Virus record (IMG/VR): IMGVR_UViG_2877251553_000003
DNA: 33,823 nucleotides
DNA from: a virus
Taxonomy: Duplodnaviria; Heunggongvirae; Uroviricota; Caudoviricetes
Strand: one strand, 5' to 3'
Shown here: positions 1 through 33,823 of the stretch, one piece after another
Layout of the letters: the number at the start of each line of letters is the position of its first letter
Position numbering within the stretch: position 1 is the stretch's first letter
Program-made: the position numbers and the translations under genes
Notes under the pieces: model-generated
Databases searched by the model: none
The model's input: only the letters and a program-made list of their open reading frames with translations
What the model was told of the DNA's origin: nothing

Positions 1-624
1 CTAGCGTGCGCCTGTGCTTAAGCATATCTTAACTACCAGTGCCAGAATTGGGTCCTGACGTTTGCAATCAGCCAGCAATTCAACAATCTGCTCATGGGTA
101 AGCCATGCCATCTCTTTTTCTGCGATGGTGAATTTTCGCATGTTCTCCAGTGGGTTCGGATACGACCATTCGCCCAGACGGGATAGTTCGCTAAAAACAC
201 TACTTAGATAGCTTTGCTCCAGGTTAATGGTGACCGGGCTTGCTCCTTTCTTCCATTTCTCGCTGAAGTAGATCTCGCCTGTCAGGCGTTTATCTCGATA
301 GTGGGCAAACATTTTAGAGGTGAGATCGGTTGCAAGAGGATTGCCCAGAGCGTCAACCATCAACAGCAATTTGTCATAGACATGCTGCCCAGCTGTCAGA
401 GATTTACCATGTAGTTTGAACCATAGCTCAACCACGTCTTTCAGTGTTCGACGATCCACTGATTCACCCAGCCAGGGCTTTGCTTCGGTTTCTTCCATCG
501 TGTGGCGCTCAAAAGCCAGTGCTTCGCCTTTGGTGGCGAATTGTTTACGCACACGACGCCCACTTCGTCCGGCAGGGTAACATTCGCAAAGCCATTTCCC
601 AGTGGTGAGTTTTCGTACTGCCAT
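1..624 (-). pseudogene. int: P2-family tyrosine integrase, N-terminal ~207 aa only; ORF stops at an in-frame TAG (positions 1-3) straight after the conserved CLSTGAR motif
   Basis: Translation from the ATG at 624 reads MAVRKLTTGKW...ILALVVKICLSTGAR; P2 Int continues with W after this motif and is ~335 aa, so most of the catalytic domain is absent or lies beyond a premature stop. The track ORF starting at 780 is an upstream over-extension. Confidence 0.7.
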
Positions 625-812
625 AAAAAATGCCCTCCAGTAGAGAGTATTTTTACTGTATGTATAACCAGTGTCAATGTATGAAATCCTACGACCATAC
701 ATCTCACTGAAGCCATAATGAAGTTGGCTATTCTTTTTGCTATGTGAGCATGTAACTTTTGCGGTTAACCTGCGGCTCATTTTTATTTTAGACGCAGATA
801 TAAAAGCAAAAG

Positions 813-1016
813 TTATCGTGAGTTTTTAGTACAGATTTTTTTGGATTTACTAATAGTTCCATCATTGCAAACAAATTTTCCATCGGAGGTACAGTGAGAG
901 ACACCTCCCTTTTTCCCAGAACAAGGATAATTTTTAGCATAGGTAGTTAGTGGGCTTAATAACAAAGAGCATGATAAAGAGCATGATAAAACCACAAAAA
1001 ATACTTTACCAAGCAT
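813..1016 (-). CDS. Hypothetical small secreted cysteine-rich protein (67 aa)
   Basis: ATG at 1016 preceded by GGAGG; hydrophobic N-terminus ([15 protein letters not shown]) then a Lys-rich tail with 4 Cys; AT-rich; contains a 12-bp tandem duplication (gagcatgataaa x2). Confidence 0.45.
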
Positions 1017-1030
1017 AGTTTCCTCCGGTA

Positions 1031-1606
1031 TTATCTAACATATTTAACTGTTAAACTTATAATTTTACCAATTATTTCAATGTCTTCTATCTTACAGTCG
1101 AAGGCTCTGTTTCCACCCTCGACGAAGATTCTTCCACCGGGTAAACGAGTAATGTCACGGATCGTTACTTCGCCATCAATACTTATTACCCATTTACCAT
1201 CACGTATGTCATCAAATTCTTTATCACAAATAAATTCAGAATTGTTATCTGTGATGACAAAAGGTTTTTTAAACGTAGAGGGTAGAAATCCCTTATCAAA
1301 AATATAAAAACCGTCTTCACGCAAGGCACCATCAGATAATACATATTTAGCAACTTCCATAGTATTTGTATTACCTGAAGTTTGCTTTGAACCATGTCCG
1401 GTTGTGAGCCAATTAAGCGAGGTGCCCGTTTCAAGGGCGCACTGGATTACCCATTCTGCTGGGAATGAGTCACGCATGTAGCGTGTGGCGAGTGTACTTT
1501 TAGAGATTCCTAAATGATCGCACAACGCCTGTCGAGTCTTGAATCCATAAGCTTCTACCATGCGCTCTATGGCGCCTCGTCCGCCTTTCTCCAAATTCAT
1601 GGTCAC
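1031..1606 (-). CDS. cI: Phage 186-type CI immunity repressor
   Basis: 191 aa; N-terminal HTH region (AYGF...LATRY) and overall similarity to 186 CI as recalled; divergent from apl. Confidence 0.8.
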
Positions 1607-1725
1607 TCCAAGTGAACTTTTATCTTGGCGATTTCACTGTGCGATCGTATGCTTATGGTGTTCACAAAATACAAACGATCCGTATTCGTCCTGATTAATC
1701 ATCATTAAACGAGGAATGTTGCATC
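1607..1725. promoter_or_regulatory. Lysis-lysogeny switch region between divergent cI and apl (promoters and operators expected)
   Basis: Intergenic position between divergently transcribed repressor and excisionase-like genes; short inverted motifs (GTCACT/GTGAAC, TTCACTGTG) visible; no operator mapped. Confidence 0.4.
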
Positions 1726-1947
1726 ATGAGACCTAACATTTCAATCACTCTTACCACGCCTCATGTGACTATTGAACGCTATAGCGAGCTGACAGGGCTA
1801 TCCATCGATACCATCAATGACATGTTGGCTGATGGACGCCTTATCCGTCACCGTCTGCGCAAAGATAAAAAACGCGAAAAAGTGATGATCAACATAGCAG
1901 CAATGACCGTTGATGCGCTTTCAGAATGCAATCTAAACCTTAATTAG
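1726..1947 (+). CDS. apl: Apl/Cox-like excisionase/regulator (73 aa)
   Basis: Small basic protein ([21 protein letters not shown]) in the apl/cox position; GAGGA upstream of the ATG. Confidence 0.55.
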
Positions 1948-1979
1948 TTCGATTCTGAAATACATCAGAGGCATTGACC

Positions 1980-2156
1980 ATGTTTGATTACCAAGTTTCC
2001 AAACATCCATATTTTGATGAAGCCTGTCGTGCATTTGCACTGCGCCACAATCTGGTGCAACTGGCAGAACGTGCAGGCATGAATGTGCAGATTCTGCGGA
2101 ACAAGCTGAACCCAGCTCAGCCTCATTTATTAACCGCACCAGAAATCTGGCTGCTT
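1980..2156 (+). pseudogene. cII: 186 CII-like transcriptional activator, truncated after ~59 codons by IS911
   Basis: [59 protein letters not shown] matches the 186 CII N-terminus as recalled; the reading frame runs directly into the IS911 left end at 2157. Confidence 0.75.
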
Positions 2157-2360
2157 TGAAGTGGCACACTGAATTTGGCCACCTGAACAGAGGTGATATG
2201 CTCACCTCAGAACAACACAGGTGCTCCAATGAAAAAAAGAAATTTTAGCGCAGAGTTTAAACGCGAATCCGCTCAACTGGTTGTTGACCAGAAATACACG
2301 GTGGCGGTGATGCTGCCAACTTACTGATTTAGTGTATGATGGTGTTTTTGAGGTGCTCCA

Positions 2361-2636
2361 GTGGCTTCTGTTTCTATCAGCTGTCCCTCCTGTTCAGCTA
2401 CTGACGGGGTGGTGCGTAACGGCAAAAGCACTGCCGGACATCAGCGCTATCTCTGCTCTCACTGCCGTAAAACATGGCAACTGCAGTTCACTTACACCGC
2501 TTCTCAACCCGGTACGCACCAGAAAATTATTGATATGGCCATGAATGGCGTTGGATGCCGGGCAACTGCACGCATTATGGGCGTTAGCCTCAACACGATT
2601 TTACGTCACTTAAAAAACTCAGGCCGCAGTCGGTAA
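2361..2636 (+). CDS. insA: IS1 InsA
   Basis: 91-aa [25 protein letters not shown]... with the zinc-finger-like CxxC...CxxC. Confidence 0.9.
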
Positions 2637-2680
2637 CCTCGCGCATACAGCCGGGCAGTGACGTCATCGTCTGCGCGGAA

Positions 2681-4174
<1,494 letters not shown>

Positions 4175-4182
4175 CCACTTCA

Positions 4183-4822
4183 CGCCAGAGTTTTATTTGA
4201 GATCGCAAACAGGGAGGTGGCTTATTACAACATAAGGCAGGAGTTTAATTACTCAACTGAAATTACTGATTTCATGAAAGCGGTATATTTCCTGTATCTC
4301 AATCGTCACGGTTACCGTGGTTTATGTCGCTATAACAAGAGCGGGCATTTCAACATTCCCTACGGCAATTATAAAAATCCGTATTTCCCTGAAAAAGAAA
4401 TTCGCGCATTTGCAGAAAAAGCCCAGCGAGCAACGTTTATCTGCGCCAGCTTTGATGAAACGCTGGCGATGTTGAAGGCGGGGGATGTGGTGTATTGCGA
4501 TCCACCGTATGACGGTACGTTTTCCGGCTATCACACTGATGGTTTCACTGAAGATGACCAGTATCACCTAGCATCCGTTCTTGAACATCGGTCATCAGAA
4601 GGACATCCGGTCATTGTTTCTAACAGTGACACATCCCTGATCCGTTCGCTGTATTGCAATTTTACTCACCACTATATCAAGGTAAAACGCAGCATCGGTG
4701 TGGCAGCTGGCGAGGGTAAATCAGCAACAGAAATCATTGCTGTTTCCGGGCCGCGCTGCTGGGTGGGATTTGATTATTCGCGTGGCGTGGATAGTTCTGC
4801 CGTGTACGGAGTACGTGCATGA
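4183..4822 (+). pseudogene. dam: Dam-family N6-adenine DNA methyltransferase, 5'-truncated at the IS911 right end
   Basis: Translation from the IS boundary aligns with E. coli Dam from about residue 60 onward ([23 protein letters not shown] motif IV); the N-terminal part is missing. Confidence 0.75.
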
Positions 4823-4927
4823 GCCATGCCGATATGAACAACTGCTGCGGCTTTAACGAGGCTGCCGCAGCGTTCTCATGGAACAGCCCGAAAAAGGCCA
4901 TTAACCCTTATCTGGACCCGGCGGAAG

Positions 4928-6278
4928 TTGCGCCGCGAGGCACTGAGTGATCAGGTCTGGGAGCGTTATTTTTTTTATGAATCACGTGATCCTGTCCAGC
5001 ACGAAATGGAGCAGGATAAGCTCATTAGCCGGGCAAAGCTGGCGCATGAGCAGCAGCGTTTTAATCCGGATATGGTCATTCTGGCGGACGTCAACGCCCA
5101 GCCTTCCCATATCAGCAAGCCGCTGATGCAACGTATTGAATACTTCAGCAGCCTGGGCAGGCCAAAGGCTTATTCCCGCTATTTACGTGAGACGATTAAG
5201 CCATGTCTGGAACGACTGGAGCATGTACGCGACAGCCAGCTATCTGCATCTTTTCGTTTTATGGCAAGCCATGTAGGGCTGGACGGCCTGCTGATTCTGC
5301 CTGAAATGAGTCAGGATCAGGTGAAACGCCTGTCTACCCTTGTCGCTGCGCATATGAGCATGTGCCTTGATGCAGCTTGTGGTGATTTGTATGCCACCGA
5401 TGACGTTAAGCCAGAAGAAATCCGCAAGACATGGGAAAAGGTGGCAGCGGAAACCCTGCGTCTGGATGTCATCCCGCCTGCGTTTGAGCAACTCCGTCGG
5501 AAAAGAAACCGCCGTAAACCCGTGCCCTATGAACTCATTCCGGGTTCGCTGGCGCGTATGTTGTGCGCCGACTGGTGGTACCGGAAATTATGGAAAATGC
5601 GTTGCGAATGGCGGGAAGAGCAGTTGCGTGCTGTCTGCCTGGTCAGCAAAAAAGCATCTCCCTATGTCAGCTATGAAGCCGTGATGCATAAACGTGAGCA
5701 GCGCCGCAAGTCATTGGAGTTTTTCCGTTCTCATGAACTGGTGAACGAAGAGGGCGACACGCTGGATATGGAAGACGTGGTAAACGCCAGCAGCAGCAAC
5801 CCGGCGCACCGCCGCAATGAGATGATGGCCTGTGTTAAAGGTCTGGAGCTTATCGCGGAAATGCGCGGTGACTGCGCCGTTTTCTACACCATTACCTGTC
5901 CGTCACGTTTCCATTCCACGCTCAATAACGGCAGACCAAACCCAACCTGGACAAATGCGACGGTAAGACAAAGCAGCGATTATCTGGTCGGCATGTTTGC
6001 TGCATTTCGTAAGGCGATGCACAAAGCCGGGTTGCGCTGGTATGGCGTGCGGGTGGCTGAGCCGCATCATGACGGTACAGTTCACTGGCACCTGTTGTGT
6101 TTTATGCGCAAAAAAGACCGCCGCGCCATTACTGCATTGTTGCGTAAGTTTGCCATCCGTGAAGACCGCGAGGAACTGGGTAATAACACTGGTCCACGCT
6201 TTAAATATGAGCTGATAAACCCGCGCAAAGGAACGCCGACAAGCTACATCGCGAAATACATCAGTAAGAACATTGACG
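4928..6278 (+). pseudogene. A: P2 A / 186 A-type rolling-circle replication initiator, 5' portion, interrupted by the IS66-family element
   Basis: HUH-type motif (VHWHLLCF) and the YIAKYISK tyrosine pair just before the insertion point; start uncertain (TTG at 4928; an ATG ORF at 4819-4950 in another frame could be the true N-terminus). Confidence 0.8.
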
Positions 6279-6349
6279 GTAAGCGTACAGCCTGAACCGT
6301 CTGGTCAGAATCTGACGAATTAGACAAAGTGGTGTCCACCAAATAAGTA

Positions 6350-6750
6350 GTGGGAACCAAAGTGTCAGATATGCAGAAAAATGTGAATCCCGGCAGGCGA
6401 AAAGGCTGCCCTAATTATCCTCCCGAATTTAAACAGCAGCTCGTTGCTGCCTCCTGTGAACCCGGGATATCCATCTCAAAACTTGCTCTTGAAAATGGCA
6501 TTAACGCCAATCTGTTGTTCAAATGGCGACAACAATGGCGCGAGGGAAAGCTGCTATTACCTTCTTCAGAGAGCCCCAGCTACTTCCTGTGACTCTCGAT
6601 GCAGCTGCCGAACAGCCAGAATCGCTCGCAGAGGATCCGGAAACCCTCAGTATCAGCTGTGAGGTAACGTTCCGGCACGGGACGCTCCGCTTCAATGGCA
6701 ATGTCAGCGAAAAGCTCCTGACTCTGCTGATACAGGAACTGAAGCGATGA
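6350..6750 (+). CDS. tnpA: IS66-family TnpA (orf1); frame break in a C-run near 6574-6577
   Basis: Two overlapping track ORFs (6350-6592, 6523-6750) read as one protein if one C is added; start uncertain (GTG 6350 or ATG 6371). Confidence 0.7.
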
Positions 6751-7094
6751 TCCCGTTACCTTCCGGGACCAAAATTTGGCTGGTTGCCGGTATCACCGAT
6801 ATGAGAAATGGCTTCAACGGCCTGGCGGCAAAGGTGCAGACGACGCTGAAAGACGCTCCGATGTCAGGTCACGTTTTTATCTTCCGTGGGCGTAATGGCA
6901 GTCAGGTAAAGCTCCTCTGGTCTACCGGCGATGGACTGTGTCTGCTGACCAAACGGCTGGAGCGCGGCCGCTTCGCCTGGCCGTCAGCCCGGGATGGCAA
7001 AGTGTTCCTCACACCGGCACAGCTGGCGATGCTCCTTGAAGGTATCGACTGGCGGCAGCCTAAAAGACTGCTTACGTCCCTGACTATGTTGTAA
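6747..7094 (+). CDS. tnpB: IS66-family TnpB (orf2)
   Basis: 115-aa ORF MIPLPSGTKIWLVAGITDMRNGFNGLA... overlapping the tnpA stop (ATGA). Confidence 0.8.
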   Translation: MIPLPSGTKIWLVAGITDMRNGFNGLAAKVQTTLKDAPMSGHVFIFRGRNGSQVKLLWSTGDGLCLLTKRLERGRFAWPSARDGKVFLTPAQLAMLLEGIDWRQPKRLLTSLTML

Positions 7095-7142
7095 GCCTCT
7101 TTATCCTGGTCGACGCTGAATGAGCCTGGTAATATACCCGGT

Positions 7143-8680
7143 ATGAGCAGCTCACTTCCTGACGATATCAATGCACTGAAACGTCTCCTTGCCGAACAGG
7201 AGGCGCTGAACCGTGCCCTGCTGGAAAAGCTGAACGAGCGTGAACGCGAAATAGACCATCTGCAGGCACAGCTGGATAAGCTGCGCCGGATGAACTTCGG
7301 CAGCCGCTCCGAAAAAGTCTCCCGTCGTATCGCACAGATGGAAGCTGACCTGAAGGCACTTCAGAAAGAAAGTGATACCCTTACCGGTCGGGTTGACGAC
7401 CCGGCCGTGCAGCGCCCGCTGCGTCAAACCCGCACCCGCAAACCGTTCCCCGAATCACTCCCCCGCGATGAAAAACGGCTGCTGCCGGCAGCGTCATGCT
7501 GCCCGGAATGTGGAGGCTCACTGAGCTATCCGGGTGAGGATGCCGCCGAACAGCTGGAGTTGATGCGCAGCGTCTTCCGGGTTATCCGGACTGTACGTGA
7601 AAAGCATGCCTGTACTCAGTGCGATGCCATCGTGCAGGCCCCGCGCCTTCACGGCCCATCGAGCGGGGTATCGCAGGACCGGGGCTGCTGGCCCGCGTGC
7701 TGATCTCAAAGTATGCAGAGCACACCCCGCTGTACCGCCAGTCTGAAATGTACGGCCGCCAGGGCGTGGAGCTGAGTCGTTCACTGCTGTCGGGCTGGGT
7801 GGATGCATGCTGCCGGCTACTGTCACCGCTGGAAGAAGCGCTTCAGGACTATGTGCTGACTGACGGTAAGCTCCATGCTGATGACACGCCTGTCCCGGTG
7901 CTGTTGCCAGGCAATAAGAAAACGAAGACCGGGCGGTTATGGACCTACGTTCGTGACGACCGTAACGCCGGGTCAACGCTGGCGCCGGCGGTGTGGTTCG
8001 CTTACAGCCCGGACAGAAAAGGCATCCATCCGCAGACCCATCTTGCGGGGTTCAGTGGTGTACTGCAGGCGGATGCATACGCCGGGTTCAACGAGCTGTA
8101 CCGGGATGGCCGGATAACGGAAGCCGCCTGTTGGGCTCACGCCCGCCGTAAAATCCACGATGTGCACGTTCGCACCCCGTCAGCCCTGACGGAGGAAGCG
8201 CTGAAACGGATCGGCGAACTGTACGCCATCGAGGCAGAGATAAGGGGAATGACGGCGGAGCAGCGCCTTGCCGAACGTCAGTTGAAAACGAAACCGCTGC
8301 TGAAATCCCTGGAAAGCTGGCTGCGTGAAAAGATGAAAACCCTGTCGCGACACTCAGAACTGGCGAAAGCGTTCGCATACGCCCTGAACCAGTGGCCGGC
8401 GCTGACGTACTATGCAGATGATGGCTGGGCTGAGGCGGACAATAATATCGCTGAAAATGCGTTGCGGATGGTCAGTCTGGGCCGCAAAAACTACCTGTTC
8501 TTCGGTTCGGATCATGGAGGAGAGCGGGGAGCGCTGCTGTACAGCCTGATCGGGACGTGCAAACTGAACGGAGTGGAGCCAGAAAGCTACCTCCGCTATG
8601 TACTTGACGTCATAGCCGACTGGCCGATAAACCGGGTCGGCGAACTGCTCCCCTGGCGCGTAGCACTGCCGACTGAATAA
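7143..8680 (+). CDS. tnpC: IS66-family transposase TnpC (orf3); frame break near 7638-7647
   Basis: Track ORFs 7143-7703 and 7619-8680 join into one ~510-aa protein (leucine-zipper N-terminus, CxxC...CxxC, DDE region) with a single-base correction. Confidence 0.75.
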
Positions 8681-8725
8681 CACATCCCCGTCAATACGGT
8701 TCTTGCTGCACGCTTACCATTGACG

Positions 8726-9615
8726 GGCGTGGTCTGGCTGGCGAGATCAGCAAGGAAACGGGTAAATCCCTGCGTGATAACGCTGAATACGTTAATCCCT
8801 GGGCGTCTCTGCATCGTGTTCAGCAATTCCGCTTCTTTGGTATTCCAGGGCGTCAGGCTTACCGTGAACTGCGGTTGTTGGCTGGTCAGGCGGCAAGGCA
8901 GCAGGGTGACAAAAAAGCAGGTGCGCCGGTACTGGATAACCCGCGCCTTGATGCCATCCTGGCTGCTGCTGATGCTGGCTGTTTTGCCACCTACATTATG
9001 AGGCAGGGCGGCGTGCTGGTTCCTCGCAAATATCACTTGATCAGAACCGCTTATGAAATCAATGAAGAGCCGACCGCCTATGGCGATCACGGTATTCGTA
9101 TTTATGGCATCTGGTCACCCATTGCAGAAGGCAAGATCTGCACTCATGCAGTGAAGTGGAAAATGGTTCGTAAAGCCGTTGACGTTCAGGAGGCGGCAGC
9201 CGACCAGGGCGCTTGCGCCCCTTGGACTCGTGGCAATAACTGTCCCCTTGCTGAAAATTTGAACCAACAGGAGAAAGATAAATCAGCTGATGGGAACCCC
9301 AGAACGGACATTACCAGCATGGATGACAAGGAGTTGCACGATTACCTGCACAGTATGAGCAAAAAAGAGCGCCGGGAACTGGCAGCAAGGTTACGCCTGG
9401 TGAAACCGAAACGGCGTAAAGACTACAAACAGCGAATTACAGACCATCAGCGACTGCAGCTCGTGTATGAGCTGAAGTCCAGAGGATTTGATGGCAGCGA
9501 GAAAGAGGTCGATTTACTCCTTCGCGGAGGCAGTATTCCGTCAGGAGCAGGCCTGCGTATCTTCTATCGGAACCAGCGTTTGCAGGAAGATGATCAGTGG
9601 CGGAACCTGTATTAA
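8726..9615 (+). pseudogene. A: Replication initiator A, 3' portion (resumes in frame after the IS66 element and duplication)
   Basis: Removing 6279-8725 restores ...KNIDG|[21 protein letters not shown]... in one frame; stop at 9613-9615. Confidence 0.8.
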
Positions 9616-9768
9616 TTACGCGGGTTAACAATTCGTGCTCTTAATAATACCAGGCATATCAGGCTGATGAACGTAAAAAAACGTTTTACATCAGTAAGAT
9701 TATTATATACTGTAAATATAAACAGTGGTTATGCATGCAGTATTGCGTGTGGTGTCATAGGAGGAAAG

Positions 9769-9957
9769 ATGCAGGACTATTTTTTGGAGTCTTTGAAGCT
9801 CCAGCGCATTGATTTTTTTCTTAAGCTTGTAGCGGCTAGTGAGTGTAGTGATGAAGAGAAGGGGCTGGCTCTGCAGTGGGTTTCTGAATTGACTGATGAA
9901 CTCATGGCAAAAATCAGAACCCACGAATACAACCGCTCAATGGATGTCATCAGCTGA
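9769..9957 (+). CDS. Hypothetical small protein (62 aa)
   Basis: ATG at 9769 preceded by AGGAGGA; the track ORF from 9667 is probably over-extended. Confidence 0.4.
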   Translation: MQDYFLESLKLQRIDFFLKLVAASECSDEEKGLALQWVSELTDELMAKIRTHEYNRSMDVIS

Positions 9958-9967
9958 GGTGACTTTT

Positions 9968-10201
9968 ATGCGCATTGAAATAATGATCGATAAAGAGCAG
10001 AAGATTAGCCAGTCTACCCTGGACGCTCTTGAATCCGAGCTTTACCGCAATCTGCGCCCTCTGTATCCCAAAACGGTAATTCGTATCCGCAAAGGTAGCT
10101 CTAACGGTGTGGAACTTACCGGATTGCAACTGGACGAAGAAAGAAAACAAGTGATGAAAATTATGCAGAAGGTGTGGGAAGACGACAGCTGGCTGCATTA
10201 A
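9968..10201 (+). CDS. DinI-family protein (77 aa)
   Basis: MRIEIMIDKEQKISQSTLDALESELYRNLRPLYP...VWEDDSWLH resembles DinI (MRIEV...WESADDWFV) as recalled. Confidence 0.65.
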   Translation: MRIEIMIDKEQKISQSTLDALESELYRNLRPLYPKTVIRIRKGSSNGVELTGLQLDEERKQVMKIMQKVWEDDSWLH

Positions 10202-10336
10202 GAAACGTTGCTGGCGTCTGAACTAGCTTCTGGCGTCAGCAAGGTTGAACAACGAGCCCTTGCGAGGCGTTAGCTCTGTAGTGCATGTCTATGCCGCATG
10301 AGATCGCATGATCGTTTGAGGATCGTTTTTGCTAAG

Positions 10337-10360
10337 GCCCGCCAGAACTGGCGGGCTTTT
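10337..10360 (+). terminator. Rho-independent terminator after the dinI-like gene
   Basis: GC-rich inverted repeat GCCCGCC(AG)-AACT-(CT)GGCGGGC followed by TTTT. Confidence 0.6.
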
Positions 10361-10493
10361 GCGTAGATCATGCAGGTGCATGAAAACCACTACATAAAGC
10401 GGGCAGGCGTGGCGGGGATACGATTGCGCGCTAGGTATAAGTGTGTAAAATAATTCCAAAATAAATCATCACTAATGAAGTGAGAGGGTAATA

Positions 10494-12142
10494 ATGTTAG
10501 TCAAGAAAAATAAAAATTATAGTTTATATTTTTTAATTACAAATAATCAACAGATATCTGATTCTGGTAATTATATAAAAATAGTCCCATCAAGAAGCGA
10601 TTGGAATGATTTTGGATATTTGAGTAGAGTCGAAATATCTATTTTTAATAAAAAAGAGTGTAAGGATATAATTTCACTGAATGGTTATATTGGTTTTTTG
10701 AATTCAGAGGAGGAACGAAATGGAAAAGCAGAACTGATAAGGCGAGTGAAAAAAAAGGAAGAATCTAATTTAAAGGATGAGGGGTTTAATGATTATTTTG
10801 TCATGCTTCAGGATATGAATAATTATCGAAGACTAGTAAGATTTTTTGGGGTGAATGAATCCAAATATATATTAAATTTCATTAATGATGTTGTTTCTAA
10901 GAAAAGTGACGCTAGTGCAGAGAATTTGAGGAAAAAAGCAATCTCTTCTGATATCTTTAATAAATCTTTCATTAGAGAGTCTGAGTCGTATTTTACTTTC
11001 AAAAATGCAGGAACAGTTCTTTCCGGTATTCAATATGAGGAGTTGGGTAATTTATCACAGCACATCAAGATTAGCTATTCGAATAAAGTTAATGAAGAAG
11101 ATGTATCTTATGTTTTTAATTTTGATCACGAGCATGATTTACCAAAAAGAATTTCCATAATTATAGGCGAGAATGGTGTAGGAAAAAGCCAAACGCTTAG
11201 AGAAATCGCATTGGCTGCGATTAAAGGAAAGGATAATTTGGTGGCTGTAGTTGATTCTAACGGTGTGAGCATTGAAGAACGAATTCAAATTAGTAGGCTC
11301 ATTGCTTTTTCTCCAACAAATGAAAGTAAGTGTTCATTTCCAACCGATAAAAGAATAAAATCATTGATATGGTACAAAAGATTGACTTTAAATCGTGAAT
11401 CAAAATCCAAATTAAACTTGAATGATTTAATAGTGCAACTAGCGAGGAGTAACGACGCTATCGGCTATAATCAAAGGTGGAATATATTTGTTGATGCACT
11501 GAGTGTTCTAAATAGTAACAACGATTTAGTAATCAAATGTGGCGGTGAAAATTCACCATTTGTTAAATTAAATGAGCTTAATTCTCGAGGCGAAGAATCT
11601 AGACTATCATTATATTCTGAAATTATTCTCTCTGGCGAGCCTTTGAGGCTTATTGAAAATAAATGTTACCCTTTGAGTAGTGGGAAATATCGTTTATTAA
11701 GTTTTGTGTACAAGTTTGTTTGTATATTGAGAATGGGACTCTTCTATTAATAGATGAGCCAGAAACACATCTCCATCCTTCATTTATTAATAAATTTATG
11801 GCATTGCTTGATAATTTATTAGAAAAGACAGGCTCTTCAGCTATCATAGCAACGCATTCGGTTTATCTTGTTCGGGAGGTTTTTAAGGAGCAAGTGACAA
11901 TACTCAGAAGACGAGATGATGGGGTAATTGTTAGCGAAAAACCGAGATTGAGTACTTTTGGGGCGAATATAGGAAATATCTCATATTTTGTTTTCGGTGA
12001 GAGTGAACCAACTCAAATTTTAAATAAAGTAAAAAACAATATAATTGCAAAGAATATGTCTTGGGATGATGTTGAATCTAAATATAGCGAGGACTTATCA
12101 CTTAATGTATTAACTGCGTTGAGAAATGAAATGGGCAATTGA
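10494..12142 (+). CDS. ABC-type (AAA_15/AAA_21-like) ATPase of a candidate defence module, with a ~200-aa N-terminal extension; one frame break near 11715-11722
   Basis: Walker A IIGENGVGKSQ (about aa 213), LSSG signature, Walker B LLLIDEPE, H-loop ATHS; track ORFs 10494-11750 and 11720-12142 join if one T is restored in gtttgtttg; strong RBS GAGAGGG; very AT-rich. Confidence 0.8.
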
Positions 12143-12143
12143 A

Positions 12144-13007
12144 ATGAATAAATTAAAAAGACCTGTTTTTAAAGATTATTCTGCATTTAAAAAACTATCT
12201 GCAAATAAGAGATTAAAACATCATTCTGTTCTGAATGGACAGGATACATTTATACTTAATGCATATAGATCGTACATAAAGAATAAAGGGTATCTTAATG
12301 TCAATTCTTGTGGCGTATTGAGTAACAATATTGCTGAAGCTTTGAGATATTATTATAACAATCCCGCAAAGTGTTTATCTATAATTGATGATATAAGAGC
12401 AGCTAATTCTAACTCTCTATGTCCAATGTGTGGTTCAATGCATAGCGGGACTTTGGATCATGTTTTACCCAAGGAAAACTATCCAGAATTTTCTTTATTC
12501 ACTAAGAATTTGGTTCCTGCTTGCAAATGTAATACTTTCAAAAGTACTACTATAGCTAATTCTGCAGGCCATCGGATGCTGCATCCATATTTTGATAATA
12601 TATTAAAACAAAGATTAATATGTGCTAATTTTTCTAAATTAGGGCGAACACCTACAATTGATGTAAAAATCATAATTGACCCAATGTCACCAGAATATAA
12701 CAATGTTAAGTATCATCTTGATAATGTTGTTATCAAGAATAATATTAAGGGGTATTTGTCTGAACAATGGGAGTCGTTTTACTTATATCCTGAGCTTGTT
12801 ATTAGAGGACTGAATAAGAGTCTTTCTACTTATAGCGATGTATATGAGTTGTTGACTCGCGAGTTGTTGCTGTTGGATGAAAAACATAAAGGTAAAAATA
12901 ATTGGAATTCGGTTTTTGTAGCTGGGTTAATTCGACCTGATGTGATTAGGTGGATACTCTGTGAATTACATTTAGGTAACAGAAGTCCAGACGGTCGTCT
13001 CATATGA
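12144..13007 (+). CDS. HNH-family endonuclease, partner of the upstream ATPase
   Basis: CPMCGS...LDHVLPKENYP...NLVPACKCN fits the HNH pattern (CxxC, DH, N, CxC); starts right after the ATPase stop (alternative overlapping ATG at 12126). Confidence 0.75.
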   Translation: MNKLKRPVFKDYSAFKKLSANKRLKHHSVLNGQDTFILNAYRSYIKNKGYLNVNSCGVLSNNIAEALRYYYNNPAKCLSIIDDIRAANSNSLCPMCGSMHSGTLDHVLPKENYPEFSLFTKNLVPACKCNTFKSTTIANSAGHRMLHPYFDNILKQRLICANFSKLGRTPTIDVKIIIDPMSPEYNNVKYHLDNVVIKNNIKGYLSEQWESFYLYPELVIRGLNKSLSTYSDVYELLTRELLLLDEKHKGKNNWNSVFVAGLIRPDVIRWILCELHLGNRSPDGRLI

Positions 13008-13017
13008 TTTTTTGCAT

Positions 13018-13043
13018 CTTCAGCGTGTATCTGCACGCTGAAG
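13018..13043 (+). terminator. Perfect 10-bp inverted-repeat hairpin downstream of the HNH gene (possible terminator; weak T-tract)
   Basis: CTTCAGCGTG-tatctg-CACGCTGAAG. Confidence 0.4.
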
Positions 13044-13114
13044 AAATTCATAAAAACTGCTGCCTATTAATAAATTTTTTTAGCTGAGTTAAAGAACCTC
13101 ATTTAGTGATTACG

Positions 13115-14148
13115 TTAAGTAGCTAGTTTATAACTATCAAATTTAACAATGTTCTCACTTACCAATTTATTTATTTCCATCATTCTTTTTTGTAACGGTA
13201 TTAACTCGTTACGTACAAACACCAGGCTCGCCTTCTCCACATCCCCAAACCCCCGACATTATTAGGCATAATCCCCATCATTTGCGGTGGCACACGATGC
13301 GCCGCCATCATGTCATCCCGGCTCACGTTCTTGATGTTCAGAAACTCATCCTTCGCCGCGACTTCTGACAACGGGATGATCTGAAGCCCGTCCTTTTTGC
13401 CGTTAGGCGAGTACATAAACAGATTGCGGAAGTTACCTGGTCCTTTGGCGCTTTTCATCGCATTGCGGAGGTTGTTCACATCCTCCTGGTTTTGCGCGGC
13501 ATCGGTCATGTACATGATGAAGCCTGCATGACTGCCGTTAATGTAATACTATCGGCGGAACAGCGTGGCGGACTCGTTGAGCAGGGCTGACGGAATGGCA
13601 GAAAGGTAACCTGGCAGGCCGTAGATCTCTTGGTTGATGTCCGGTTCCATCAGATGAAAGATGCTTCCTTTCGTGAACTGATACGGCTGCGTGGTCATGC
13701 CGTATTGCACAAACCAGTAGGTATCCAGGTCTAATCCGCGTCGGGTGTATTTTGCCAGAGCAGGCTCAAGAGCGATGACCTATCCGAACCGGTTTGTGCG
13801 TTTCTCCAGGTAAGCGTTACCAAATACCAGATAATCCTGCACAAAACGTGAAAAAGCCTGCTGGCTGAGCAGCGGGTGAGGGATGTAGGTACTGATCAGA
13901 ATGTTGCATTTCACCGCAATTGGTGAACTGTGATGCACGGCGGCGCGGAAGGTGCGCGCCAGTCCGTCAAAACTCACTGGCGGCTCATACCAGCGATCTG
14001 TCTGTACGCATTCCACATAGTCCAGTAGTTCACGGCGGTCCAGAACCGGAACGGGATCGCCGAAGCTGAATGCTTCGGCTGAAGTCTGGTTTTTATGCTG
14101 GGTCTGTTTCGTCGCCGCAGCGCGGTTCTTCTTACTCTTTCCCATCAA
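13115..14148 (-). pseudogene. Q: P2 gpQ-type portal protein with two in-frame TAG codons and one C-terminal frame break
   Basis: MMGKSKKNRAAATKQ... N-terminus; TAG at 13780-13782 and 13549-13551 (as the reverse complement of cta) in the same frame as the flanking segments; a frame change near 13251-13260 extends the ORF to about 13115. Confidence 0.8.
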
Positions 14149-15910
14149 AAAATCTCCACAATATTGCTGGTATTGGCGGACTCGCCCTGCAGCGGTTCGT
14201 TAAACAGTGCGTGCATTGTTGCCCAGGCCAGATCGGCATGGCTGGCTTCTTCGCTGCGGCTGGCTTCATAGGTCGGGCGGTTGCCGCTGGCGGTGGTGGC
14301 GCGACGGATTGCCATGAATGACTGCGCAATGTCGGTGTGCCCGGCGTCAAACTCAAGACGGCGGTGGCTGATAATGTCGTAGGCCTTGAGTACCAGGGCG
14401 TTTTTAACGTTGGGGTTGTAGACAAACTCCCGGACGGCAGGAAAAAACGCTTTCACGTTCTCGTAAACCCGTGACCAACGCCGGTTGAGTCGATGCCGAT
14501 ATAGGTCACGTTGTACTGTTCAGTCAGTTTTTTGATGGCGTAAGCCTGGGCGCGAAAGTCCATTCCGCGCCACTGGTGACGCTCAAGAATGCGGAACTTA
14601 CCGCCTGGCACGGCTGGCGGTGCCACCACCACGCATCCGGCGCTGTCGCCGTTCTGCGTACCTTTTGCCGGGTCATAACCGATCCACACTTCGCGCCAGC
14701 CAAACGGGCGCAGGGCCAGTGCATGAAAGTCGGTCCAGACTTCCCAGCTGTCCACCATGCACGCCTGCAATTCGCTGAGCGGGAACACGGACGCGAGATC
14801 GTCCACGAACTCGCACATCAGCAGGTTCTGGTATTCGTCAGGGCTGTACTCCATGCGCAACTGGTCAAGGTCGAACAGGTTACAGGCGCCGCGCACCGCA
14901 TCTTCCACGGTGACTATCTGGCGGTATTGCCCGTCTGCGCACAGCAGGCCGGGGGCCAGATTGCTGTGGGACAGGTCGATGTCCACCTTGTCAGCTTTGT
15001 TGCGCCCACGGTTGAACAGCGCACCGGACCAGAACGGATAAGCACTGTGGGTCAGACTGGATGGTGTGGAAAAATAGGTCTGCCGCCATTTCTTGTGAAT
15101 AGCCATACCAGAAGCCACTTTGCGTAGCTCCTGAAATTTCGGTATCCAGAAATATTCATCCAGATACAGGTTACCGTGATAACTCTGGGCAGTGCGGGCA
15201 TTGGTGCCGAGGAAATACAGTGTGGCCCCGTTGGGAAGCACCATCGGATCGCCTTTCAGCTCCACCTCCACTTCTTTGGCAAAGTCGATGATGTACTGTT
15301 TGAAGACGTGGGCCTGTGCCTTACTGGCAGAAAGGAAAATCTGGTTACGTCCGGTAAGCAGGGCGTCAATCAGGGCTTCACGGGCAAAATAGAAGGTCGC
15401 GCCGATCTGGCGTGACTTCAGCAGGTTGCGGATGCGGTTGGTTTTTCCGGCTTCCCACCAGTGGCGCTGGTAGTTGAACATGGAGGAATGGAAATTTTTT
15501 TCCAGCTTCTCAATCTGGTCATCGGTGAAAACATTCTTTTCAGGCTGACGGCGTGGGCCTTTGTTGCGGTTGGCGACGTTAGGGTTTAAGTCGGCTTCGT
15601 TGCCGCCATTGTTAAACTTGCCGATCCGCGCGTGGCGCTCAGACTGGCGCGCCAGCAGGTCAATATCTTTGAAATCTTTCCCTTCTTTGTGCTCCTTCAT
15701 GATGAGCTGGCAGTAGCGTGCGGCGGTGGTGAGCTGCATCTGATCCAGAGGCCCATAGTCACCCCACTTGTCGCGTTTTTTCCAGCTGTAAACGGTTGCA
15801 ACTTTCTCGCCCAGCATTTCAGCAATGCGGGCTACGCGGTATCCCTGAAAGTACAGCAGCATGGCCTGCCGACGGGGATCGAGATCTGCGGGTGTCAGTG
15901 TGGTGTTCAT
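14145..15910 (-). CDS. P: P2 gpP-type terminase large subunit; single frame break near 14468-14470
   Basis: Track ORFs 14453-15910 and 14145-14456 join as ...IGIDSTGVGHG|VYENVKAFFPAVREF... if one G is restored. Confidence 0.85.
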
Positions 15911-15946
15911 GGCACAAACCTACAGCCTTGAATGAAGGCTTTCCCC

Positions 15947-15964
15947 GCCTGCGGTTTGTGTGGT
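15947..15964. promoter_or_regulatory. TGT-N12-ACA dyad (P2 late-activator/Ogr box) in the divergent P/O late promoter region
   Basis: TGTgtggttgtcggtACA about 90 bp upstream of the O start codon. Confidence 0.5.
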
Positions 15965-16052
15965 TGTCGGTACAAATACCGCGCATTGTTTCACTGCCCC
16001 TATCACCGCAACCATAAGGCTCCAGTAAGTTTTTTCTAACGGAGCACGGCTC

Positions 16053-16886
16053 ATGACAGTGAAAGCAAAGCGTTTTCGCATCGGGGTGGAAGGTGCCACC
16101 ACCGACGGACGCGAAATCCAGCGTGAATGGCTGGAACAGATGGCAGCCAGCTATAACCCGGCGGTGTATACCGCGCTGATTAACCTTGAGCACATCAAGT
16201 CTTATCTGCCGGACAGCACCTTTAACCGCTACGGCAAGGTGACGGCGCTGTTTGCTGAAGAAATCACGGAAGGTCCGCTGGCAGGCAAGATGGCGCTGTA
16301 TGCTGACGTTGAGCCAACGGAGTCCCTGGTGGAACTGGTGAAAAAAGGCCAGAAATTATTCACCTCTATGGAAGTCAGCCCGAAGTTCGCTGATACGGGC
16401 AAAGCCTACCTGGTCGGCCTGGCTGCCACTGATGACCCTGCCAGTCTGGGCACTGAAATGCTGACATTCAGCGCCAGTGCAGCCCATAACCCGCTGGCAA
16501 ACCGCAAGCAGAATCCCGCCAATCTCTTTACCGCCGCAGAGGAAACGGTGATCGAACTGGAAGAAGTCCAGGACGACAAACCGTCCCTGTTTGCCCGCGT
16601 CACGGCGCTGTTTACCAAAAAAGAGCAGTCCGATGACGCCCGGTTCTCTGATGTGCATAAGGCCGTGGAGCTGGTCGCCACTGAGCAGCAGAACCTGAGC
16701 GCACGCACCGAAAAATCCCTGTCTGAGCAGGAAGAACGCCTGTCTGAGCTGGAGACTGCCCTGCAGGCACAGCAAACCGCCTTTAACGAACTGGTGGACA
16801 AGCTGAGTCATGAAGACAGCCGCCAGGACTACCGCCAGCGTGCAACAGGCGGTAACGCCCCCGCTGACACTCTGACCAATTGCTGA
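16053..16886 (+). CDS. O: gpO capsid scaffolding protein
   Basis: 277-aa ORF in the P2 position after divergent P; acidic coiled-coil C-terminal half. Confidence 0.85.
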   Translation: MTVKAKRFRIGVEGATTDGREIQREWLEQMAASYNPAVYTALINLEHIKSYLPDSTFNRYGKVTALFAEEITEGPLAGKMALYADVEPTESLVELVKKGQKLFTSMEVSPKFADTGKAYLVGLAATDDPASLGTEMLTFSASAAHNPLANRKQNPANLFTAAEETVIELEEVQDDKPSLFARVTALFTKKEQSDDARFSDVHKAVELVATEQQNLSARTEKSLSEQEERLSELETALQAQQTAFNELVDKLSHEDSRQDYRQRATGGNAPADTLTNC

Positions 16887-16902
16887 TGGAGCACAAAACC
16901 TG

Positions 16903-17961
16903 ATGAAGAAGAATACCCGCTTTGCTTTTAACGCTTACCTGCAGCAACTGGCGCGTCTGAACGGTGTGGCAGTTGAAGAACTGTCCAGCAAGTTCACCGT
17001 AGAGCCGTCCGTGCAGCAGACGCTGGAAGACCAGATCCAGCAGTCCGCCGCTTTCCTGACTCTGATTAACGTCACGCCAGTGACTGAGCAGTCCGGTCAG
17101 CTGCTGGGGTTGGGAGTTGGCAGCACCATTGCCGGAACCACTGATACCACTGCGAAAGAGCGTGAACCTGTCGATCCGACGCTGATGGTCGATGTGGAAT
17201 ATAAATGCGAGCAGACCAACTTTGACACGGTGCTGACCTACGCGAAGCTGGACCTGTGGGCGAAGTTTCAGGATTTTCAGGTGCGTATCCGTGACGCCAT
17301 CGTGAAACGTCAGGCACTGGACCGCATCATGATCGGCTTTAATGGCGTGAAGCGTGCGAAAACCTCCAACCGTAGCGAAAACCCGCTGCTGCAGGATGTG
17401 AATAAAGGCTGGCTGCAGAAAATCCGTGAGGATGCACCGGATCACGTCATGGGCAGCACCACCACGGGCGGTGAAACCACACCGGGCGCAGTGAAAGTCG
17501 GGAAAGGTGGCGAATATGCCAACCTGGACGCCGTGGTGATGGATGCCGTCAATGAGCTTATCGACGTGGTCTACCAGGACGATGACGATCTGGTGGTGAT
17601 TTGCGGTCGTGAACTGCTGTCTGACAAGTATTTCCCGCTGGTCAACAAAGAGCAGGAAAACAGTGAAAAACTGGCTGCCGATATGATCATCAGTCAGAAA
17701 CGCATGGGTGGCCTGCAGGCCGTGCGTGCGCCGTTCTTCCCGCCGAATGCGCTGCTGATCACCCGTCTGGATAACCTGTCCATCTACTGGCAGGAAGACA
17801 CCCGCCGCCGTTCAGTTATCGACAACCCGAAACGTGACCGGATTGAAAACTTTGAATCCGTTAACGAAGCCTATGTGGTTGAGGACTACCGCTGCGCCGC
17901 ACTGGTGGAAAACATCCAGATTAGTGATTTCAGCGCCGCCGCAGCCGAAACCGGAGCGTAA
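16903..17961 (+). CDS. N: gpN major capsid protein
   Basis: 352-aa ORF with extensive similarity to P2 gpN as recalled (RFAFNAYL, FNGVKRA, VGKGGEYANLDA). Confidence 0.9.
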   Translation: MKKNTRFAFNAYLQQLARLNGVAVEELSSKFTVEPSVQQTLEDQIQQSAAFLTLINVTPVTEQSGQLLGLGVGSTIAGTTDTTAKEREPVDPTLMVDVEYKCEQTNFDTVLTYAKLDLWAKFQDFQVRIRDAIVKRQALDRIMIGFNGVKRAKTSNRSENPLLQDVNKGWLQKIREDAPDHVMGSTTTGGETTPGAVKVGKGGEYANLDAVVMDAVNELIDVVYQDDDDLVVICGRELLSDKYFPLVNKEQENSEKLAADMIISQKRMGGLQAVRAPFFPPNALLITRLDNLSIYWQEDTRRRSVIDNPKRDRIENFESVNEAYVVEDYRCAALVENIQISDFSAAAAETGA

Positions 17962-17964
17962 TCC

Positions 17965-18615
17965 ATGAGCCTGAGTCCCGCACGGCAGCATCGCCTGCGC
18001 GTTCAGGCTGAACAGGCCGCCCGTGAGGGTGGCAGTGTTCGCCACGCATCGGGCTATGACCTGATGCTGCTGCAACTGGCGGAAGACCGCCGCCGTCTCA
18101 AGGGCGTTCAGTCCACGGTCAAAAAAGCGGAAATCAAAGTGGAGCTGCTGCCGAAGTACGCCGCCTGGGCGGAGGGTGTCCTGGCTGCCGGAGGCGCTCA
18201 ACAGGATGACGTGCTGATGTACGTGATGTTGTGGCGCATTGATGCCGGAGATTATGCCGGGGCGCTGGAGATCTGGCGTCATGCCCTGCGTCATGGATGG
18301 GTGATGCCGCTGGGCAACCGCAACGTGCAGACCGTGCTGACAGAGGAAATGGCAGATGCAGCGCAGAGCGCAATGCTTGCCGCCACCGGCTTTGATGCCG
18401 ATCTGTTGCTGCAGACGCTGGAGCTGACAGACGGTCTGGATATGCCGGACCAGTCACGGGCACGTCTGCATAAAGCGATTGGCGCGGTCCTGAGTGAAAG
18501 CAATCCGGCTTCCGCCCTTAATCATCTCAACCATGCGTTACAGCTCGATCCCCGCTGTGGCGTGAAAAAAGACAAACAGCAGCTGGAGCGCAGACTGCGC
18601 AATGACAGCCGCTGA
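17965..18615 (+). CDS. M: gpM terminase small subunit
   Basis: 216-aa ORF similar to P2 gpM (QDDVLMYVMLWRID, LELTDGLDMPD). Confidence 0.8.
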   Translation: MSLSPARQHRLRVQAEQAAREGGSVRHASGYDLMLLQLAEDRRRLKGVQSTVKKAEIKVELLPKYAAWAEGVLAAGGAQQDDVLMYVMLWRIDAGDYAGALEIWRHALRHGWVMPLGNRNVQTVLTEEMADAAQSAMLAATGFDADLLLQTLELTDGLDMPDQSRARLHKAIGAVLSESNPASALNHLNHALQLDPRCGVKKDKQQLERRLRNDSR

Positions 18616-18710
18616 CAGAACGTGCCCCCGCGCACGGGCGGCACGGGGTGGCGAAAGGCACAGCCACATCAAAACCCCGTCCACCGCCCTTTATTTCAGG
18701 AGAAAGCAGC

Positions 18711-19157
18711 ATGAAGTTTGTTGCGCCAGAACAGGCACCGGAACAGGCGGAAATCATTAGAAATACGCCGTTCTGGCCTGATGTGGACCTGTCGGAGTTT
18801 CGCAGTGTCATGCGCACTGACGGCACGGTGACGCAGCCGCGTTTAAAGTAGGTTGCACTGTCGGCAATTTCGGAGGTTAACGCAGAGCTGTATGAATTTC
18901 GCAGACGCCAGCAGATGCTGGGGTATGCGTCGGAACAGCTGGACGGGAAAAGTGAGCGCATTCAGCACTATTTCAACGCGGTTTACTGCTGGGCTCGCGC
19001 CATGCTCAACGAACGTTTCCAGGACTATGACGCCACGGCATCCGGTGCGAAGCGGGGCGAAGAACTGGCGGAAGCAAGCGGTGATTTGTGGCGTGACGCC
19101 CGCTGGGCCATCAGCCGGGTGCAGGACGCGCCGCACTGCACAGTGGAGCTTATCTGA
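18711..19157 (+). pseudogene. L: gpL head completion protein with an in-frame TAG at 18849-18851
   Basis: MKFVAPEQ... and ...NAELYEFRRRQ...CTVELI lie in the same frame either side of the TAG; RBS GGAGAAAG before the ATG. Confidence 0.75.
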
Positions 19158-19360
19158 TGAAAGTGCGTGCGCATCAGTATGACACGGTGGACGCGCTTTG
19201 CTGGCGTCATTACGGGCGCACGCAGGGTGTCACGGAGCAGGTACTGAAGGCAAATCCGGGGCTTGCCGAATACGGCCCCTTTGTACCTCACGGGCTGCAG
19301 GTGGAGCTGCCGGACATTCCGACCACCACCACCGTGCAGACCGTCCAGCTATGGGACTGA
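19157..19360 (+). CDS. X: gpX tail protein X
   Basis: 67-aa ORF similar to P2 gpX (DTVDALCWRHYGRT, ANPGLAE). Confidence 0.8.
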   Translation: MKVRAHQYDTVDALCWRHYGRTQGVTEQVLKANPGLAEYGPFVPHGLQVELPDIPTTTTVQTVQLWD

Positions 19361-19363
19361 ATT

Positions 19364-19579
19364 ATGACGCTTGAGCGAATCAGCGCCTTTATCACGTATT
19401 GCATCGCCGTCGTGCTGGCCTGGCTGGGCGATTTGTCCATCAAGGATGCCTCAACGCTGGGCGGCCTGATGATTGGTGTGCTGATGCTGGCTATCAACTG
19501 GTACTACAAACACAAAGCCTACCAGCTTCTGCGCGACGGGCAGATCTCGCGGGAGGACTATGAATCCATCAATCGTTAA
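19364..19579 (+). CDS. Holin (small two-TM membrane protein)
   Basis: 71 aa, two hydrophobic segments, charged C-terminus, directly before the endolysin. Confidence 0.55.
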   Translation: MTLERISAFITYCIAVVLAWLGDLSIKDASTLGGLMIGVLMLAINWYYKHKAYQLLRDGQISREDYESINR

Positions 19580-20072
19580 ACGCTGCCTTGTCGGGGCCGT
19601 GCTGGCTATTGCTGCCACGCTGCCGGGTTTTCAGCAGCTTCACACCTCCGTGGAGGGACTGAAACTGATTGCCGATTACGAAGGTTGTCGTCTGCAGCCG
19701 TATCAGTGCAGCGCGGGTGTCTGGACCGACGGTATTGGTAATACGTCGGGCGTCATTCCCGGCAAAACCATTACGGAGCGACAGGCAGCAGAAGGGCTGA
19801 TCTCCAACGTGCTGCGTGTGGAGCGGGCGCTTGAAAGGTGTGTGAAGCAACAGCCGCCGCAGAAGGTGTATGACGCTGCGGTGTCGTTTGCCTTCAACGT
19901 GGGTACGGGCAATGCCTGCAGTTCCACGCTGGTGAAATTGCTCAATCAGCGGCGCTGGGCGGATGCGTGCCGACAGTTGCCGCGCTGGGTTTATGTGAAA
20001 GGTGTTTTTAATCAGGGGCTGGATAACCGCCGTGCGCGGGAGATGGCCTGGTGTTTACAGGGAGCAAACTGA
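19560..20072 (+). CDS. Endolysin (lysozyme-type, with N-terminal signal-anchor)
   Basis: N-terminal hydrophobic segment then EGLKLIADYEGCRLQPYQCSAGVWTDGIGNT (lysozyme catalytic region pattern). Confidence 0.8.
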   Translation: MNPSIVKRCLVGAVLAIAATLPGFQQLHTSVEGLKLIADYEGCRLQPYQCSAGVWTDGIGNTSGVIPGKTITERQAAEGLISNVLRVERALERCVKQQPPQKVYDAAVSFAFNVGTGNACSSTLVKLLNQRRWADACRQLPRWVYVKGVFNQGLDNRRAREMAWCLQGAN

Positions 20073-20073
20073 A

Positions 20074-20451
20074 ATGAAAAAGAAATTAATCAGCGGGCTG
20101 TTTCTGATGTTATGGATGGCGCTGTTAATCGCAGCAATAGTGTATCCGCAGGGGATTTTTCCGGTACTGGCAGCGTCCGGCGTTTGGGTAGCCTGTTTAC
20201 TGACATGGGCGGTAATTCCGGTAGCACTGGCTTCGTTAATTAAGAATGGCCCGCTCTGGCAGGAGTTGAGGGCATCTTTACTGAAGACAATTACCCGAAA
20301 AGAAAACGTATTTATCAGCTGGGTGATACGATTGCTGATTGTCGTCAGTCTCGCCTGGACGGGGTGGGCCATTACCCTGGTCTTTTATCTGCTGACCGTT
20401 ATTGCCTTCTGGATCACCCGTAATCAGATGGCGCAACAGGTAGCCGCATGA
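20074..20451 (+). CDS. lysA: LysA-like membrane protein
   Basis: About 125 aa with four hydrophobic segments in the P2 lysA position. Confidence 0.6.
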   Translation: MKKKLISGLFLMLWMALLIAAIVYPQGIFPVLAASGVWVACLLTWAVIPVALASLIKNGPLWQELRASLLKTITRKENVFISWVIRLLIVVSLAWTGWAITLVFYLLTVIAFWITRNQMAQQVAA

Positions 20452-20876
20452 ACCGGTTGCTGCTGGTTGTGCTGGCGTTATTATTGGCGGCGCTGGGCTG
20501 GCAGACGTGGCGGCTGGCTGATGCCAGCCAGACCATCAGCACGCAGGCAGACGAGCTGCAGAGCAAAAGCCAGGCACTGGCAAAGAGCAACAGCCAGCTT
20601 ATCAGCCTGTCCATTCTGACTGAAACCAATAACCGGGAGCAGGCGCGGCTCTATGCCGAAGCAGAACAGACCAGTGTACTGCTGAGACAACGACAACGCC
20701 GGATTGAGGAACTGAAACGTGAGAACGAGGATTTACGTCGCTGGGCTGATACTCCTTTGCCTGCTGACATTATCCGGCTGCGGGAACGTCCGGCACTCAC
20801 CGGAGGTGCAGCTTACCGTCAGTGGTTGTCCGCGAGTGACGCCGTGTCGGCTGGAGCAGGCAGCGCCGCGCACTAA
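20448..20876 (+). CDS. lysB: LysB (Rz-like i-spanin)
   Basis: N-terminal TM then coiled-coil; overlaps lysC. Confidence 0.7.
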   Translation: MNRLLLVVLALLLAALGWQTWRLADASQTISTQADELQSKSQALAKSNSQLISLSILTETNNREQARLYAEAEQTSVLLRQRQRRIEELKRENEDLRRWADTPLPADIIRLRERPALTGGAAYRQWLSASDAVSAGAGSAAH

Positions 20877-21009
20877 CGGTGATCTGAATGCGTTGCTGGA
20901 TGAAACGGAGGCCGCCTGGGCGGTCTGTGCAGACAAAGTGGACATGATTATTGCGTGTCAGGAGCGAAATAGTGAACAAACCACAATCCCTGCGCCACGC
21001 CCTCAATAA
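20719..21009 (+). CDS. lysC: LysC (Rz1-like o-spanin lipoprotein)
   Basis: Lipobox LTLSGC, Pro-rich, begins inside lysB in another frame. Confidence 0.7.
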   Translation: MRTRIYVAGLILLCLLTLSGCGNVRHSPEVQLTVSGCPRVTPCRLEQAAPRTNGDLNALLDETEAAWAVCADKVDMIIACQERNSEQTTIPAPRPQ

Positions 21010-21403
21010 AGCAGTGCCTTATGTCCGTAATAACCCGGACAAACTGCATCTGTTTGTGGATAACGGTTCGCTGGTTGCCTCCGGGGCTAGCTCCATGTCA
21101 TGGGAGTACCGCTACACCCTGAACGTGGTGATTGAAGATTTCAGCGGCGACCAGAATCTGCTGATGGCCCCGGTTTTGCTGTGGCTGCGGGATAACCAGC
21201 CCGATGCGATCAATAACCCGGCGTTACGGGAAAAGCTATTCACCTTTGAGGTGGATATTCTGCGCAACGATGTCTGTGATATCAGCCTTAACCTGCAACT
21301 GACGGAGCGTGTGCTGGTCAGCACTGACGGCAGTGTGTCGAACGTTGAAGCGGTAGCGGAACCTGATGAACCTGAAGAAATGTGGACGGTGAAACGTGGC
21401 TGA
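20972..21403 (+). CDS. R: gpR tail completion protein
   Basis: Similarity to P2 gpR (FVDNGS, RYTLNVV, WLRDNQPD); GTG start at 20972 preferred over TTG at 20951. Confidence 0.75.
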   Translation: MNKPQSLRHALNKAVPYVRNNPDKLHLFVDNGSLVASGASSMSWEYRYTLNVVIEDFSGDQNLLMAPVLLWLRDNQPDAINNPALREKLFTFEVDILRNDVCDISLNLQLTERVLVSTDGSVSNVEAVAEPDEPEEMWTVKRG

Positions 21404-21792
21404 ATTGCAGAAGGTGGACGACTGGCTGAGTGCATTATTGGCGAATCTGGAGCCAGCCGCAAGAAGCCGCATGATGCGCCAGCTGGCGCAGGAACTGCGC
21501 CGGACACAGCAGCAGAATATCAGGATGCAGCGCAATCCAGATGGCAGCAGTTATGAGCCGCGCAGGGTAACAGCACGCAGCAAAAAGGGGCGCATCAAAC
21601 GTCAGATGTTTACAAAGCTGCGCACCACAAAATACCTGAAAACTGCAGCCAGCGCCGATTCTGCCAGCGTACAGTTTGAAGGTAGGGTGCAGCGCATTGC
21701 CCGTATTCACCATTACGGCTTGAGTGATCGCGTCAGTCGAAAAGGTATTTATACCATCTATGCGAAAAGGCAGTTATTAGGTTTTAATGTCC
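21396..21792 (+). pseudogene. S: gpS tail completion protein, 3'-truncated by IS1 copy 2
   Basis: PAARSRMMRQLA...QQQNIRMQRNPDGS matches P2 gpS; the ORF stop is created inside the IS1 end. Confidence 0.75.
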
Positions 21793-21847
21793 GGTAATGC
21801 TGCCAACTTACTGATTTAGTGTATGATGGTGATTTTAAGGTGCTTGC

Positions 21848-22123
21848 GTGGCTTCCATTTCCATCAGATGTCCTTCCTGCTCCGCTATTGAAGGCGTGGT
21901 GCGTAACGGCAAAAGAACTGCCGGACATCAGCGCTATCTCTGCTCTCATTGCCGTAAAACATGGCAACTACAGTTCACTTACACCGCCTCTCAGCCCGGT
22001 ACGCACCAGAAAATCATTGATATGGCCATGAATGGCGTCGGATGTCGCGCCAGTGCACGCATTATGGGCGTTGGCCTCAACACGGTTTTACGTCACTTAA
22101 AAAACTCAGGCCGCAGTCGGTAA
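21848..22123 (+). CDS. insA: IS1 InsA
   Basis: 91 aa, 8 substitutions relative to the copy-1 InsA. Confidence 0.9.
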
Positions 22124-22167
22124 CCTCGCGCATACAACCGGGCAGTGATGTGATTGTCTGCGCTGAA

Positions 22168-22545
22168 ATGGACGAACAGTGGGGCTACGTCGGTGCTAAA
22201 TCACGTCAGCGCTGGCTGTTTTACGCGTATGACAGGATACGGAGGACGGTTGTGGCGCACGTCTTCGGTGAACGCACTCTGGCCACACTGGAGCGTCTTC
22301 TGAGCCTGCTGTCGGCCTTTGAGGTCGTGGTATGGATGACGGATGGCTGGCCGCTGTATGAATCACGCCTGAAGGGAAAGCTGCACGTTATCAGCAAGCG
22401 TTACACTCAGCGCATTGAGCGACATAATCTGAATCTGAGACAACATCTGGCAAGGCTGGGACGGAAGTCACTGTCGTTCTCAAAATCGGTGGAGCTGCAT
22501 GACAAGGTCATCGGGCATTATCTGAACATAAAACACTATCAGTAA
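22168..22545 (+). CDS. insB: IS1 InsB
   Basis: [16 protein letters not shown]... in the same position within the element as in copy 1. Confidence 0.85.
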
Positions 22546-22560
22546 GTTGGCAGCATTACC

Positions 22561-23038
22561 ATGCAGCCCTCACAATATAGTTAAAAGCGACATTTCGTGG
22601 GCGTGTTTCATTCGCACCTGCAGGTTTAGTCGTTGCCGCAACAACACCACCCTCTGTAATAGCCGGGTTGGGAATTGGGTAATTATCGAAGTCAATGGCC
22701 GGAGACAGGGGCGTGATTTGTTTTAAAATCGTGGTGCCTGTAAAACTTTCCAGAGTCTGGTCGTTAGTTCGTGAAGTCCAGATTCCCCAATAGTGGTTAT
22801 GACTGACAATCGCACCGTCCTGAAGCGTTAATAATCCCCTTCCGTTATCCACTCCACGTCCGTCATCCCAGCCACGAATAAACTCACCGCGTAAATCAGG
22901 CAATTTATTTGTCGGGTAAGCCTTTGCCAGTTCCGGGTATTCTTCAGCAGAAAAAGCCGCACCATTGCATTTCAGCCAGCCTGTCGGCGGAGTGGCTGAA
23001 GGCCACGGAACAGGCACACCAACAGGTAATGCAGAGCC
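22561..23038 (-). pseudogene. Tail-fibre C-terminal variable domain (alternative, inverted copy) with no attached constant region
   Basis: PWPSATPPTGWLKCNGAAFSAEEYPELAKAYP...ETRPRNVAFNYIVRAA is the conserved tail-fibre C-terminal pattern (P2 H / Mu S type); begins at the crossover site and abuts IS1. Confidence 0.65.
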
Positions 23039-23064
23039 TTCTCCCAAACCAACGTTTAAGAAAA
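23039..23064. other. Gin/Hin/Cin/Pin-type 26-bp recombination crossover site
   Basis: TTCTCCCAAACC-AA-CGTTTAAGAAAA fits the half-site pattern (TTnTCnnAAACC / GGTTTnnGAnAA) next to the invertase gene. Confidence 0.5.
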
Positions 23065-23119
23065 TGCAGAGATAATGGCTAACTGGCATCATCCCCGGTT
23101 TTTATTCAGGGGATTGATC

Positions 23120-23685
23120 ATGCTTATTGGCTATGTACGCGTGTCAACAAATGACCAGAACACCGATTTGCAACGTAATGCACTGAACTGCGCGGGATGT
23201 GAGCGGATTTTTGAGGATAAAATCAGTGGCACTAAGCCCGACAGACCGGGGCTTAAAAAACTGCTCAGGACACTATCGGCAGGAGACACGCTGGTTGTCT
23301 GGAAGCTGGACAGACTGGGACGCAGTATGCGGCATCTTGTTACGCTGATAGAAGAGTTGCGCCAGCGTGGTGTGAATTTCCGAAGCCTGACTGACAGTAT
23401 TGATACCAGTACCCCAATGGGCCGTTTCTTTTTTCACGTCATGGGGCTCTGGCTGAAATGGAACGTGAACTGATAGTTGAACGTACCAGAGCAGGGCTGG
23501 CTGCAGCTCGTGCCAAAGGCAGAGTAGGTGGACTCCGTCCTAAGTTGACCACCGAACAGTGGGCACAGATTGGACGTTTACTCGAGGCCGGAGAATCAAG
23601 ACAGCGTATTGCACTGATTTTTGATGTGGGCGTTTCTACCATTTATAGAAAATTTCCGGCGAATGAGAGCAATGAATCGCCCTGA
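23120..23685 (+). CDS. pin: Pin/Gin/Hin-family serine DNA invertase; frame break in a G-run near 23444-23447
   Basis: MLIGYVRVSTNDQNTDLQRNAL...VVWKLDRLGRS...FFFHVMG|ALAEMERELIVERT... nearly identical in pattern to E. coli Pin as recalled. Confidence 0.85.
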
Positions 23686-23733
23686 GTCAGTATTATTTTG
23701 ATTTTTCCTGTAAGCGGACAAATACCGTCATTT

Positions 23734-23751
23734 TGTGTGAATAACGACACA
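23734..23751. promoter_or_regulatory. TGT-N12-ACA late promoter box upstream of FI
   Basis: TGTgtgaataacgacACA about 80 bp upstream of the FI ATG. Confidence 0.5.
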
Positions 23752-23827
23752 ACTGCGCTTAGCTGTTTGTCAGGCACAATCACTTCAACATAGGGCGAAG
23801 CCTAATCCAATCAGGAGGTTCGCCACT

Positions 23828-25000
23828 ATGGCTCAGGATTACCACCACGGGGTGCGCGTTGTTGAAGTCAACGAAGGCACCCGATCCATTACCACGGTGA
23901 GCACCGCCATCGTGGGTATGGTCTGCACGGGCGATGATGCCGATGCAAAAATGTTTCCTCTTAATAAACCTGTGCTGATCACTGATGTGCTGACCGCCAG
24001 CGGTAAAGCGGGTGAGTCTGGCACGCTGGCCCGTTCGCTGGATGCCATCGCTGACCAGGCAAAACCCGTGACCGTTGTTGTGCGTGTGCCGCAGGGTGAA
24101 ACGGAAGAAGAAACCACAACCAATATCATTGGCGCAGTGACCGCCGAGGGTAAAAAAACAGGTATGAAAGCCCTGTTATCTGCCCAGTCACAGCTCGGCG
24201 TTAAACCGCGCATTCTCGGCGTGCCAGGTCACGACACGAAGGCGGTAGCTACTGAGTTGCTGAGCGTGGCGCAAAGCCTGCGTGGATTTGCTTACCTGTC
24301 AGCGTATGGTTGCAAGACGGTGCAGGAAGCAATCACTTACCGTGAAAACTTCAGTCAGCGTGAAGGAATGCTGATCTGGCCCGACTTTACTGGCTGGGAC
24401 ACGGTGCTGAATGCCGAAGCAACGGCTTATGCCACCGCCCGTGCGCTCGGTCTGCGCGCTAAAATTGATGAGCAGACCGGATGGCACAAAAGCCTGTCCA
24501 ACGTGGGCGTGAACGGTGTCACCGGAATTTCTGCTGATGTGTTCTGGGATCTGCAGAACCCGGCAACCGATGCAGGTCTGCTTAACCAGAACGATATCAC
24601 CACGCTTATCCGCAAAGACGGTTTCCGCTTCTGGGGTTCCCGCTGTCTGAGCGATGATCCGCTCTTTGCCTTCGAAAACTACACCCGCACGGCGCAGGTG
24701 CTGATGGACACGATGGCAGAAGCGCACATGTGGGCGGTGGACAAACCGCTGAACCCGTCGCTGGCCCGCGACATTATCGAAGGTATCCGCGCCAAAATGC
24801 GTAGCCTGGTCAGTCAGGGCTATCTCATTGGTGGTGATTGCTGGCTGGACGAGTCGGTGAACGATAAAGACACGCTGAAAGCCGGGAAACTCACCATCGA
24901 TTACGACTACACGCCAGTGCCGCCACTTGAAAACCTGATGCTGCGTCAGCGCATCACCGATCAGTACCTGGTGAATTTCTCCAGCCAGGTCAGCGCGTAA
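23828..25000 (+). CDS. FI: gpFI tail sheath protein
   Basis: 390-aa ORF, P2 FI-like; RBS AGGAGG. Confidence 0.9.
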
Positions 25001-25009
25001 GGGGACAAC

Positions 25010-25524
25010 ATGGCTTTACCACGCAAATTAAAACACCTGAACCTGTTTAACGACGGGAACAACTGGCAGGGGATCGTTGAGTCGCTGACGCTGCCGAAAT
25101 TCACCCGCAAATATGAGAAGTATCGCGGCGGCGGTATGCCCGGAGCGGTGGATGTGGATCTGGGACTGGATGACAGTGCACTGGATACAGAATTTTCCAT
25201 TGGTGGTACTGAACTGCTGCTGTTTAAGCAGATGGGCAAAGCCACGGTGGATGGCATCCAGCTGCGCTTTACCGGCTCTATTCAGCGTGATGATACCGGG
25301 AAGTGCAGGCCGTGGAGCTTGTGGTGCGTGGACGTCACAAAGAAGTAGATTCCGGCGAGTGGAAGACGGGCGAAAGCAACACTACCAAAGTGACCAGTAC
25401 CAACAGCTACGCGAAGCTGACCATCAATGGTGAGGTGCTCTATGAAGTGGACCTGATCAACATGGTGGAAATTGTGGACGGTGTGGACCTGATGGAAGCG
25501 CACCGCAACGCCCTCGGCCTCTGA
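25010..25524 (+). CDS. FII: gpFII tail tube protein; frame break near 25298-25300
   Basis: Track ORFs 25010-25348 and 25303-25524 join as ...QRDDTGEVQAVELVVRGRHKEV... with one added G. Confidence 0.85.
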
Positions 25525-25578
25525 TGTATCTGAACGGCGCGGAATGCCGCGCCAGAACCTAATTTACAGGACAACAAA

Positions 25579-25880
25579 ATGAGCGATAAGCAGACTGAAA
25601 AGACCATTCAACTGGATACTCCCATCATGCGCGGTAAAACAGAAATTACCGAAATTGTGTTGCGTAAACCGCAGTCCGGTGCGCTGCGCGGCACACGCCT
25701 GCAGGCCATTATGGATATGGATGTGAACGCGATGATGACCGTGATCCCCGCATCTCCAGTCCGGCACTGACTGCACAGGAAATTGCAGAGATGGACCCGG
25801 CAGATCTCACTGCCATGTCGGTTGAGGTTGTCACTTTTTTGTTGAAGAAGTCGGTGCTTGCCGGTTTACCGACAGCCTGA
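25579..25880 (+). CDS. E: gpE tail assembly chaperone; frame break in a C-run near 25746-25749
   Basis: MSDKQTEKTIQLDTPIMRGK...; with one added C the ORF continues to the TGA at 25878-25880. Confidence 0.7.
25845..25851 (+). other. TTTTTTG slippery heptamer for the programmed -1 frameshift producing E+E' (E' would end at 26014)
   Basis: T6G near the 3' end of E; the -1 frame is open to the TGA at 26012-26014, overlapping the start of T, as described for P2 E/E'. Confidence 0.5.
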
Positions 25881-26006
25881 CGGTTGACGATCTGGTGGCT
25901 GATATCGCCACCATCTTTCACTGGCCGCCATCCGTTACTGACGTTATGCCGCTGACCGAAGTGCTGGAATGGCGGGATAAAGCGATTCAGAGAAGCGGGG
26001 CCAGCC

Positions 26007-29000
26007 ATGAGTGACAATAACCTGCGTCTGCAGGTGATTCTTAATGCGGTTGACAAACTCACCCGCCCATTTCGATCCGCGCAGGCCAGTTCAAGAGAAC
26101 TGGCTGCTGCTGTCAAAAAATCCCGCGATGCAATAAAGCAGCTTGATCAGGCCGGGAGCAGTCTGGACAGCTTCCGAAAGCTGCAGGCAGAAAATCAGAA
26201 ATTAGGCGACAGGCTGAACTATGCCCGCCAGCGTGCAAATTTGCTCAGTCAGGAACTGGGAGCGATGGGGCCGCCTTCGCAACGTCAGGTTGTTGCTCTG
26301 GGCCGTCAACGGCTGGCTGTTCAGCGCCTGGAAGAACGCCAGAAAAAGCTGCAGCAGCAGACGGCGCTTGTGCGTGCAGAACTTTATCGTGCTGGTATTT
26401 CAGCTAATGATGGCGCCAGTGCGACGGCCCGCATTACCCGTGAAACGATGCGTTATAACAGGCAGCTTTCTGAGCAGGAAGCGAGGTTACGACGTGTCGG
26501 GGAGCAACAGCGAAAAATGCACGCCGCCCGGGGGCTTACGCCAGGCGTCTTGAGGTAAGGGATCGTATTGCAGGTGCCGGAGCCACCACCACGGCTGCAG
26601 GGCTGGCAATGGGCGCACCAGTGATGGCGGCAGTAAAAAGCTATACCAGCATGGAAGATGCCATGAAAGGTGTGGCAAAGCAGGTCAATGGTCTGCGTGA
26701 CGATAATGGCAACCGCACTGCGCGTTTTTACGAAATGCAGGGTGCCATCAAGGCTGCCAGCGAACAGTTGCCGATGGAAAACGGTGCTGTGGACTTCGCC
26801 GCACTGGTTGAAGGTGGTGCGCGCATGAACGTCGCAAACCCTGACGACAGCTGGGAAGACCAGAAACGTGACCTGCTGGCCTTCGCCAGCACGGCGGCAA
26901 AGGCGGCAACAGCCTTTGAACTGCCAGCGGATGAACTGTCAGAAAGTCTGGGGAAAATCGCCCAGCTCTACAAAATCCCTACCCGCAATATTGAGCAGCT
27001 CGGTGATGCGCTGAACTATCTGGATGATAACGCCATGTCGAAAGGGGCGGACATCATTGATGTCATGCAACGCCTGGGCGGTGTGGCTGACCGTCTGGAT
27101 TATCGTAAAGCGGCGGCGCTGGGTTCCACCTTCCTGACACTCGGCGCTGCGCCTGAGGTTGCAGCCAGTGCAGCAAACGCGATGGTGCGTGAATTGTCCA
27201 TTGCCACCATGCAAAGCAAGAGTTTCTTTGAAGGGATGAATCTGCTGAAACTCAATCCAGAAGTGATTGAAAAGCAGATGACGAAGGATGCGATGGGAAC
27301 TATCCAGCGGGTGCTGGAGAAGGTGAATGCGCTGCCACAGGATAAGCGCCTGTCTGCCATGACCATGTTGTTTGGTAAAGAGTTTGGCGATGACGCAGCG
27401 AAACTGGCAAACAACCTGCCGGAACTTCAGCGCCAGTTAAAACTGACTGCGGGCAATGATGCGCTCGGTTCCATGCAGAAAGAATCCGACATCAACAAGG
27501 ATTCACTTTCTGCTCAGTGGTTGCTGGTCAAAACCGGAGCACAGAACACCTTCAGCAGCCTGGGGGAAACGCTGCGCCAGCCGCTGATGGATATTCTGTA
27601 CACGGTGAAAAGCGTCACGGGGGCGTTGCGTCGCTGGGTGGAAGCTAACCCGGAACTGACGGGCACTCTGATGAAAGTAGCCGCTGTGGTAGCTGCCGTT
27701 ACCGTGGGCCTCGGCACCTTAGAGGTGGCGCTGGCTGCAGTGCTGGGGCCGCTGGCAGTCATCCGTCTGGGATTCTCTGTGCTGGGTATCAAAACGTTAC
27801 CTTCCGTTACGGCAGCAGTAACCCGAACCAGCAACGCGTTGTCCTGGCTGGCTGGCGCACCACTGGCACTGCTGCGACGCGGGCTTGCTTCATCGGGCAA
27901 CGCTGCAGGTTTACTTACTGCGCCGTTGTCGTCTTTGCGCCGCACGGCATCACTGACGGGAAATGTCCTGAAAACTGTAGCAGGTGCGCCGGTTGCACTT
28001 TTGCGGGTCTGGATTATCCGGTTTACGTGCGGTTGCTGTGATGTTTATGAATCCACTGGCGGTACTACGCGGCGGACTGGCTGCCACAGGCACGGTGCTG
28101 CGTATGCTCGCATCCGGTCCACTGGCGATGCTGCGCGTTGCCCTGTATGCCGTCTCTGGTCTGTTAGGTGCTCTGCTCAGTCTGATAGGTCTTGTGGTTA
28201 CTGCACTGGCGGGTGTGGCGCTGGTTGTCTGGAAATACTGGCAGCCCATCACCACATTTCTCGGTGGCGTGGTGGAAGGATTCAAAGCGGCGGCAGGTCC
28301 TGTCAGTGCCGCGTTCGAACCGCTTAAGCCTGTGTTCCAGTGGATTGGCGACAAAGTACAGGCGCTGTGGGGCTGGTTTACTGATCTGCTGACGCCCGTT
28401 AAGTCGACCTCTGCCGAACTGCAGAGTGCAGCGGCAATGGGGCGACGATTCGGGAGGCTCTGGCGGAAGGGCTGAATATGGTCATGCATCCGCTGGACTC
28501 CCTGAAATCCGGCGTTTCCTGGTTGCTGGAGAAACTTGGCATTGTCAGTAAAGAGGCCGCAAAGGCGAAACTGCCGGAAAGCGTGACGCGTCAGCAACCT
28601 GCGACGGTGAATGCAGACGGTAAAGTGATGATGCCATCGGGTGGTTTTCCGTCATGGGGATATGGCTTTGCGGGGATGTATGACAGCGGCGGGTATATCC
28701 CGCGCGGGCAGTTTGGCATCGTCGGTGAAAACGGGCCGGAAATTGTTAACGGCCCGGCAAATGTGACCAGCCGGAGAAATACAGCTGCACTGGCTGCCGT
28801 TGTTGCCGGAATGATGGGTGTTGCTGCTACGCCAGCAGAGCTTCCACCGTTGCACCCTTTGGCACTTCCCGCGAAAGGCGGTGAAGCGATGGTGAGTCGT
28901 GCAGCCACTGTGCCGCCCGTTCAACGGATTGAGGCACCGATGCAGATCATCATTCAAACGCAGCCAGGACAAAGTGCGCAGGATATTGCGCGGGAGGTGG

Positions 29001-29082
29001 CCCGCCAGCTTGATGAACGTGAACGCAGGCTGAAGGCAAAAGCCAGGAGTAACTACAGCGATCAGGGGGATACGACGCATGA
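26007..29082 (+). CDS. T: gpT tail tape measure protein; at least four frame breaks
   Basis: Four consecutive track ORFs (26007-26558, 26609-28327, 27984-28475, 28478-29329) carry one continuous Ala/Gly/Leu-rich tape-measure sequence; breaks at G-runs near 26530, 28439 and 29065 and one unlocated break between 27984 and 28327. Confidence 0.8.
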
Positions 29083-29564
29083 TGATGGTGCTGGGATTGT
29101 ACGTGTTTATGCTGCGCACCGTGCCGTATCAGGAGCTGCAGTATCAACGCAGCTGGCGACATGCGGCAAACAGCCGGGTAAACCGACGCCCGTCAACGCA
29201 GTTTCTGGGACCGGACAACGACATGCTGACGCTTTCTGGTGTTCTTATGCCGGAGGTAACGGGCGGCAGGCTGTCGTTGCTGGCTCTGGAGCAGATGGCA
29301 GAACAGGGAAAAGCATGGCCCCTGATTGAAGGCAGCGGCACGATTTACGGCATGTATGTGATTGAGGGACTGAATCAGACTAAAACGGAGTTTTTCCGCG
29401 ACGGTATGCCGCGCCGGATTGAGTTCACCCTGTCGCTAAAACGCGTGGATGAATCCCTGTCCGATATGTTCGGTGATCTCAGTGCGCAACTGAATAATCT
29501 GCAGGGAACGGCAACATCTGCCTTAAGCGATATCAGTAAAACGGTGGGAGGGCTGCTGTCGTGA
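29079..29564 (+). CDS. U: gpU tail protein
   Basis: 161-aa ORF similar to P2 gpU (WPLIEGSGTIYGMYVI, FTLSLKRVDESL). Confidence 0.85.
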   Translation: MMMVLGLYVFMLRTVPYQELQYQRSWRHAANSRVNRRPSTQFLGPDNDMLTLSGVLMPEVTGGRLSLLALEQMAEQGKAWPLIEGSGTIYGMYVIEGLNQTKTEFFRDGMPRRIEFTLSLKRVDESLSDMFGDLSAQLNNLQGTATSALSDISKTVGGLLS

Positions 29565-30660
29565 ATTTCAGCTCTGAACTGCTTAACAAAGGCAACAAAA
29601 CTCCGGCATTCAGCATCAGTATTGAAGGCAGGGATATCACCACTGTGCTGGACAACCGCCTGATGGGGCTGACGCTGACGGATAACCGGGGCTTTGAGGC
29701 GGACCAGCTTGATCTGGAGCTGGACGACGCCGATGGAAAAATCGTGCTGCCGCGCCGTGGGGCTGTCATTACGCTGGCGCTGGGCTGGAAGGGACAGCCG
29801 CTTTTCCCGAAAGGGGCATTCACGGTGGACGAGATTGAACACACTGGCGCACCGGATCGCCTGACTATCCGGGCGCGAAGTGCTGATTTTCGTGAAACGC
29901 TGAATACCCGCCGTGAAAAGTCGTGGCACAAGACCACCGTTGGGGAAGTGGTGAAGGAAATAGCTGCGCGGCACAAACTGAAGATGGCATTGGGTGAAGA
30001 CTTGTCGGATAAACTCGTGGAGCATATAGACCAGACTAATGAGAGTGACGGCAGTTTTTTGATGCGGCTGGCGCGCCAGTACGGTGCTATTGCGTCGGTG
30101 AAAAATGGCAATCTGTTATTCATCCGGCAGGGCAGGGTAAAAGCGCCAGCGGTAAACCACTACCGGTGATCACTATCACACGCAAGGACGGCGACAGTCA
30201 CCGCTTTACCCTGGCAGATCGCGGAGCTTACACGGGCGTCATTGCCAGCTGGTTGCATACCCGCGAACCCGCGAAGAAAGAAAGCACCACTGTGAAGCGT
30301 AAGCGCAGGACTAAGAAGCAGAAGAAAGAGCCGGAAGCGAAGCAGGGCGATTACCTGGTGGGTACGGATGAAAACGTGCTGGTACTTAATCGCACTTATG
30401 CCAACCGGAGCAACGCCGAACGGGCAGCGAAAATGCAGTGGGAACGCCTGCAACGCGGCGTTGCATCATTCTCGCTACAACTGGCGGAAGGGCGGGCAGA
30501 TCTCTACACAGAAATGCCTGTGAAGGTCAGTGGCTTTAAACAGCCGATAGATGATGCGGAATGGACCATTACGACTCTGACGCATACTGTCAGCCCGGAT
30601 AACGGTTTTACGACCAGTCTGGAGCTTGAAGTGAGGATTGATGATTTCGAAATGGAATGA
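29561..30660 (+). CDS. D: gpD tail protein; frame break near 30130
   Basis: Track ORFs 29561-30169 and 30166-30660 join with one added base in cagggcagggt. Confidence 0.85.
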
Positions 30661-30750
30661 TTCTTCGCAATGGAGAACTTTTAAGTTTGCAAAATGGAAT
30701 AATGCGGTATCATTATTGTGAATTTAGCAAAAATGGGGAGAACTCGAAAA

Positions 30751-30969
30751 ATGATGATTTGCCCACTGTGTGGAAGTGCCGCCCATACTCGCAGCAGTTT
30801 TCAGGTATCTTCATTGACCAAAGAGCGTTACAACCAGTGCCAGAACATTAACTGCAGCCATACTTTTGTTACCCATGAAACTTTTGTTCGTTCGATTGCA
30901 ACGCCAAAAGAGTCAAATCCGGTTCAGCCGCATCCAATGAAATCAGGACAGGTGGCGCTCTCTCTTTGA
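30751..30969 (+). CDS. ogr: Ogr zinc-finger late-gene transcription activator
   Basis: MMICPLCGSAAHTRSS...KERYNQCQNINCSHTF...RPHP matches the P2 Ogr Cys pattern; RBS GGGGAG. Confidence 0.85.
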   Translation: MMICPLCGSAAHTRSSFQVSSLTKERYNQCQNINCSHTFVTHETFVRSIATPKESNPVQPHPMKSGQVALSL

Positions 30970-31048
30970 CGCTGCCGCCATTTTGTCGCCATCGTTAAAA
31001 AACAGTGCTTCTAACATCATGATTTTAAAAGGCATAAATTTCAGACAA

Positions 31049-31092
31049 CAAAAAACCCATCAACCTTGAACCGAAATGGCGGGGTTGATGGG
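31049..31092 (-). terminator. Rho-independent terminator on the minus strand downstream of ybjL
   Basis: Minus-strand stem CCCATCAACC...GGTTGATGGG followed by TTTTTTGTTG. Confidence 0.5.
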
Positions 31093-31204
31093 CTCCACAA
31101 AATGGGGACATCAAAGAAAAGCAGTGGCACTAATTAAGACTGATGCCCTGCGGAAAAGTTCTGCGGTTGTGCAAAAAAATTTCATTTTCAGGGCAACTTC
31201 AGTT

Positions 31205-32890
31205 TTATCCTAATCCTGGCCATACCATGACGATGATTGTCCCTGCCAGCGTCAGCAGGACGTTGGCGATTGCGTAGGTGCCCGCATAGCCCAGCGCAGG
31301 GATGTTACTGCGAGCTGTATCACTGATGATCTCCATTGCCGGCGCGCAGGTGCGTGCGCCCATCATTGCGCCGAACAACAGTGCGCGGTTCATTCGCAAT
31401 ACATAAGCACCGAACAAGAAACAGATAACCACGGGCACAAGACTGACAATTAATCCGGCAATCAACATCTGACCGCCAATCGCGGCCAGGCCGTTATTAA
31501 TACCGCTACCGGCGCTCAGACCAACGCCTGCCATAAACACCATCAAGCCGAACTCTTTCACCATGCTTAATGCACCTTGCGGAATGTAACCGAAGGTCGG
31601 GTGGTTAGCACGCATAAAGCCCAGCATAATTCCGGCGAATAACAACCCGGCAGCGTTCCCCATGCCGAAACTGAATGTGCTGAACTGGAAGGTGATCATC
31701 CCGATCATCAGCCCAATAACAAAGAAGGCGCAAAATGCCAGCAGGTCAGTGACCTGGCTGTGAATCGAGATAAAGCCGATGCGATCGGCAATGGTTTTTA
31801 CGCGACGGGCATCACCGCTGACTTGTAAAACGTCACCTTTGTTAAGCACGACGTTGTCATCTATCGGCATCTCAATCTGGCTACGAATGACGCGGTTAAG
31901 GAAGCAACCGTGATCGGTCAACTTCAGTTGTGCGAGACGTTTACCTACAGCGTTATGGTTTTTAACGACCACTTCTTCAGTGACGATACGCATGTCGAGA
32001 AGGTCACGATCGAAAACTTCTTTACCGTTACGGAAGCTGGGATCGAGTCGGGCATGGGCGTCGGGATAGCCTACCAACGCTATTTCATCGCCCATTTGTA
32101 GCACGGCATCACCGTCTGGATTTGCCAGAATCCCGTTACGTCGAATACGTTCAATGTAGCAGCCGGTTTGTCGATAAATACCCAGTTCACGCAGATTTTT
32201 GCCGTCGGTCCAGGCCACCAGCTCCGGGCCGACGCGATAGGCGCGGATCACCGGTAAATAAACCTTACGGTTGGCATCAGTGTCCAGGCCACGTTCGCGG
32301 GCGATTTGCTGGGCGCTGGTCTGTAAGTCCTGATGCTGCAATTTCGGCAAGTAACGCGCACCAACAATCAAACTCACCAGACCGATTAAATAGGTTAAGG
32401 CATACCCGAGGCTCAGATTATCCAGTGCCAGTGAGAGCTGCCTGCTTTCCATGCCGGAATGACGCAGTGTATCGCCAGCACCGACCAGAACCGGTGTCGA
32501 CGTCATAGAGCCTGCTAACATACCGGCCGTCAGGCCAATATCCCAGCCAAACAGCTTACCTAACCCTAAGGCGATCACCAGCGCACTGCCAACCATCACC
32601 AGTGCTAACATTAGGTAATTTTTCCCATCGCGAAAAAAAATGGAAAAAAAGTTCGGTCCGGCTTCGACCCCGACGCAGAAAATAAACAGCATAAAGCCAA
32701 GATTAAGCGCATCGGTGTTAATGCTGAAATGTTGTTGGCCTAATAACAGCGATACGACTAAAACGCCAATGGAATTACCCAGTTGGATCGAACCAAGTCG
32801 TAACTTTCCGAGACATAGCCCAAGCGCGAGGACCACAAATAATAACAGAATGTAATTCCCATTTAACAATTCGGCGACGTTTATATTCAC
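31205..32890 (-). CDS. ybjL: YbjL putative transporter (AAE family)
   Basis: 561-aa ORF recognised as E. coli YbjL; multi-TM halves around a central soluble region. Confidence 0.9.
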
Positions 32891-33159
32891 GGAGGCTAAC
32901 TTCTTGTTTACTAGTAAGCTGTTGAAAGAAATGGTAATTTACGATAATGTTTTTTACCAGAATTCAGGGCGCAGATTCATTCAGCGCACCTAAACGATAG
33001 TAAAGTAACAATGTATTTTACTAGTGTAATCACATTAGGTATCAACGGCTATATGAATTGCGTTGGCCTATATTAGCATGGAATGCGAAGCGGCTTTATC
33101 TTACTGAACGCCACACTGGCGAAAAATGTGTTCGATAGACGCAGTGTCAGGAGGAACGA

Positions 33160-33536
33160 GTGAAACATAAACAACGTTGGGCAGGGGCAATCTGCTGTTT
33201 TGTCCTCTTCATTGTGGTGTGCCTTTTTCTGGCGACGTACATGAAAGGCGCTTTTCGGGCTGCCGGGCATCCTGAAATCGGCTTGCTGTTTTTCATTCTT
33301 CCTGGAGCAGTTGCCAGTTTCTTTTCACAGCGTAGAGAAGTCCTGAAACCTCTATTTGGCGCAATGCTGGCGGCACCCTGTTCAATGCTCATTATGCGGC
33401 TGTTTTTTTCACCGACGCGCTCATTCTGGCAAGAGCTGGCATGGTTACTAAGCGCGGTGTTCTGGTGTGCGCTGGGGCACTGTGTTTCTTATTTATCAGT
33501 AGTTTGTTTAAACCACAGCACAGAAAAAATCAGTAA
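33160..33536 (+). CDS. ybjM: YbjM inner membrane protein (the ORF in this assembly runs on to 33693 because of an A6 run at 33524-33529)
   Basis: MKHKQRWAGAICCFVLFIVV...; with A7 instead of A6 the protein ends ...TEKNQ at about 125 aa just before the hairpin; the uncorrected ORF overlaps grxA. Confidence 0.7.
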
Positions 33537-33557
33537 AGCCCTCAACGCGAGGGCTTG
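33535..33557. terminator. Hairpin between convergent ybjM and grxA (probable bidirectional terminator)
   Basis: AAAGCCCTC-aacgc-GAGGGCTTG. Confidence 0.5.
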
Positions 33558-33565
33558 TCAGACGA

Positions 33566-33823
33566 TCAGGCGTCCAGATTTTCTTTCACCCATGCAGCAA
33601 AATCGGTATAGCCGCCGATATGTTGCTGATCGACAAAAATCTGCGGCACGGTTTCTACGGGTTTACCTGCCTTTTGTGGTAGATCTTCTTTAGTGATCCC
33701 TTCCGCACGAATATCTACATACTGATACTGAAAATCATCGCGTTCATTGCTCAATTTCTCAGCCAGATCTTTTGCACGCACACAGTAAGGGCAACCCGAA
33801 CGACCAAAAATAACGGTTTGCAT
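33566..33823 (-). CDS. grxA: Glutaredoxin 1
   Basis: 85 aa, MQTVIFGRSGCPYCVRAKDLA... with the CPYC active site; start codon at the window edge. Confidence 0.95.
   Translation of the reverse strand: MQTVIFGRSGCPYCVRAKDLAEKLSNERDDFQYQYVDIRAEGITKEDLPQKAGKPVETVPQIFVDQQHIGGYTDFAAWVKENLDA

Follow-up and report, generated by a model that had tools for sequence, protein, structure and literature searches.

The 33,823-nucleotide stretch of viral DNA analysed here (IMG/VR record IMGVR_UViG_2877251553_000003; hereafter the window) most probably holds an ordinary 186-like P2-family prophage that was lately inactivated and has been caught in the middle of neutral decay, and not a domesticated element. 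Gene content and order place the window among the 186-like P2-family prophages, and the prophage lies between rcdA and ybjL. The late-gene synteny of the P2 family is present (Q-P, O-N-M-L-X-lysis-R-S, tail genes and ogr), as are the P2-family domains Phage_portal, Terminase_6, Phage_GPO_N, Phage_cap_P2, Phage_GPL, Phage_P2_GpU, Phage_GPD and Ogr_Delta. The early region is of the 186 type, with an intact cI, a fragment of cII and a LexA-box operon in the tum position; fil is deleted in the window and retained in intact relatives, where the 186-typical Pfam markers Phage_CP76, Phage_186_Fil and Phage_CI_repr are found. The likeness to 186 was judged from these markers in relatives and from the nearest intact prophage.

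That nearest intact copy is the prophage of E. coli UPEC-245U (NZ_CP049845.1), with ~99.6% DNA identity to the window (99.1–99.8% block by block) and the same gene order and insertion site. The 99.6% identity to an intact copy shows that the decay is recent. The rcdA/ybjL site is common to the two, and the window shares with coliphage 186 and the P2 family (Peduoviridae) the order int-cI, apl-cII-fil-...-dam-A, tum-position genes, cargo and Q-P, followed by O-N-M-L-X-lysis-R-S, the baseplate/fibre genes and FI...D-ogr. Unlike an intact prophage of this family, the window has lost ~8.3 kb of phage DNA, gained three IS insertion sites (four elements) and acquired several nonsense and frameshift mutations, leaving a remnant incapable of integration, excision, replication, packaging and baseplate assembly. 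The accession series of the source assembly, CP026825.1, is that of PacBio Shigella genomes (PMC10132075; PMC9455713), and the source is probably an IS-rich Shigella chromosome.

Table 1. Coordinates and state of the features in the window
Feature	Position	Strand	State
Integrase, N-terminal fragment (207 aa)	1..624	-	Premature TAG (W208*) at bases 1-3; reference TGG
YdcA-like small ORF	813..1016	-	In-frame 12-bp tandem duplication 964-975, common to six loci
CI repressor	1031..1600	-	Intact (E168D)
Apl/Cox-position small ORF	1726..1947	+	Intact
cII, 5' fragment	1980..2156	+	177/510 bp
IS3-family (IS911-like) element	2157..4179	+	Holds an IS1 variant
dam methylase, 3' fragment	4180..4822	+	
Replication endonuclease A	4819..9615	+	Pseudogene, broken twice
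LexA-box-like site (ACTGTAAATATAAACAGT)	9707..9728	+	44 bp upstream of hyp62/DinI-like pair
hyp62 and DinI-like gene	9769..10201	+	Both intact
ABC-type ATPase (PDC-M01A, Ea59-like, PtuA-like)	10494..12142	+	Split by -1 in GGGG at 11682
HNH nuclease (PDC-M01B, Ea31-like)	12144..13007	+	Intact, 287 aa
Portal Q	13115..14145	-	Pseudogene: K199*, E122*; -1 in C run at 13250 (artefact-like)
Terminase P	14145..15910	-	Sole break -1 in CCCC at 14468 (artefact-like)
TGT-N12-ACA dyad upstream of O	15958..15975	+	Read directly from sequence
O scaffold, N capsid, M small terminase	16053..18615	+	All intact
Head-completion L	18711..19157	+	Pseudogene: Q47* at 18849; 18-bp deletion at 18931
Tail protein X	19157..19360	+	Intact (L43V)
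Lysis cassette (1.65 kb)	19364..21009	+	All intact
Holin Y	19364-19579	+	Phage_holin_2_3
Endolysin K	19560-20072	+	Phage_lysozyme
LysA	20074-20451	+	Pfam LysA
LysB i-spanin	20448-20876	+	
LysC o-spanin	20761-21009	+	Lipobox LSGC
R and S	20972..21792	+	R intact; S 397/444 bp left, 3' end removed by IS1
IS1 (768 bp)	21793..22560	+	No target duplication; borders ~6.4-kb deletion
Tail fibre H, C-terminal fragment	22561..23055	-	178-aa Collar-domain ORF
Cin/Gin-type invertase	23120..23685	+	Sole break -1 in GGGGG at 23443 (artefact-like)
Tail genes and late activator	23828..30969	+	FI, U, ogr intact
Host flank: ybjL, ybjM, grxA	31205..33823		ybjL intact

In the early region, a preliminary description of this DNA had called the integrase truncated. 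The truncation is real and is due to the nonsense mutation W208*, which falls exactly at the window edge, but the gene is not deleted: past that edge, sibling genomes continue with the remainder of int as a second ORF (103 aa, PF00589) and then rcdA. The disruption of cII, dam and A by IS elements, claimed in the same description, could be located. The IS911-like element stands in place of 1,835 bp of phage DNA, with cII cut at 2156 and dam resuming at 4180, and the 3′ part of cII, fil, DUF5347, DUF2732, traR and the 5′ part of dam were lost in this replacement. Its phage/IS junctions are identical in CP162042.1 and CP160649.1, and the IS1 inside it (2306-3073) is flanked by a 9-bp target duplication, CACGGTGGC. 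Gene A has been hit twice: a 2,438-bp ISEc22-like element of the IS66 type splits it at 6280-8717 (flanking repeat CATTGACGG), and an out-of-frame deletion between 10-bp repeats has removed 65 bp at 4935/4936.

In the late region, the baseplate and tail-fibre genes are deleted, as had been described: ~6.4 kb comprising the S 3′ end, DUF5677, V, W, J, I, most of H, G, G′ and H′ is replaced by the second IS1. The remaining H fragment is part of an invertible segment that is frozen in the flipped orientation. Among the head genes, Q K199* is common to CP162042.1 and CP160649.1, and E122* is found in the window alone, with no close sibling locus covering that site. The Q47* and the 18-bp deletion of L are present in all close siblings, and P has four derived amino-acid changes in this lineage. 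The sole breaks in FII, E and D are artefact-like −1 indels, and the tape measure gene T has one real +1 (28005) along with three artefact-like −1 indels. The stops in Q, both lesions in L and the +1 in T are real lesions that the preliminary description missed. The truncated Int protein occurs in 186 blocks of the collection, and the truncated S protein in 345.

The window contains 14 single-base (−1) deletions, every one of them in a G/C run. Twelve are unique to the window's assembly, and two are also in CP026823.1 and nowhere else. For the 12 indels that lie outside IS elements, the probability that all would fall in G/C runs is 4.6e-6, A/T runs being 1.8 times commoner. Because these deletions are missing from the nearest sibling assemblies, which otherwise differ from the window by 0–2 substitutions, we consider all 14 almost certainly to be assembly errors. 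At least fourteen of the frameshifts seen in this 34-kb stretch, with host ybjM among the genes hit (−1 in GGGGG at 33474), are probably homopolymer errors of long-read assembly, which makes pseudogene counts and intact-versus-broken arguments drawn from CP026825.1 unreliable. The ATPase frameshift at 11682 almost certainly belongs with them, and putting back the missing G gives a reading frame of 549 aa. The earlier statement that the ATPase–HNH module is intact bar one probable homopolymer error stands for the two genes, but the error is one of 14 in the window.

The lysis genes had been described as unbroken, and indeed Y, K, LysA, LysB and LysC have no stops or indels and only one amino-acid change (LysA M22I) relative to the intact relative. 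All five ORFs are also intact in ~11 sibling genomes, in which ~0.7 inactivating lysis-gene events would be expected and none was seen, bar a doubtful LysA truncation in CP026842.1. For artefact indels, the expectation in the cassette is ~0.64, with P(0) = 0.53. The LexA-box-like site is the sole perfect CTGT-N8-ACAG within the window, and the hyp62/DinI-like pair downstream of it occupies, by position, the place of 186 tum. The dyad upstream of O we take to be a putative P2-type Ogr late-promoter element. Since CI, the LexA box, ogr and this dyad all survive, the lysis cassette could still be expressed; it would then be a liability, and quick loss of such a liability might be expected.

The cargo consists of co-oriented ATPase and HNH genes (1 bp apart in the reference) that are AT-rich (32–38% GC vs ~55% in the flanks) and sit in the interval that runs from A, with two small genes after it, to Q, adjoining the cos region. 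Among PADLOC models, the ATPase matches PDC-M01A at 1.9e-55 and the HNH protein matches PDC-M01B at 1.2e-33; PtuA models match the ATPase much more poorly (1.8e-31), and all of the best 25 PADLOC matches of the HNH protein are PDC-M01B. The ATPase has AAA_21/AAA_15 domains and complete motifs (GENGVGKS, Walker A; LLLIDEPETHLH, Walker B; LSSGE, signature) and matches the solved PtuA 8ee4 weakly (E = 0.0018). The HNH protein has the HNH/zinc motif CPMC...DH...N...CKC and gave no detectable sequence match to solved chains, PtuB included. The architecture of a two-gene ABC-type ATPase and HNH nuclease is common to Septu (PtuA ATPase and PtuB HNH), but because PDC-M01 models outscore PtuA and the HNH protein does not match solved PtuB, the cargo is best treated as Septu-like and not as a Septu member. 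The P2 gpA-gpQ interval is a defence hotspot (the old/tin locus; Rousset et al. 2022, PMC9122126), and the cargo lies within it as defined in that study, although this ATPase and HNH pair is absent from the systems validated there. The PDC-M01A/B matches, the weaker PtuA matches and the hotspot position uphold the earlier description of the cargo as defence-like.

Simulated random placement of the real lesions spared the lysis cassette with a probability of 0.42, the cargo with 0.31 and both with 0.10. Some 20 ORFs are intact in total, and ~15 phage genes outside the cassette are as unbroken as the lysis genes, e.g., O, N, M, X, R, FI, U, ogr and cI. In the dead clade, nonsynonymous:synonymous (N:S) counts were 5:5 for the lysis genes, 3:4 for the cargo and 39:17 for the virion genes, or 3:5, 0:3 and 36:15 without CP026842.1. 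Fisher tests against the virion genes gave p = 0.28 for lysis and p = 0.21 for cargo, or 0.11 and 0.03 without that assembly. With lysis and cargo pooled, 8N:9S vs 39N:17S gave p = 0.15 when CP026842.1 was included, and 3N:8S vs 36N:15S gave p = 0.013 when it was excluded, so that the outcome of this underpowered comparison hinges on one error-prone assembly. There is a hint of a trend toward constraint on the lysis and cargo genes, and a degree of purifying selection on them is possible. The virion ratio of 39:17 is compatible with neutrality, and the element is thus evolving as a dead prophage. CP162042.1, a sister with the ancestral lesions in common, has lost everything from the 3′ part of P through S, the whole lysis cassette included, and the SRR5943232 remnant, a relative that has int W208* too, lacks the whole region from the cargo to G, again with lysis. 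Given these two losses and the sparing probability of 0.42, retention of the lysis module across the lineage does not exceed chance.

The 14 artefact-like homopolymer deletions could suggest that the breaks are assembly artefacts and that the prophage is less damaged or even viable, but this is almost certainly wrong. The IS insertions, the two large deletions, int W208*, Q K199*, both L lesions, the 65-bp deletion in A and the T +1 recur in independent assemblies, short-read drafts included, and the DNA of the baseplate and fibre genes is itself missing; we rejected a viable or less-damaged prophage on these common lesions. With int W208*, A broken twice, Q K199*/E122*, L Q47*, V/W/J/I/H/G deleted and the T +1, several independent lesions recurring in separately sequenced siblings, the prophage is non-viable, in agreement with the preliminary description. 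Under neutral decay, the common ancestor would already have been dead, having Q K199*, the cII-dam deletion that goes with IS911 and, at the 3′ end of S, an IS1. Later hits would have been a stop in int (W208*), two lesions in A (the 65-bp deletion and ISEc22), two in L (Q47* and the 18-bp deletion) and the T +1, as well as the removal of the baseplate and fibre genes by IS1. Lysis, O, N, M, X, R, FI, U, ogr, cI and the SOS/tum-position module would be intact because there have been few events so far. The ATPase and HNH genes would be ordinary P2-like hotspot cargo (PDC-M01, Septu-like, a lambda Ea59/Ea31 homologue), probably intact in the real genome, with an anti-phage action that would be independent of prophage viability. 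Most frameshifts in the window, including that of the ATPase, would be G/C homopolymer assembly errors.

The preliminary description instead saw a domesticated remnant kept for host benefit, which was not borne out: the sparing is within chance, ~15 other genes are intact and CP162042.1 has no cassette at the same locus. That selection has domesticated and preserved the lysis genes is unlikely. They might serve, for example, in SOS- or superinfection-triggered lysis, a route that would run from the LexA/Tum-position module through CI inactivation and Ogr to the late promoter, and that might release products or abort infection, possibly jointly with the neighbouring defence cargo. The intact ORFs here and in the siblings, the surviving control elements and the lysis N:S (3:5 to 5:5 vs 39:17) point that way, but the adjoining O, N, M, X and R are just as intact without a plausible host function, the Fisher tests give p = 0.11–0.28, L Q47*, a stop ~500 bp before the cassette in the operon that they share, may have polar effects, and virion-less lysis carries a cost. 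Selection on the ATPase–HNH cargo alone, as a working anti-phage system with which the remnant and lysis genes hitch-hike, is possible though doubtful. The model matches, the hotspot position and the complete motifs argue for it, as do the 549-aa ATPase, which is full length in every sibling locus that spans the whole gene or has a gene-caller report of it, and the 0:3 count without CP026842.1. With CP026842.1, however, that count is 3:4, chance alone would spare the cargo at 0.31, and the SRR5943232 remnant lacks it. CP162042.1 retains the cargo despite the deletion of adjacent head and lysis genes, but this is an ascertainment effect, since that genome was found by a search with the HNH protein. 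The defence activity of PDC-M01 is only a candidate one, and a literature search found no functional paper and no anti-phage phenotype for PDC-M01 cargo or lambda Ea59/Ea31. Very unlikely is a selected suicide-defence island in a Shigella-like lineage, made up of CI, the LexA tum-position module, Ogr, the late promoter, the holin, SAR-type endolysin and spanins and the ATPase–HNH pair; its trigger would be SOS, or else the Ogr/delta activators supplied by superinfecting P2/P4-type elements. Domesticated defective prophages reportedly show purifying selection on cryptic-prophage genes. Like them, the window keeps some intact ORFs and a plausibly useful cargo, but unlike them, it is very young, has no robust selection signal and has an intact set that is not specific to host function.

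We regard the window as a clean, datable case of stepwise IS-driven prophage decay in which sister genomes show alternative deletion outcomes. No new principle is involved, and the N:S trend, if upheld in a large sample, would be one more case of selection on a cryptic prophage. A small lead is that the cargo and lambda ea59-ea31 are members of one two-gene family, for which a cheap anti-phage assay is feasible. Lambda Ea59 and Ea31 match the same PDC-M01A and PDC-M01B models (3.9e-201 and 5.8e-113), and the ATPase-then-nuclease order is common to both pairs. The lambda pair lies in the b region and the cargo pair in the P2 hotspot, and their sequences are distant, with 24% identity to Ea59 across the whole of the cargo ATPase and 37% to Ea31 in the HNH core.

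The remnant is an ordinary P2/186-like prophage that died recently and is decaying through IS activity in a probable Shigella genome. Its ATPase–HNH cargo is of a known hotspot type, and the sequence of the prophage comes to us by way of an error-rich long-read assembly. Most of the facts given in the preliminary description hold, but the inference drawn there, that this is a domesticated remnant retained for host benefit, is not established. When the window was compared by megablast with complete E. coli genomes, no record reached a query coverage of at least 80%, and the top match, an intact prophage in NZ_CP049845.1 (strain UPEC-245U), aligned in six colinear blocks at 99.1–99.8% identity. 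This intact relative (L001), a 186-like prophage of the P2 family, occupies the site between rcdA and ybjL. Its genes run int, cI, apl-like, cII, fil, DUF5347, DUF2732, traR, dam and A, followed by two small genes (one DinI-like), an AAA ATPase and an HNH endonuclease, then the divergent Q and P, then O, N, M, L and X. To the right of X lie holin, lysozyme, LysA, LysB, LysC, R, S, a DUF5677 gene, V, W, J, I, H, G and an invertible fibre segment with its invertase, and the right end carries FI, FII, E, E′, T, U, D and ogr. Exact protein matches assign the window to record CP026825.1 (4.70 Mb) of assembly GCA_002949915.1. The literature searched has nothing directly on the source or sibling accessions; accessions near CP026825.1 belong to Shigella reference strains whose complete genomes were sequenced with PacBio (CP026832, S. 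dysenteriae 14 ATCC 49346, PMC10132075; CP026799 and CP026811, S. flexneri, PMC9455713), from which we infer that the source is also a Shigella sequenced with PacBio.

Features of the prophage window and the single-base losses within it
Feature	Position	Remarks
int stop codon (W208*)	1-3	CTA (TAG on minus strand); intact relative reads TGG
Left block	3-2156	aligns to L001 10001-12143
Duplication in YdcA-like ORF	964-975	in-frame 12-bp tandem duplication AAAGAGCATGAT
IS3-family (IS911-like) element	2157-4179	nested IS1; takes the place of 1,835 bp of phage DNA
IS1 variant inside IS911-like element	2306-3073	clean 9-bp target duplication CACGGTGGC
Deletion in A	4935	65 bp, out of frame, between 10-bp repeats AGTTGCGCCG
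ISEc22-like IS66 element in A	6280-8717	2,438 bp; flanking repeat CATTGACGG
Near-consensus LexA box	9707-9728	ACTGTAAATATAAACAGT
ATPase	10494-12142	cargo
HNH protein	12144-13007	cargo
Terminase P	14145-15910	
Lysis cassette	19364-21009	Y, K, LysA, LysB, LysC
Holin and endolysin region	19364-20072	
Right-hand IS1	21793-22560	no target duplication
+1 G in T	28005	
Single-base loss	1025	intergenic
Single-base losses	6578, 7643	ISEc22
Single-base loss	11682	ATPase
Single-base loss	13250	Q
Single-base loss	14468	P
Single-base loss	23443	invertase
Single-base loss	25298	FII
Single-base loss	25746	E
Single-base losses	26530, 28452, 29065	T
Single-base loss	30130	D
Single-base loss	33474	host gene ybjM (broken)

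The integrase had been called truncated, and a 207-aa fragment is indeed present, but its cause is a nonsense codon and not a deletion. In siblings, a second int ORF (103 aa, PF00589) and then rcdA come after this fragment, so the gene is a pseudogene made by a nonsense mutation, and its 3′ part falls just past the window edge. The IS disruption of cII, dam and A was correctly described. The IS911-like element spans cII to dam, the phage DNA lost to it being the 3′ part of cII, fil, DUF5347, DUF2732, traR and the 5′ part of dam, and A carries the ISEc22-like element as well as a deletion. The two IS1 copies are distinct isoforms, since they share only about 91% identity. At the right-hand copy, the reported loss of baseplate and tail-fibre genes is also seen: the 3′ end of S, DUF5677, V, W, J, I, most of H, G, G′ and H′ have been removed, and what is left of the fibre genes is a 495-bp C-terminal H fragment, with the invertible segment in flipped orientation. 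Further lesions that had gone unlisted affect the portal gene Q (K199*, common to the window, CP162042.1 and CP160649.1, and E122*, found in the window only, at a site spanned by no close sibling locus), the head-completion gene L (Q47* and an 18-bp deletion, both in all close siblings) and the tape measure gene T (a +1 G also in six other loci). A tailocin or helper-for-satellite role is rejected, the baseplate, fibre, portal and head-completion genes being absent or broken. The whole sub-lineage carries the duplication in a small YdcA-like ORF adjoining cI. Its terminase P has clustered derived changes H41Y, E82D, I139N and D457Y plus one synonymous change, a pattern that fits relaxed selection after inactivation.

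Because CP162042.1 and CP160649.1 share with the window the IS911 junctions, the IS1 at S and Q K199*, their common ancestor must already have been dead. In the sequence collection, the S fragment protein at the IS1 junction occurs in 345 blocks and Int W208* in 186. CP160649.1 retains the P-to-S segment, and in CP162042.1 an IS1-bounded deletion from inside P to S has taken the whole lysis cassette at this locus and left the cargo. The IS1 left junction at S is one and the same, with differing right endpoints (window 21793-23090; sister loci L004 19739-20864 and L003 12925-14600); in the window the deletion ends in the H fragment with the segment flipped, and in CP160649.1 in G′/H′ with it unflipped. 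These endpoints, together with the leftward deletion into P in CP162042.1, point to repeated IS1-mediated adjacent deletions. In UYIT01000003.1 and CP026834.1 (1-3700 of loci L007 and L010), ISEc22 in A is followed by ybgS and aroG and not by the rest of A, and these junctions indicate that the prophage is split by an IS-mediated chromosomal rearrangement. The Logan contig SRR5943232 (L009, 2720-9918) holds a different remnant at the same site, with the identical Int W208*; here a deletion has joined A to the sheath gene FI and so removed cargo, head, lysis and baseplate genes; between int and a different cI (198 aa) it encodes a 558-aa SNIPE/T5orf172-domain protein.

Single-base losses occur at 14 sites in the window, every one in a run of G or C. 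Runs of at least three bases are 1.8 times as common for A/T as for G/C, and the probability that all 12 of the 12 non-IS sites fall in G/C runs is 4.6e-6. Near-identical sequences lack these losses: over 10.6 kb the window differs from CP026807.1 by 0 substitutions and 3 single-base gaps, and over 20 kb it differs from the draft AKNG01000051.1 by 2 substitutions and 9 such gaps. Of the 14 losses, twelve are found in no assembly other than CP026825.1 and the remaining two recur only in CP026823.1 of the same accession series; the ATPase is full-length (549 aa) in every sibling locus that spans the whole gene or has a gene-caller report. All 14 are thus almost certainly assembly errors of the long-read consensus type. 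The homopolymer error suspected in the ATPase was rightly called, but it is one of 14 such sites; the actual genome probably has unbroken P, invertase, FII, E and D genes, and such systematic error makes pseudogene calls across CP026825.1 suspect.

The lysis genes are unbroken, as had been reported, with no stop or indel and with four substitutions relative to the intact relative, only one of which changes an amino acid (LysA M22I). The encoded proteins appear normal, with the lipobox LSGC in LysC and a hydrophobic N-terminus in the endolysin (MNPSIVKRCLVGAVLAIAATLPG). The holin is of the short HP1-family type (71 aa), which together with that N-terminus suggests pinholin/SAR-endolysin style lysis rather than a classical P2 Y/K pair. 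About 15 further phage genes are just as intact, among them cI, apl-like, hyp62, DinI-like, HNH, O, N, M, X, R, FI, E′, U and ogr. When the ten real lesions were placed at random on a 34-kb prophage, 42% of trials left the lysis cassette unhit, 31% the cargo and 10% both. By our own estimate, about six inactivating events have struck roughly 13.5 kb of virion genes since the death of the prophage, which predicts about 0.7 in the 1.65-kb cassette, so that the zero seen is unremarkable; 0.64 artefact indels are expected there, with a 0.53 probability of none.

Selection within the dead clade was examined by counting nonsynonymous and synonymous (N:S) variants polymorphic within it, with three intact prophages setting the ancestral state. 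In virion genes N:S is 39:17, a nonsynonymous fraction of 0.70 where neutrality predicts 0.76 (p = 0.16), consistent with relaxed selection. Lysis genes give 5:5 and cargo 3:4 (Fisher tests against virion genes, p = 0.28 and p = 0.21; combined, p = 0.15). Without the visibly error-prone CP026842.1 the counts become 36:15, 3:5 and 0:3, respectively, with p = 0.11 for lysis, p = 0.03 for cargo and p = 0.013 for the two combined. An early cargo-versus-virion contrast (p = 0.013) weakened after more genomes were added. The trend thus runs toward retention for host benefit, but it comprises 11–17 substitutions, hinges on one assembly and is inconclusive. Given this dependence, a sparing of the cassette that lies within chance, the other intact genes and the loss of the cassette at this locus in CP162042.1, the proposed domestication is not established.

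Some control elements survive in the dead prophage. The hyp62/DinI-like pair, which occupies the position of the SOS-inducible 186 tum operon, has the LexA box 44 bp upstream, so the induction input appears intact. With CI and ogr intact and a TGT-N12-ACA dyad upstream of O, SOS induction could still derepress late transcription and lead to expression of the lysis genes without virions, although L Q47*, upstream of them, may lower this expression through polarity. Lysis without virions would be a cost and not an evident benefit.

Rousset et al. 2022 (PMC9122126) described a gpA-gpQ hotspot in P2-like phages, and the cargo pair occupies precisely that position, with a GC content of 32–38% against about 55% in the flanks. 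With the missing G restored, the ATPase (549 aa) has Walker A GENGVGKS, the ABC signature LSSGE and Walker B LLLIDEPETHLH, matches Pfam AAA_21 and AAA_15, and in PADLOC is best matched by PDC-M01A (1.9e-55), PtuA models being weaker (1.8e-31). Its HNH partner (287 aa; core CxxC...DH...N...CxC) matches PDC-M01B in PADLOC (1.2e-33) and has no Pfam match; a PDB sequence search returned only chance matches to Spo0B. In tblastn of phage records, Ea59 of the lambda b region is a full-length homologue of the ATPase (24% identity), and Ea31 of the same region aligns to the HNH core (37% identity, E = 2e-15). The lambda pair (24509-26973) hits the same PDC-M01 models (Ea59 3.9e-201, Ea31 5.8e-113), and Ea59 also hits a PtuA (Septu) model (5e-184). 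The PADLOC matches and the lambda homology make the family assignment of the cargo clear. Our literature search turned up no work that examines PDC-M01 or Ea59/Ea31 functionally in defence. Whatever the viability of the prophage, its cargo probably is expressed and works. In intact relatives a 339-aa DUF5677 gene lies on the opposite strand between S and V (L001 29281-30300), and it is deleted in the window; the L001 gene has no PADLOC match. Its position, which we take to be the P2 orf30 slot, may be a second cargo slot.

Follow-up and report, generated by a model that had tools for sequence, protein, structure and literature searches.

The window analyzed here, a stretch of 33,823 nt, carries a prophage together with flanking host DNA that includes ybjM. 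Head-completion (L), portal (Q) and terminase (P) genes, tail genes FII (tail tube), E (tail chaperone) and T (tape measure), and the late control gene D are accompanied by a pin invertase gene, a PDC-M01A/PtuA-like AAA ATPase gene, and insertion sequences. Positions 23160 to 33823 are 100% identical to GenBank CP026825.1, and this Shigella chromosome (probably S. dysenteriae) is the source of the window. Judging from its accession range and from the literature on neighboring records, CP026825.1 would have been assembled from PacBio long reads only, with no short-read polishing: one paper describes CP026832 as sequenced with PacBio and credits it to Kim et al. 2018 (PMC10132075), and another assigns CP026774-CP026878, the range into which CP026825 falls, to the same study (PMC7819885). 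The strain of CP026832 is ATCC 49346.

To compare run lengths, we called one-base events against a UPEC reference, using the ISEc22 copy of locus L003 for the ISEc22 part, and traced the distribution of each event over ~40 related loci. Comparators from outside the sequencing project included ABCGBH01, AKNG01, and UYIT01, which belong to the same subclade as the source, and CP045784 (L012), which carries the same ISEc22 insertion. Comparator drafts were taken to be short-read assemblies on the basis of contig sizes and accession styles. The one-base events and the other lesions of the prophage are listed in Table 1.

Table 1. One-base length differences and other lesions in the window, with the status that appears most probable for each. 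Run lengths are given as reference→window.
Position	Strand	Feature	Change	Most probable status	Distribution and remarks
1025..1026		Intergenic, ydcA-like ORF / cI	C3→C2	Artefact, no frame break	C3 in 5/5 other copies covering the site
2157..4179	+	IS911 in place of early prophage genes	Interrupted by IS1	Genuine decay	
6280..8717	+	Replication gene A	Split by ISEc22 insertion	Genuine inactivation	Also in non-project L012 (CP045784), L013
6574..6577	+	ISEc22 (IS66 family) tnpA	C5→C4	Artefact	C5 in 5/5 same-insertion copies (L009, L012, L013, L014, L016)
7639..7642	+	ISEc22 transposase tnpC	C5→C4	Artefact	Window-private
11682..11684	+	AAA ATPase (PDC-M01A/PtuA-like)	G4→G3	Artefact	G4 in 11/11 other copies; 549 aa in sister assemblies
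13250..13254	-	Portal gene Q	C6→C5 (+ strand)	Artefact	Also in two other project assemblies
13551..13782	-	Portal gene Q	Nonsense: K199* (13551), E122* (13782)		K199* common to sisters; E122* a private substitution
14468..14470	-	Terminase gene P	C4→C3	Artefact	Window-private; 588 aa in every sister vs 485 aa in window
18849..18930	+	Head-completion gene L	Q47* (18849); 18-bp in-frame deletion after 18930	Genuine decay	
23443..23446	+	pin invertase	G5→G4	Artefact	Window-private; pin117 fragment on 1 contig among 15 billion proteins
25298..25300	+	Tail tube gene FII	G4→G3	Artefact	Private to CP026825.1
25746..25749	+	Tail chaperone gene E, body	C5→C4	Artefact	Window-private
26530..26534	+	Tape-measure gene T	G6→G5	Systematic artefact	Throughout sequencing project
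28005..28007	+	T	G2→G3 (insertion)	Real inherited frameshift	
28452..28454	+	T	G4→G3	Artefact	Window-private
29065..29069	+	Close to T 3′ end	G6→G5	Artefact	Also in one other project assembly
30130..30132	+	Late control gene D	G4→G3	Artefact	Private among fetched loci; D202 fragment in only 2 NCBI chromosomes
33474..33477	+	Host gene ybjM	G5→G4	Artefact	Common to five project assemblies

The prophage itself is truly defective: it carries IS insertions, Q and L are interrupted by nonsense codons, and T has a real +1 frameshift. Lesions of all these kinds recur in independent assemblies. The portal protein is split into 198 and 133 aa in many assemblies, and L into 46 and 80 aa in sisters, project and non-project alike. 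Every member of the subclade has the 28005 insertion in T, the non-project ABCGBH01, AKNG01, and UYIT01 among them, and in the latter T is called as 773 + 250/270 aa. Outgroups have G2 at this position and lack the insertion, a pattern that matches the substitution tree. The insertion appears to be the only real one among the 15 one-base events. The original prediction, made from the letters of the window, had suspected an extra base in T between 27984 and 28327, and this is where the insertion was found.

Compared to close relatives, the window shows 15 one-base length differences, 14 deletions and 1 insertion, and the affected run consists of G or C in all 15 events and of A or T in none. 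The probability of an event increases with the length of the G/C run: by reference length, 3/3 runs of six, 5/13 runs of five, 5/80 runs of four, and 1/467 runs of three were altered. Thirteen of the 15 events fall inside G/C runs of at least four, which constitute 1.3% of aligned bases (binomial P ~4e-23). Among runs of at least four, 13/96 G/C runs carry an event versus 0/317 A/T runs (Fisher P = 3e-9). The window contains 52 A/T runs of 6 to 8 and no G/C run of six or more. All but one of the 14 deletions break genes, namely, ISEc22 tnpA, tnpC, ATPase, Q, P, pin, FII, E, T (three times), D, and ybjM; the remaining one is intergenic, and so both coding and noncoding DNA is affected. Event rates in host and prophage DNA are equal (0.31 and 0.42 per kb, P = 0.79), and private deletions continue just beyond the window, in host rlmC and artJ. 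The overall density, ~1 per 2.6 kb, extrapolates to roughly 1,800 events per genome (4.7 Mb).

Alignment to close homologues with a count of indels at runs, the check proposed with the original prediction, is what yielded the 15 events in G/C runs. Most of the predicted frame breaks at short runs were borne out, with tnpA, tnpC, Q, P, pin, FII, E, T (26530 and 29065), and D at the sites claimed. A further break in T, expected at ~28440, exists but lies at 28452-28454. The ATPase and ybjM breaks had been misplaced: the first was assigned to a T-run at ~11718 instead of the G-run at 11682-11684, and the second to an A-run (33524-33529) that is identical to the reference, while the lost base belongs to the G-run at 33474-33477. 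The list missed the fifteenth event, the intergenic one at 1025-1026, as well as the exclusive involvement of G/C runs.

The distribution of the events separates the insertion from the deletions. Fourteen of the 15 events, the one in ybjM included, occur in no assembly other than those of a single sequencing project, as anticipated by the proposal of homopolymer sequencing error; this absence holds even at substitution distances of 0 to 2 per 10 to 17 kb. Eleven deletions are private to the CP026825.1 assembly, with sister assemblies only 0 to 2 substitutions per 10 kb away. In a 20.5-kb four-way sister alignment, the source has 9 private G/C-run one-base deletions and 0 private substitutions, and sister CP026805 has no private one-base deletion. 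The early 16.7 kb contains one deletion common to L016 and one private substitution in addition to 4 private deletions. ABCGBH01, AKNG01, and UYIT01 are 0 to 2 substitutions away from project assemblies, and their runs are full-length except for the 28005 insertion; all early runs are full-length in CP045784. Wherever these four assemblies cover the 14 runs, all 14 are full-length.

The deletions that recur do so within the project. At T 26530, G5 is found in 10/11 project assemblies from at least three sublineages versus 0/11 others, all of which have G6 (Fisher P = 3e-5); the project assembly L032 is 1 to 3 substitutions from the non-project loci L025, L026, and L029, which have G6. The 13250 and 29065 deletions are homoplastic inside the project. 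At 13250, C5 is shared by the window, L011 (CP026731), and L016 (CP026823), while the same-lineage L009 and L012 to L014 have C6, a distribution at odds with the phylogeny; at 29065, only the window and L031 (CP026866), which belongs to a different sublineage, have G5, and all other copies compared have G6. ABCGBH01 and CP026823 show 0 substitutions over 16.7 kb, yet two G-runs differ between them. Overall, the distribution of the 14 deletions is not congruent with the substitution phylogeny and is not seen across independent projects.

If all frame breaks were genuine, a dead prophage and dispensable host genes would be undergoing pseudogenization in a Shigella lineage known for genome decay. 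The prophage is indeed broken by ISEc22 in A, by the IS911::IS1 arrangement, by the Q and L nonsense codons, and by the real T frameshift, and some breaks are common to several sister chromosomes. However, shared breaks track the sequencing project rather than the tree, 11 breaks occur in a single assembly despite its very close sisters, and the events are restricted to G/C runs, with every six-base run altered and A/T runs spared. Shigella pseudogenes number up to a few hundred; given the equal host rate, ~1,800 frameshifts per genome would be expected, which we deem incompatible with a viable cell. Genuine decay at all 15 sites is therefore very unlikely. A mutator source strain, mismatch repair–deficient or with a slippage-prone polymerase, would accumulate real G/C-run deletions, and both the increase of slippage with run length and the confinement of most events to one assembly agree with it. 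Mismatch repair–deficient E. coli show mostly transitions, and A/T runs are affected too; in contrast, the window's 11 private deletions stand beside a lone private substitution (a C>A transversion), and its A/T runs of at least four are untouched. One strain's phenotype also leaves unexplained why unrelated project assemblies show identical deletions and why ABCGBH01 and CP026823 differ at G-runs, so we regard this account as highly improbable. Least credible of all, with hardly any probability, are phase variation and programmed or read-through frameshift sites. The changes do sit at homopolymers, and P2-type E/E′ genes use a natural frameshift, but the runs are just 3 to 6 bases long and are scattered over phage structural genes, an IS element, an intergenic spacer, and ybjM, with events skewed 14:1 to deletion. 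No enrichment of events at gene 5′ ends was observed. Phase-variable contingency loci carry a long run (usually at least seven), placed in the promoter or the 5′ end of a gene for a surface or restriction function, and no affected run fits this description. A programmed E/E′ frameshift was rejected since the deletion lies in the body of E rather than in the natural overlap and no other copy has it. Sisters keep a normal 100-aa E and a 39-aa GpE ORF.

The ybjM deletion requires separate consideration. G4 is found in CP026805, CP026823, CP026825, CP026832, and CP026842, whereas ABCGBH01, AKNG01, and UYIT01, non-project members of the same subclade, have G5. Within the project, the change is thus clade-linked (5/5 subclade assemblies versus 0/7 others, P = 0.0013), which purely random errors do not predict; an extra cause is needed, candidates being batch, chemistry, or DNA modification. 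One possibility is that the 11 private and two patchy deletions are errors while the ybjM deletion was inherited and then reverted in the ABCGBH01, AKNG01, and UYIT01 lineages. Perfect clade linkage inside the project, co-occurrence with the real 28005 insertion, and the presence of the same LGHC junction in other backgrounds of public data speak for this scenario. It nevertheless calls for two or more precise +1 reversions, one of which would fall on a branch without a single substitution over 16.7 kb. ABCGBH01 and CP026823, the pair that defines this branch, also differ at T 26530, the direction of the change being the same, and T is dead and hence free of selection. In addition, the Y27 allele of YbjM is intact on 317 contigs and frameshifted on the 5 project chromosomes only, with no draft contig carrying the frameshift. 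Inheritance followed by reversion is accordingly quite unlikely. In other lineages, the ybjM G-run may undergo genuine mutation as well, since frameshifted 177-aa YbjM variants in the H27 background occur on at least 58 contigs (NCBI, Logan, and ENA). Alternatively, the template itself, through a DNA modification specific to the clade or some other property, could perturb polymerase kinetics at this run and cause a clade-linked miscall, consistent with counts of 5/5 among PacBio assemblies of the subclade, 0/7 in the rest of the project, and 0/3 among independent subclade assemblies. This reading is unlikely too; if true, the "sequencing error" at ybjM would mirror genuine epigenetic biology.

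Together, the deletion bias, the dependence on run length, the equal rates in host and prophage, and the intact runs in independent assemblies argue strongly that the 14 deletions are long-read-only consensus errors and that the 28005 insertion alone is real; we hold this to be very probably correct. Consensus calling would have lost one base from short G/C runs, more often from longer ones, leaving 14 false deletions in 33.8 kb, 13 of which break genes. Most errors would be private to one low-quality consensus, a few error-prone sites would recur within the project, and all would be superimposed on a genuinely defective prophage. Error "rather than prophage decay," as the original prediction put it, is therefore a false dichotomy, with the first half holding for the 14 deletions and the prophage being truly defective as well. 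This is a known type of artefact and involves no new biology.

The closed Shigella genome set that includes the source record serves serotype and pseudogene work. False frameshifts would contaminate protein databases drawn from the source record, along with the numbers of pseudogenes and the gene losses deduced from it, and broken fragments are already present in public protein collections. Frame breaks shared by related strains had been named as evidence against error. Several breaks are indeed shared, yet solely by sisters from the same project, and because sites recur in 5 to 13 project assemblies, such a check gives false positives unless the comparators come from another project or technology.

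Similar artefacts have been documented elsewhere. Unpolished HGAP/Quiver assemblies of the PacBio RS era likewise contain one-base homopolymer deletions, fragmented genes, and inflated pseudogene counts. In a PacBio/Quiver genome of ~3.2 Mb, Illumina reads revealed 561 single-base homopolymer deletions (PMC4888979), a density comparable to that extrapolated here, and G homopolymers are reported to be a difficulty for Quiver (PMC4853030). Unlike in the documented PacBio case, errors in the window extend down to runs of 3 to 4 and affect G/C runs exclusively, and recurrent sites, one of them clade-linked, mimic inheritance. Nanopore consensus errors, the target of Homopolish and Kastor, are likewise deletion-biased, homopolymer-linked, gene-fragmenting, nonrandom, and correctable with homologues (PMC12007338; PMC8011154). 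In one nanopore example, A/T runs were affected at about double the rate of G/C runs (PMC12007338); the pattern in the window is the opposite, and the source project is described, in the literature cited above, as PacBio. Genuine Shigella decay, in contrast, consists of mixed kinds of lesions that follow the tree and are independent of the project, whereas all 14 deletions are alike in kind and track a single project.

The window holds a P2-like prophage with an integrase at its left end, late genes, and ogr near 30.7 to 31.0 kb, followed by the host genes ybjL, ybjM, and grxA; in the ORF map, many genes appear as two pieces. NZ_CP049845.1 (99.6% identical), the nearest complete E. coli chromosome, carries every gene intact, and three stretches of the window fail to align with it. 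Exact matching of the frameshifted 177–amino acid YbjM returned five complete NCBI chromosomes, one of which, CP026825.1, is 100% identical to positions 23160 to 33823. The names of the clustered proteins suggest Shigella dysenteriae or S. boydii as the source organism.

Positions of selected one-base events (run length in the reference to run length in the window) and of segments that do not align to NZ_CP049845.1
Feature	Position	Remark
Fifteenth one-base event	1025-1026	intergenic
ATPase break	11682-11684	deletion, G4 to G3
T break predicted at about 28440	28452-28454	
ybjM break	33474-33477	deletion, G5 to G4; translation diverges after ...CALG
IS911 interrupted by IS1	2157-4179	no alignment
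ISEc22 (IS66 family) inserted in replication gene A	6280-8717	no alignment
Rearranged tail-fibre/invertible region	21793-23038	no alignment

Next to pin and an IS1 remnant, positions 22561 to 23055 hold the Pin-invertible tail-fibre segment, whose orientation is opposite to that in the UPEC prophage. A 12-bp tandem duplication (AAAGAGCATGAT) at 964 to 975 adds four in-frame codons, compared to the UPEC prophage, to a small ydcA-like ORF. At about 4926 to 4935, 55 bp of the reference (5235 to 5289 of related locus L002), located between the dam methylase gene and gene A, are absent from the window, and two alignment blocks overlap there by ~10 bases. GTDB representative genomes, scanned for exact matches to the gene A/ISEc22 junction, gave none.

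When the window was aligned to CP049845 and an ISEc22 copy, 15 one-base length differences emerged (14 deletions and 1 insertion), all located in G or C runs. The fraction of G/C runs hit depended on their length in the reference: 3 of 3 runs of six bases, 5 of 13 runs of five, 5 of 80 runs of four, and 1 of 467 runs of three. None of the 317 A/T runs of at least four bases was hit (Fisher P = 3e-9 for the G/C versus A/T contrast). The link between events and runs is far beyond chance. The window retains 52 A/T runs of six to eight bases and has no G/C run of six or more. No one-base run differences were found in IS1 and IS911 relative to references 98.7% identical to them, and inspection by eye revealed no methylation-type motif common to the surroundings of the event sites.

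The original prediction, which had listed 14 frame breaks at short runs and regarded sequencing error as their likely cause, proved essentially right, and its error interpretation is supported. Eleven of the 14 positions were correct to within a few bases, while the T break noted in the table lay further off and two breaks had been assigned to the wrong run: that of the ATPase to a T run near 11718 and that of ybjM to the A run at 33524 to 33529, which is unchanged, both true sites being G runs. All 15 events do fall in runs, but the restriction to G and C and the intergenic event had been missed. The extra base suspected in one T break was confirmed as the sole insertion, at 28005 to 28007.

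The source assembly was compared with its sisters in a four-way alignment of 20.5 kb, comprising the late prophage region and, past the window, ~10 kb of host genes. Nine one-base deletions, each in a G/C run and three of them in the host genes rlmC and artJ, are private to it, and it has no private substitutions; its sister CP026805 has no one-base indels and one substitution. Between 6280 and 23007, four private G/C-run deletions, one deletion common to CP026823, and one private substitution were found. An indel-to-substitution ratio this high, with a single mutation type, is not what strain divergence looks like.

Three events, at T 26530, T 28005, and ybjM 33474, are common to sister assemblies. 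Whether related strains share the breaks had been proposed as a check on the error interpretation. An exact look-up of the window’s YbjL, which has the clade-specific residue A469, yielded clade members sequenced in other projects, mostly as contigs of 20 to 200 kb. One of them, ABCGBH01, has no substitutions relative to CP026823 over 16.7 kb and the same 144-bp rimK deletion; nonetheless, its runs are G6 at 26530 and G5 in ybjM. AKNG01 (1 substitution from CP026823) and UYIT01 (2 from the window) are also intact at both sites. The T 26530 and ybjM breaks are therefore common to sisters within one project (historical Shigella genomes, accessions about CP026731-CP026866, described as PacBio) and absent from independent assemblies of the same subclade, whose intact runs overturned the view that these two breaks are inherited. 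At 28005 to 28007, all three independent assemblies have G3.

The 26530 site was shortened in 10 of 11 series assemblies versus 0 of 11 others (P = 3e-5), and in a substitution-only distance matrix, its G5 state tracks the accession series rather than the tree: CP026731, with G5, is 1 to 3 substitutions from three non-series assemblies with G6. The resulting 183–amino acid T fragment occurs on 13 chromosomes; those listed all belong to CP026731-CP026866 and include lineages whose prophages are arranged differently and whose ybjM and remaining T sequence are intact. At 13250 and at 29065, the shortened run turns up again in individual series assemblies from other sublineages. The exact repaired T protein of the window’s clade is absent from the protein collection searched, which is consistent with a real 28005 frameshift and uninformative for 26530. 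G5 at the 26530 site was also seen in an 11-kb Logan contig of a distant lineage (L040, ERR14938997_438). T, ybjL, and ybjM are all split on this contig, and for that reason it probably represents one more noisy long-read data set and not independent support for the break. The 202–amino acid D fragment made by the 30130 deletion occurs on another, 4,711,198-bp NCBI chromosome, whose 97–amino acid T fragment suggests another error-rich record.

Genuine decay cannot explain deletions that are of one type, confined to G/C runs, and either private to one assembly or tracking one project. From a mutator strain one would expect many substitutions and A/T-run hits as well, and such a strain cannot account for deletions that recur in other assemblies. 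Runs of three to six bases scattered over unrelated genes are at odds with both phase variation and programmed frameshifting; the E break lies away from the natural E/E' overlap, and the sisters retain that overlap. Among the rivals, only one carries some weight: a real ybjM deletion, the only real one of the 14, that has reverted twice. Within the project, the shortened state is perfectly clade-linked (5 of 5 subclade assemblies versus 0 of 7 others, P = 0.0013), and because of this linkage we leave that rival a slim chance. Within the subclade, however, the shortened run is found in 5 of 5 series assemblies versus 0 of 3 others. On the Y27 background of YbjM, the intact allele is present on 317 contigs and the frameshifted allele only on the five series chromosomes; frameshifted H27 YbjM occurs on at least 58 contigs, and this G run may also undergo real mutation in other lineages. 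Around 33474 to 33477, the related loci compared (L035, L037-L039, and L048) show no sequence difference within 50 nt; the clade linkage may stem from a batch or chemistry that the assemblies have in common, or from a clade-specific DNA modification. Overall, we conclude from these comparisons that the 14 deletions are most probably artefacts and that the insertion at 28005 to 28007 is a real frameshift inherited within the subclade.

Real decay is present too. ISEc22 in gene A, IS911::IS1 in the early region, the IS1 junction that truncates S, portal K199*, Q47* and an 18-bp in-frame deletion in L, and the T +1 frameshift all occur in independent assemblies as well. The formula originally proposed, “error rather than decay,” is thus better put as “error on top of decay.” Portal E122* is private to the window. 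It is made by a C>A change (+ strand) at 13782, the sole private substitution that the assembly shows over the roughly 37 kb compared; the site is outside homopolymers, and a real mutation and a rare substitution error are both possible. Downstream of the window, the rimK deletion common to CP026823 and ABCGBH01 is in-frame, and potH is split into 108 and 194 amino acids in CP026823 and AKNG01, coinciding in CP026823 with a private C>A substitution; both changes look like genuine host-gene lesions in the sister strain. Beside the portal gene, a low-GC (32 to 38%) pair encoding an AAA ATPase and an HNH endonuclease (10494 to 13007) matches PDC-M01A/B, a candidate defence system of PADLOC (E = 3e-55 and 1e-33), with weaker similarity to PtuA (Septu), and appears to form a defence cassette at the P2 hotspot. 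Its ATPase seems broken only because of the artefact.

In the window and flank, prophage DNA carries 0.42 deletions per kb and host DNA 0.31 (P = 0.79), a rate that extrapolates to about 1,800 errors in the whole 4.7-Mb chromosome. Because some errors reappear at identical positions in many assemblies of a single project, they can pass for inherited pseudogenes. One paper cites CP026832 as a PacBio sequence of Kim et al. 2018 (PMC10132075), and accessions CP026774-CP026878 are assigned to Kim et al. 2018 in another (PMC7819885); CP026825 falls inside this range and is therefore a likely project member. Quiver is reported to be weak at G homopolymers (PMC4853030), and Illumina reads exposed 561 single-base homopolymer deletions in another PacBio/Quiver genome (PMC4888979). 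The feature is a sequencing artefact of low biological interest, and its deletions resemble those of the documented PacBio/Quiver consensus error.

Follow-up and report, generated by a model that had tools for sequence, protein, structure and literature searches.

We report that a two-gene ATPase-HNH cassette in a Shigella-type P2-like prophage is a distant and architecturally distinct relative of Septu that is already catalogued as PDC-M01, and that it is probably horizontally acquired anti-phage cargo residing in the gpA-gpQ hotspot. The window, i.e. the whole stretch of DNA that was analysed, comprises 33,823 nt. PDC-M01 (components A and B) is an unpublished candidate system in PADLOC-DB v2.0.0, and the pair is also present, unnamed, in the P2 hotspot table (supplementary file 6) of Rousset et al. 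2022 (PMC9122126); the proposal in the first-pass annotation of this DNA that the system might be undescribed was therefore not upheld. The searchable literature yielded no experiment on a PDC-M01 member.

The ATPase gene precedes the HNH gene, both are on the (+) strand, and the HNH ATG follows the ATPase TGA after a gap of 1 nt (Table 1). The two linked genes and their ATPase and HNH motifs are present where the first-pass annotation had placed them, while the HNH protein is 287 and not 288 aa in length. The GC content is 0.28-0.34 over positions 10501-13000 compared to 0.43-0.62 in the adjoining 500-nt bins and approximately 0.55 in most of the prophage. An annotated E. coli locus of 99.8% identity shows that the cassette is bordered by a dinI-like gene on one side and by the portal gene of the P2-like prophage on the other, in keeping with the AT-rich block that had been described between these genes; DinI-like and portal genes are also the neighbours at two other loci (L001/L002).

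Table 1. Positions of the cassette genes and of the elements at the cassette edges in the window
Feature	Position	Strand	Remarks
GC-rich hairpin followed by UUUU	10334..10359	+	direct folding, dG -24.6 kcal/mol, z -4.25
cos-like 19-mer GGCGTGGCGGGGATACGAT	10406..10424	+	3 mismatches to the presumed P2/186 cos consensus
ATPase gene, 5' part, original frame	10494..11684	+	N-terminal domain; Walker A GENGVGKS (11166-11189, K231); signature LSSG (11673-11684)
Frameshift site, G-run G3	11682..11684	+	G4 in intact orthologues
ATPase gene, 3' part, -1 frame	11684..12142	+	Walker B LLLIDEPE (11741-11764, D421/E422); H-loop H455 (11855-11857); C-terminal region; TGA 12140-12142
HNH nuclease gene, PDC-M01B-type, intact	12144..13007	+	287 aa; HNH/Zn core 12420-12533
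Perfect 12-bp hairpin, flanked by the HNH stop and the 3' end of the convergent portal gene	13017..13044		direct folding, dG about -19.6 kcal/mol on both strands, z -4.3

Transcription of the dinI-like gene likely terminates at the upstream hairpin, which marks the cargo's left edge and which direct folding places where a terminator had been noted ahead of the pair. The hairpin downstream of the HNH gene likely acts as a bidirectional terminator and marks the right edge. A simple promoter/terminator scan gave counts no better than those for shuffled sequences, missed both hairpins and identified no promoter for the cassette. Between the left hairpin and the ATPase gene there is a 19-mer identified as cos-like by comparison with what we take to be the P2/186 cos consensus, which was also matched in 4 of 100 shuffles. 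Given this cos-like sequence, the cargo would sit between cos and the portal gene. The location corresponds to the cos-proximal gpA-gpQ region of P2, a defence hotspot between the replication gene A and the portal gene Q (PMC9122126), as had been surmised on first inspection.

The assignment to PDC-M01 rests on profile matches for both proteins. With the lost G restored, the ATPase comprises 549 aa, as had been predicted for the frame-corrected protein, and its best PADLOC match is PDC-M01A (PDLC04242; 185 bits, E 3e-55), where residues 27-539 align to positions 31-551 of the 566 in the model. The next PADLOC family is PtuA (PDLC00282) with 108 bits and full-length coverage, and the ranking was unchanged when the two ATPase fragments were scanned separately. 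For the HNH protein the best match is PDC-M01B (PDLC04270; 115 bits, E 1e-33; residues 8-270 aligned to 3-263 of the 280 model positions), and its best 25 PADLOC matches are all to PDC-M01B, with no PtuB model among them. The PADLOC search suggested by the first-pass annotation hence places both proteins in a candidate defence family, and the adjacent, co-directional order A-then-B of PDC-M01 is also that of the window, with no structural difference; the pair is a member, and this copy has a frameshifted A gene.

Pfam, the other suggested search, identified AAA_21 (3e-16) and AAA_15 (1e-8) in the ATPase, while the HNH protein matched no family, the Pfam HNH families included. In the latter the motif residues are CPMC (C93, C96), DH (D105, H106), N122 and CKCN (C127, C129, N130), which are invariant in 36 homologues, and the family also carries the motifs LHPYFD and GKNNWNS. 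Searches of the PDB with the HNH protein and its profile gave no significant match, the S100 proteins at E 0.03 being noise, and the family profile did not retrieve a PtuB chain even at E up to 10. The corresponding searches with the ATPase sequence and family profile returned generic ABC-ATPase matches only and did not discriminate. Approximately the first 190 residues of the ATPase constitute an N-terminal domain that is exclusive to the PDC-M01 family.

Septu, as reportedly described by Doron et al. in 2018, pairs the ABC ATPase PtuA with the HNH nuclease PtuB. The likeness in ATPase+HNH pairing that the first-pass annotation pointed out is evident: both systems are two-gene operons with the ATPase gene 5' of the HNH gene, both ATPases are of the AAA_15/AAA_21 ABC type, and the HNH motifs are of one style, CxxC...[DE]H...NL[LV]P[SA]C.CN. 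In the PDB the predicted structures appeared closest to PtuA (ATPase) and PtuB (HNH protein), the core of the latter being predicted with low confidence (pLDDT 44-59). We take 8ee4, 8ee7 and 8eea to represent Septu, and 9kjx, 9n6b and 9e8z the PtuA-PtuB of the type I-A retrons Ec78/Eco7 and Ec83. The superposition with retron type I-A PtuA covers the ABC core only, about 220-250 residues.

While a Septu-like reading in this broad sense stands, with PtuA and PtuB as the apparent closest solved structures, a canonical Septu system is not what the cassette encodes, since the curated cut-offs were missed widely. Specifically, the ATPase scored 41 bits against the PtuA model NF041760 (NCBIfam; cut-off 500) over residues 418-537 only, and the HNH protein 13 bits (E 0.073) against the PtuB model TIGR02646 (cut-off 52). 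Alignment (hhalign) to the proteins of a canonical Septu from the P2 hotspot was confined to the catalytic cores, with 67 columns for PtuA and 48 columns at a probability of 25% for PtuB, and the canonical PtuA and PtuB had no PDC-M01 model among their best 25 PADLOC matches. The architectures also differ. In PDC-M01 the Walker A lysine is K231, located after the family-specific N-terminal domain, compared to K43 in Septu EcB88 (PMC13096335), and Walker A and Walker B are separated by 190 residues instead of 273. The catalytic histidine of the 287-aa HNH protein is at position 106, whereas PtuB is 210-250 aa long with its histidine at 57-75, and unlike PtuB the PDC-M01 protein has distinct N- and C-terminal helical domains. 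It is possible, albeit somewhat doubtful, that PDC-M01 is a functional system distinct from Septu, in which the N-terminal domain and the domains flanking the HNH core provide for a trigger, and perhaps a nucleic-acid target, unlike those of canonical Septu and retron-Septu. Septu itself is also found in the P2 hotspot (group 105), and in Bacillus the calls of the two systems overlap (PMC11811056).

Type I-A retrons (Ec78/Ec83) carry a reverse transcriptase and an msr/msd ncRNA beside PtuAB, whereas the gene neighbourhoods of 69 loci revealed no retron reverse transcriptase or other third gene conserved beside the PDC-M01 pair. The P2 Old, Gabija GajA and PARIS AriA proteins belong to the same ABC-ATPase clade (with weaker matches) and occupy a similar genomic niche, and P2 old shares the hotspot with the cassette. 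However, they lack the PDC-M01 N-terminal domain and couple the ATPase to a TOPRIM or DUF4435 nuclease, in contrast to the separate HNH protein in PDC-M01.

The two genes form a conserved module that is associated with defence islands. At 66 of 69 loci from diverse bacteria the HNH gene directly follows the ATPase gene, and in most cases stop and start overlap by 4 nt, which suggests translational coupling. Both genes are under purifying selection (dN/dS 0.09 and 0.11). Recurrent neighbours include type I and type III restriction-modification (RM) systems, GajA (Gabija), LmuA/LmuB (Lamassu) and integrases; no third gene (retron reverse transcriptase, antitoxin or methylase) is conserved, the best neighbour cluster being present at 7 of the 69 loci, and DUF2026 is found downstream of the pair only in 7 rhizobial loci. 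The family is rare: it encompasses about 150 clusters at 50% identity, and among 5,426 complete genomes of E. coli only 3 carry the pair. A megablast search of the INPHARED phage collection gave no match, i.e. no sequenced free phage in that collection carries the cassette at ≥85% identity.

The presence of RM genes raises the question of whether the two proteins are RM accessories, an ATPase and a nuclease that work only together with an RM system. The best NCBIfam match of the ATPase is indeed TIGR04435, "restriction system-associated AAA family ATPase" (E 1e-20), and type I hsdM/hsdR or type III mod genes are situated within a few kb of the pair in several loci. The TIGR04435 match is, however, partial (74 bits, with a cut-off of 300), RM genes are found in at most about 6 of the 69 loci, and in the P2-like prophages no RM gene is located beside the pair; in view of these data we consider an RM accessory role very unlikely.

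The distribution also bears on a role in packaging, where the HNH protein would assist cos cleavage in the manner of the HK97 gp74-like terminase-associated HNH proteins. The gene has the cos-like sequence as well as the portal and terminase genes next to it, but it is AT-rich foreign cargo that is missing from nearly all of the E. coli genomes referred to above, even though E. coli genomes gave 18,150 occurrences of the hotspot locus (PMC9122126). Moreover, 68 of the 69 homologous loci are outside P2-like prophages, and the partner of the HNH protein is in every case an ABC ATPase and not a terminase. A packaging function has next to no probability and was discarded on the basis of this distribution.

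A selfish function would be compatible with some of the same observations. The pair might be an addiction or toxin-antitoxin-like module, in which the ATPase restrains a nuclease toxin, or a homing element, in neither case with a role against phages. PtuAB of the retron type is toxic once released (PMC12819146), and the PDC-M01 pair is mobile with a GC content below that of its flanks (29 of 65 loci). Yet bona fide defence systems are enriched around the pair, it occupies a validated defence hotspot and there is no sign of homing such as insertion into conserved genes; we regard a purely selfish module as very unlikely, noting that addiction and defence are not mutually exclusive.

For the preferred reading, anti-phage cargo related to Septu, Septu and retron-Septu serve as the analogy for a working model. 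In this model the ATPase would oligomerise and keep the HNH protein in a restrained complex, and the N-terminal domain of roughly 190 aa might respond to a signal from the phage or to an altered nucleotide state. The nuclease would then be released onto nucleic acid, either nicking DNA or cleaving host tRNA, and both the infected cell and phage replication would be arrested. The precedents, as cited in PMC12819146, are that a PtuA hexamer binds PtuB with the nuclease modulated by ATP, and that stand-alone PtuAB nicks DNA, an activity reduced by ATP. In Septu the Walker A/B and HNH residues are required and tRNA-Tyr is cleaved on infection (PMC13096335). The trigger, target and stoichiometry proposed for PDC-M01 are pure analogy. 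If validated, PDC-M01 would be a new named ATPase-HNH system of P2-like phages and of defence islands across Proteobacteria; it would represent a separate branch among the ATPase-HNH (Septu-type) defence systems and fill in one of many unnamed cargo arrangements of the P2 hotspot. A self-contained, sensor-like N-terminal domain could, if the model is true, illustrate how ABC-ATPase scaffolds are re-wired to new phage cues, much as retron I-A has re-wired PtuAB. The practical value is limited, with a family that is rare and already a PADLOC candidate and a window copy that is probably dead.

The latter refers to the ATPase gene, which as sequenced is split into two ORFs, 10494..11750 (418 aa) and 11720..12142. 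The G-run carries a 1-nt deletion (G3 here, G4 in E. coli relatives) that shifts the frame between the signature and Walker B, and the shifted frame ends after 21 out-of-frame codons at TAA 11748-11750. Programmed frameshifting at this run was considered and rejected, since GGG-AAA constitutes in-frame triplets after a T and not an X XXY YYZ heptamer, and since all orthologues have a single intact ORF. The 418-aa version is on record solely on CP026825.1, while numerous assemblies from Shigella, E. coli and Salmonella have the intact ATPase and the identical HNH protein. An example of an intact pair is WP_112048222 and WP_005007304 of E. coli UPEC-245U (NZ_CP049845.1, 4230517-4233138).

Because the ATPase gene is frameshifted and the Shigella-type P2-like prophage is decayed, the window copy is probably non-functional, an inactive remnant with an ATPase pseudogene. 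The frameshift could instead be a homopolymer consensus error of the assembly, given that the 1-nt deletions in the ATPase, portal and terminase genes (G4->G3, C6->C5 and C4->C3, respectively) are all in homopolymer runs, and the cassette would then be intact and functional in the source strain. That the truncated ATPase is confined to a single contig, and that the repaired protein differs from E. coli WP_112048222 by one amino acid, fit this reading, which we consider possible but the less probable one. Against it, the prophage has lesions beyond homopolymer artefacts, which points to genuine decay under way: two substitutions in the portal gene generate TAG (amber) codons (K199* and E122*), and there are four IS insertions, among them ISEc22 in gene A as well as IS1 and IS3-family insertions, one of which truncates the Dam methylase.

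We report that the ABC-type ATPase and HNH nuclease genes at 10494-13007 represent a catalogued, Septu-like candidate defence system that is not a member of canonical Septu. Specifically, the top PADLOC model for the intact ATPase was PDC-M01A (185 bits, full length), followed by the PtuA (Septu ATPase) model PDLC00282 (108 bits, likewise full length), and the HNH protein matched PDC-M01B with 115 bits, the best 25 matches listed all being PDC-M01B. As a control, a canonical Septu from the P2 hotspot (Rousset group 105) scored 504 bits with PtuA and 317 bits with PtuB in PADLOC, and no PDC-M01 model was among its best 25 matches. In hhalign the alignment to this Septu was limited to the core of the HNH protein (48 columns, 31% identity, E 8e-4) and, in the ATPase, to the segment from Walker B to the H-loop (67 columns, E 9e-6). 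The ATPase reached 41 bits with NCBIfam PtuA (cut-off 500), its top NCBIfam model being TIGR04435, 'restriction system-associated AAA ATPase' (74 bits, cut-off 300), and the HNH protein reached 13 bits with TIGR02646 (retron PtuB; cut-off 52). Pfam AAA_21 and AAA_15, which the first-pass annotation had named as families to check, were recovered for the ATPase; for the HNH protein no Pfam family was found. The first-pass proposal of a Septu-like or novel variant stands as to Septu-likeness, and canonical membership fails with the missed NCBIfam PtuA and TIGR02646 models. The first-pass suggestion that the system is undescribed has to be dropped, because the pair corresponds to PADLOC PDC-M01 and is included, without a system name, in the table of Rousset et al. 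PDC-M01 is an unpublished PADLOC candidate for which our literature search found no experimental paper, and in the Bacillus cereus group PDC-M01 and Septu calls overlap (PMC11811056).

Two independent fold searches linked each protein to its corresponding Septu component, with weak margins. For the ATPase the matches were Ec83 PtuA (14.4), Eco7 PtuA (13.8), Septu PtuA (13.7), retron I-A PtuA (13.1) and, as the first non-PtuA match, UvrA2 (12.9), and those listed span the ABC core alone (about 220-250 residues). The Walker A lysine of the window ATPase, K231, lies behind a domain of ~190 aa, whereas Septu EcB88 has K43 (and D316), and the HNH partner exceeds PtuB in length. This N-terminal domain consists of a beta-sheet followed by helices, and its invariant residues include a WNDFG motif (N38, D39, F40); LHPYFD and GKNNWNS are invariant motifs peculiar to the HNH partner. 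In an exhaustive HMMER search residues 1-200 matched 152 of 1.84 billion representatives, and since the carriers are nearly all proteins of 530-580 aa with the domain N-terminal, or fragments of such, the domain is exclusive to the ATPase family. Four family proteins (P0325, P0366, P0370 and P0374; 705-812 aa) have 160-290 extra residues N-terminal of it.

Homologous loci (69 in total) were identified in alpha-, beta- and gammaproteobacteria, Verrucomicrobia, Pirellulaceae and Bacteriovoracaceae. The ATPase-HNH pairing is obligate, with the ATPase homologue directly 5' of the HNH gene in 66 loci and stop and start codons mostly overlapping by 4 nt. The pair is under purifying selection (relative to the Scandinavium orthologue, the ATPase has a dN/dS of 0.09 and the HNH gene one of 0.11) and is found in a defence-island or hotspot context. 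The Scandinavium locus is the only one of the 69 in a P2-like prophage; in other settings the pair repeatedly adjoins genes for type I HsdM and HsdR, type III Mod, Gabija GajA, Lamassu LmuA/LmuB and tyrosine integrases. Compared with the flanking DNA, the pair has a lower GC content at 29 of 65 loci and a higher one at a single locus. No conserved third gene was found across the 69 loci; the best cluster (7/69) is a DUF2026 gene in rhizobia that directly follows the HNH gene in the same orientation (6687-7292 in locus L049 and six more), and its product may be a lineage-specific third component.

As noted in the first pass, the genes lie in an AT-rich block between the dinI and portal genes (28-34% GC compared with about 55% across most of the prophage). 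The flanks in E. coli UPEC-245U (NZ_CP049845.1) agree and belong to a P2-like prophage: upstream come replication gene A, then a small ORF and a DinI-like gene, and downstream the portal and terminase genes, both encoded on the opposite strand. Given the cos-like sequence, the cargo would have cos on one side and the portal gene on the other, whereas in the P2 map old/tin lie between gene A and cos. The first-pass equation of the old/tin position with an anti-phage hotspot was borne out: precisely this cos-proximal gpA-gpQ interval, the place of old and tin in P2, is defined as the P2 defence hotspot by Rousset et al. (PMC9122126). The cargo is rare: of 5,426 complete E. coli genomes, 3 have it, and it was not found in the phage collection at megablast sensitivity.

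Features of the ATPase-HNH cassette and the surrounding prophage
Feature	Position	Strand	Remarks
IS1 transposase ORFs (two), IS3-family (rve) transposase, Dam remnant	about 2681-3055, 3335-4171, 4217-4819, 22042-22542		D12-class Dam methylase apparently truncated by the IS3-family element; C-terminal part alone left (4217-4819)
ISEc22 (IS66 family; tnpA, tnpB, transposase)	6280-8717		inserted in P2 gene A-like replication endonuclease gene
Hairpin, left of cargo block	10334-10359		strong fold, then UUUU
cos-like 19-mer GGCGTGGCGGGGATACGAT	10406-10424		between dinI-like and ATPase genes; resembles P2/186 cos consensus (3 mismatches)
ATPase gene, first frame	10494..11750	+	ORF, 418 aa
ATPase gene, second frame	11720..12142	+	ORF; rest of split ATPase
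HNH gene	12144..13007	+	ORF; 287 aa in E. coli annotation, start 1 nt past ATPase stop
Hairpin, right of cargo block	13017-13044		strong fold
Portal gene	13115-14145	-	substitutions to TAG, E122* at 13782 and K199* at 13551; C6-to-C5 frameshift at 13250
Large terminase gene	14145-15910	-	C4-to-C3 frameshift at 14468

In the ORF reading the ATPase and HNH genes form two co-directional units, and all motifs named in the first pass are present: Walker A GENGVGKS (K231), LSSG(E), Walker B LLLIDEPE (D421/E422) and H-loop H455 in the ATPase, and CPMC, DH (H106), N122 and CKCN in the HNH protein. Both motif sets are catalytically complete. The HNH protein, first given as 288 aa, has 287 aa and is identical to WP_005007304, with sources named Shigella and Enterobacteriaceae. 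[quoted passage not shown] Stand-alone PtuAB, as cited in PMC12819146, assembles into a hexamer, and ATP lowers its DNA nicking; the PtuAB of retron I-A forms a toxic 4:2 complex that msDNA keeps in check (PMC12819146). On these precedents we propose that an ATPase oligomer would restrain its HNH partner, that the N-terminal domain specific to the family might act as sensor, and that upon activation nucleic acid would be cleaved and the infected cell arrested.

The window copy of the pair is probably inactivated. Alignment with the 99.8% identical UPEC-245U locus shows that one G is lost in the run at 11682-11684 (G3 compared with G4), directly 3' of the LSSG motif; restoring it gives the 549 aa predicted in the first pass, one residue apart from WP_112048222. 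The 418-aa product is on record solely on the window's own contig, CP026825.1 (GCA_002949915.1). Since all three 1-nt deletions (ATPase, portal and terminase) are in homopolymers, consensus errors are possible, and we favour, with some reserve, an ATPase that is truly broken. The prophage is heavily decayed by IS insertions, TAG codons in the portal gene, frameshifts and a late-region deletion (18 nt, in-frame, at 18931 relative to the UPEC-245U prophage); the nonsense substitutions, both amber, and the IS insertions show that this decay is real. The ISEc22 transposase ORF itself looks split (7143-7703 and 7619-8680), and the second IS1 copy is in the tail-fibre region. A serine recombinase ORF (resolvase/invertase N-terminal domain; 22559-23092, minus strand) adjoins a tail-collar-domain ORF in opposite orientation (23075-23470, plus strand), which points to a module for tail-fibre inversion (host-range switching) that now has an IS1 as its neighbour. 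Finally, host genes at 31208-33690, a YbjL-like Asp-Al_Ex/TrkA_C permease and YbjM, lie beyond and mark the right prophage boundary near 30.7 kb.

What the first reader, a model, noticed from the sequence alone, without database searches (positions are those of the whole stretch)
10494..11130. The ATPase carries a ~200-aa N-terminal domain ahead of the P-loop with no recognisable motif
In typical AAA_15/AAA_21 defence ATPases the Walker A lies within the first ~40 residues; here it is at about residue 213, preceded by a Lys/Asn-rich region I cannot assign to a family. This could be a sensor or effector domain and is the part most likely to be novel.
Basis: inference. Interest (0 to 1): 0.6.

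Follow-up and report, generated by a model that had tools for sequence, protein, structure and literature searches.

The report
Uncharacterised N-terminal domain, Septu-like ATPase
The roughly 180-residue region ahead of the ATP-binding loop is a real, well-folded, widely conserved domain with no known relative, and it marks a candidate anti-phage ATPase plus HNH-nuclease pair carried by a P2-like prophage; in this window the ATPase gene is broken by a frameshift.

Summary
Window 10494-12142 is one ABC-type ATPase gene. Intact E. coli relatives encode 549 aa. Here a 1-nt deletion in a G-run (11682-11684) splits it, inside a decayed P2-like prophage.

Walker A (GENGVGKS) lies at residues 225-232, not 213. 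Residues 1-176 form an independent alpha/beta domain (AlphaFold pLDDT 91). Its motifs are conserved (WNDFG, GF, FFTML, YR, ND, SFxR, KNA). They are present in 74 of 79 species-level loci across many phyla and in 266 clusters at 50% identity. The domain almost always occupies this position.

A 287-aa HNH protein (PDC-M01B) follows directly in 77 of 79 loci. The closest solved structures are retron and Septu PtuA. Those have the P-loop near the N-terminus and a coiled-coil insertion that is absent here.

Best reading: a Septu-like ATPase-nuclease defence module. Its constant N-domain is probably a regulatory, assembly or sensing module; this role is inferred, not shown.

Novelty: new variant of a known kind. 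Interest is moderate.

The parts
10483..10488 (+). Shine-Dalgarno-like AGAGGG, 5 nt upstream of the ATG at 10494
   Evidence: Read directly from the sequence.
10494..11021 (+). N-terminal alpha/beta domain, residues 1-176. Strands are at about 2-5, 10-13, 27-32, 45-51, 59-68 and 101-105; helices at 78-91, 108-129, 140-150, 153-159 and 163-176. Conserved positions: F13, P32, W37-N38-D39-F40-G41, G67-F68, F102, Y111-R112, D132, F155, F159, R161, N171-A172 and L176.
   Evidence: AlphaFold model pLDDT 91, pTM 0.87. Conservation. A profile of this domain finds 266 clusters at 50% identity.
11022..11060 (+). Linker, residues 177-189. It has low model confidence but carries conserved G178, E182 and S188.
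   Evidence: pLDDT 56-59 in both models. Conservation.
11061..11684 (+). N-terminal half of the ABC ATPase head, residues 190-397. It ends at the LSSG signature motif (11673-11684).
   Evidence: Secondary structure; motifs; weak Pfam P-loop hits at residues 213-262.
11166..11189 (+). Walker A, GENGVGKS, residues 225-232
   Evidence: invariant G225, N227, G228, G230, K231 and S232.
11682..11684 (+). Frameshift site. The run is GGG here and GGGG in the intact relatives, a 1-nt deletion.
   Evidence: Alignment to L001 (E. coli UPEC-245U, NZ_CP049845).
11684..12142 (+). C-terminal half of the ATPase, in the shifted frame (residues 398-549 of the intact protein). It holds Walker B LLLIDE (11741-11758), the H-loop His455 (11855-11857), a C-terminal helical tail, and the stop at 12140-12142.
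   Evidence: ORF 11720..12142. AAA_21 at 1e-11 and AAA_15 at 2.8e-9. PDC-M01A at 1e-34. Alignment.
12144..13007 (+). HNH nuclease partner, 287 aa (PDC-M01B). Motifs: CPMCG, GTLDH(106)xLP, NLVPAC-x-CN and HPY(Y/F)D.
   Evidence: PDC-M01B at 1.2e-33. PHROG 18937 and PHROG 10378 'HNH endonuclease'. Annotated as HNH endonuclease in relatives. Alignment A4. Directly downstream in 77 of 79 loci.
9968..10201 (+). DinI-like gene, the left boundary of the hotspot cargo
   Evidence: Pfam DinI at 1.3e-22; annotation in L001.
13115..14145 (-). P2-type portal gene (gpQ), the right boundary of the hotspot. It is a pseudogene here, with nonsense substitutions at 13782 and 13551 and a 1-nt deletion at 13249.
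   Evidence: Comparison with L001.

Best explanation
Shown:
- Window 10494-13007 is the two-gene cargo of the cos-proximal hotspot of a P2-like prophage, which lies between gpA/DinI and portal gpQ.
- Gene A is an ABC-type ATPase with four parts. Residues 1-176 are an independently folding alpha/beta domain with a W-N-D-F-G signature. Residues 177-189 are a flexible linker. A compact ABC head follows, with all catalytic motifs but no coiled-coil insertion. A short helical C-terminal tail closes the protein.
- Gene B is an HNH nuclease that starts 1 nt after the stop codon of A.
- The N-domain, the ATPase and B are inherited together across many bacterial phyla.
- PADLOC catalogues the pair as candidate system PDC-M01. 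Its closest characterised relatives are Septu and retron type I-A PtuA/PtuB.
- In this window gene A is inactivated by a frameshift.

Inferred:
- The pair works like Septu. The ATPase dimerises or oligomerises, binds the HNH partner through its C-terminal tail, and keeps the nuclease silent until infection. The nuclease then damages nucleic acid and aborts phage growth.
- The N-domain is the constant regulatory and assembly module of this lineage. It sits where retron PtuA carries the N-terminal extension that couples it to its controller. It occurs in a lineage that lacks the coiled-coil used by PtuA for self-assembly.
- I therefore propose that it mediates protomer or partner contacts and/or binds the infection cue, so gating the nuclease. 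It is probably neither a catalytic effector nor a generic DNA binder.
For: Gene structure and frameshift.

Hotspot position. Rousset et al. 2022 (PMC9122126) define the gpA-gpQ hotspot. Their supplementary table lists WP_112048222 and WP_000960488+WP_024199288 there as 'AAA_21/AAA_15 + hypothetical'.

Family assignment:
- PDC-M01A at 1e-19 and 1e-34, and PDC-M01B at 1.2e-33.
- PHROG 8066 at 1e-210 over residues 12-549.

The domain is real:
- pLDDT 91 and pTM 0.87.
- Invariant motifs.
- 266 clusters at 50% identity, nearly all with the domain N-terminal in proteins of 530-580 aa.
- An HMM hit in 74 of 79 species-level loci. The W[ND]D[FW]G motif persists even in relatives at 25% identity.

Partner linkage: HNH directly downstream in 77 of 79 loci, and the two misses lie at contig ends.

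Similarity to PtuA: Foldseek top hits are retron Ec83 PtuA at 1.9e-8, retron I-A PtuA, and Septu PtuA at 1e-6.

No coiled-coil:
- The Walker A to Walker B distance is about 193 residues here and about 303 in retron PtuA.
- There is no helix longer than 12 residues between residues 245 and 395.
- In Retron-Eco7 PtuA the coiled-coil spans residues 255-310 and mediates PtuA-PtuA contacts (PMC12673091).

Precedent for an N-terminal coupling element: the retron PtuA N-terminal extension contacts RT and ncRNA, and its deletion abolishes defence.

Flexible tether: linker pLDDT is 56-59.

Accessory character:
- Some PDC-M01A profiles (388 and 435 positions) start at the P-loop.
- Some lineages add DUF4062 or AbiJ_NTD3 upstream of the N-domain.

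Defence and mobile-element context: P2 hotspot, ICE, integrase island, and a GmrSD/GIY-YIG island.
Against: - No experiment shows that PDC-M01 defends against phage. It is an unpublished candidate class.
- The role of the N-domain rests on analogy and position only.
- The domain shows no sign of arms-race hypervariability. It also keeps invariant polar residues (D39, Y111, R112, D132, R161, E182). These could equally mark an active site or a small-ligand pocket.
- It is not consistently basic (median pI 5.6).
- The absence of structural neighbours was tested only against PDB representatives and viral models. The AlphaFold database library was unavailable.
- The absence of a coiled-coil rests on a predicted model and on length arithmetic.
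- The window's copy is frameshifted, so nothing can be concluded about function at this locus.
Confidence: 0.55

Rival explanations
1. The N-domain is the direct sensor. It binds a phage protein or a phage-made nucleic acid or nucleotide, and this binding releases or activates the HNH partner.
For: - The N-terminal position matches that of the retron PtuA extension, which contacts the controlling RT-ncRNA.
- The tether is flexible.
- The domain evolves faster than the catalytic core: 39% mean pairwise identity against 56-74%.
- The invariant polar residues could form a ligand pocket.
- Stand-alone Septu is reported to be sensitised by a phage tail fibre, so protein sensing occurs in this superfamily (PMC12819146).
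Against: - The domain is constant across phyla, and its divergence is no greater than that of other peripheral regions (39% in the middle region, 36% in the C-terminal tail).
- Lineages that add typical sensor or effector modules (AbiJ_NTD3, DUF4062) keep the N-domain behind them. This suggests that sensing may lie elsewhere.
- There is no charge signature for nucleic-acid binding.
Confidence: 0.3
2. The N-domain is a second effector, an enzyme such as a nuclease, a nucleotide-processing enzyme or another toxic activity. It acts alongside the HNH partner.
For: - A set of invariant or near-invariant polar residues could be catalytic: D39, Y111, R112, D132, R161 and E182.
- Defence ATPases often carry N-terminal effector domains; this is general knowledge of conflict systems.
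Against: - A dedicated nuclease partner is already strictly linked.
- Most conserved positions are aromatic or aliphatic core residues.
Confidence: 0.08
3. There is no extra domain. Either the start codon is mis-called (an internal ATG is the true start), or the region is a low-complexity, AT-rich leader of no significance.
For: The region is N/K/S-rich and lies in AT-rich DNA. Pfam finds nothing.
Against: - Homologues from Proteobacteria to Actinobacteria, Bacteroidota and candidate phyla align over the whole region and share its motifs.
- The region folds with pLDDT 91.
- A Shine-Dalgarno-like sequence lies 5 nt upstream of the ATG at 10494.
- NCBI annotates the 549-aa form in intact relatives.
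Confidence: 0.02
4. The frameshift in the ATPase is a sequencing artefact (a homopolymer undercall), and the gene is actually intact in the source organism.
For: All three 1-nt indels in 10.4 kb relative to L001 are deletions in G or C runs of 4-6 bases (11682, 13249, 14467). Each one breaks a gene.
Against: - The same prophage carries two nonsense substitutions in the portal gene (13782, 13551).
- An IS66-family insertion interrupts gpA. Homopolymer errors do not produce either change.
- The identical allele (Y124) occurs in Shigella records only as fragments (243, 128, 117 and 116 aa; three labelled partial). The 243-aa Shigella boydii copy diverges inside Walker A.
Confidence: 0.25

Closest known systems
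Septu (stand-alone PtuA ATPase + PtuB HNH nuclease; PDB 8ee4, 8ee7, 8eea, 8sux)
   Same: - A two-gene ATPase plus HNH operon.
- An ABC-type head with AAA_15/AAA_21 signatures.
- Foldseek similarity of about 1e-6.
- PADLOC PtuA profiles hit both halves of the ATPase.
- PDC-M01 and Septu calls overlap in practice (PMC11811056).
   Different: - In most PtuA profiles the P-loop maps to positions of about 3-70. Here about 190 residues precede the ABC head.
- No coiled-coil or dimerisation insertion is predicted here.
- The HNH partner is longer (287 aa).
- Sequence identity is only 11-12% in structural alignments.
Retron type I-A (Ec78/Eco7, Ec83) PtuA/PtuB
   Same: - These are the best structural matches: 9e90 at 1.9e-8, then 9n6b and 9nnb.
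- They also carry a lineage-specific N-terminal element ahead of the ATPase, and it is functionally essential.
- They have an HNH partner.
   Different: - The retron N-terminal domain is only 63 residues (three helices, two strands) and binds RT/ncRNA. The domain here is 176 residues and unrelated in sequence, and no retron RT or ncRNA gene appears among the genes called or annotated in the neighbourhoods inspected.
- NCBIfam PtuA (NF041760) scores 39.9 bits against a cut-off of 500.
- Catalytic His57 in retron PtuB corresponds to His106 here, so B carries about 50 extra N-terminal residues.
PADLOC candidate system PDC-M01 (A + B), and PHROG 8066 / PHROG 18937
   Same: Both proteins hit these profiles best, and the profiles cover the N-domain.
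   Different: - These are catalogue entries only. They carry no described function, no structure and no published validation.
- Two PDC-M01A profiles (388 and 435 positions) lack the N-domain.
OLD / Gabija GajA / PARIS AriA (ABC ATPases of defence systems)
   Same: The same ABC ATPase superfamily. AriA, Old and DUF2813 give weak hits on the C-terminal half. P2 old occupies the same hotspot.
   Different: - Their nuclease is Toprim or DUF4435, fused or adjacent, not HNH.
- None carries the W-N-D-F-G N-domain.

Membership tests
Septu (PtuA/PtuB) | Adjacent, co-oriented genes for an ABC/AAA_15-AAA_21 ATPase and an HNH nuclease | tested here: met
   The partner is directly downstream in 77 of 79 related loci.
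Septu (PtuA/PtuB) | Complete ABC catalytic motifs in the ATPase (Walker A, signature, Walker B plus catalytic Glu, H-loop) | tested here: met
   Invariant K231/S232, LSSGE 394-398, D421/E422 and H455 in the family. In the window itself the motifs are split between two frames by the frameshift.
Septu (PtuA/PtuB) | Score above the threshold of a curated PtuA model | tested here: not met
   NCBIfam NF041760 (a retron Ec78 PtuA equivalog) scores 39.9 bits against a cut-off of 500. PADLOC PtuA profiles score below the PDC-M01A profiles.
Septu (PtuA/PtuB) | Coiled-coil or dimerisation insertion in the ATPase that mediates PtuA-PtuA assembly | tested here: not met
   The Walker A to Walker B span is about 110 residues shorter than in retron PtuA. 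The model has no long helices between residues 245 and 395. This rests on a prediction, not on a solved structure.
Septu (PtuA/PtuB) | P-loop near the N-terminus, with no large N-terminal domain | tested here: not met
   Walker A lies at residues 225-232. Most PtuA profiles align it at positions of about 3-70.
Septu (PtuA/PtuB) | Anti-phage activity that depends on both genes, with nuclease activity regulated by ATP | not testable with these tools
   This needs cloning of an intact allele and phage challenge.
PADLOC PDC-M01 candidate system | Adjacent genes that match the PDC-M01A and PDC-M01B profiles | tested here: met
   A matches at 1e-19 (first ORF) and 1e-34 (second ORF). B matches at 1.2e-33.
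P2 cos-proximal defence hotspot cargo (Rousset et al. 2022) | Located between replication gene A (with DinI-like) and portal gene Q of a P2-like prophage | tested here: met
   gpA at 4928-6292, DinI at 9968-10201, and portal and terminase at 13115-15910. The same proteins are listed in the paper's hotspot table.
Retron type I-A | Reverse transcriptase and ncRNA encoded next to PtuAB | tested here: not met
   No RVT gene among the annotated neighbours of the intact E. coli relatives, which match the window at about 99.6% over 8.7-19.1 kb, or among the genes called in four other related neighbourhoods. The window's own ORFs were scanned against Pfam only in part.
OLD / Gabija / PARIS | ABC ATPase coupled to a Toprim or DUF4435 nuclease | tested here: not met
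   The partner is an HNH protein.

The most novel reading that the evidence does not exclude
The W-N-D-F-G N-domain is a previously undescribed protein fold. It acts as the input module of a distinct, widespread branch of ATPase-HNH immunity. It replaces the coiled-coil and hexamer-based control of Septu, and the RT-msDNA control of retron PtuAB, with a third way of gating the same nuclease. That way would be direct binding of an infection cue, or of the extended N-terminus of the HNH partner.
Probability: 0.3. Interest if true: 0.6.

Novelty: new variant of a known kind. Interest (0 to 1): 0.42.

Why it matters
ATPase plus HNH pairs (Septu and retron I-A effectors) are a recurring chassis of bacterial immunity, and how each is controlled is currently being worked out lineage by lineage.

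This branch was found in at least 433 species-level genomes and is carried on prophages, ICEs, islands and plasmids. It has a constant 176-residue domain with no family assignment and no structural neighbour, placed where the retron lineage carries its coupling element.

Characterising it would define a Pfam-less domain. It would also turn an unpublished PADLOC candidate into a described system. And it would show a third solution for keeping an HNH nuclease silent until infection.

For this window the practical message is more modest. The cargo is a decayed copy in a dead prophage.

Tried and rejected
- Pfam, NCBIfam and PHROG scans of residues 1-212, and of 63 diverse N-domains, gave no consistent family other than the uninformative PHROG 8066.
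- Profile searches of PDB sequences with two N-domain alignments found nothing below E = 0.26.
- Foldseek against BFVD gave a best E of 0.07.
- The afdb50 library was not available.
- A PD-(D/E)xK reading of D39...E46 was rejected because only W37-G41 stay conserved in the wide alignment.
- Generic nucleic-acid binding was rejected on charge: median pI 5.6 and median net charge -3.
- Programmed frameshifting at the G-run was rejected. Intact relatives have GGGG, there is no canonical slippery heptamer, and similar deletions hit the portal and terminase genes.
- The N-domain-only word-index homology search returned only Shigella/E. coli fragments (three labelled partial). The full-length query and the exhaustive profile search were needed instead.
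- Promoter and terminator scans gave counts no higher than shuffled sequence and were not used.
- The literature holds no paper that names the protein accessions in its text. They appear only in a supplementary table of Rousset et al. 2022.
- tblastn of the N-domain against 50,697 phage records found nothing.
Full report
WHAT IS IN THE WINDOW

The ORF that starts at 10494 runs to 11750 (418 aa). A second ORF in another frame, 11720..12142 (140 aa), follows it. The first ORF ends just after an ABC signature motif (PLSSG). The second begins just before a Walker B motif (LLLIDEPETHLHP).

Three complete E. coli genomes carry the same 2.9 kb at 99.1-99.7% identity. There it is a single 549-aa 'AAA family ATPase' followed by a 287-aa 'HNH endonuclease'. 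Alignment to one of them (L001, strain UPEC-245U) shows that the window lacks one G of a GGGG run at 11682-11684. The finding's 'ATPase' is therefore one gene that is broken in this window.

The surrounding prophage is decayed.
- The portal gene has two nonsense substitutions (13782, 13551) and a 1-nt deletion (13249).
- The terminase gene has a 1-nt deletion (14467).
- Replication gene A is interrupted by an IS66-family element at 6280-8717.
- All three single-base deletions lie in G or C runs. A sequencing artefact cannot be excluded for the ATPase alone. The nonsense substitutions and the IS insertion argue for real decay.
- The identical allele (Tyr124) occurs in Shigella records only as fragments, three of them labelled partial.

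CHECKING THE OBSERVATION

Walker A (GENGVGKS) is at residues 225-232 (nt 11166-11189), not about 213. Pfam and NCBIfam find nothing in residues 1-212.

In most PADLOC PtuA profiles the P-loop region of this protein aligns to profile positions of about 3-70. The long N-terminus is therefore atypical for PtuA-like ATPases.

The start codon is sound. AGAGGG lies 5 nt upstream of it. Homologues align from the first 5-30 residues onward.

The N/K/S-rich composition goes with the low G+C of the cargo, 32-38% against 50-59% in the flanks. It is not a sign of disorder.

THE N-TERMINAL REGION IS A REAL DOMAIN

A full-length model has pLDDT 78. It places strands and helices over residues 1-176, a low-confidence linker at 177-189, and the first strand of the ABC head at residue 190.

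A model of residues 1-190 alone, built on 63 diverse sequences, reaches pLDDT 91 and pTM 0.87. It has six strands (2-5, 10-13, 27-32, 45-51, 59-68, 101-105) and helices at 78-91, 108-129, 140-150, 153-159 and 163-176.

Conservation is strong.
- Among 30 homologues of 41-81% identity, many positions are invariant: F13, P32, N38-D39-F40, G67, M104-L105, Y111-R112, D132, S158-F159, R161, N171, G178, E182 and S188.
- Among 63 sequences of 20-45% identity (one close homologue at 75%), Y111 is invariant. W37, D39, F40, R112, L127, D132, F155, F159, R161, A172, L176, G178 and E182 are at least 90% conserved.

DISTRIBUTION

The full-length protein has at least 733 relatives in the 90%-clustered collection. 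The 120 best-scoring ones listed are nearly all 528-570 aa and align over 94-100% of the query.

A profile of the N-domain alone was searched against 1.84 billion cluster representatives. It finds 266 clusters (57 at E of 1e-30 or better). Among the 150 best listed, the full-length hits are almost all proteins of 530-580 aa with the domain at the N-terminus. The shorter hits look like fragments.

A few hits carry a further domain upstream of the N-domain: DUF4062 (P0184, P0198) or AbiJ_NTD3 (P0186).

A scan of one genome per species found 433 relatives. The 79 loci kept span Alpha-, Beta- and Gammaproteobacteria, Myxococcota, Bdellovibrionota, Verrucomicrobia, Elusimicrobia, Bacteroidota, Acidobacteriota, Actinomycetota and a Gracilibacteria MAG.
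- The N-domain HMM hits 74 of the 79 loci.
- Two of the other five are cut at a contig end.
- The other three still have 190-317 residues ahead of the P-loop. Two of them (Erythrobacter, Rahnella) show a W-D-D-[FW]-G motif.

No record among 50,697 phage genomes carries the domain. Eight Rhizobium or Agrobacterium plasmids do.

NO KNOWN RELATIVE OF THE DOMAIN

- Pfam on all 63 N-domains gave only scattered single hits.
- PDB sequence profiles found nothing below E = 0.26.
- Foldseek against viral models gave a best E of 0.07.
- The AlphaFold-database library was unavailable, so 'no neighbour' is provisional.
- The only libraries that cover the region are catalogue-type: PADLOC PDC-M01A (E = 2e-6 on residues 1-212 alone, 1e-19 on the first ORF) and PHROG 8066.

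THE PARTNER AND THE SYSTEM

The next gene (12144-13007) starts 1 nt after the ATPase stop codon. It carries CPMCG...GTLDH106xLP...NLVPAC-x-CN...HPY(Y/F)D, which is an HNH nuclease with a zinc-ribbon-like cysteine set. It hits PDC-M01B at 1.2e-33.

A homologue lies directly downstream of the ATPase in 77 of 79 loci, and the two exceptions end at contig edges. The same holds in the individually inspected neighbourhoods:
- an ICE in Pseudoxanthomonas;
- an integrase island in Salmonella;
- a GmrSD/GIY-YIG/T5orf172 island in Microvirga;
- a Prim-Pol element in a metagenome.

In the window the pair sits between the DinI-like gene and portal gene Q. This is the cos-proximal hotspot of P2-like phages, where P2 itself carries old and tin (PMC9122126). 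The exact proteins of the intact relatives appear in that paper's hotspot table as 'AAA_21/AAA_15 + hypothetical'. They are not among the systems tested there.

PDC-M01 is an unpublished PADLOC candidate class, and its calls overlap with Septu calls (PMC11811056).

RELATION TO PtuA

The full-length model's best PDB matches are retron Ec83 PtuA (1.9e-8), retron I-A/Ec78 PtuA, and then Septu PtuA (about 1e-6). Identity is 10-16% among these PtuA matches.

Three differences stand out.
1. Retron-Eco7 PtuA has only a 63-residue N-terminal domain. Stand-alone Septu PtuA has none of that extension.
2. The Walker A to Walker B distance is about 193 residues here against about 303 in retron PtuA. The model has no helix longer than 12 residues in between. 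The coiled-coil that mediates PtuA-PtuA contacts (residues 255-310 in Eco7 PtuA) therefore appears to be absent.
3. The HNH partner is longer (287 against 216 aa). Its catalytic His is at 106 rather than 57.

The curated NCBIfam PtuA model is far below its threshold, 39.9 against 500 bits.

HOW IT MOST LIKELY WORKS

Shown: the architecture, the conservation, the linkage to the HNH gene, the intact ATPase motifs in the family, and the defence and mobile-element context.

Inferred by analogy with Septu and retron PtuAB:
- The ATPase binds the nuclease through its C-terminal helices and restrains it until infection.
- The nuclease then attacks nucleic acid.

The role of the N-domain is the open part. 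Several observations point to a regulatory or assembly role:
- It is constant across the family and always linked to this HNH subfamily.
- It is tethered by a flexible but conserved linker.
- It sits where retron PtuA has its coupling element.
- It occurs in a lineage without the coiled-coil.
- It is retained when other sensor-like modules are added upstream.

Other observations limit what can be said:
- It evolves faster than the catalytic core (39% against 56-74% pairwise identity), but no faster than other peripheral parts.
- It is not consistently basic.

I therefore favour a regulatory and assembly role that gates the nuclease, possibly including cue binding. A purely enzymatic role and a generic DNA-binding role seem less likely. 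Two PDC-M01A profiles lack the domain, which fits an accessory, regulatory character.

VERDICT

The interpretation 'novel domain, maybe sensor or effector' is partly supported. The domain is uncharacterised and has no detectable relatives. It is, however, typical of a large catalogued candidate family, and its function remains untested.

Novelty: a new variant of the Septu-type ATPase-HNH kind.

Interest: moderate (0.42). The family deserves experimental work, but this particular copy is a pseudogene in a dead prophage.

Noticed in passing
window 13115-15910 (- strand): The P2-type portal gene has two nonsense substitutions (13782, 13551) and a 1-nt deletion (13249). The terminase ATPase gene has a 1-nt deletion (14467). 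The prophage therefore cannot make particles. All three 1-nt deletions in 10.4 kb, including the one in the ATPase, lie in G or C homopolymers.
   Followed up: yes
window 6280-8717: An IS66-family element (TnpB_IS66 at 6747-7094; transposase split into 7143-7703 and 7619-8680) is inserted in replication gene A. A 9-bp overlap at the junctions (6271-6279 and 8718-8726) is consistent with a target-site duplication. The transposase itself looks frameshifted.
   Followed up: partly
window 10000-13000: The hotspot cargo has 32-38% G+C against 50-59% in the phage backbone, so it was acquired from an AT-rich source.
   Followed up: no
P0184, P0198, L051 (DUF4062); P0186, L008, L081 (AbiJ_NTD3); P0200, L083, L084 (unassigned 150-190-aa N-termini): Some distant family members carry an additional domain fused upstream of the conserved N-domain. 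These extra domains are typical of conflict systems. The N-termini of P0200 and L083 were not identified.
   Followed up: partly
[not shown]
   Followed up: no
P0001 (Shigella boydii, 243 aa): The same allele as the window (Tyr124) diverges inside Walker A ('GENGVGNYRREW...'). The gene has therefore apparently been inactivated independently in different Shigella lineages.
   Followed up: partly
window 18930: An 18-bp in-frame deletion relative to L001, within the head-completion gene region.
   Followed up: no
window 10337-10364: The G+C-rich inverted repeat GCCCGCCAG-AA-CTGGCGGGC, followed by TTTTG, lies downstream of the DinI-like gene. It looks like a terminator that separates DinI from the cargo operon, but the automatic scan did not call it.
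   Followed up: no

Follow-up and report, generated by a model that had tools for sequence, protein, structure and literature searches.

The 33,823-nt stretch of DNA analyzed here (the window) carries in-frame TAG codons in the portal gene Q and the head completion gene L of a P2-like prophage, and the integrase gene int also ends at a TAG. The locus raises the question of whether these codons record the decay of a prophage, are ambers that a suppressor host could read, belong to a reassigned code, or are errors of the assembly. An exact-protein match places the window in CP026825.1 (GCA_002949915.1), a Shigella chromosome sequenced with PacBio, on which rcdA and ybjL flank the prophage. CP026825.1 is part of a block of genomes obtained with PacBio from historical Shigella strains. 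The same remnant is present in a sister genome, CP026832, which is the PacBio sequence of S. dysenteriae 14 ATCC 49346 (PMC10132075).

Gene order and nucleotide similarity both identify the prophage as P2-like. The genes are arranged int-CI...A...Q-P / O-N-M-L-X-Y-K...FI-FII-E-T-U-D-ogr, with the divergent Q-P and O-N-M-L blocks followed by X, holin, lysozyme, R, S, tail genes, D, and ogr, and with int and the CI repressor at the opposite end. This order is based on the annotation of an intact relative that is 99.4-99.7% identical and on the Pfam families of the called genes (Phage_portal, Terminase_6, Phage_GPO_N, Phage_cap_P2, Phage_term_smal, Phage_GPL, Phage_tail_X, P2_Phage_GpR, Phage_GPD, and Ogr_Delta). 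Across 6.1 kb the window shares 95.7% identity with Escherichia phage Cartapus (Peduoviridae, Elveevirus) and with many P2-like phages of Klebsiella and E. coli, and its nucleotide identity with Peduoviridae phages is 95-96%. Among intact relatives, the closest is found in E. coli UPEC-245U (locus L002). The reading frames of O, N, and M (scaffold, major capsid, and small terminase; 16053-18615, plus strand) are still open.

The original prediction held that each TAG in Q and L is a substitution with homologous sequence continuing in the same frame, and alignment to L002 bears this out; all four TAG codons, the one in int included, lie at the predicted positions. The Q pseudogene (13115-14145, minus strand) starts from an ATG at 14145 and reads MGKSKK...NRFG, a stop, VIALEP...LFRR, a second stop, and YYINGSH...; homology resumes in frame past each stop. 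The first stop is codon 122 (13780-13782, E122, GAG to TAG) and the second is codon 199 (13549-13551, K199, AAG to TAG). Q also carries a one-base C-run deletion at 13250. The L pseudogene (18711-19157, plus strand) has its TAG at codon 47 (18849-18851, Q47, CAG to TAG), after which VALSAISEVN... continues in frame, and it has an 18-bp in-frame deletion at 18930/18931. The N-terminal 207 codons of int (1-624, minus strand) end in ...KICLSTGAR followed by a TAG at positions 1-3, which replaces the TGG of W208. The left edge of the window coincides with this amber, and the C-terminal catalytic part of int is a 103-residue Phage_integrase ORF left of the window in the source genome. All four TAG codons are single-base changes of the L002 sense codon, and the outgroup loci L044 and L001 match L002 at the mutated bases. 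The intact relatives encode Q, L, and int as single ORFs of 343, 154, and 350 residues, and thus the TAG positions are not natural gene boundaries.

Independent assemblies separate mutations of the lineage from features of a single sequence. All independent same-lineage assemblies examined, Illumina drafts and Logan read assemblies among them, carry the int-208, Q-199, and L-47 ambers, and the int TAG is found in 8 of 8 same-lineage loci. Apart from private or sub-lineage SNPs of their own, eight other assemblies differ from window positions 11967-24614 only at 13782 and at three G/C-run deletions, so the Q-199 and L-47 ambers are shared, and Q is called as fragments of 198 and 133 residues in all eight. 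The exact 207-residue int product is indexed in 186 collection blocks and the 46-residue L fragment in 351, unlike the 259-residue longest int ORF, for which an exact look-up returned no record. An exact search across the int amber site matched none of 5426 complete E. coli genomes, and a 36-mer spanning the L amber had no match among the GTDB species representatives. Recurrence in every independent assembly shows that these three ambers are real: int W208am, Q K199am, and L Q47am each had a single origin and have reached fixation throughout the Shigella lineage in which the remnant occurs. The Q-122 TAG is the sole private substitution in the window. All eight other assemblies, each from another strain, have GAG at this codon, and the corresponding 121-residue fragment occurs on one contig only. 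Q E122am, seen in one assembly, is probably a later and private second mutation of an already dead gene.

The window contains 13-14 or more private one-base deletions, all in G/C runs, compared to none in 347 A/T runs of at least 4 bases. The affected G/C runs are at 1027, 6578, 7643, 11682, 13250, 14468, 23443, 25298, 25746, 26530, 28452, 29065, 30130, and 33474, and outside this genome deletions reappear at these sites only in PacBio genomes from the same project. Frameshifts also affect the housekeeping genes ybjM, rlmC, and artJ, in PacBio assemblies only. Because these deletions are private to PacBio assemblies and have a signature typical of the platform, they are almost certainly consensus errors. 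The terminase ATPase gene P (14145-15910, minus strand) illustrates the effect: it is split into 485 and 103 residues by a private one-base C-run deletion at 14468, and since P has 588 residues in the sister assemblies, the split is probably an artifact. The many one-base frameshifts in the window would mostly reflect PacBio homopolymer errors and not biology. The contrast drawn in the original prediction between indels and substitutions stands, in that the substitutions are mostly real, although it missed the reason, which is that most of the indels are probable PacBio artifacts. The abundance of these deletions, some of them in housekeeping genes, and the confinement of the Q E122 TAG to this assembly on a single contig are the observations that would favor reading the TAG codons themselves as errors of a low-quality consensus. 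The independent assemblies refute that reading for the int, Q-199, and L ambers. The error mode of the assembly is homopolymer deletion and not substitution (one private substitution versus at least 14 deletions), and sister strains have 0-10 private SNPs in the same region, which makes one real private SNP unremarkable. There is very little chance that the TAG codons are sequencing errors.

The nonsense codons lie in a prophage with extensive other damage. An IS3-family element (2157-4179) with a nested IS1 (~2320-3073) replaces the C terminus of CII, fil, DUF5347, DUF2732, TraR, and the N terminus of dam of the relative, and an IS66-family element (6280-8717) is inserted in the replication gene A. 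At 21793-23055, an IS1 (~21793-22560) and an inverted tail-fiber fragment (22561-23055) together mark a deletion that took out a DUF5677 cargo gene, V, W, J, I, and most of H/G. The gene set for induction is incomplete: V, W, J, I, and most of H/G are gone, A is split, the early region is replaced, and int, Q, and L carry nonsense codons. The flanking host genes dacC and mdfA are also pseudogenized, a typical Shigella feature. The prophage is dead beyond repair. The IS insertions and the multigene deletion are fixed in the lineage, and therefore read-through of the ambers could not restore function.

Substitutions on the window branch were sorted by coding effect, and there are 11 synonymous, 20 nonsynonymous, and 4 nonsense changes (three plus the one in int), compared to 4 synonymous and 2 nonsynonymous changes on the UPEC branch. 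The synonymous share of 11/35 is close to the ~29% expected under the observed mutation spectrum, which was calculated by hand from class tables. About 1.6 nonsense changes are expected among 35 coding substitutions, and the probability of at least four is 0.07. The substitution pattern fits neutrality. One consideration points to selection at int above all: W208 was struck independently in lineage L027 (TGG to TGA) and here (TGG to TAG), and both events leave the 207-residue N-terminal fragment, as might happen if some of the knock-outs were fixed by selection that locks in or disarms the prophage and not by drift. The recurrence is subject to ascertainment bias, since a look-up of the exact product could find truncations at W208 only. 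TGG has two G to A routes to a stop and G to A is the commonest mutation class, and the synonymous, nonsynonymous, and nonsense counts overall fit neutrality. Selection on these knock-outs is unlikely.

The reading best supported by these results is that the TAG codons are, very probably, ordinary nonsense substitutions that built up under neutrality in the prophage between rcdA and ybjL, a grounded, defective element of P2-like (Peduoviridae) type. None of the four is likely to have a function. The original prediction had offered two readings, decay of the morphogenetic genes by real nonsense mutations and ambers suppressible in a suppressor host. The first is supported because three of the four ambers recur in the lineage, the substitution pattern is neutral, and the element carries IS insertions and a large deletion; the second found no support.

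The observation that every stop is amber is correct, and it is roughly predicted by a mutation spectrum rich in G:C to A:T changes. The expected amber share of nonsense changes is 0.50 with the observed spectrum and 0.41 with a uniform one, giving probabilities of 0.06 and 0.03 for four ambers out of four. A spectrum dominated by G:C to A:T changes, acting on the common CAG and TGG codons, would make TAG the likeliest nonsense product. Against this stands a census of ~60 kb over ~40 lineage loci, which identified seven nonsense substitutions, and all seven are TAG: int, the two in Q, L, D Q49 in CP026828, and the host codons dacC W280 and potH S109, the latter in CP026823. Pooling the seven ambers gives P ~0.002-0.008, a post hoc value, and the three ambers found after the hypothesis was stated give P ~0.07-0.12. 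Three of the seven are transversions (from AAG, GAG, and TCG), classes for which TAA is the likelier product. We regard the amber-only pattern as a curiosity for which the evidence is weak. Deamination at Dcm sites was considered as a common cause and rejected, as none of the four window TAG codons lies in CCWGG (contexts CCAGC, GCAGG, GAAAG, and GGAGAGG). Amber hot spots at Dcm sites, where deamination of 5-methylcytosine converts CCAGG to CTAGG, are known from lacI; the host dacC W280 amber, located just outside the window, is exactly this change, and the four TAG codons of the window differ in lying outside such sites. A general excess of TAG or CTAG creation was also rejected: in a hand count of ~75 substitutions, ~8 gave rise to a TAG or CTA trinucleotide, near the expected number.

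The seven of seven TAG in the ~60-kb neighborhood, two of them in host genes, could also reflect a present or past amber suppressor tRNA or weakened RF1 termination, under which ambers would be nearly neutral and would be fixed preferentially. We consider this origin of the pattern highly improbable. In the corresponding view of the prophage, the Shigella lineage carries or carried a suppressor tRNA that allows ambers to be tolerated or enriched and the genes to be conditionally expressed. The rarity of TAG among natural stops in the intact phage (1 of 30) is in line with this view, and natural isolates of coliforms with amber suppressors have been described; our literature search for natural amber suppressors in Shigella or coliforms returned nothing. 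The four changes are the single-base sense-to-TAG substitutions of an amber-suppressible mutant, but the ancestral residues in the window are W, K, E, and Q, so no single suppressor restores all of them, and adding the S of potH does not produce a set that fits one. ARAGORN detected no tRNA genes within the window. With the baseplate and tail-fiber genes missing and A, the early region, and int disrupted, nothing is left for a suppressor to rescue. In the cox-like gene, rimK, and rcdA, which naturally end in TAG, the stop has not changed, a comparison of three stops with very low power. Neutral decay requires no tolerance mechanism, and the expected amber share is already ~0.5. A suppressor-bearing lineage is thus highly unlikely. 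A reassigned code, in which TAG in late genes encodes an amino acid, would account for in-frame TAG codons in the structural genes Q and L with homology that continues in frame. A TAG-recoded genome would have many TAG codons aligned to one amino acid, in its relatives as well, and a suppressor tRNA, but only four TAG codons are present and they align to four different amino acids. In relatives that are 96-99.7% identical, the ORFs are intact and sense codons stand at these positions, the window has no suppressor tRNA, the host is an enterobacterium that uses the standard code, and one natural phage gene, the cox-like gene, ends in TAG. The sense codons in relatives and the lack of a suppressor tRNA in the window refute recoding, and we assign it a vanishingly small probability.

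Comparison with known systems leads to the same placement. Like the window, the cryptic P2-like prophages of E. coli and Shigella, which undergo reductive decay as IS elements expand, have P2 gene order, 95-99.7% nucleotide identity to intact Peduoviridae prophages or phages, IS1, IS3-family, and IS66-family insertions, deletions, nonsense mutations, and neutral substitutions. There is no essential difference between them and the window, and the only oddity is that the nonsense codons of the neighborhood are so far all TAG. The classical amber mutants of P2 and other phages share single-base sense-to-TAG changes in essential morphogenetic genes (here Q and L), but those are laboratory mutants, whereas the ambers of the window are natural and have become fixed across hundreds of Shigella assemblies, clinical as well as historical. 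The classical mutants are grown on suppressor hosts; the genome in the window is not otherwise intact and suppression cannot restore plaques. Stop-codon-recoded phages also have in-frame TAG codons in late structural genes, but they carry a suppressor tRNA, whereas the window has no tRNA and only a handful of TAG codons, which fall at nonequivalent residues that are sense codons in relatives.

Were the amber-only pattern to extend across the whole genome, it would suggest that a pathogen lineage carries a natural suppressor, a finding of moderate interest; no suppressor is needed to explain the present data. The G/C-homopolymer deletions of one PacBio assembly appear to falsely frameshift P, FII, E, T, U, D, and housekeeping genes. 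The window illustrates how real pseudogenizing mutations, here three fixed ambers, IS insertions, and a deletion, can be separated from platform artifacts, and its value in this respect is to annotation hygiene.

The window contains a P2-like prophage and a short host flank. The portal gene Q starts with an ATG at 14145 on the minus strand and carries one in-frame TAG at codon 122 (13780-13782) and another at codon 199 (13549-13551); downstream of each, the homology to an intact portal is perfect. A TAG at 18849-18851 (codon 47) interrupts the head-completion gene L, whose start is at 18711, and homologous sequence continues in frame after this stop. The integrase (int) fragment ends in CLSTGAR followed by an amber codon, W208, at window positions 1-3. 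These positions and the in-frame homology beyond the Q and L stops are as the original prediction described them. The closest intact relative among complete E. coli genomes is the UPEC-245U prophage (L002), which occupies the same rcdA/ybjL site and is 99.4-99.7% identical to the window across the aligned parts. Base-by-base comparison with this prophage shows sense codons at all four sites, the changes being TGG to TAG at int W208, AAG to TAG at Q K199, GAG to TAG at Q E122 and CAG to TAG at L Q47. Two outgroups, locus L044 and phage Cartapus (L001), match the L002 state at the mutated bases. Q, L and int are each a single ORF in all intact relatives; therefore, the TAG positions are not natural gene boundaries.

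Exact-product look-up assigned the window to CP026825.1, the 4.70-Mb chromosome record of GCA_002949915.1, and the same prophage remnant is present in the neighbouring accessions CP026805 to CP026842. The literature gives CP026832 as S. dysenteriae 14 ATCC 49346 sequenced by PacBio, with a citation of the "59 historical Shigella strains" PacBio data set (PMC10132075). The host flank fits a Shigella lineage: the ybjL variant found there is indexed in 467 collection blocks, whereas no complete E. coli genome comes nearer than 99.7%.

The loci taken from independent same-lineage assemblies centre on M, int, the sheath gene and ybjL/ybjM. Positions 11967-24614 were compared with eight other assemblies, which include Illumina drafts and one Logan read assembly. 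With those assemblies' own private or sub-lineage SNPs set aside, the window differs only by one substitution, C to A at 13782 (Q E122am), and three G/C-run deletions of one base each. All eight therefore carry Q K199am and L Q47am, and their gene calls divide Q into 198 + 133 residues and L into 46 + 80 residues; this 46-residue fragment is indexed in 351 blocks. The int TAG was found in 8 of 8 lineage loci and its 207-residue product is indexed in 186 blocks; 0 of 5426 complete E. coli genomes have an exact match across the int site. Position 13782 is the sole private substitution across the whole window. Nonsense decay, one of the two explanations originally offered, is supported for the three codons common to independent assemblies and is plausible for the fourth, the private Q E122am.

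The original prediction set these substitutions against indels, and those indels are mostly consensus errors. The window has 13-14 one-base deletions that are either private or found elsewhere only in PacBio genomes. Every one lies within a G or C run, whereas the 347 A/T runs of at least 4 carry none. They were listed at window 1027, 6578, 7643, 11682, 13250, 14468, 23443, 25298, 25746, 26530, 28452, 29065, 30130 and 33474, and at 19160, 19318 and 20023 of the fetched locus L051, with PacBio sharing limited to genomes of the same project. P, the invertase gene, FII, the tail assembly protein gene, T, U and D are all broken by them here; these genes are intact in sister assemblies, where the corresponding products are 588 (P), 188 (invertase), 171 (FII), 100 (tail assembly protein), 161 (U) and 366 (D) residues, and T is 1025 or 773+270 residues. 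The housekeeping genes ybjM, rlmC and artJ are frameshifted by the same error type in PacBio assemblies only. The private G/C-homopolymer deletions are almost certainly PacBio consensus errors. Three other indels are real and occur in all or most lineage assemblies: an additional G at 28005 in T, a 12-bp tandem duplication at 964-975 in the small gene adjoining int and, at 18930/18931 in L, an in-frame deletion of 18 bp. The duplication and the L deletion are fixed in the lineage.

Substitutions polarised with the outgroup place 11 synonymous, 20 non-synonymous and 3 nonsense changes, plus int, on the window branch and 4 synonymous and 2 non-synonymous changes on the UPEC branch. Half of the derived spectrum (23/46) is G:C to A:T. 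All possible single-base changes in the coding sequences of the intact relative were enumerated and weighted by this spectrum, under which a coding substitution is nonsense with a probability of 0.045. Among 35 coding substitutions 1.6 nonsense changes are expected, and the probability of at least four is 0.07. TAG is expected to account for 50% of nonsense outcomes under the observed spectrum and 41% under a uniform one, and the probability that all four are amber is 0.06. The expected synonymous share of about 29% (hand calculation) matches the observed 11/35. The prophage has evolved neutrally since its split from the intact relative.

A nonsense census covering about 60 kb (the prophage and both host flanks) in about 40 lineage loci revealed three further nonsense substitutions, all amber. 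D Q49 (CAG to TAG) is found in CP026828 only. W280 of host dacC (PBP6), TGG to TAG at 15549-15551 of locus L033, some 7 kb to the left of the window, is fixed in the lineage and converts the Dcm site CCAGG to CTAGG; the adjoining mdfA is frameshifted. S109 of host potH (TCG to TAG, locus L048 16225-16227) is altered in CP026823 only, among four genomes compared, and divides the permease gene into 108 + 194 residues. CP026828 (L039/L015) has six private substitutions in the region, at window coordinates 18017, 19760, 21968, 23094, 29705 and 30557; all six are C to T on the same strand, one creates D Q49am, and the cluster suggests deamination or a mutagen. The int W208 TAG occurs in the window's lineage and in locus L031, and locus L027 (Logan SRR5943232, a different lineage) has TGG to TGA at the same codon (8622-8624). 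W208 was thus hit twice independently, leaving the same 207-residue N-terminal fragment, a coincidence that may be a by-product of searching by the exact truncated product.

The statement that every stop is amber holds for the four window TAGs and the three census substitutions. The other explanation originally offered was suppression in an amber-suppressor background. As a test set the three census ambers give P of about 0.07-0.12, and all seven pooled give about 0.002-0.008, a post hoc value. The classical Dcm hot-spot mechanism matches a single amber, the one in dacC, which lies outside the window. We regard the amber-only pattern as a curiosity that chance and the mutation spectrum could account for, not as evidence for suppression. 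ARAGORN found no tRNA genes within the window, and CP026825 still ends the cox-like gene, rimK and rcdA at their natural TAG codons. An IS3-family element with a nested IS1 (about 2157-4179) replaces the CII C terminus through the dam N terminus of L002, an IS66-family element (6280-8717) splits gene A, and an IS1 (about 21793-22560) lies at the site from which the cargo gene, V, W, J, I and most of H/G have been lost. Sister assemblies share the IS insertions and this multi-gene loss. Amber read-through therefore could not restore the phage, and suppression is unsupported.

A tail-fibre C-terminal fragment at 22561-23055, next to the invertase gene, has the opposite orientation to that in the intact relative, which would fit the invertible tail-fibre segment being frozen in one state. 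The interval between the DinI-like gene and Q (10494-13007) is a position used for variable defence genes in P2-like phages, and here it holds a candidate two-gene defence system made up of a PtuA-like AAA ATPase with an HNH nuclease (best match PADLOC PDC-M01A/B). In this assembly the ATPase reading frame is broken solely by the G-run deletion at 11682, and gene calls in sister assemblies give the protein at its full 549 residues.

What separates the window from laboratory amber mutants is the fixation of its mutations in hundreds of assemblies, both field and historical. The window differs from recoded phages because it has no suppressor tRNA, its four TAGs fall at four different residues and its relatives have sense codons. 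This is a defective P2-like prophage of a Shigella genome in ordinary IS-driven reductive decay.

Follow-up and report, generated by a model that had tools for sequence, protein, structure and literature searches.

The window (the whole stretch of 33,823 nucleotides analysed here) raises the question of how a single IS1 element came to stand where a P2-like prophage would carry its baseplate and tail-fibre genes, and of why the tail-fibre sequence that remains beside it lies on the opposite strand. The initial annotation had invoked an IS1-associated deletion and/or inversion. To separate these two possibilities, we examined the element, the sequences on either side of it, and the same locus in intact and rearranged relatives.

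The window is best explained, from its gene content and order, as a resident defective P2/186-like (Peduoviridae) prophage next to ybjL in a Shigella chromosome. Genes for an integrase and a CI repressor lie at the left end of the prophage, and the late genes have the P2/186-like order (Q and P, then O N M L X Y K lysA lysB R S, and after the gap FI FII E E' T U D ogr) and match the corresponding Pfam families. The first late gene past the gap is the tail sheath gene FI (23828-25000, plus strand; tblastn match over residues 1-390 at 98.7% identity), after which the genes from the tail tube gene through D and ogr are collinear up to 30966, with the chromosomal ybjL next. The window is 100% identical to CP026825.1; its assignment to Shigella is based on the database names of the exact junction proteins described below and on the papers that name CP049285 and CP162080. 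For comparison we used chiefly the prophage of E. coli ATCC 8739 (locus L002) and the closest intact relative, the prophage locus of E. coli CP049845.1 (L029). The latter was retrieved by an exact-sequence look-up of the window's R protein, which returned the same prophage in several states, intact in CP049845.1.

The IS1 element, its flanks and the missing genes

The element in question, IS1 copy 2, occupies exactly 768 bp on the plus strand (21793-22560) and has perfect 23-bp inverted ends, GGTAATGCTGCCAACTTACTGAT at 21793-21815 and its reverse complement at 22538-22560; the chance expectation for end matches of this length is 0. The reading frames of insA (21848-22123) and insB' (22042-22545) are both intact and are joined at an A6C frameshift site (AAAAAAC, 22099-22105). 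In a sibling assembly with an identical IS1 (L013), a 232-aa InsAB' protein is called, and it has the InsA zinc ribbon, HTH_Tnp_IS1 and DDE_Tnp_IS1 domains (PF03811, PF12759 and PF03400). Copy 2 thus has the attributes of the IS1 family: a length of about 768 bp, inverted repeats of about 23 bp, insA and insB' joined by A6C, and all three domains.

A 9-bp target-site duplication is the mark of a simple IS1 insertion event, not of the element itself. No such duplication is found at copy 2, as the 9 bp to its left (TTAATGTCC) and the 9 bp to its right (ATGCAGCCC) are unrelated. The position of the element and the lack of a duplication had both been recorded in the initial annotation, and we confirm them. 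The window holds its own positive control for a simple insertion: IS1 copy 1 (2306-3073, plus strand), an IS1A-like element nested in IS911, is flanked by the 9-bp duplication CACGGTGGC. Recombination between the two IS1 copies of the window was considered and rejected, since copy 1 keeps its duplication intact and differs from copy 2 at 73 positions (9.5% divergence).

To the left of copy 2 lies the tail-completion gene S (21396-21792, plus strand), in which codons 1-132 and one nucleotide more are left of 147, the length of S in relatives with the same S allele. The open reading frame enters IS1 by 5 nt and stops at 21797, to give a protein of 133 aa that matches Pfam Phage_tail_S (E 3.4e-36, profile positions 2-132 of 148); residues 1-130 of the ATCC 8739 S protein are matched by tblastn, and the gene is collinear with intact S until position 11233 of one comparison locus (L023) and position 10821 of L029. 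The left flank had been described as the middle of S, but the break is at codon 133 of 147, near the 3' end, and about 90% of the gene is retained.

To the right of copy 2 lies a silent alternative C-terminal tail-fibre cassette on the minus strand (22561-23092), which encodes a Collar domain (Pfam Collar, E 9e-16). The flank opens on the first base of the TAA stop codon of this cassette. Its open reading frame therefore enters IS1, where the end of the element adds one Trp codon and a stop, and ends at 22556 (178 aa). The cassette is covered over residues 1-177 in a tblastn comparison with ATCC 8739, with 97.7% identity. Indeed, the right flank matches ATCC 8739 from L002 14001 onward, and the TAA of a minus-strand ORF of 177 codons, with the annotation phage tail protein, begins with that base, which sits one base beyond the start codon of a minus-strand tail-fibre assembly gene, which is missing in the window. 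The flank had been taken for the extreme 3' end of a tail-fibre variable domain on the opposite strand; the strand and the start at the stop codon are as described, but the cassette is complete, with all 177 codons.

The genes that would lie between these flanks are missing. The translated products of all genes annotated in the ATCC 8739 prophage were compared with the window by tblastn. Every gene from P through S is present, as is every gene from the silent cassette through ogr; no match anywhere in the window was obtained for the cargo ATPase, V, W, J, I, H, G/tfa or tfa'. Similarly, the 5,967 bp that are missing relative to L029 have no blastn or tblastx match in the window. A synteny comparison with intact P2-like prophages agrees with these searches, in that the flanks are collinear with ATCC 8739 and L029 and the block between them is missing (ATCC 8739 6068-7323 aligns to window 20490-21745, and 14001-25270 aligns to 22561-33823). 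Thus, the central claim of the initial annotation, that V, W, J, I, H and G are absent with IS1 in their place, holds within the window, and the search for homologues elsewhere in this prophage, by which the claim was to be judged, yielded no match within the window. This baseplate and tail-fibre module is expected of a complete functional phage; without V, W, J, I, H and a chaperone, no baseplate or fibre could presumably be assembled.

The invertible tail-fibre segment

The orientation of the cassette is accounted for by the layout of intact prophages. In the comparators ATCC 8739, SHP24, G5, MINF_1D and L029, the plus strand carries H and one chaperone gene, and the minus strand carries another chaperone gene together with a further C-terminal cassette; the invertase gene comes next, again on the plus strand, so that a minus-strand cassette adjoining the invertase gene is the native arrangement. 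An imperfect inverted repeat of 25-27 bp is found in the comparators inside H, at the boundary of its constant and variable parts, and again just upstream of the invertase gene. A host-range switch of this Gin/Cin/Pin type is well known, also from P2-like E. coli prophages (PMC4272514).

The window retains the invertase gene and one of the two sites. The gene (23120-23685, plus strand; Pfam Resolvase, E 1.5e-40) encodes a Gin/Cin/Pin-type serine DNA invertase with Resolvase and HTH_7 domains, and its relation to Gin is apparent from the 188-aa protein of the siblings, which matches Mu Gin (PDB 3UJ3) over residues 1-184 with an E value of 2.5e-91. In this assembly the gene is frameshifted: one G is missing from a run of G at about 23443-23446, and the tblastn match is split into residues 1-109 and 99-188. 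The gene is intact (188 aa) in each of the seven sibling assemblies compared, and the frameshift is probably a sequencing error specific to this assembly. The remaining crossover site is a 26-bp sequence at 23039-23064 (TTCTCCCAAACCAACGTTTAAGAAAA), which we identified from the repeat pairs of the comparators and from the overlap of two L029 alignments, which share 17 bp at window 23039-23055, exactly inside the site. Its inverted partner inside H is deleted. While both sites are found in the comparators, the window is left with one site and one cassette and does not constitute an invertible switch with two inverted 26-bp sites; the inversion switch would therefore be frozen, with one orphan site.

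The cassette of the window is the C-terminus of the expressed H of intact L029, reversed (L029 15439-15933 aligns to window 23055-22561 with 99.6% identity). This piece of 495 bp is the only one that is inverted between the two prophages, and it ends exactly at the crossover site. The cassette lies on the opposite strand because it is part of the invertible tail-fibre segment of the phage, and, judged from these alignments, its strand is due to the Gin-type invertase switch of the phage and not to IS1.

If instead an IS1-mediated inversion or translocation had moved the V-to-G block elsewhere in the chromosome, the opposite-strand fibre fragment would be explained as a by-product of that event. 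Such a rearrangement would fit the minus strand of the cassette relative to S and FI, and our search for the V-to-G block covered only the window. However, both flanks are in the orientation of intact prophages, the end of the 495-bp piece at the crossover site is the signature of site-specific inversion, and the minus-strand cassette is native in all five comparators. Moreover, an inversion by IS1 would leave two inverted copies of the element, while the only other IS1 of the window lies in direct orientation, with a duplication of its own and 9.5% divergence from copy 2. We consider an inversion or translocation by IS1 very improbable. Of the two events that had been proposed, the deletion is borne out, with 5,967 bp lost and IS1 at the joint, and the inversion by IS1 is not, as both flanks are collinear with intact prophages.

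Reconstruction of the locus and the route of the deletion

Outside the segment discussed above, the window follows L029 closely: L029 1-10821 aligns to window 10993-21792 with 99.5% identity and L029 from 17284 onward aligns to the window from 23039 onward with 99.8% identity. We constructed the expected product in silico by flipping L029 between the crossover sites, removing the 5,967 bp (10822-15438 and 15934-17283) and inserting the IS1 of the window. The product aligned to the window in a single alignment of 15,233 bp with 34 mismatches and 8 gap openings (99.5% identity). Thus, one programmed flip and one deletion with IS1 at the joint explain the locus completely. The joint has what defines an IS-associated deletion, namely one IS, flanks collinear with an undeleted reference and a missing interval between them, and we are nearly certain that a deletion associated with IS1 took place. 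IS1 prefers AT-rich targets, and the two endpoints in the window fit this preference, as they are AT-rich (GC within 30 bp on either side of 0.30 and 0.33, compared to 0.51 overall).

The ancestral order would have been S, cargo gene, V, W, J, I, H and tfa, followed by tfa', the silent cassette, the invertase gene and FI. First, the Gin-type invertase would have flipped the invertible segment, leaving the Collar-type cassette silent on the minus strand and adjoining the invertase gene. Second, an IS1-associated deletion of 5,967 bp, from codon 133 of S to the first base of the stop codon of the cassette, would have removed the cargo gene and V, W, J and I. It would also have taken the constant part of H, in which the left crossover site lies, together with the other cassette and the two chaperone genes. 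We infer that the flip came before the deletion because the deletion took the left crossover site. The joint would be left with one IS1 and no target duplication, and the excised circle, without an origin, would be lost.

Missing target duplications are generally attributed either to adjacent deletion or to recombination between two IS copies (PMC11708052). We favor, with moderate confidence, an adjacent deletion, in which an IS1 already present at one endpoint transposed replicatively within the same molecule. The other route would begin with two IS1 insertions in direct orientation, one at codon 133 of S and one at the boundary between the tfa start and the cassette stop, and end with RecA-dependent recombination between them to yield one hybrid IS1. 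The missing duplication is equally expected on this route (PMC11708052), both endpoints are AT-rich as are primary IS1 target sites, and a Shigella chromosome holds hundreds of IS copies, mostly IS1 (PMC7373316). A hybrid might also be reflected in the right inverted repeat of copy 2, which has three clustered differences (positions 759-761) from the IS1 of a sister lineage, while the rest of the element is nearly identical; this is suggestive of a hybrid but not decisive. The differences of copy 2 from copy 1 and from IS1A are spread evenly, and a test of copy 2 for mosaic structure against other IS1 variants was not informative. On the other hand, recombination between two insertions needs three events compared to two, and neither single insertion was found among the contigs listed or in 5,426 complete E. 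coli genomes. More precisely, an IS1 with a duplication at either endpoint was found neither among the 24-25 longest contigs listed per look-up nor in those genomes, so that, with no intermediate for the lineage of the window, adjacent deletion and two-IS1 recombination fit alike there. The sister lineage described next has an intermediate with only one IS1, at which the deletion exactly begins. Taken together, we regard recombination between two IS1 insertions as the less probable of the two routes.

In this sister lineage, the junction of a deletion coincides with that of a pre-existing simple insertion. The simple insertion state is found in CP026766.1 (L031), in which an IS1 at 10892-11659 has the 9-bp duplication CAATTGAGT and the tail module is intact. 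This IS1 differs from copy 2 at 5 nucleotides and lies 70 bp further right, just past the stop codon of S. The deleted state is found in CP162080.1 (L025) and CP049285.1 (L027), which have the IS1 of CP026766.1, likewise at 10892-11659, with the same left junction, and in which the right flank jumps to L029 16437. The 5,545 bp that these two genomes have lost to the right of IS1 extend over the cargo gene and V, W, J, I and H, and over the greater part of one chaperone gene. CP049285 is S. boydii 602068 (PMC7545283), and CP162080 is a S. flexneri serotype 6 isolate, 703427 (PMC11708030). At the level of sequence, CP026766.1 on the one hand and CP049285 and CP162080 on the other represent precisely the states expected before and after an adjacent deletion by IS1. 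The two deletions, of 5,967 bp and 5,545 bp, would then show that the tail module of the ybjL prophage was lost twice, independently.

Both deleted lineages keep the lysis genes, the sheath, tube and tape-measure genes, the invertase, and a cargo pair resembling a candidate defence system (PDC-M01, described below). It seems unlikely that the double loss reflects selection for disarming the tail module, rather than just a hot spot for IS1 in the AT-rich cargo region past S. Several unrelated E. coli genomes (matches H3-H7, for instance L003 11525-12292) also have an IS1 in the AT-rich cargo region that separates S from V, no further than about 1 kb downstream of S; this suggests that the region is a recurrent IS1 target in P2-like prophages. 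Two E. coli matches, H2 (strain G5) and H3 (strain 64), had seemed to share a junction with the window and turned out to be unrelated IS1 insertions at other positions.

The two junctions of the window are themselves widespread. Apart from the window, at least nine assemblies read through the IS1 and have the same junctions (CP026805, CP026807, CP026823, CP026828, CP026840, CP026842, PSSQ01000001, UYIT01000009 and the draft contig AKNG01000051), and in the seven of these nine for which the flanks were compared, the flanking 15-mers are identical to those of the window and the IS1 has 0-2 differences. The truncated S protein of 133 aa is found, in exactly this form, on 267 contigs, under the database names 'Shigella dysenteriae' and 'MULTISPECIES Shigella', and the exact 178-aa protein of the cassette plus Trp has the database name 'MULTISPECIES Shigella'. 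Junction-specific searches found neither junction in the 5,426 complete E. coli genomes, and the left junction had no exact match among the GTDB species-representative genomes.

This distribution bears on the possibility that two real IS1 copies were collapsed in assembly and the DNA between them dropped. The assembly of the window is indeed error-prone, with at least eight one-base indels in G/C runs that are absent from all seven sibling assemblies compared. Nevertheless, the identical junctions in the nine other assemblies, which are independent and span the IS1, argue that the joint is not an assembly artefact, and the short-read contigs L010, L012, L021 and L022 end inside IS1 at both junctions, as contigs would at a real repeat. 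An artefact is thus extremely improbable. We give equally little credence to the idea that illegitimate recombination or some other process made the deletion and that IS1 landed at the joint later by chance: we found no specific point in its favor, a later insertion would leave a 9-bp duplication, as at copy 1 and in CP026766.1, but copy 2 has none, and the same joint without IS1 was not seen among the related contigs listed.

Known systems and further damage to the prophage

Deletions associated with IS1 are classical, textbook events. The window shares with the IS1 adjacent deletions and IS-mediated genome reduction of Shigella a single IS1 at the joint, the lack of a duplication, a deletion that starts from the end of the IS and AT-rich endpoints, and there is no mechanistic difference between them. 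Shigella chromosomes contain 229-348 IS copies, of which IS1 is the most abundant, and have undergone large-scale genome reduction (PMC7373316). The window also resembles the E. coli P2/186-like prophages with an invertible fibre segment (ATCC 8739 at ybjL; EPEC E2348/69) in gene order and Pfam families (PMC4272514), as well as in integration at ybjL, a Gin-like invertase and 26-bp crossover sites. It differs from them in that it is without the baseplate, the fibre, both chaperones and one site, and in that its replication and head genes are disrupted. The cryptic remnants with a Pin-type invertase (e14 with PinE, Qin with PinQ and Rac with PinR) are likewise dead and have an invertase beside remnants of fibre cassettes (PMC4272514, PMC12529663). 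However, these remnants keep both crossover sites and still invert, whereas the window has a single site and no invertible segment.

All components of the locus (IS1, a P2/186-like prophage and a Gin-type switch) are thus well known, and their combination here is ordinary prophage decay; the literature searched contained no mention of this locus or of the two independent deletions at it. Of mild interest is that the same module was lost more than once, independently, and that public genomes preserve every state. Since the intact, simple-insertion and deleted states are all public, the locus is a clean and fully reconstructable case of IS1-driven prophage decay in Shigella, and the two deletion junctions could serve as lineage markers. 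The value of the analysis is mainly for annotation: we recommend that the locus be described as a defective P2/186-like prophage whose tail module was lost in an IS1-associated deletion, and the minus-strand cassette as the frozen half of an invertase switch and not as evidence of an inversion by IS1.

The prophage would be dead for further reasons, namely that gpA is split, dam is incomplete, and both the portal gene and L are disrupted. The replication gene A is interrupted by an IS66-family element of about 2.4 kb (~6279-8717), with TnpB_IS66 and an IS66 DDE transposase in two ORFs and an 8-bp duplication (CATTGACG). The dam methylase gene (4217-4822) is without its N-terminal third and matches only positions 87-253 of the Pfam profile. 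It is abutted by the right end of the IS911 (IS3-family) copy (~2151-4183) that hosts IS1 copy 1, and this junction implies another IS-associated loss in the early region. The portal gene Q (13129-14146) is called in two pieces (of 133 or ~104 aa, and of 198 aa). Nearly all of the Shigella copies retrieved, those of the sister lineage among them, have the portal gene split, and it is intact (343 aa) in E. coli CP049845.1. Gene L (18711-19154) is called in two pieces of 46 and 80 aa in window-type copies only, with an 18-bp deletion relative to ATCC 8739.

A second class of defects consists of the one-base losses mentioned above. One G/C is missing from short runs at 11682, 14468, 23443, 25298, 25746, 28452, 29065 and 30130, and is present at each of these in the seven siblings. 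The eight indels break the genes for an AAA ATPase, P, the invertase, FII, E, T and D, and are most likely homopolymer sequencing errors, not real pseudogenes. A further one-base loss in a G/C run, relative to ATCC 8739, is found at 33474 in ybjM. The sibling assembly CP026842.1 (L018) has many errors of its own.

The cargo pair noted above lies between DinI/Tum and the portal gene (10494-13007) and matches the PADLOC candidate defence system PDC-M01 (E 1e-34 and 1.2e-33). Its A component is an AAA_15/AAA_21 ATPase, 549 aa long in the siblings and frameshifted in the window, and the B component, its partner, has 293 aa. Every retrieved copy of the prophage has conserved the pair. In the scaffold gene O, the window and the other siblings encode 277 aa, while two assemblies, L014 and L018, have a 21-bp in-frame indel at 16718 (CCTGTCTGAGCAGGAAGAACG) and encode 284 and 280 aa.

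Follow-up and report, generated by a model that had tools for sequence, protein, structure and literature searches.

Comparative sequence evidence for an IS1-truncated remnant of an invertible tail-fibre switch in a P2-like prophage of Shigella dysenteriae

Comparison with intact relatives supports the identification of the locus described here, which lies in a 33,823-nucleotide stretch of prophage DNA (the window), as the right-hand end of an invertible fibre segment of the e14/P1/Mu type inside a P2-like prophage. The full account, in which an ancestral switch of the e14 type was reduced by an IS1-associated deletion to a dead remnant in Shigella dysenteriae, is very probably correct. The anatomy of the locus, the deletion junction, the absence of a partner crossover site and the activity of the intact homologue in a relative can be read directly from the sequences. 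Between 20500 and 24500 the order is gene S, IS1, a minus-strand fibre ORF, a 26-mer, a 55-bp spacer, an invertase gene and the sheath gene FI, with the following features.

21396-21792, plus strand: P2 gene S (virion morphogenesis/tail completion), lacking about 17-23 codons at its 3' end; it forms the left border of the deletion.
21793-22560, plus strand: complete IS1 of 768 bp at the deletion junction, with perfect 23-bp terminal inverted repeats and the InsA and IS1 transposase domains.
22561-23051, minus strand: Sv', the variable C-terminal half of a tail fibre, complete from the crossover point through its final codon, within the ORF 22556-23092.
23039-23064: 26-bp invertase crossover site, the invertase-proximal ("right") one, TTCTCCCAAACCAACGTTTAAGAAAA, with the central dinucleotide AA at 23051-23052.
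23120-23685, plus strand: gene for a serine DNA invertase of the Pin/Cin/Gin type, assigned by Pfam and by DNA and protein alignments; as written, two ORFs of 117 and 75 amino acids.
23138-23209: putative equivalent of the recombinational (Fis) enhancer of P1 cin.
23443-23446, plus strand: run of four G, five in all relatives, that breaks the invertase frame.
23533-23535, plus strand: invertase codon 139, CTC (Leu) here and CGC (Arg) in relatives, equivalent to Hin Arg140 and gamma-delta resolvase Arg142.
From 23828: P2 sheath gene FI, to the right of the invertase.

A preliminary description of this DNA had recognized a Pin-like serine invertase, a 26-bp site fitting the gix/hix/cix half-site pattern and, beside it, an oppositely oriented tail-fibre C-terminal domain, and had read them as the right-hand end of an invertible fibre segment in a P2-like prophage. 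Its coordinates for the site, the invertase and the fibre part are all exact, and each of these identifications is borne out by the comparisons that follow.

The setting is that of a defective P2-like (Peduoviridae) prophage. The late-gene order O-N-M-L-X-holin-lysozyme-LysABC-R-S ... FI-FII-E-T-U-D-ogr is present, as judged from Pfam annotation of identical loci and from colinearity with annotated E. coli prophages, and P2 head, tail and lysis genes recognized by Pfam surround the locus. The prophage adjoins ybjL, as its counterpart does in E. coli ATCC 8739. Across the 12.4 kb that were compared, the window is 100% identical to the genome sequence CP026825.1.

Elsewhere the prophage is riddled with IS elements. 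The early region (3335-8680) is broken up by an IS3-family transposase (3335-4174) and an IS66-family transposase (7143-8680), between which lie a fragment of a Dam-type methylase (4217-4822) and a seemingly shortened replication gene A (4928-6295). A second full-length IS1 at 2306-3073, in the same orientation as the copy at 21793-22560 and 90.5% identical to it, is bordered by a perfect 9-bp target duplication, CACGGTGGC, and thus represents a simple insertion into the prophage early region. The region upstream of the head genes, which in P2-like phages accommodates accessory genes such as old and tin, contains at 10494-13007 the candidate defence pair PDC-M01, as reported by PADLOC; the gene for component A, whose product is an ATPase related to proteins of the PtuA/Old type, is broken into ORFs at 10494-11750 and 11720-12142, and component B occupies 12126-13007. 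The head-completion gene L (18648-19157; 3316-3762 in the Shigella loci) is divided into ORFs of 46 and 80 amino acids in every Shigella locus examined, and around 18923-18931, within this gene, the window lacks 18 nt relative to the prophage of E. coli Z226-7. On this comparison the split of gene L is a genuine, lineage-wide lesion.

The 26-mer was evaluated against reference sites taken from annotated records of e14 in MG1655, phage Mu and phage P1 (cixL and cixR, with annotated crossover points), and a half-site weight matrix was built from six sites of these three elements. The sequence at 23039-23064 scores 28.6 bits, compared with 27.8-31.7 bits for the known sites, 9.7 bits for the next best position in the window and a background over the window with a mean of -27 and a standard deviation of 8.5. 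It is also the sole match in the window to the generic half-site pattern TTN5AAACCNNGGTTTN5AA when up to two mismatches are allowed, where 0.13 matches would be expected. Of its 26 positions, the site shares 25 with the pinE-proximal site of e14, 19 with P1 cixL and 17 with Mu gixR; E. coli Z226-7 has the identical sequence, and ATCC 8739, like e14, departs from it at a single position. The distance from the site to the ATG of the invertase gene is 55 bp in the window and 54 bp in both e14 and Mu.

A partner crossover site was sought throughout the 33.8-kb window by mismatch search, half-site pattern and weight matrix, and none was found. The sequence TTCTCCCAAACCAACGTTTAAGAAAA is unique in the window even when up to three mismatches are tolerated, and none of 100 shuffled sequences gave a match. 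Candidates such as 9563-9588 and 21207-21232 reach 5.6 to 9.7 bits, where the site itself has 28.6 bits, and were set aside as chance matches; the candidate at 9563-9588 has, in addition, the central dinucleotide AG rather than AA.

The gene to the right of the site encodes a catalytic domain of the PF00239 (Resolvase) family (E 1.5e-40) and, in the second of the two ORFs, a C-terminal HTH_7 domain (PF02796, E 2.3e-14) that was aligned to the Hin DNA-binding domain sequence of 1HCR. The nucleophilic Ser9 is retained within its YVRVST motif, and the stretch MLIGYVRVSTNDQ is the same in PinE and Gin. As an intact protein the invertase shows 84% identity with PinE, 77% with Cin and 73% with Gin, and as a query it matches the sequences of Gin crystal structures with an E value of 2.5e-91, compared with 5e-33 for gamma-delta resolvase. 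Residues specific to Fis-dependent invertases have been described in helix B (Lys47, Lys/Arg48 and Lys/Arg51) and in the DNA-binding domain (Gln151, Arg154 and Leu155), in Hin numbering (PMC3798978). Hin numbering equals that of the window invertase plus 1, and by alignment the corresponding residues K46, K47, R50, Q150, R153 and L154 are present. The helix-B and Fis-contact residues, together with 73-84% identity to characterized invertases, place the recombinase by sequence in the invertase subclass and not among the resolvases.

The regulatory surroundings of the gene are less distinctive. The P1 record places the enhancer at nucleotides 19-90 of cin, and the equivalent stretch shows 56 of 72 matching positions in the window, 57 of 72 for e14 and 55 of 72 for Mu, a level of conservation that coding constraint could explain. 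Putative Fis-like 15-mers occur at nucleotides 22-36 and 71-85 of the invertase gene, within the coding sequence; because the whole stretch is coding, its enhancer-like conservation does not constitute independent evidence. The promoters of invertases are weak, and a simple promoter scan upstream of the gene revealed no convincing sigma-70 promoter and nothing above chance.

To the left of the site, the minus-strand ORF 22556-23092 contains a phage tail collar domain (PF07484, E 9e-16). It is nearly identical to, colinear with and of the same length as the 177-amino-acid Sv' of E. coli ATCC 8739. All 177 codons are kept: IS1 adjoins the first base (22561) of the original stop codon and adds one Trp codon and a TAA, so that the stand-alone ORF now comprises 178 amino acids. 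The fragment has neither a promoter nor the constant N-terminal part of a fibre.

The complete layout to which these pieces belong is preserved in the prophages of ATCC 8739 and Z226-7, where the order is S, a cargo gene in some cases, V, W, J, I, H and tfa, followed by an inverted tfaE and Sv' (annotated as "phage tail protein", 177-180 amino acids), the recombinase and the sheath gene. The cargo gene of the ATCC 8739 prophage, annotated as "P-loop ATPase, Sll1717 family", lies between S and V (2526-4037 of that locus) and is absent from Z226-7. In these relatives the inverted 26-bp sites are separated by 1831-1845 nt between the arms, and the partner lies inside H. When the segment of ATCC 8739 was inverted in silico, H became fused in phase to the Sv' frame (...LTYLGLGE/GSALPVG...; ...LTYLGLGE/GSALPVGVPVPWPS...), and a second ATCC 8739 assembly, NZ_CP033020.1, contains this inverted junction with 100% identity across 700 nt, NC_010468.1 having the other orientation. 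The orientation difference between the two assemblies covers a 1.87-kb fibre segment (7624-9504 of the ATCC 8739 locus). Since both orientations are found in assemblies of ATCC 8739, the intact homologue is a live switch. Inversion has also been demonstrated experimentally in P2-like prophages (EPEC) and in e14 (PMC4272514).

Homology of the window to these intact relatives stops at IS1, with the nucleotide alignment ending at 21745 on the left and resuming at 22561 on the right. Gene S is recognizable by PF05069 (E 3.4e-36, profile positions 2-132 of 148) and by a tblastn match to residues 1-131 of the 148 in Z226-7 S; its frame runs into IS1 and stops after two IS1-encoded codons. A simple insertion of IS1 gives a 9-bp target duplication. 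The IS1 at 21793-22560 has no target-site duplication, its flanks being TTAATGTCC and ATGCAGCCC, and it therefore marks a deletion or recombination junction. The missing stretch amounts to about 5 kb on the layout of Z226-7 and about 6.6 kb on that of ATCC 8739 with its extra cargo gene, and it comprised the 3' end of S together with V, W, J, I, H (which contained the partner site), tfa and tfaE. In tblastn searches V, W, J, I, H, tfa and tfaE had no match anywhere in the window.

The same junction was located in many NCBI assemblies by exact look-up of the two IS1-fusion proteins. The fusion of S to IS1 is recorded on 267 contigs and that of Sv' to IS1 on 46, under the names Shigella dysenteriae or multispecies Shigella. 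A collection of species-representative genomes contained no exact match to the IS1/Sv' junction, and among complete E. coli genomes none covered at least 80% of 21300-24000 in one place and none was seen with the junction.

Based on these comparisons, a simple model would start from a prophage with a switch of the e14 type, comprising a fibre gene H with an internal 26-bp site, a chaperone gene, an inverted chaperone gene and Sv', a second site and the invertase. The ancestral invertase would have flipped the segment of about 1.87 kb and thereby joined one or the other fibre end in phase to the constant portion of H. A deletion associated with IS1, either an adjacent deletion by one IS1 or recombination between two IS1 copies, would then have taken away, in the Shigella lineage, the end of S together with V, W, J, I, H (and its partner site) and both chaperone genes, leaving Sv', a single crossover site and the invertase gene. 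Afterwards the invertase would have acquired the substitution Arg139Leu; this order of the two events, deletion and then substitution, is the one that we infer.

The preliminary description had concluded that the partner site and the other fibre variant were gone and that the switch was consequently locked. The losses are evident from the searches above, with only Sv' left of the segment and an IS1-associated deletion as the cause, and inversion is indeed impossible. The word locked nevertheless understates the damage, since the constant part of the fibre and the whole baseplate have gone with the partner and there is no fibre gene to switch. With a single site and no constant fibre part, neither inversion nor fibre expression is possible, and the switch is dead rather than merely locked.

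Two features of the invertase gene had escaped the preliminary description. One is the break at 23443-23446, where one G is missing from a run of five and the gene is consequently divided into ORFs of 117 and 75 amino acids. In most Shigella assemblies that carry the IS1 junction, the 188-amino-acid ORF is intact; the 117-amino-acid fragment is recorded on 1 contig and the intact Shigella allele on 201. Relative to the 99.6% identical prophage of Z226-7, all eight indels of the window fall in G/C homopolymers, and seven of them are contractions. Relative to AKNG01000051.1, the window has four G/C-homopolymer contractions and no substitution over 12.4 kb, and each of the sister CP0268xx assemblies has private homopolymer contractions of its own.

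Further single-base G/C-homopolymer indels, at 25297, 25745, 26529, 28005, 28452, 29065 and 30130, disrupt the genes for the tube, the tail assembly chaperone, the tape measure and D. The indels at 25297 and 25745 occur in this assembly alone. AKNG01000051.1, otherwise identical, lacks the one at 26529, which is nevertheless present in three sister CP0268xx assemblies; these three indels have the look of consensus errors. Because the drafts AKNG01000051.1 and UYIT01000009.1 share the frameshift at 28005 in the tape-measure gene, that one is probably real.

The other, Arg139Leu, changes GGRRPK to GGLRPK and is the sole amino-acid difference between the Shigella allele and a widespread R139 allele found on more than 1000 contigs. 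Arginine occupies position 139 in every invertase aligned (PinE, Gin, Cin and those of ATCC 8739 and Z226-7), and the residue aligns with Arg142 of gamma-delta resolvase and, via the 1HCR offset, with Arg140 of Hin. In the structures of Hin with hixL and of resolvase with DNA, this arginine sits in the minor groove, and it is needed for binding. Leucine is present in all loci with the IS1 junction that were examined, and the allele is named from Shigella only. The substitution would probably weaken or abolish binding to the site and so cripple the enzyme, and it would fit relaxed selection following the loss of the substrate.

Other readings of these data have to be weighed. Taken at face value, the four G at 23443-23446 would make the invertase a true two-ORF pseudogene in this strain, and the prophage is plainly decaying, with gene L split in all loci and multiple IS insertions; the tape-measure frameshift common to other draft assemblies indicates that genuine homopolymer decay occurs in it. 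However, the invertase frameshift appears in one assembly only, and homopolymer contractions with no substitution against AKNG01000051.1, along with private contractions in the sister series, are the signature of uncorrected long-read errors. A genuine frameshift is unlikely, although it retains some weight, and a consensus or assembly error in the long-read genome CP026825.1, a call that is based on the comparison of assemblies rather than of reads, is the most likely explanation. A more radical objection would treat the 26-mer as a chance likeness and the recombinase as a resolvase or transposon-type enzyme unrelated to fibre switching, given that the Pfam names Resolvase and HTH_7 are also used for resolvases. 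This is exceedingly improbable in view of the separation of the site's score from that of the next best position, its near identity to the e14 site, a distance to the start codon like that of e14 and Mu, and the far closer match of the protein to invertases than to gamma-delta resolvase; moreover, the site falls in the fibre reading frame exactly where the relatives recombine.

The invertase could instead be a working orphan, its gene intact and its L139 form active enough to invert Pin-type segments elsewhere in trans, and be kept for a host function. The ORF is preserved in most junction-bearing Shigella assemblies and still encodes the catalytic Ser9 motif together with the Fis-contact residues peculiar to invertases, and action in trans by invertases of cryptic prophages is documented: PinQ of Qin inverts the P segment of e14 (PMC12529663), and Fin of the P2-like prophage Fels-2 acts on hix (Kutsukake 2006, as cited in PMC4272514). 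Against this, the residue lost through Arg139Leu is an arginine conserved without exception in PinE, Gin, Cin and close relatives, the counterpart by alignment of the minor-groove Arg142, and a sole difference from a widespread allele, confined by name to Shigella, resembles the outcome of relaxed selection. Retention within a clonal lineage is no evidence of function, and the 33.8-kb window yielded no target segment. S. dysenteriae reportedly carries pinD on a defective Mu (Tominaga). On balance, a working orphan is distinctly improbable. A broader variant would have the remnant still active, either through the L139 invertase acting in trans or through expression of the 178-amino-acid Sv' beside IS1, which could benefit the host, for example by blocking phage adsorption. 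The analogy is with e14, in which inversion of the P segment produces a chimeric StfE2 that blocks phage adsorption, and with PinQ, which can give phage defence (PMC12529663). Were this so, such a function would explain the retention of the module in hundreds of Shigella genomes. Residual function is conceivable but unlikely given Arg139Leu and the lack of an identified target, and this particular proposal has very little probability. The reading preferred here remains that of a dead switch whose invertase is itself probably impaired by Arg139Leu.

More generally, the locus offers a worked example of how the expansion of IS1 in Shigella dismantles prophages, a single junction having cost this one the baseplate and the fibre gene along with half of a phase-variation switch. 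It may likewise illustrate a recombinase that begins to decay after the loss of its substrate, through one substitution at a DNA-contacting arginine. For annotation it carries a warning, in that the seeming invertase pseudogene is probably a G/C-homopolymer consensus error, as are several frameshifts nearby. It is important to note that the system itself is already known, namely the Pin/Fin-type invertible fibre module of P2-like prophages, here truncated by IS1 in the course of ordinary decay, and that neither a new mechanism nor a new family is involved. A literature search found no paper specifically describing this P2-like remnant in Shigella.

The closest known system, as the preliminary description had anticipated in pointing to pinE-stfE, is the P segment of e14 in E. 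coli K-12 (stfP/tfaP, tfaE/stfE and pinE). The two share 83.6% DNA identity over 736 nt, an interval that extends from the start of the fibre end across the site and the spacer and takes in most of the invertase gene, and the same geometry of a site followed by a spacer of 54-55 bp and the ATG; at the levels given above, 25 of 26 positions of the site and 84% of PinE agree. StfE of e14 and Sv' of the window have their first approximately 80 and last 16 residues in common and differ in the receptor-binding middle, and a gene annotated tfaE also occurs in the intact P2-like relatives. Whereas e14, a remnant of lambdoid type, retains both sites and inverts (PMC4272514, PMC12529663), the element in the window is P2-like and keeps only the invertase-proximal site and one fibre end.

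The switches of other P2-like prophages (ATCC 8739, Z226-7, EPEC E2348/69 and fin of Fels-2) occupy the same place between H and FI and have invertases of the same cluster; the window invertase is 99% identical to the Z226-7 allele and 97.9% identical to the annotated invertase of Klebsiella phage KP12. Unlike the intact switches of this group, the copy in the window lacks the baseplate genes, the fibre gene, the partner site and both chaperone genes, and it has Arg139Leu. The G segment of Mu with gin and the C segment of P1 with cin follow the same logic, in which a constant fibre part is joined to one of two inverted ends through 26-bp sites and an enhancer lies within the recombinase gene; these segments are larger (about 3 kb and 4.2 kb, respectively), reside in other phage backbones, and are intact and functional.
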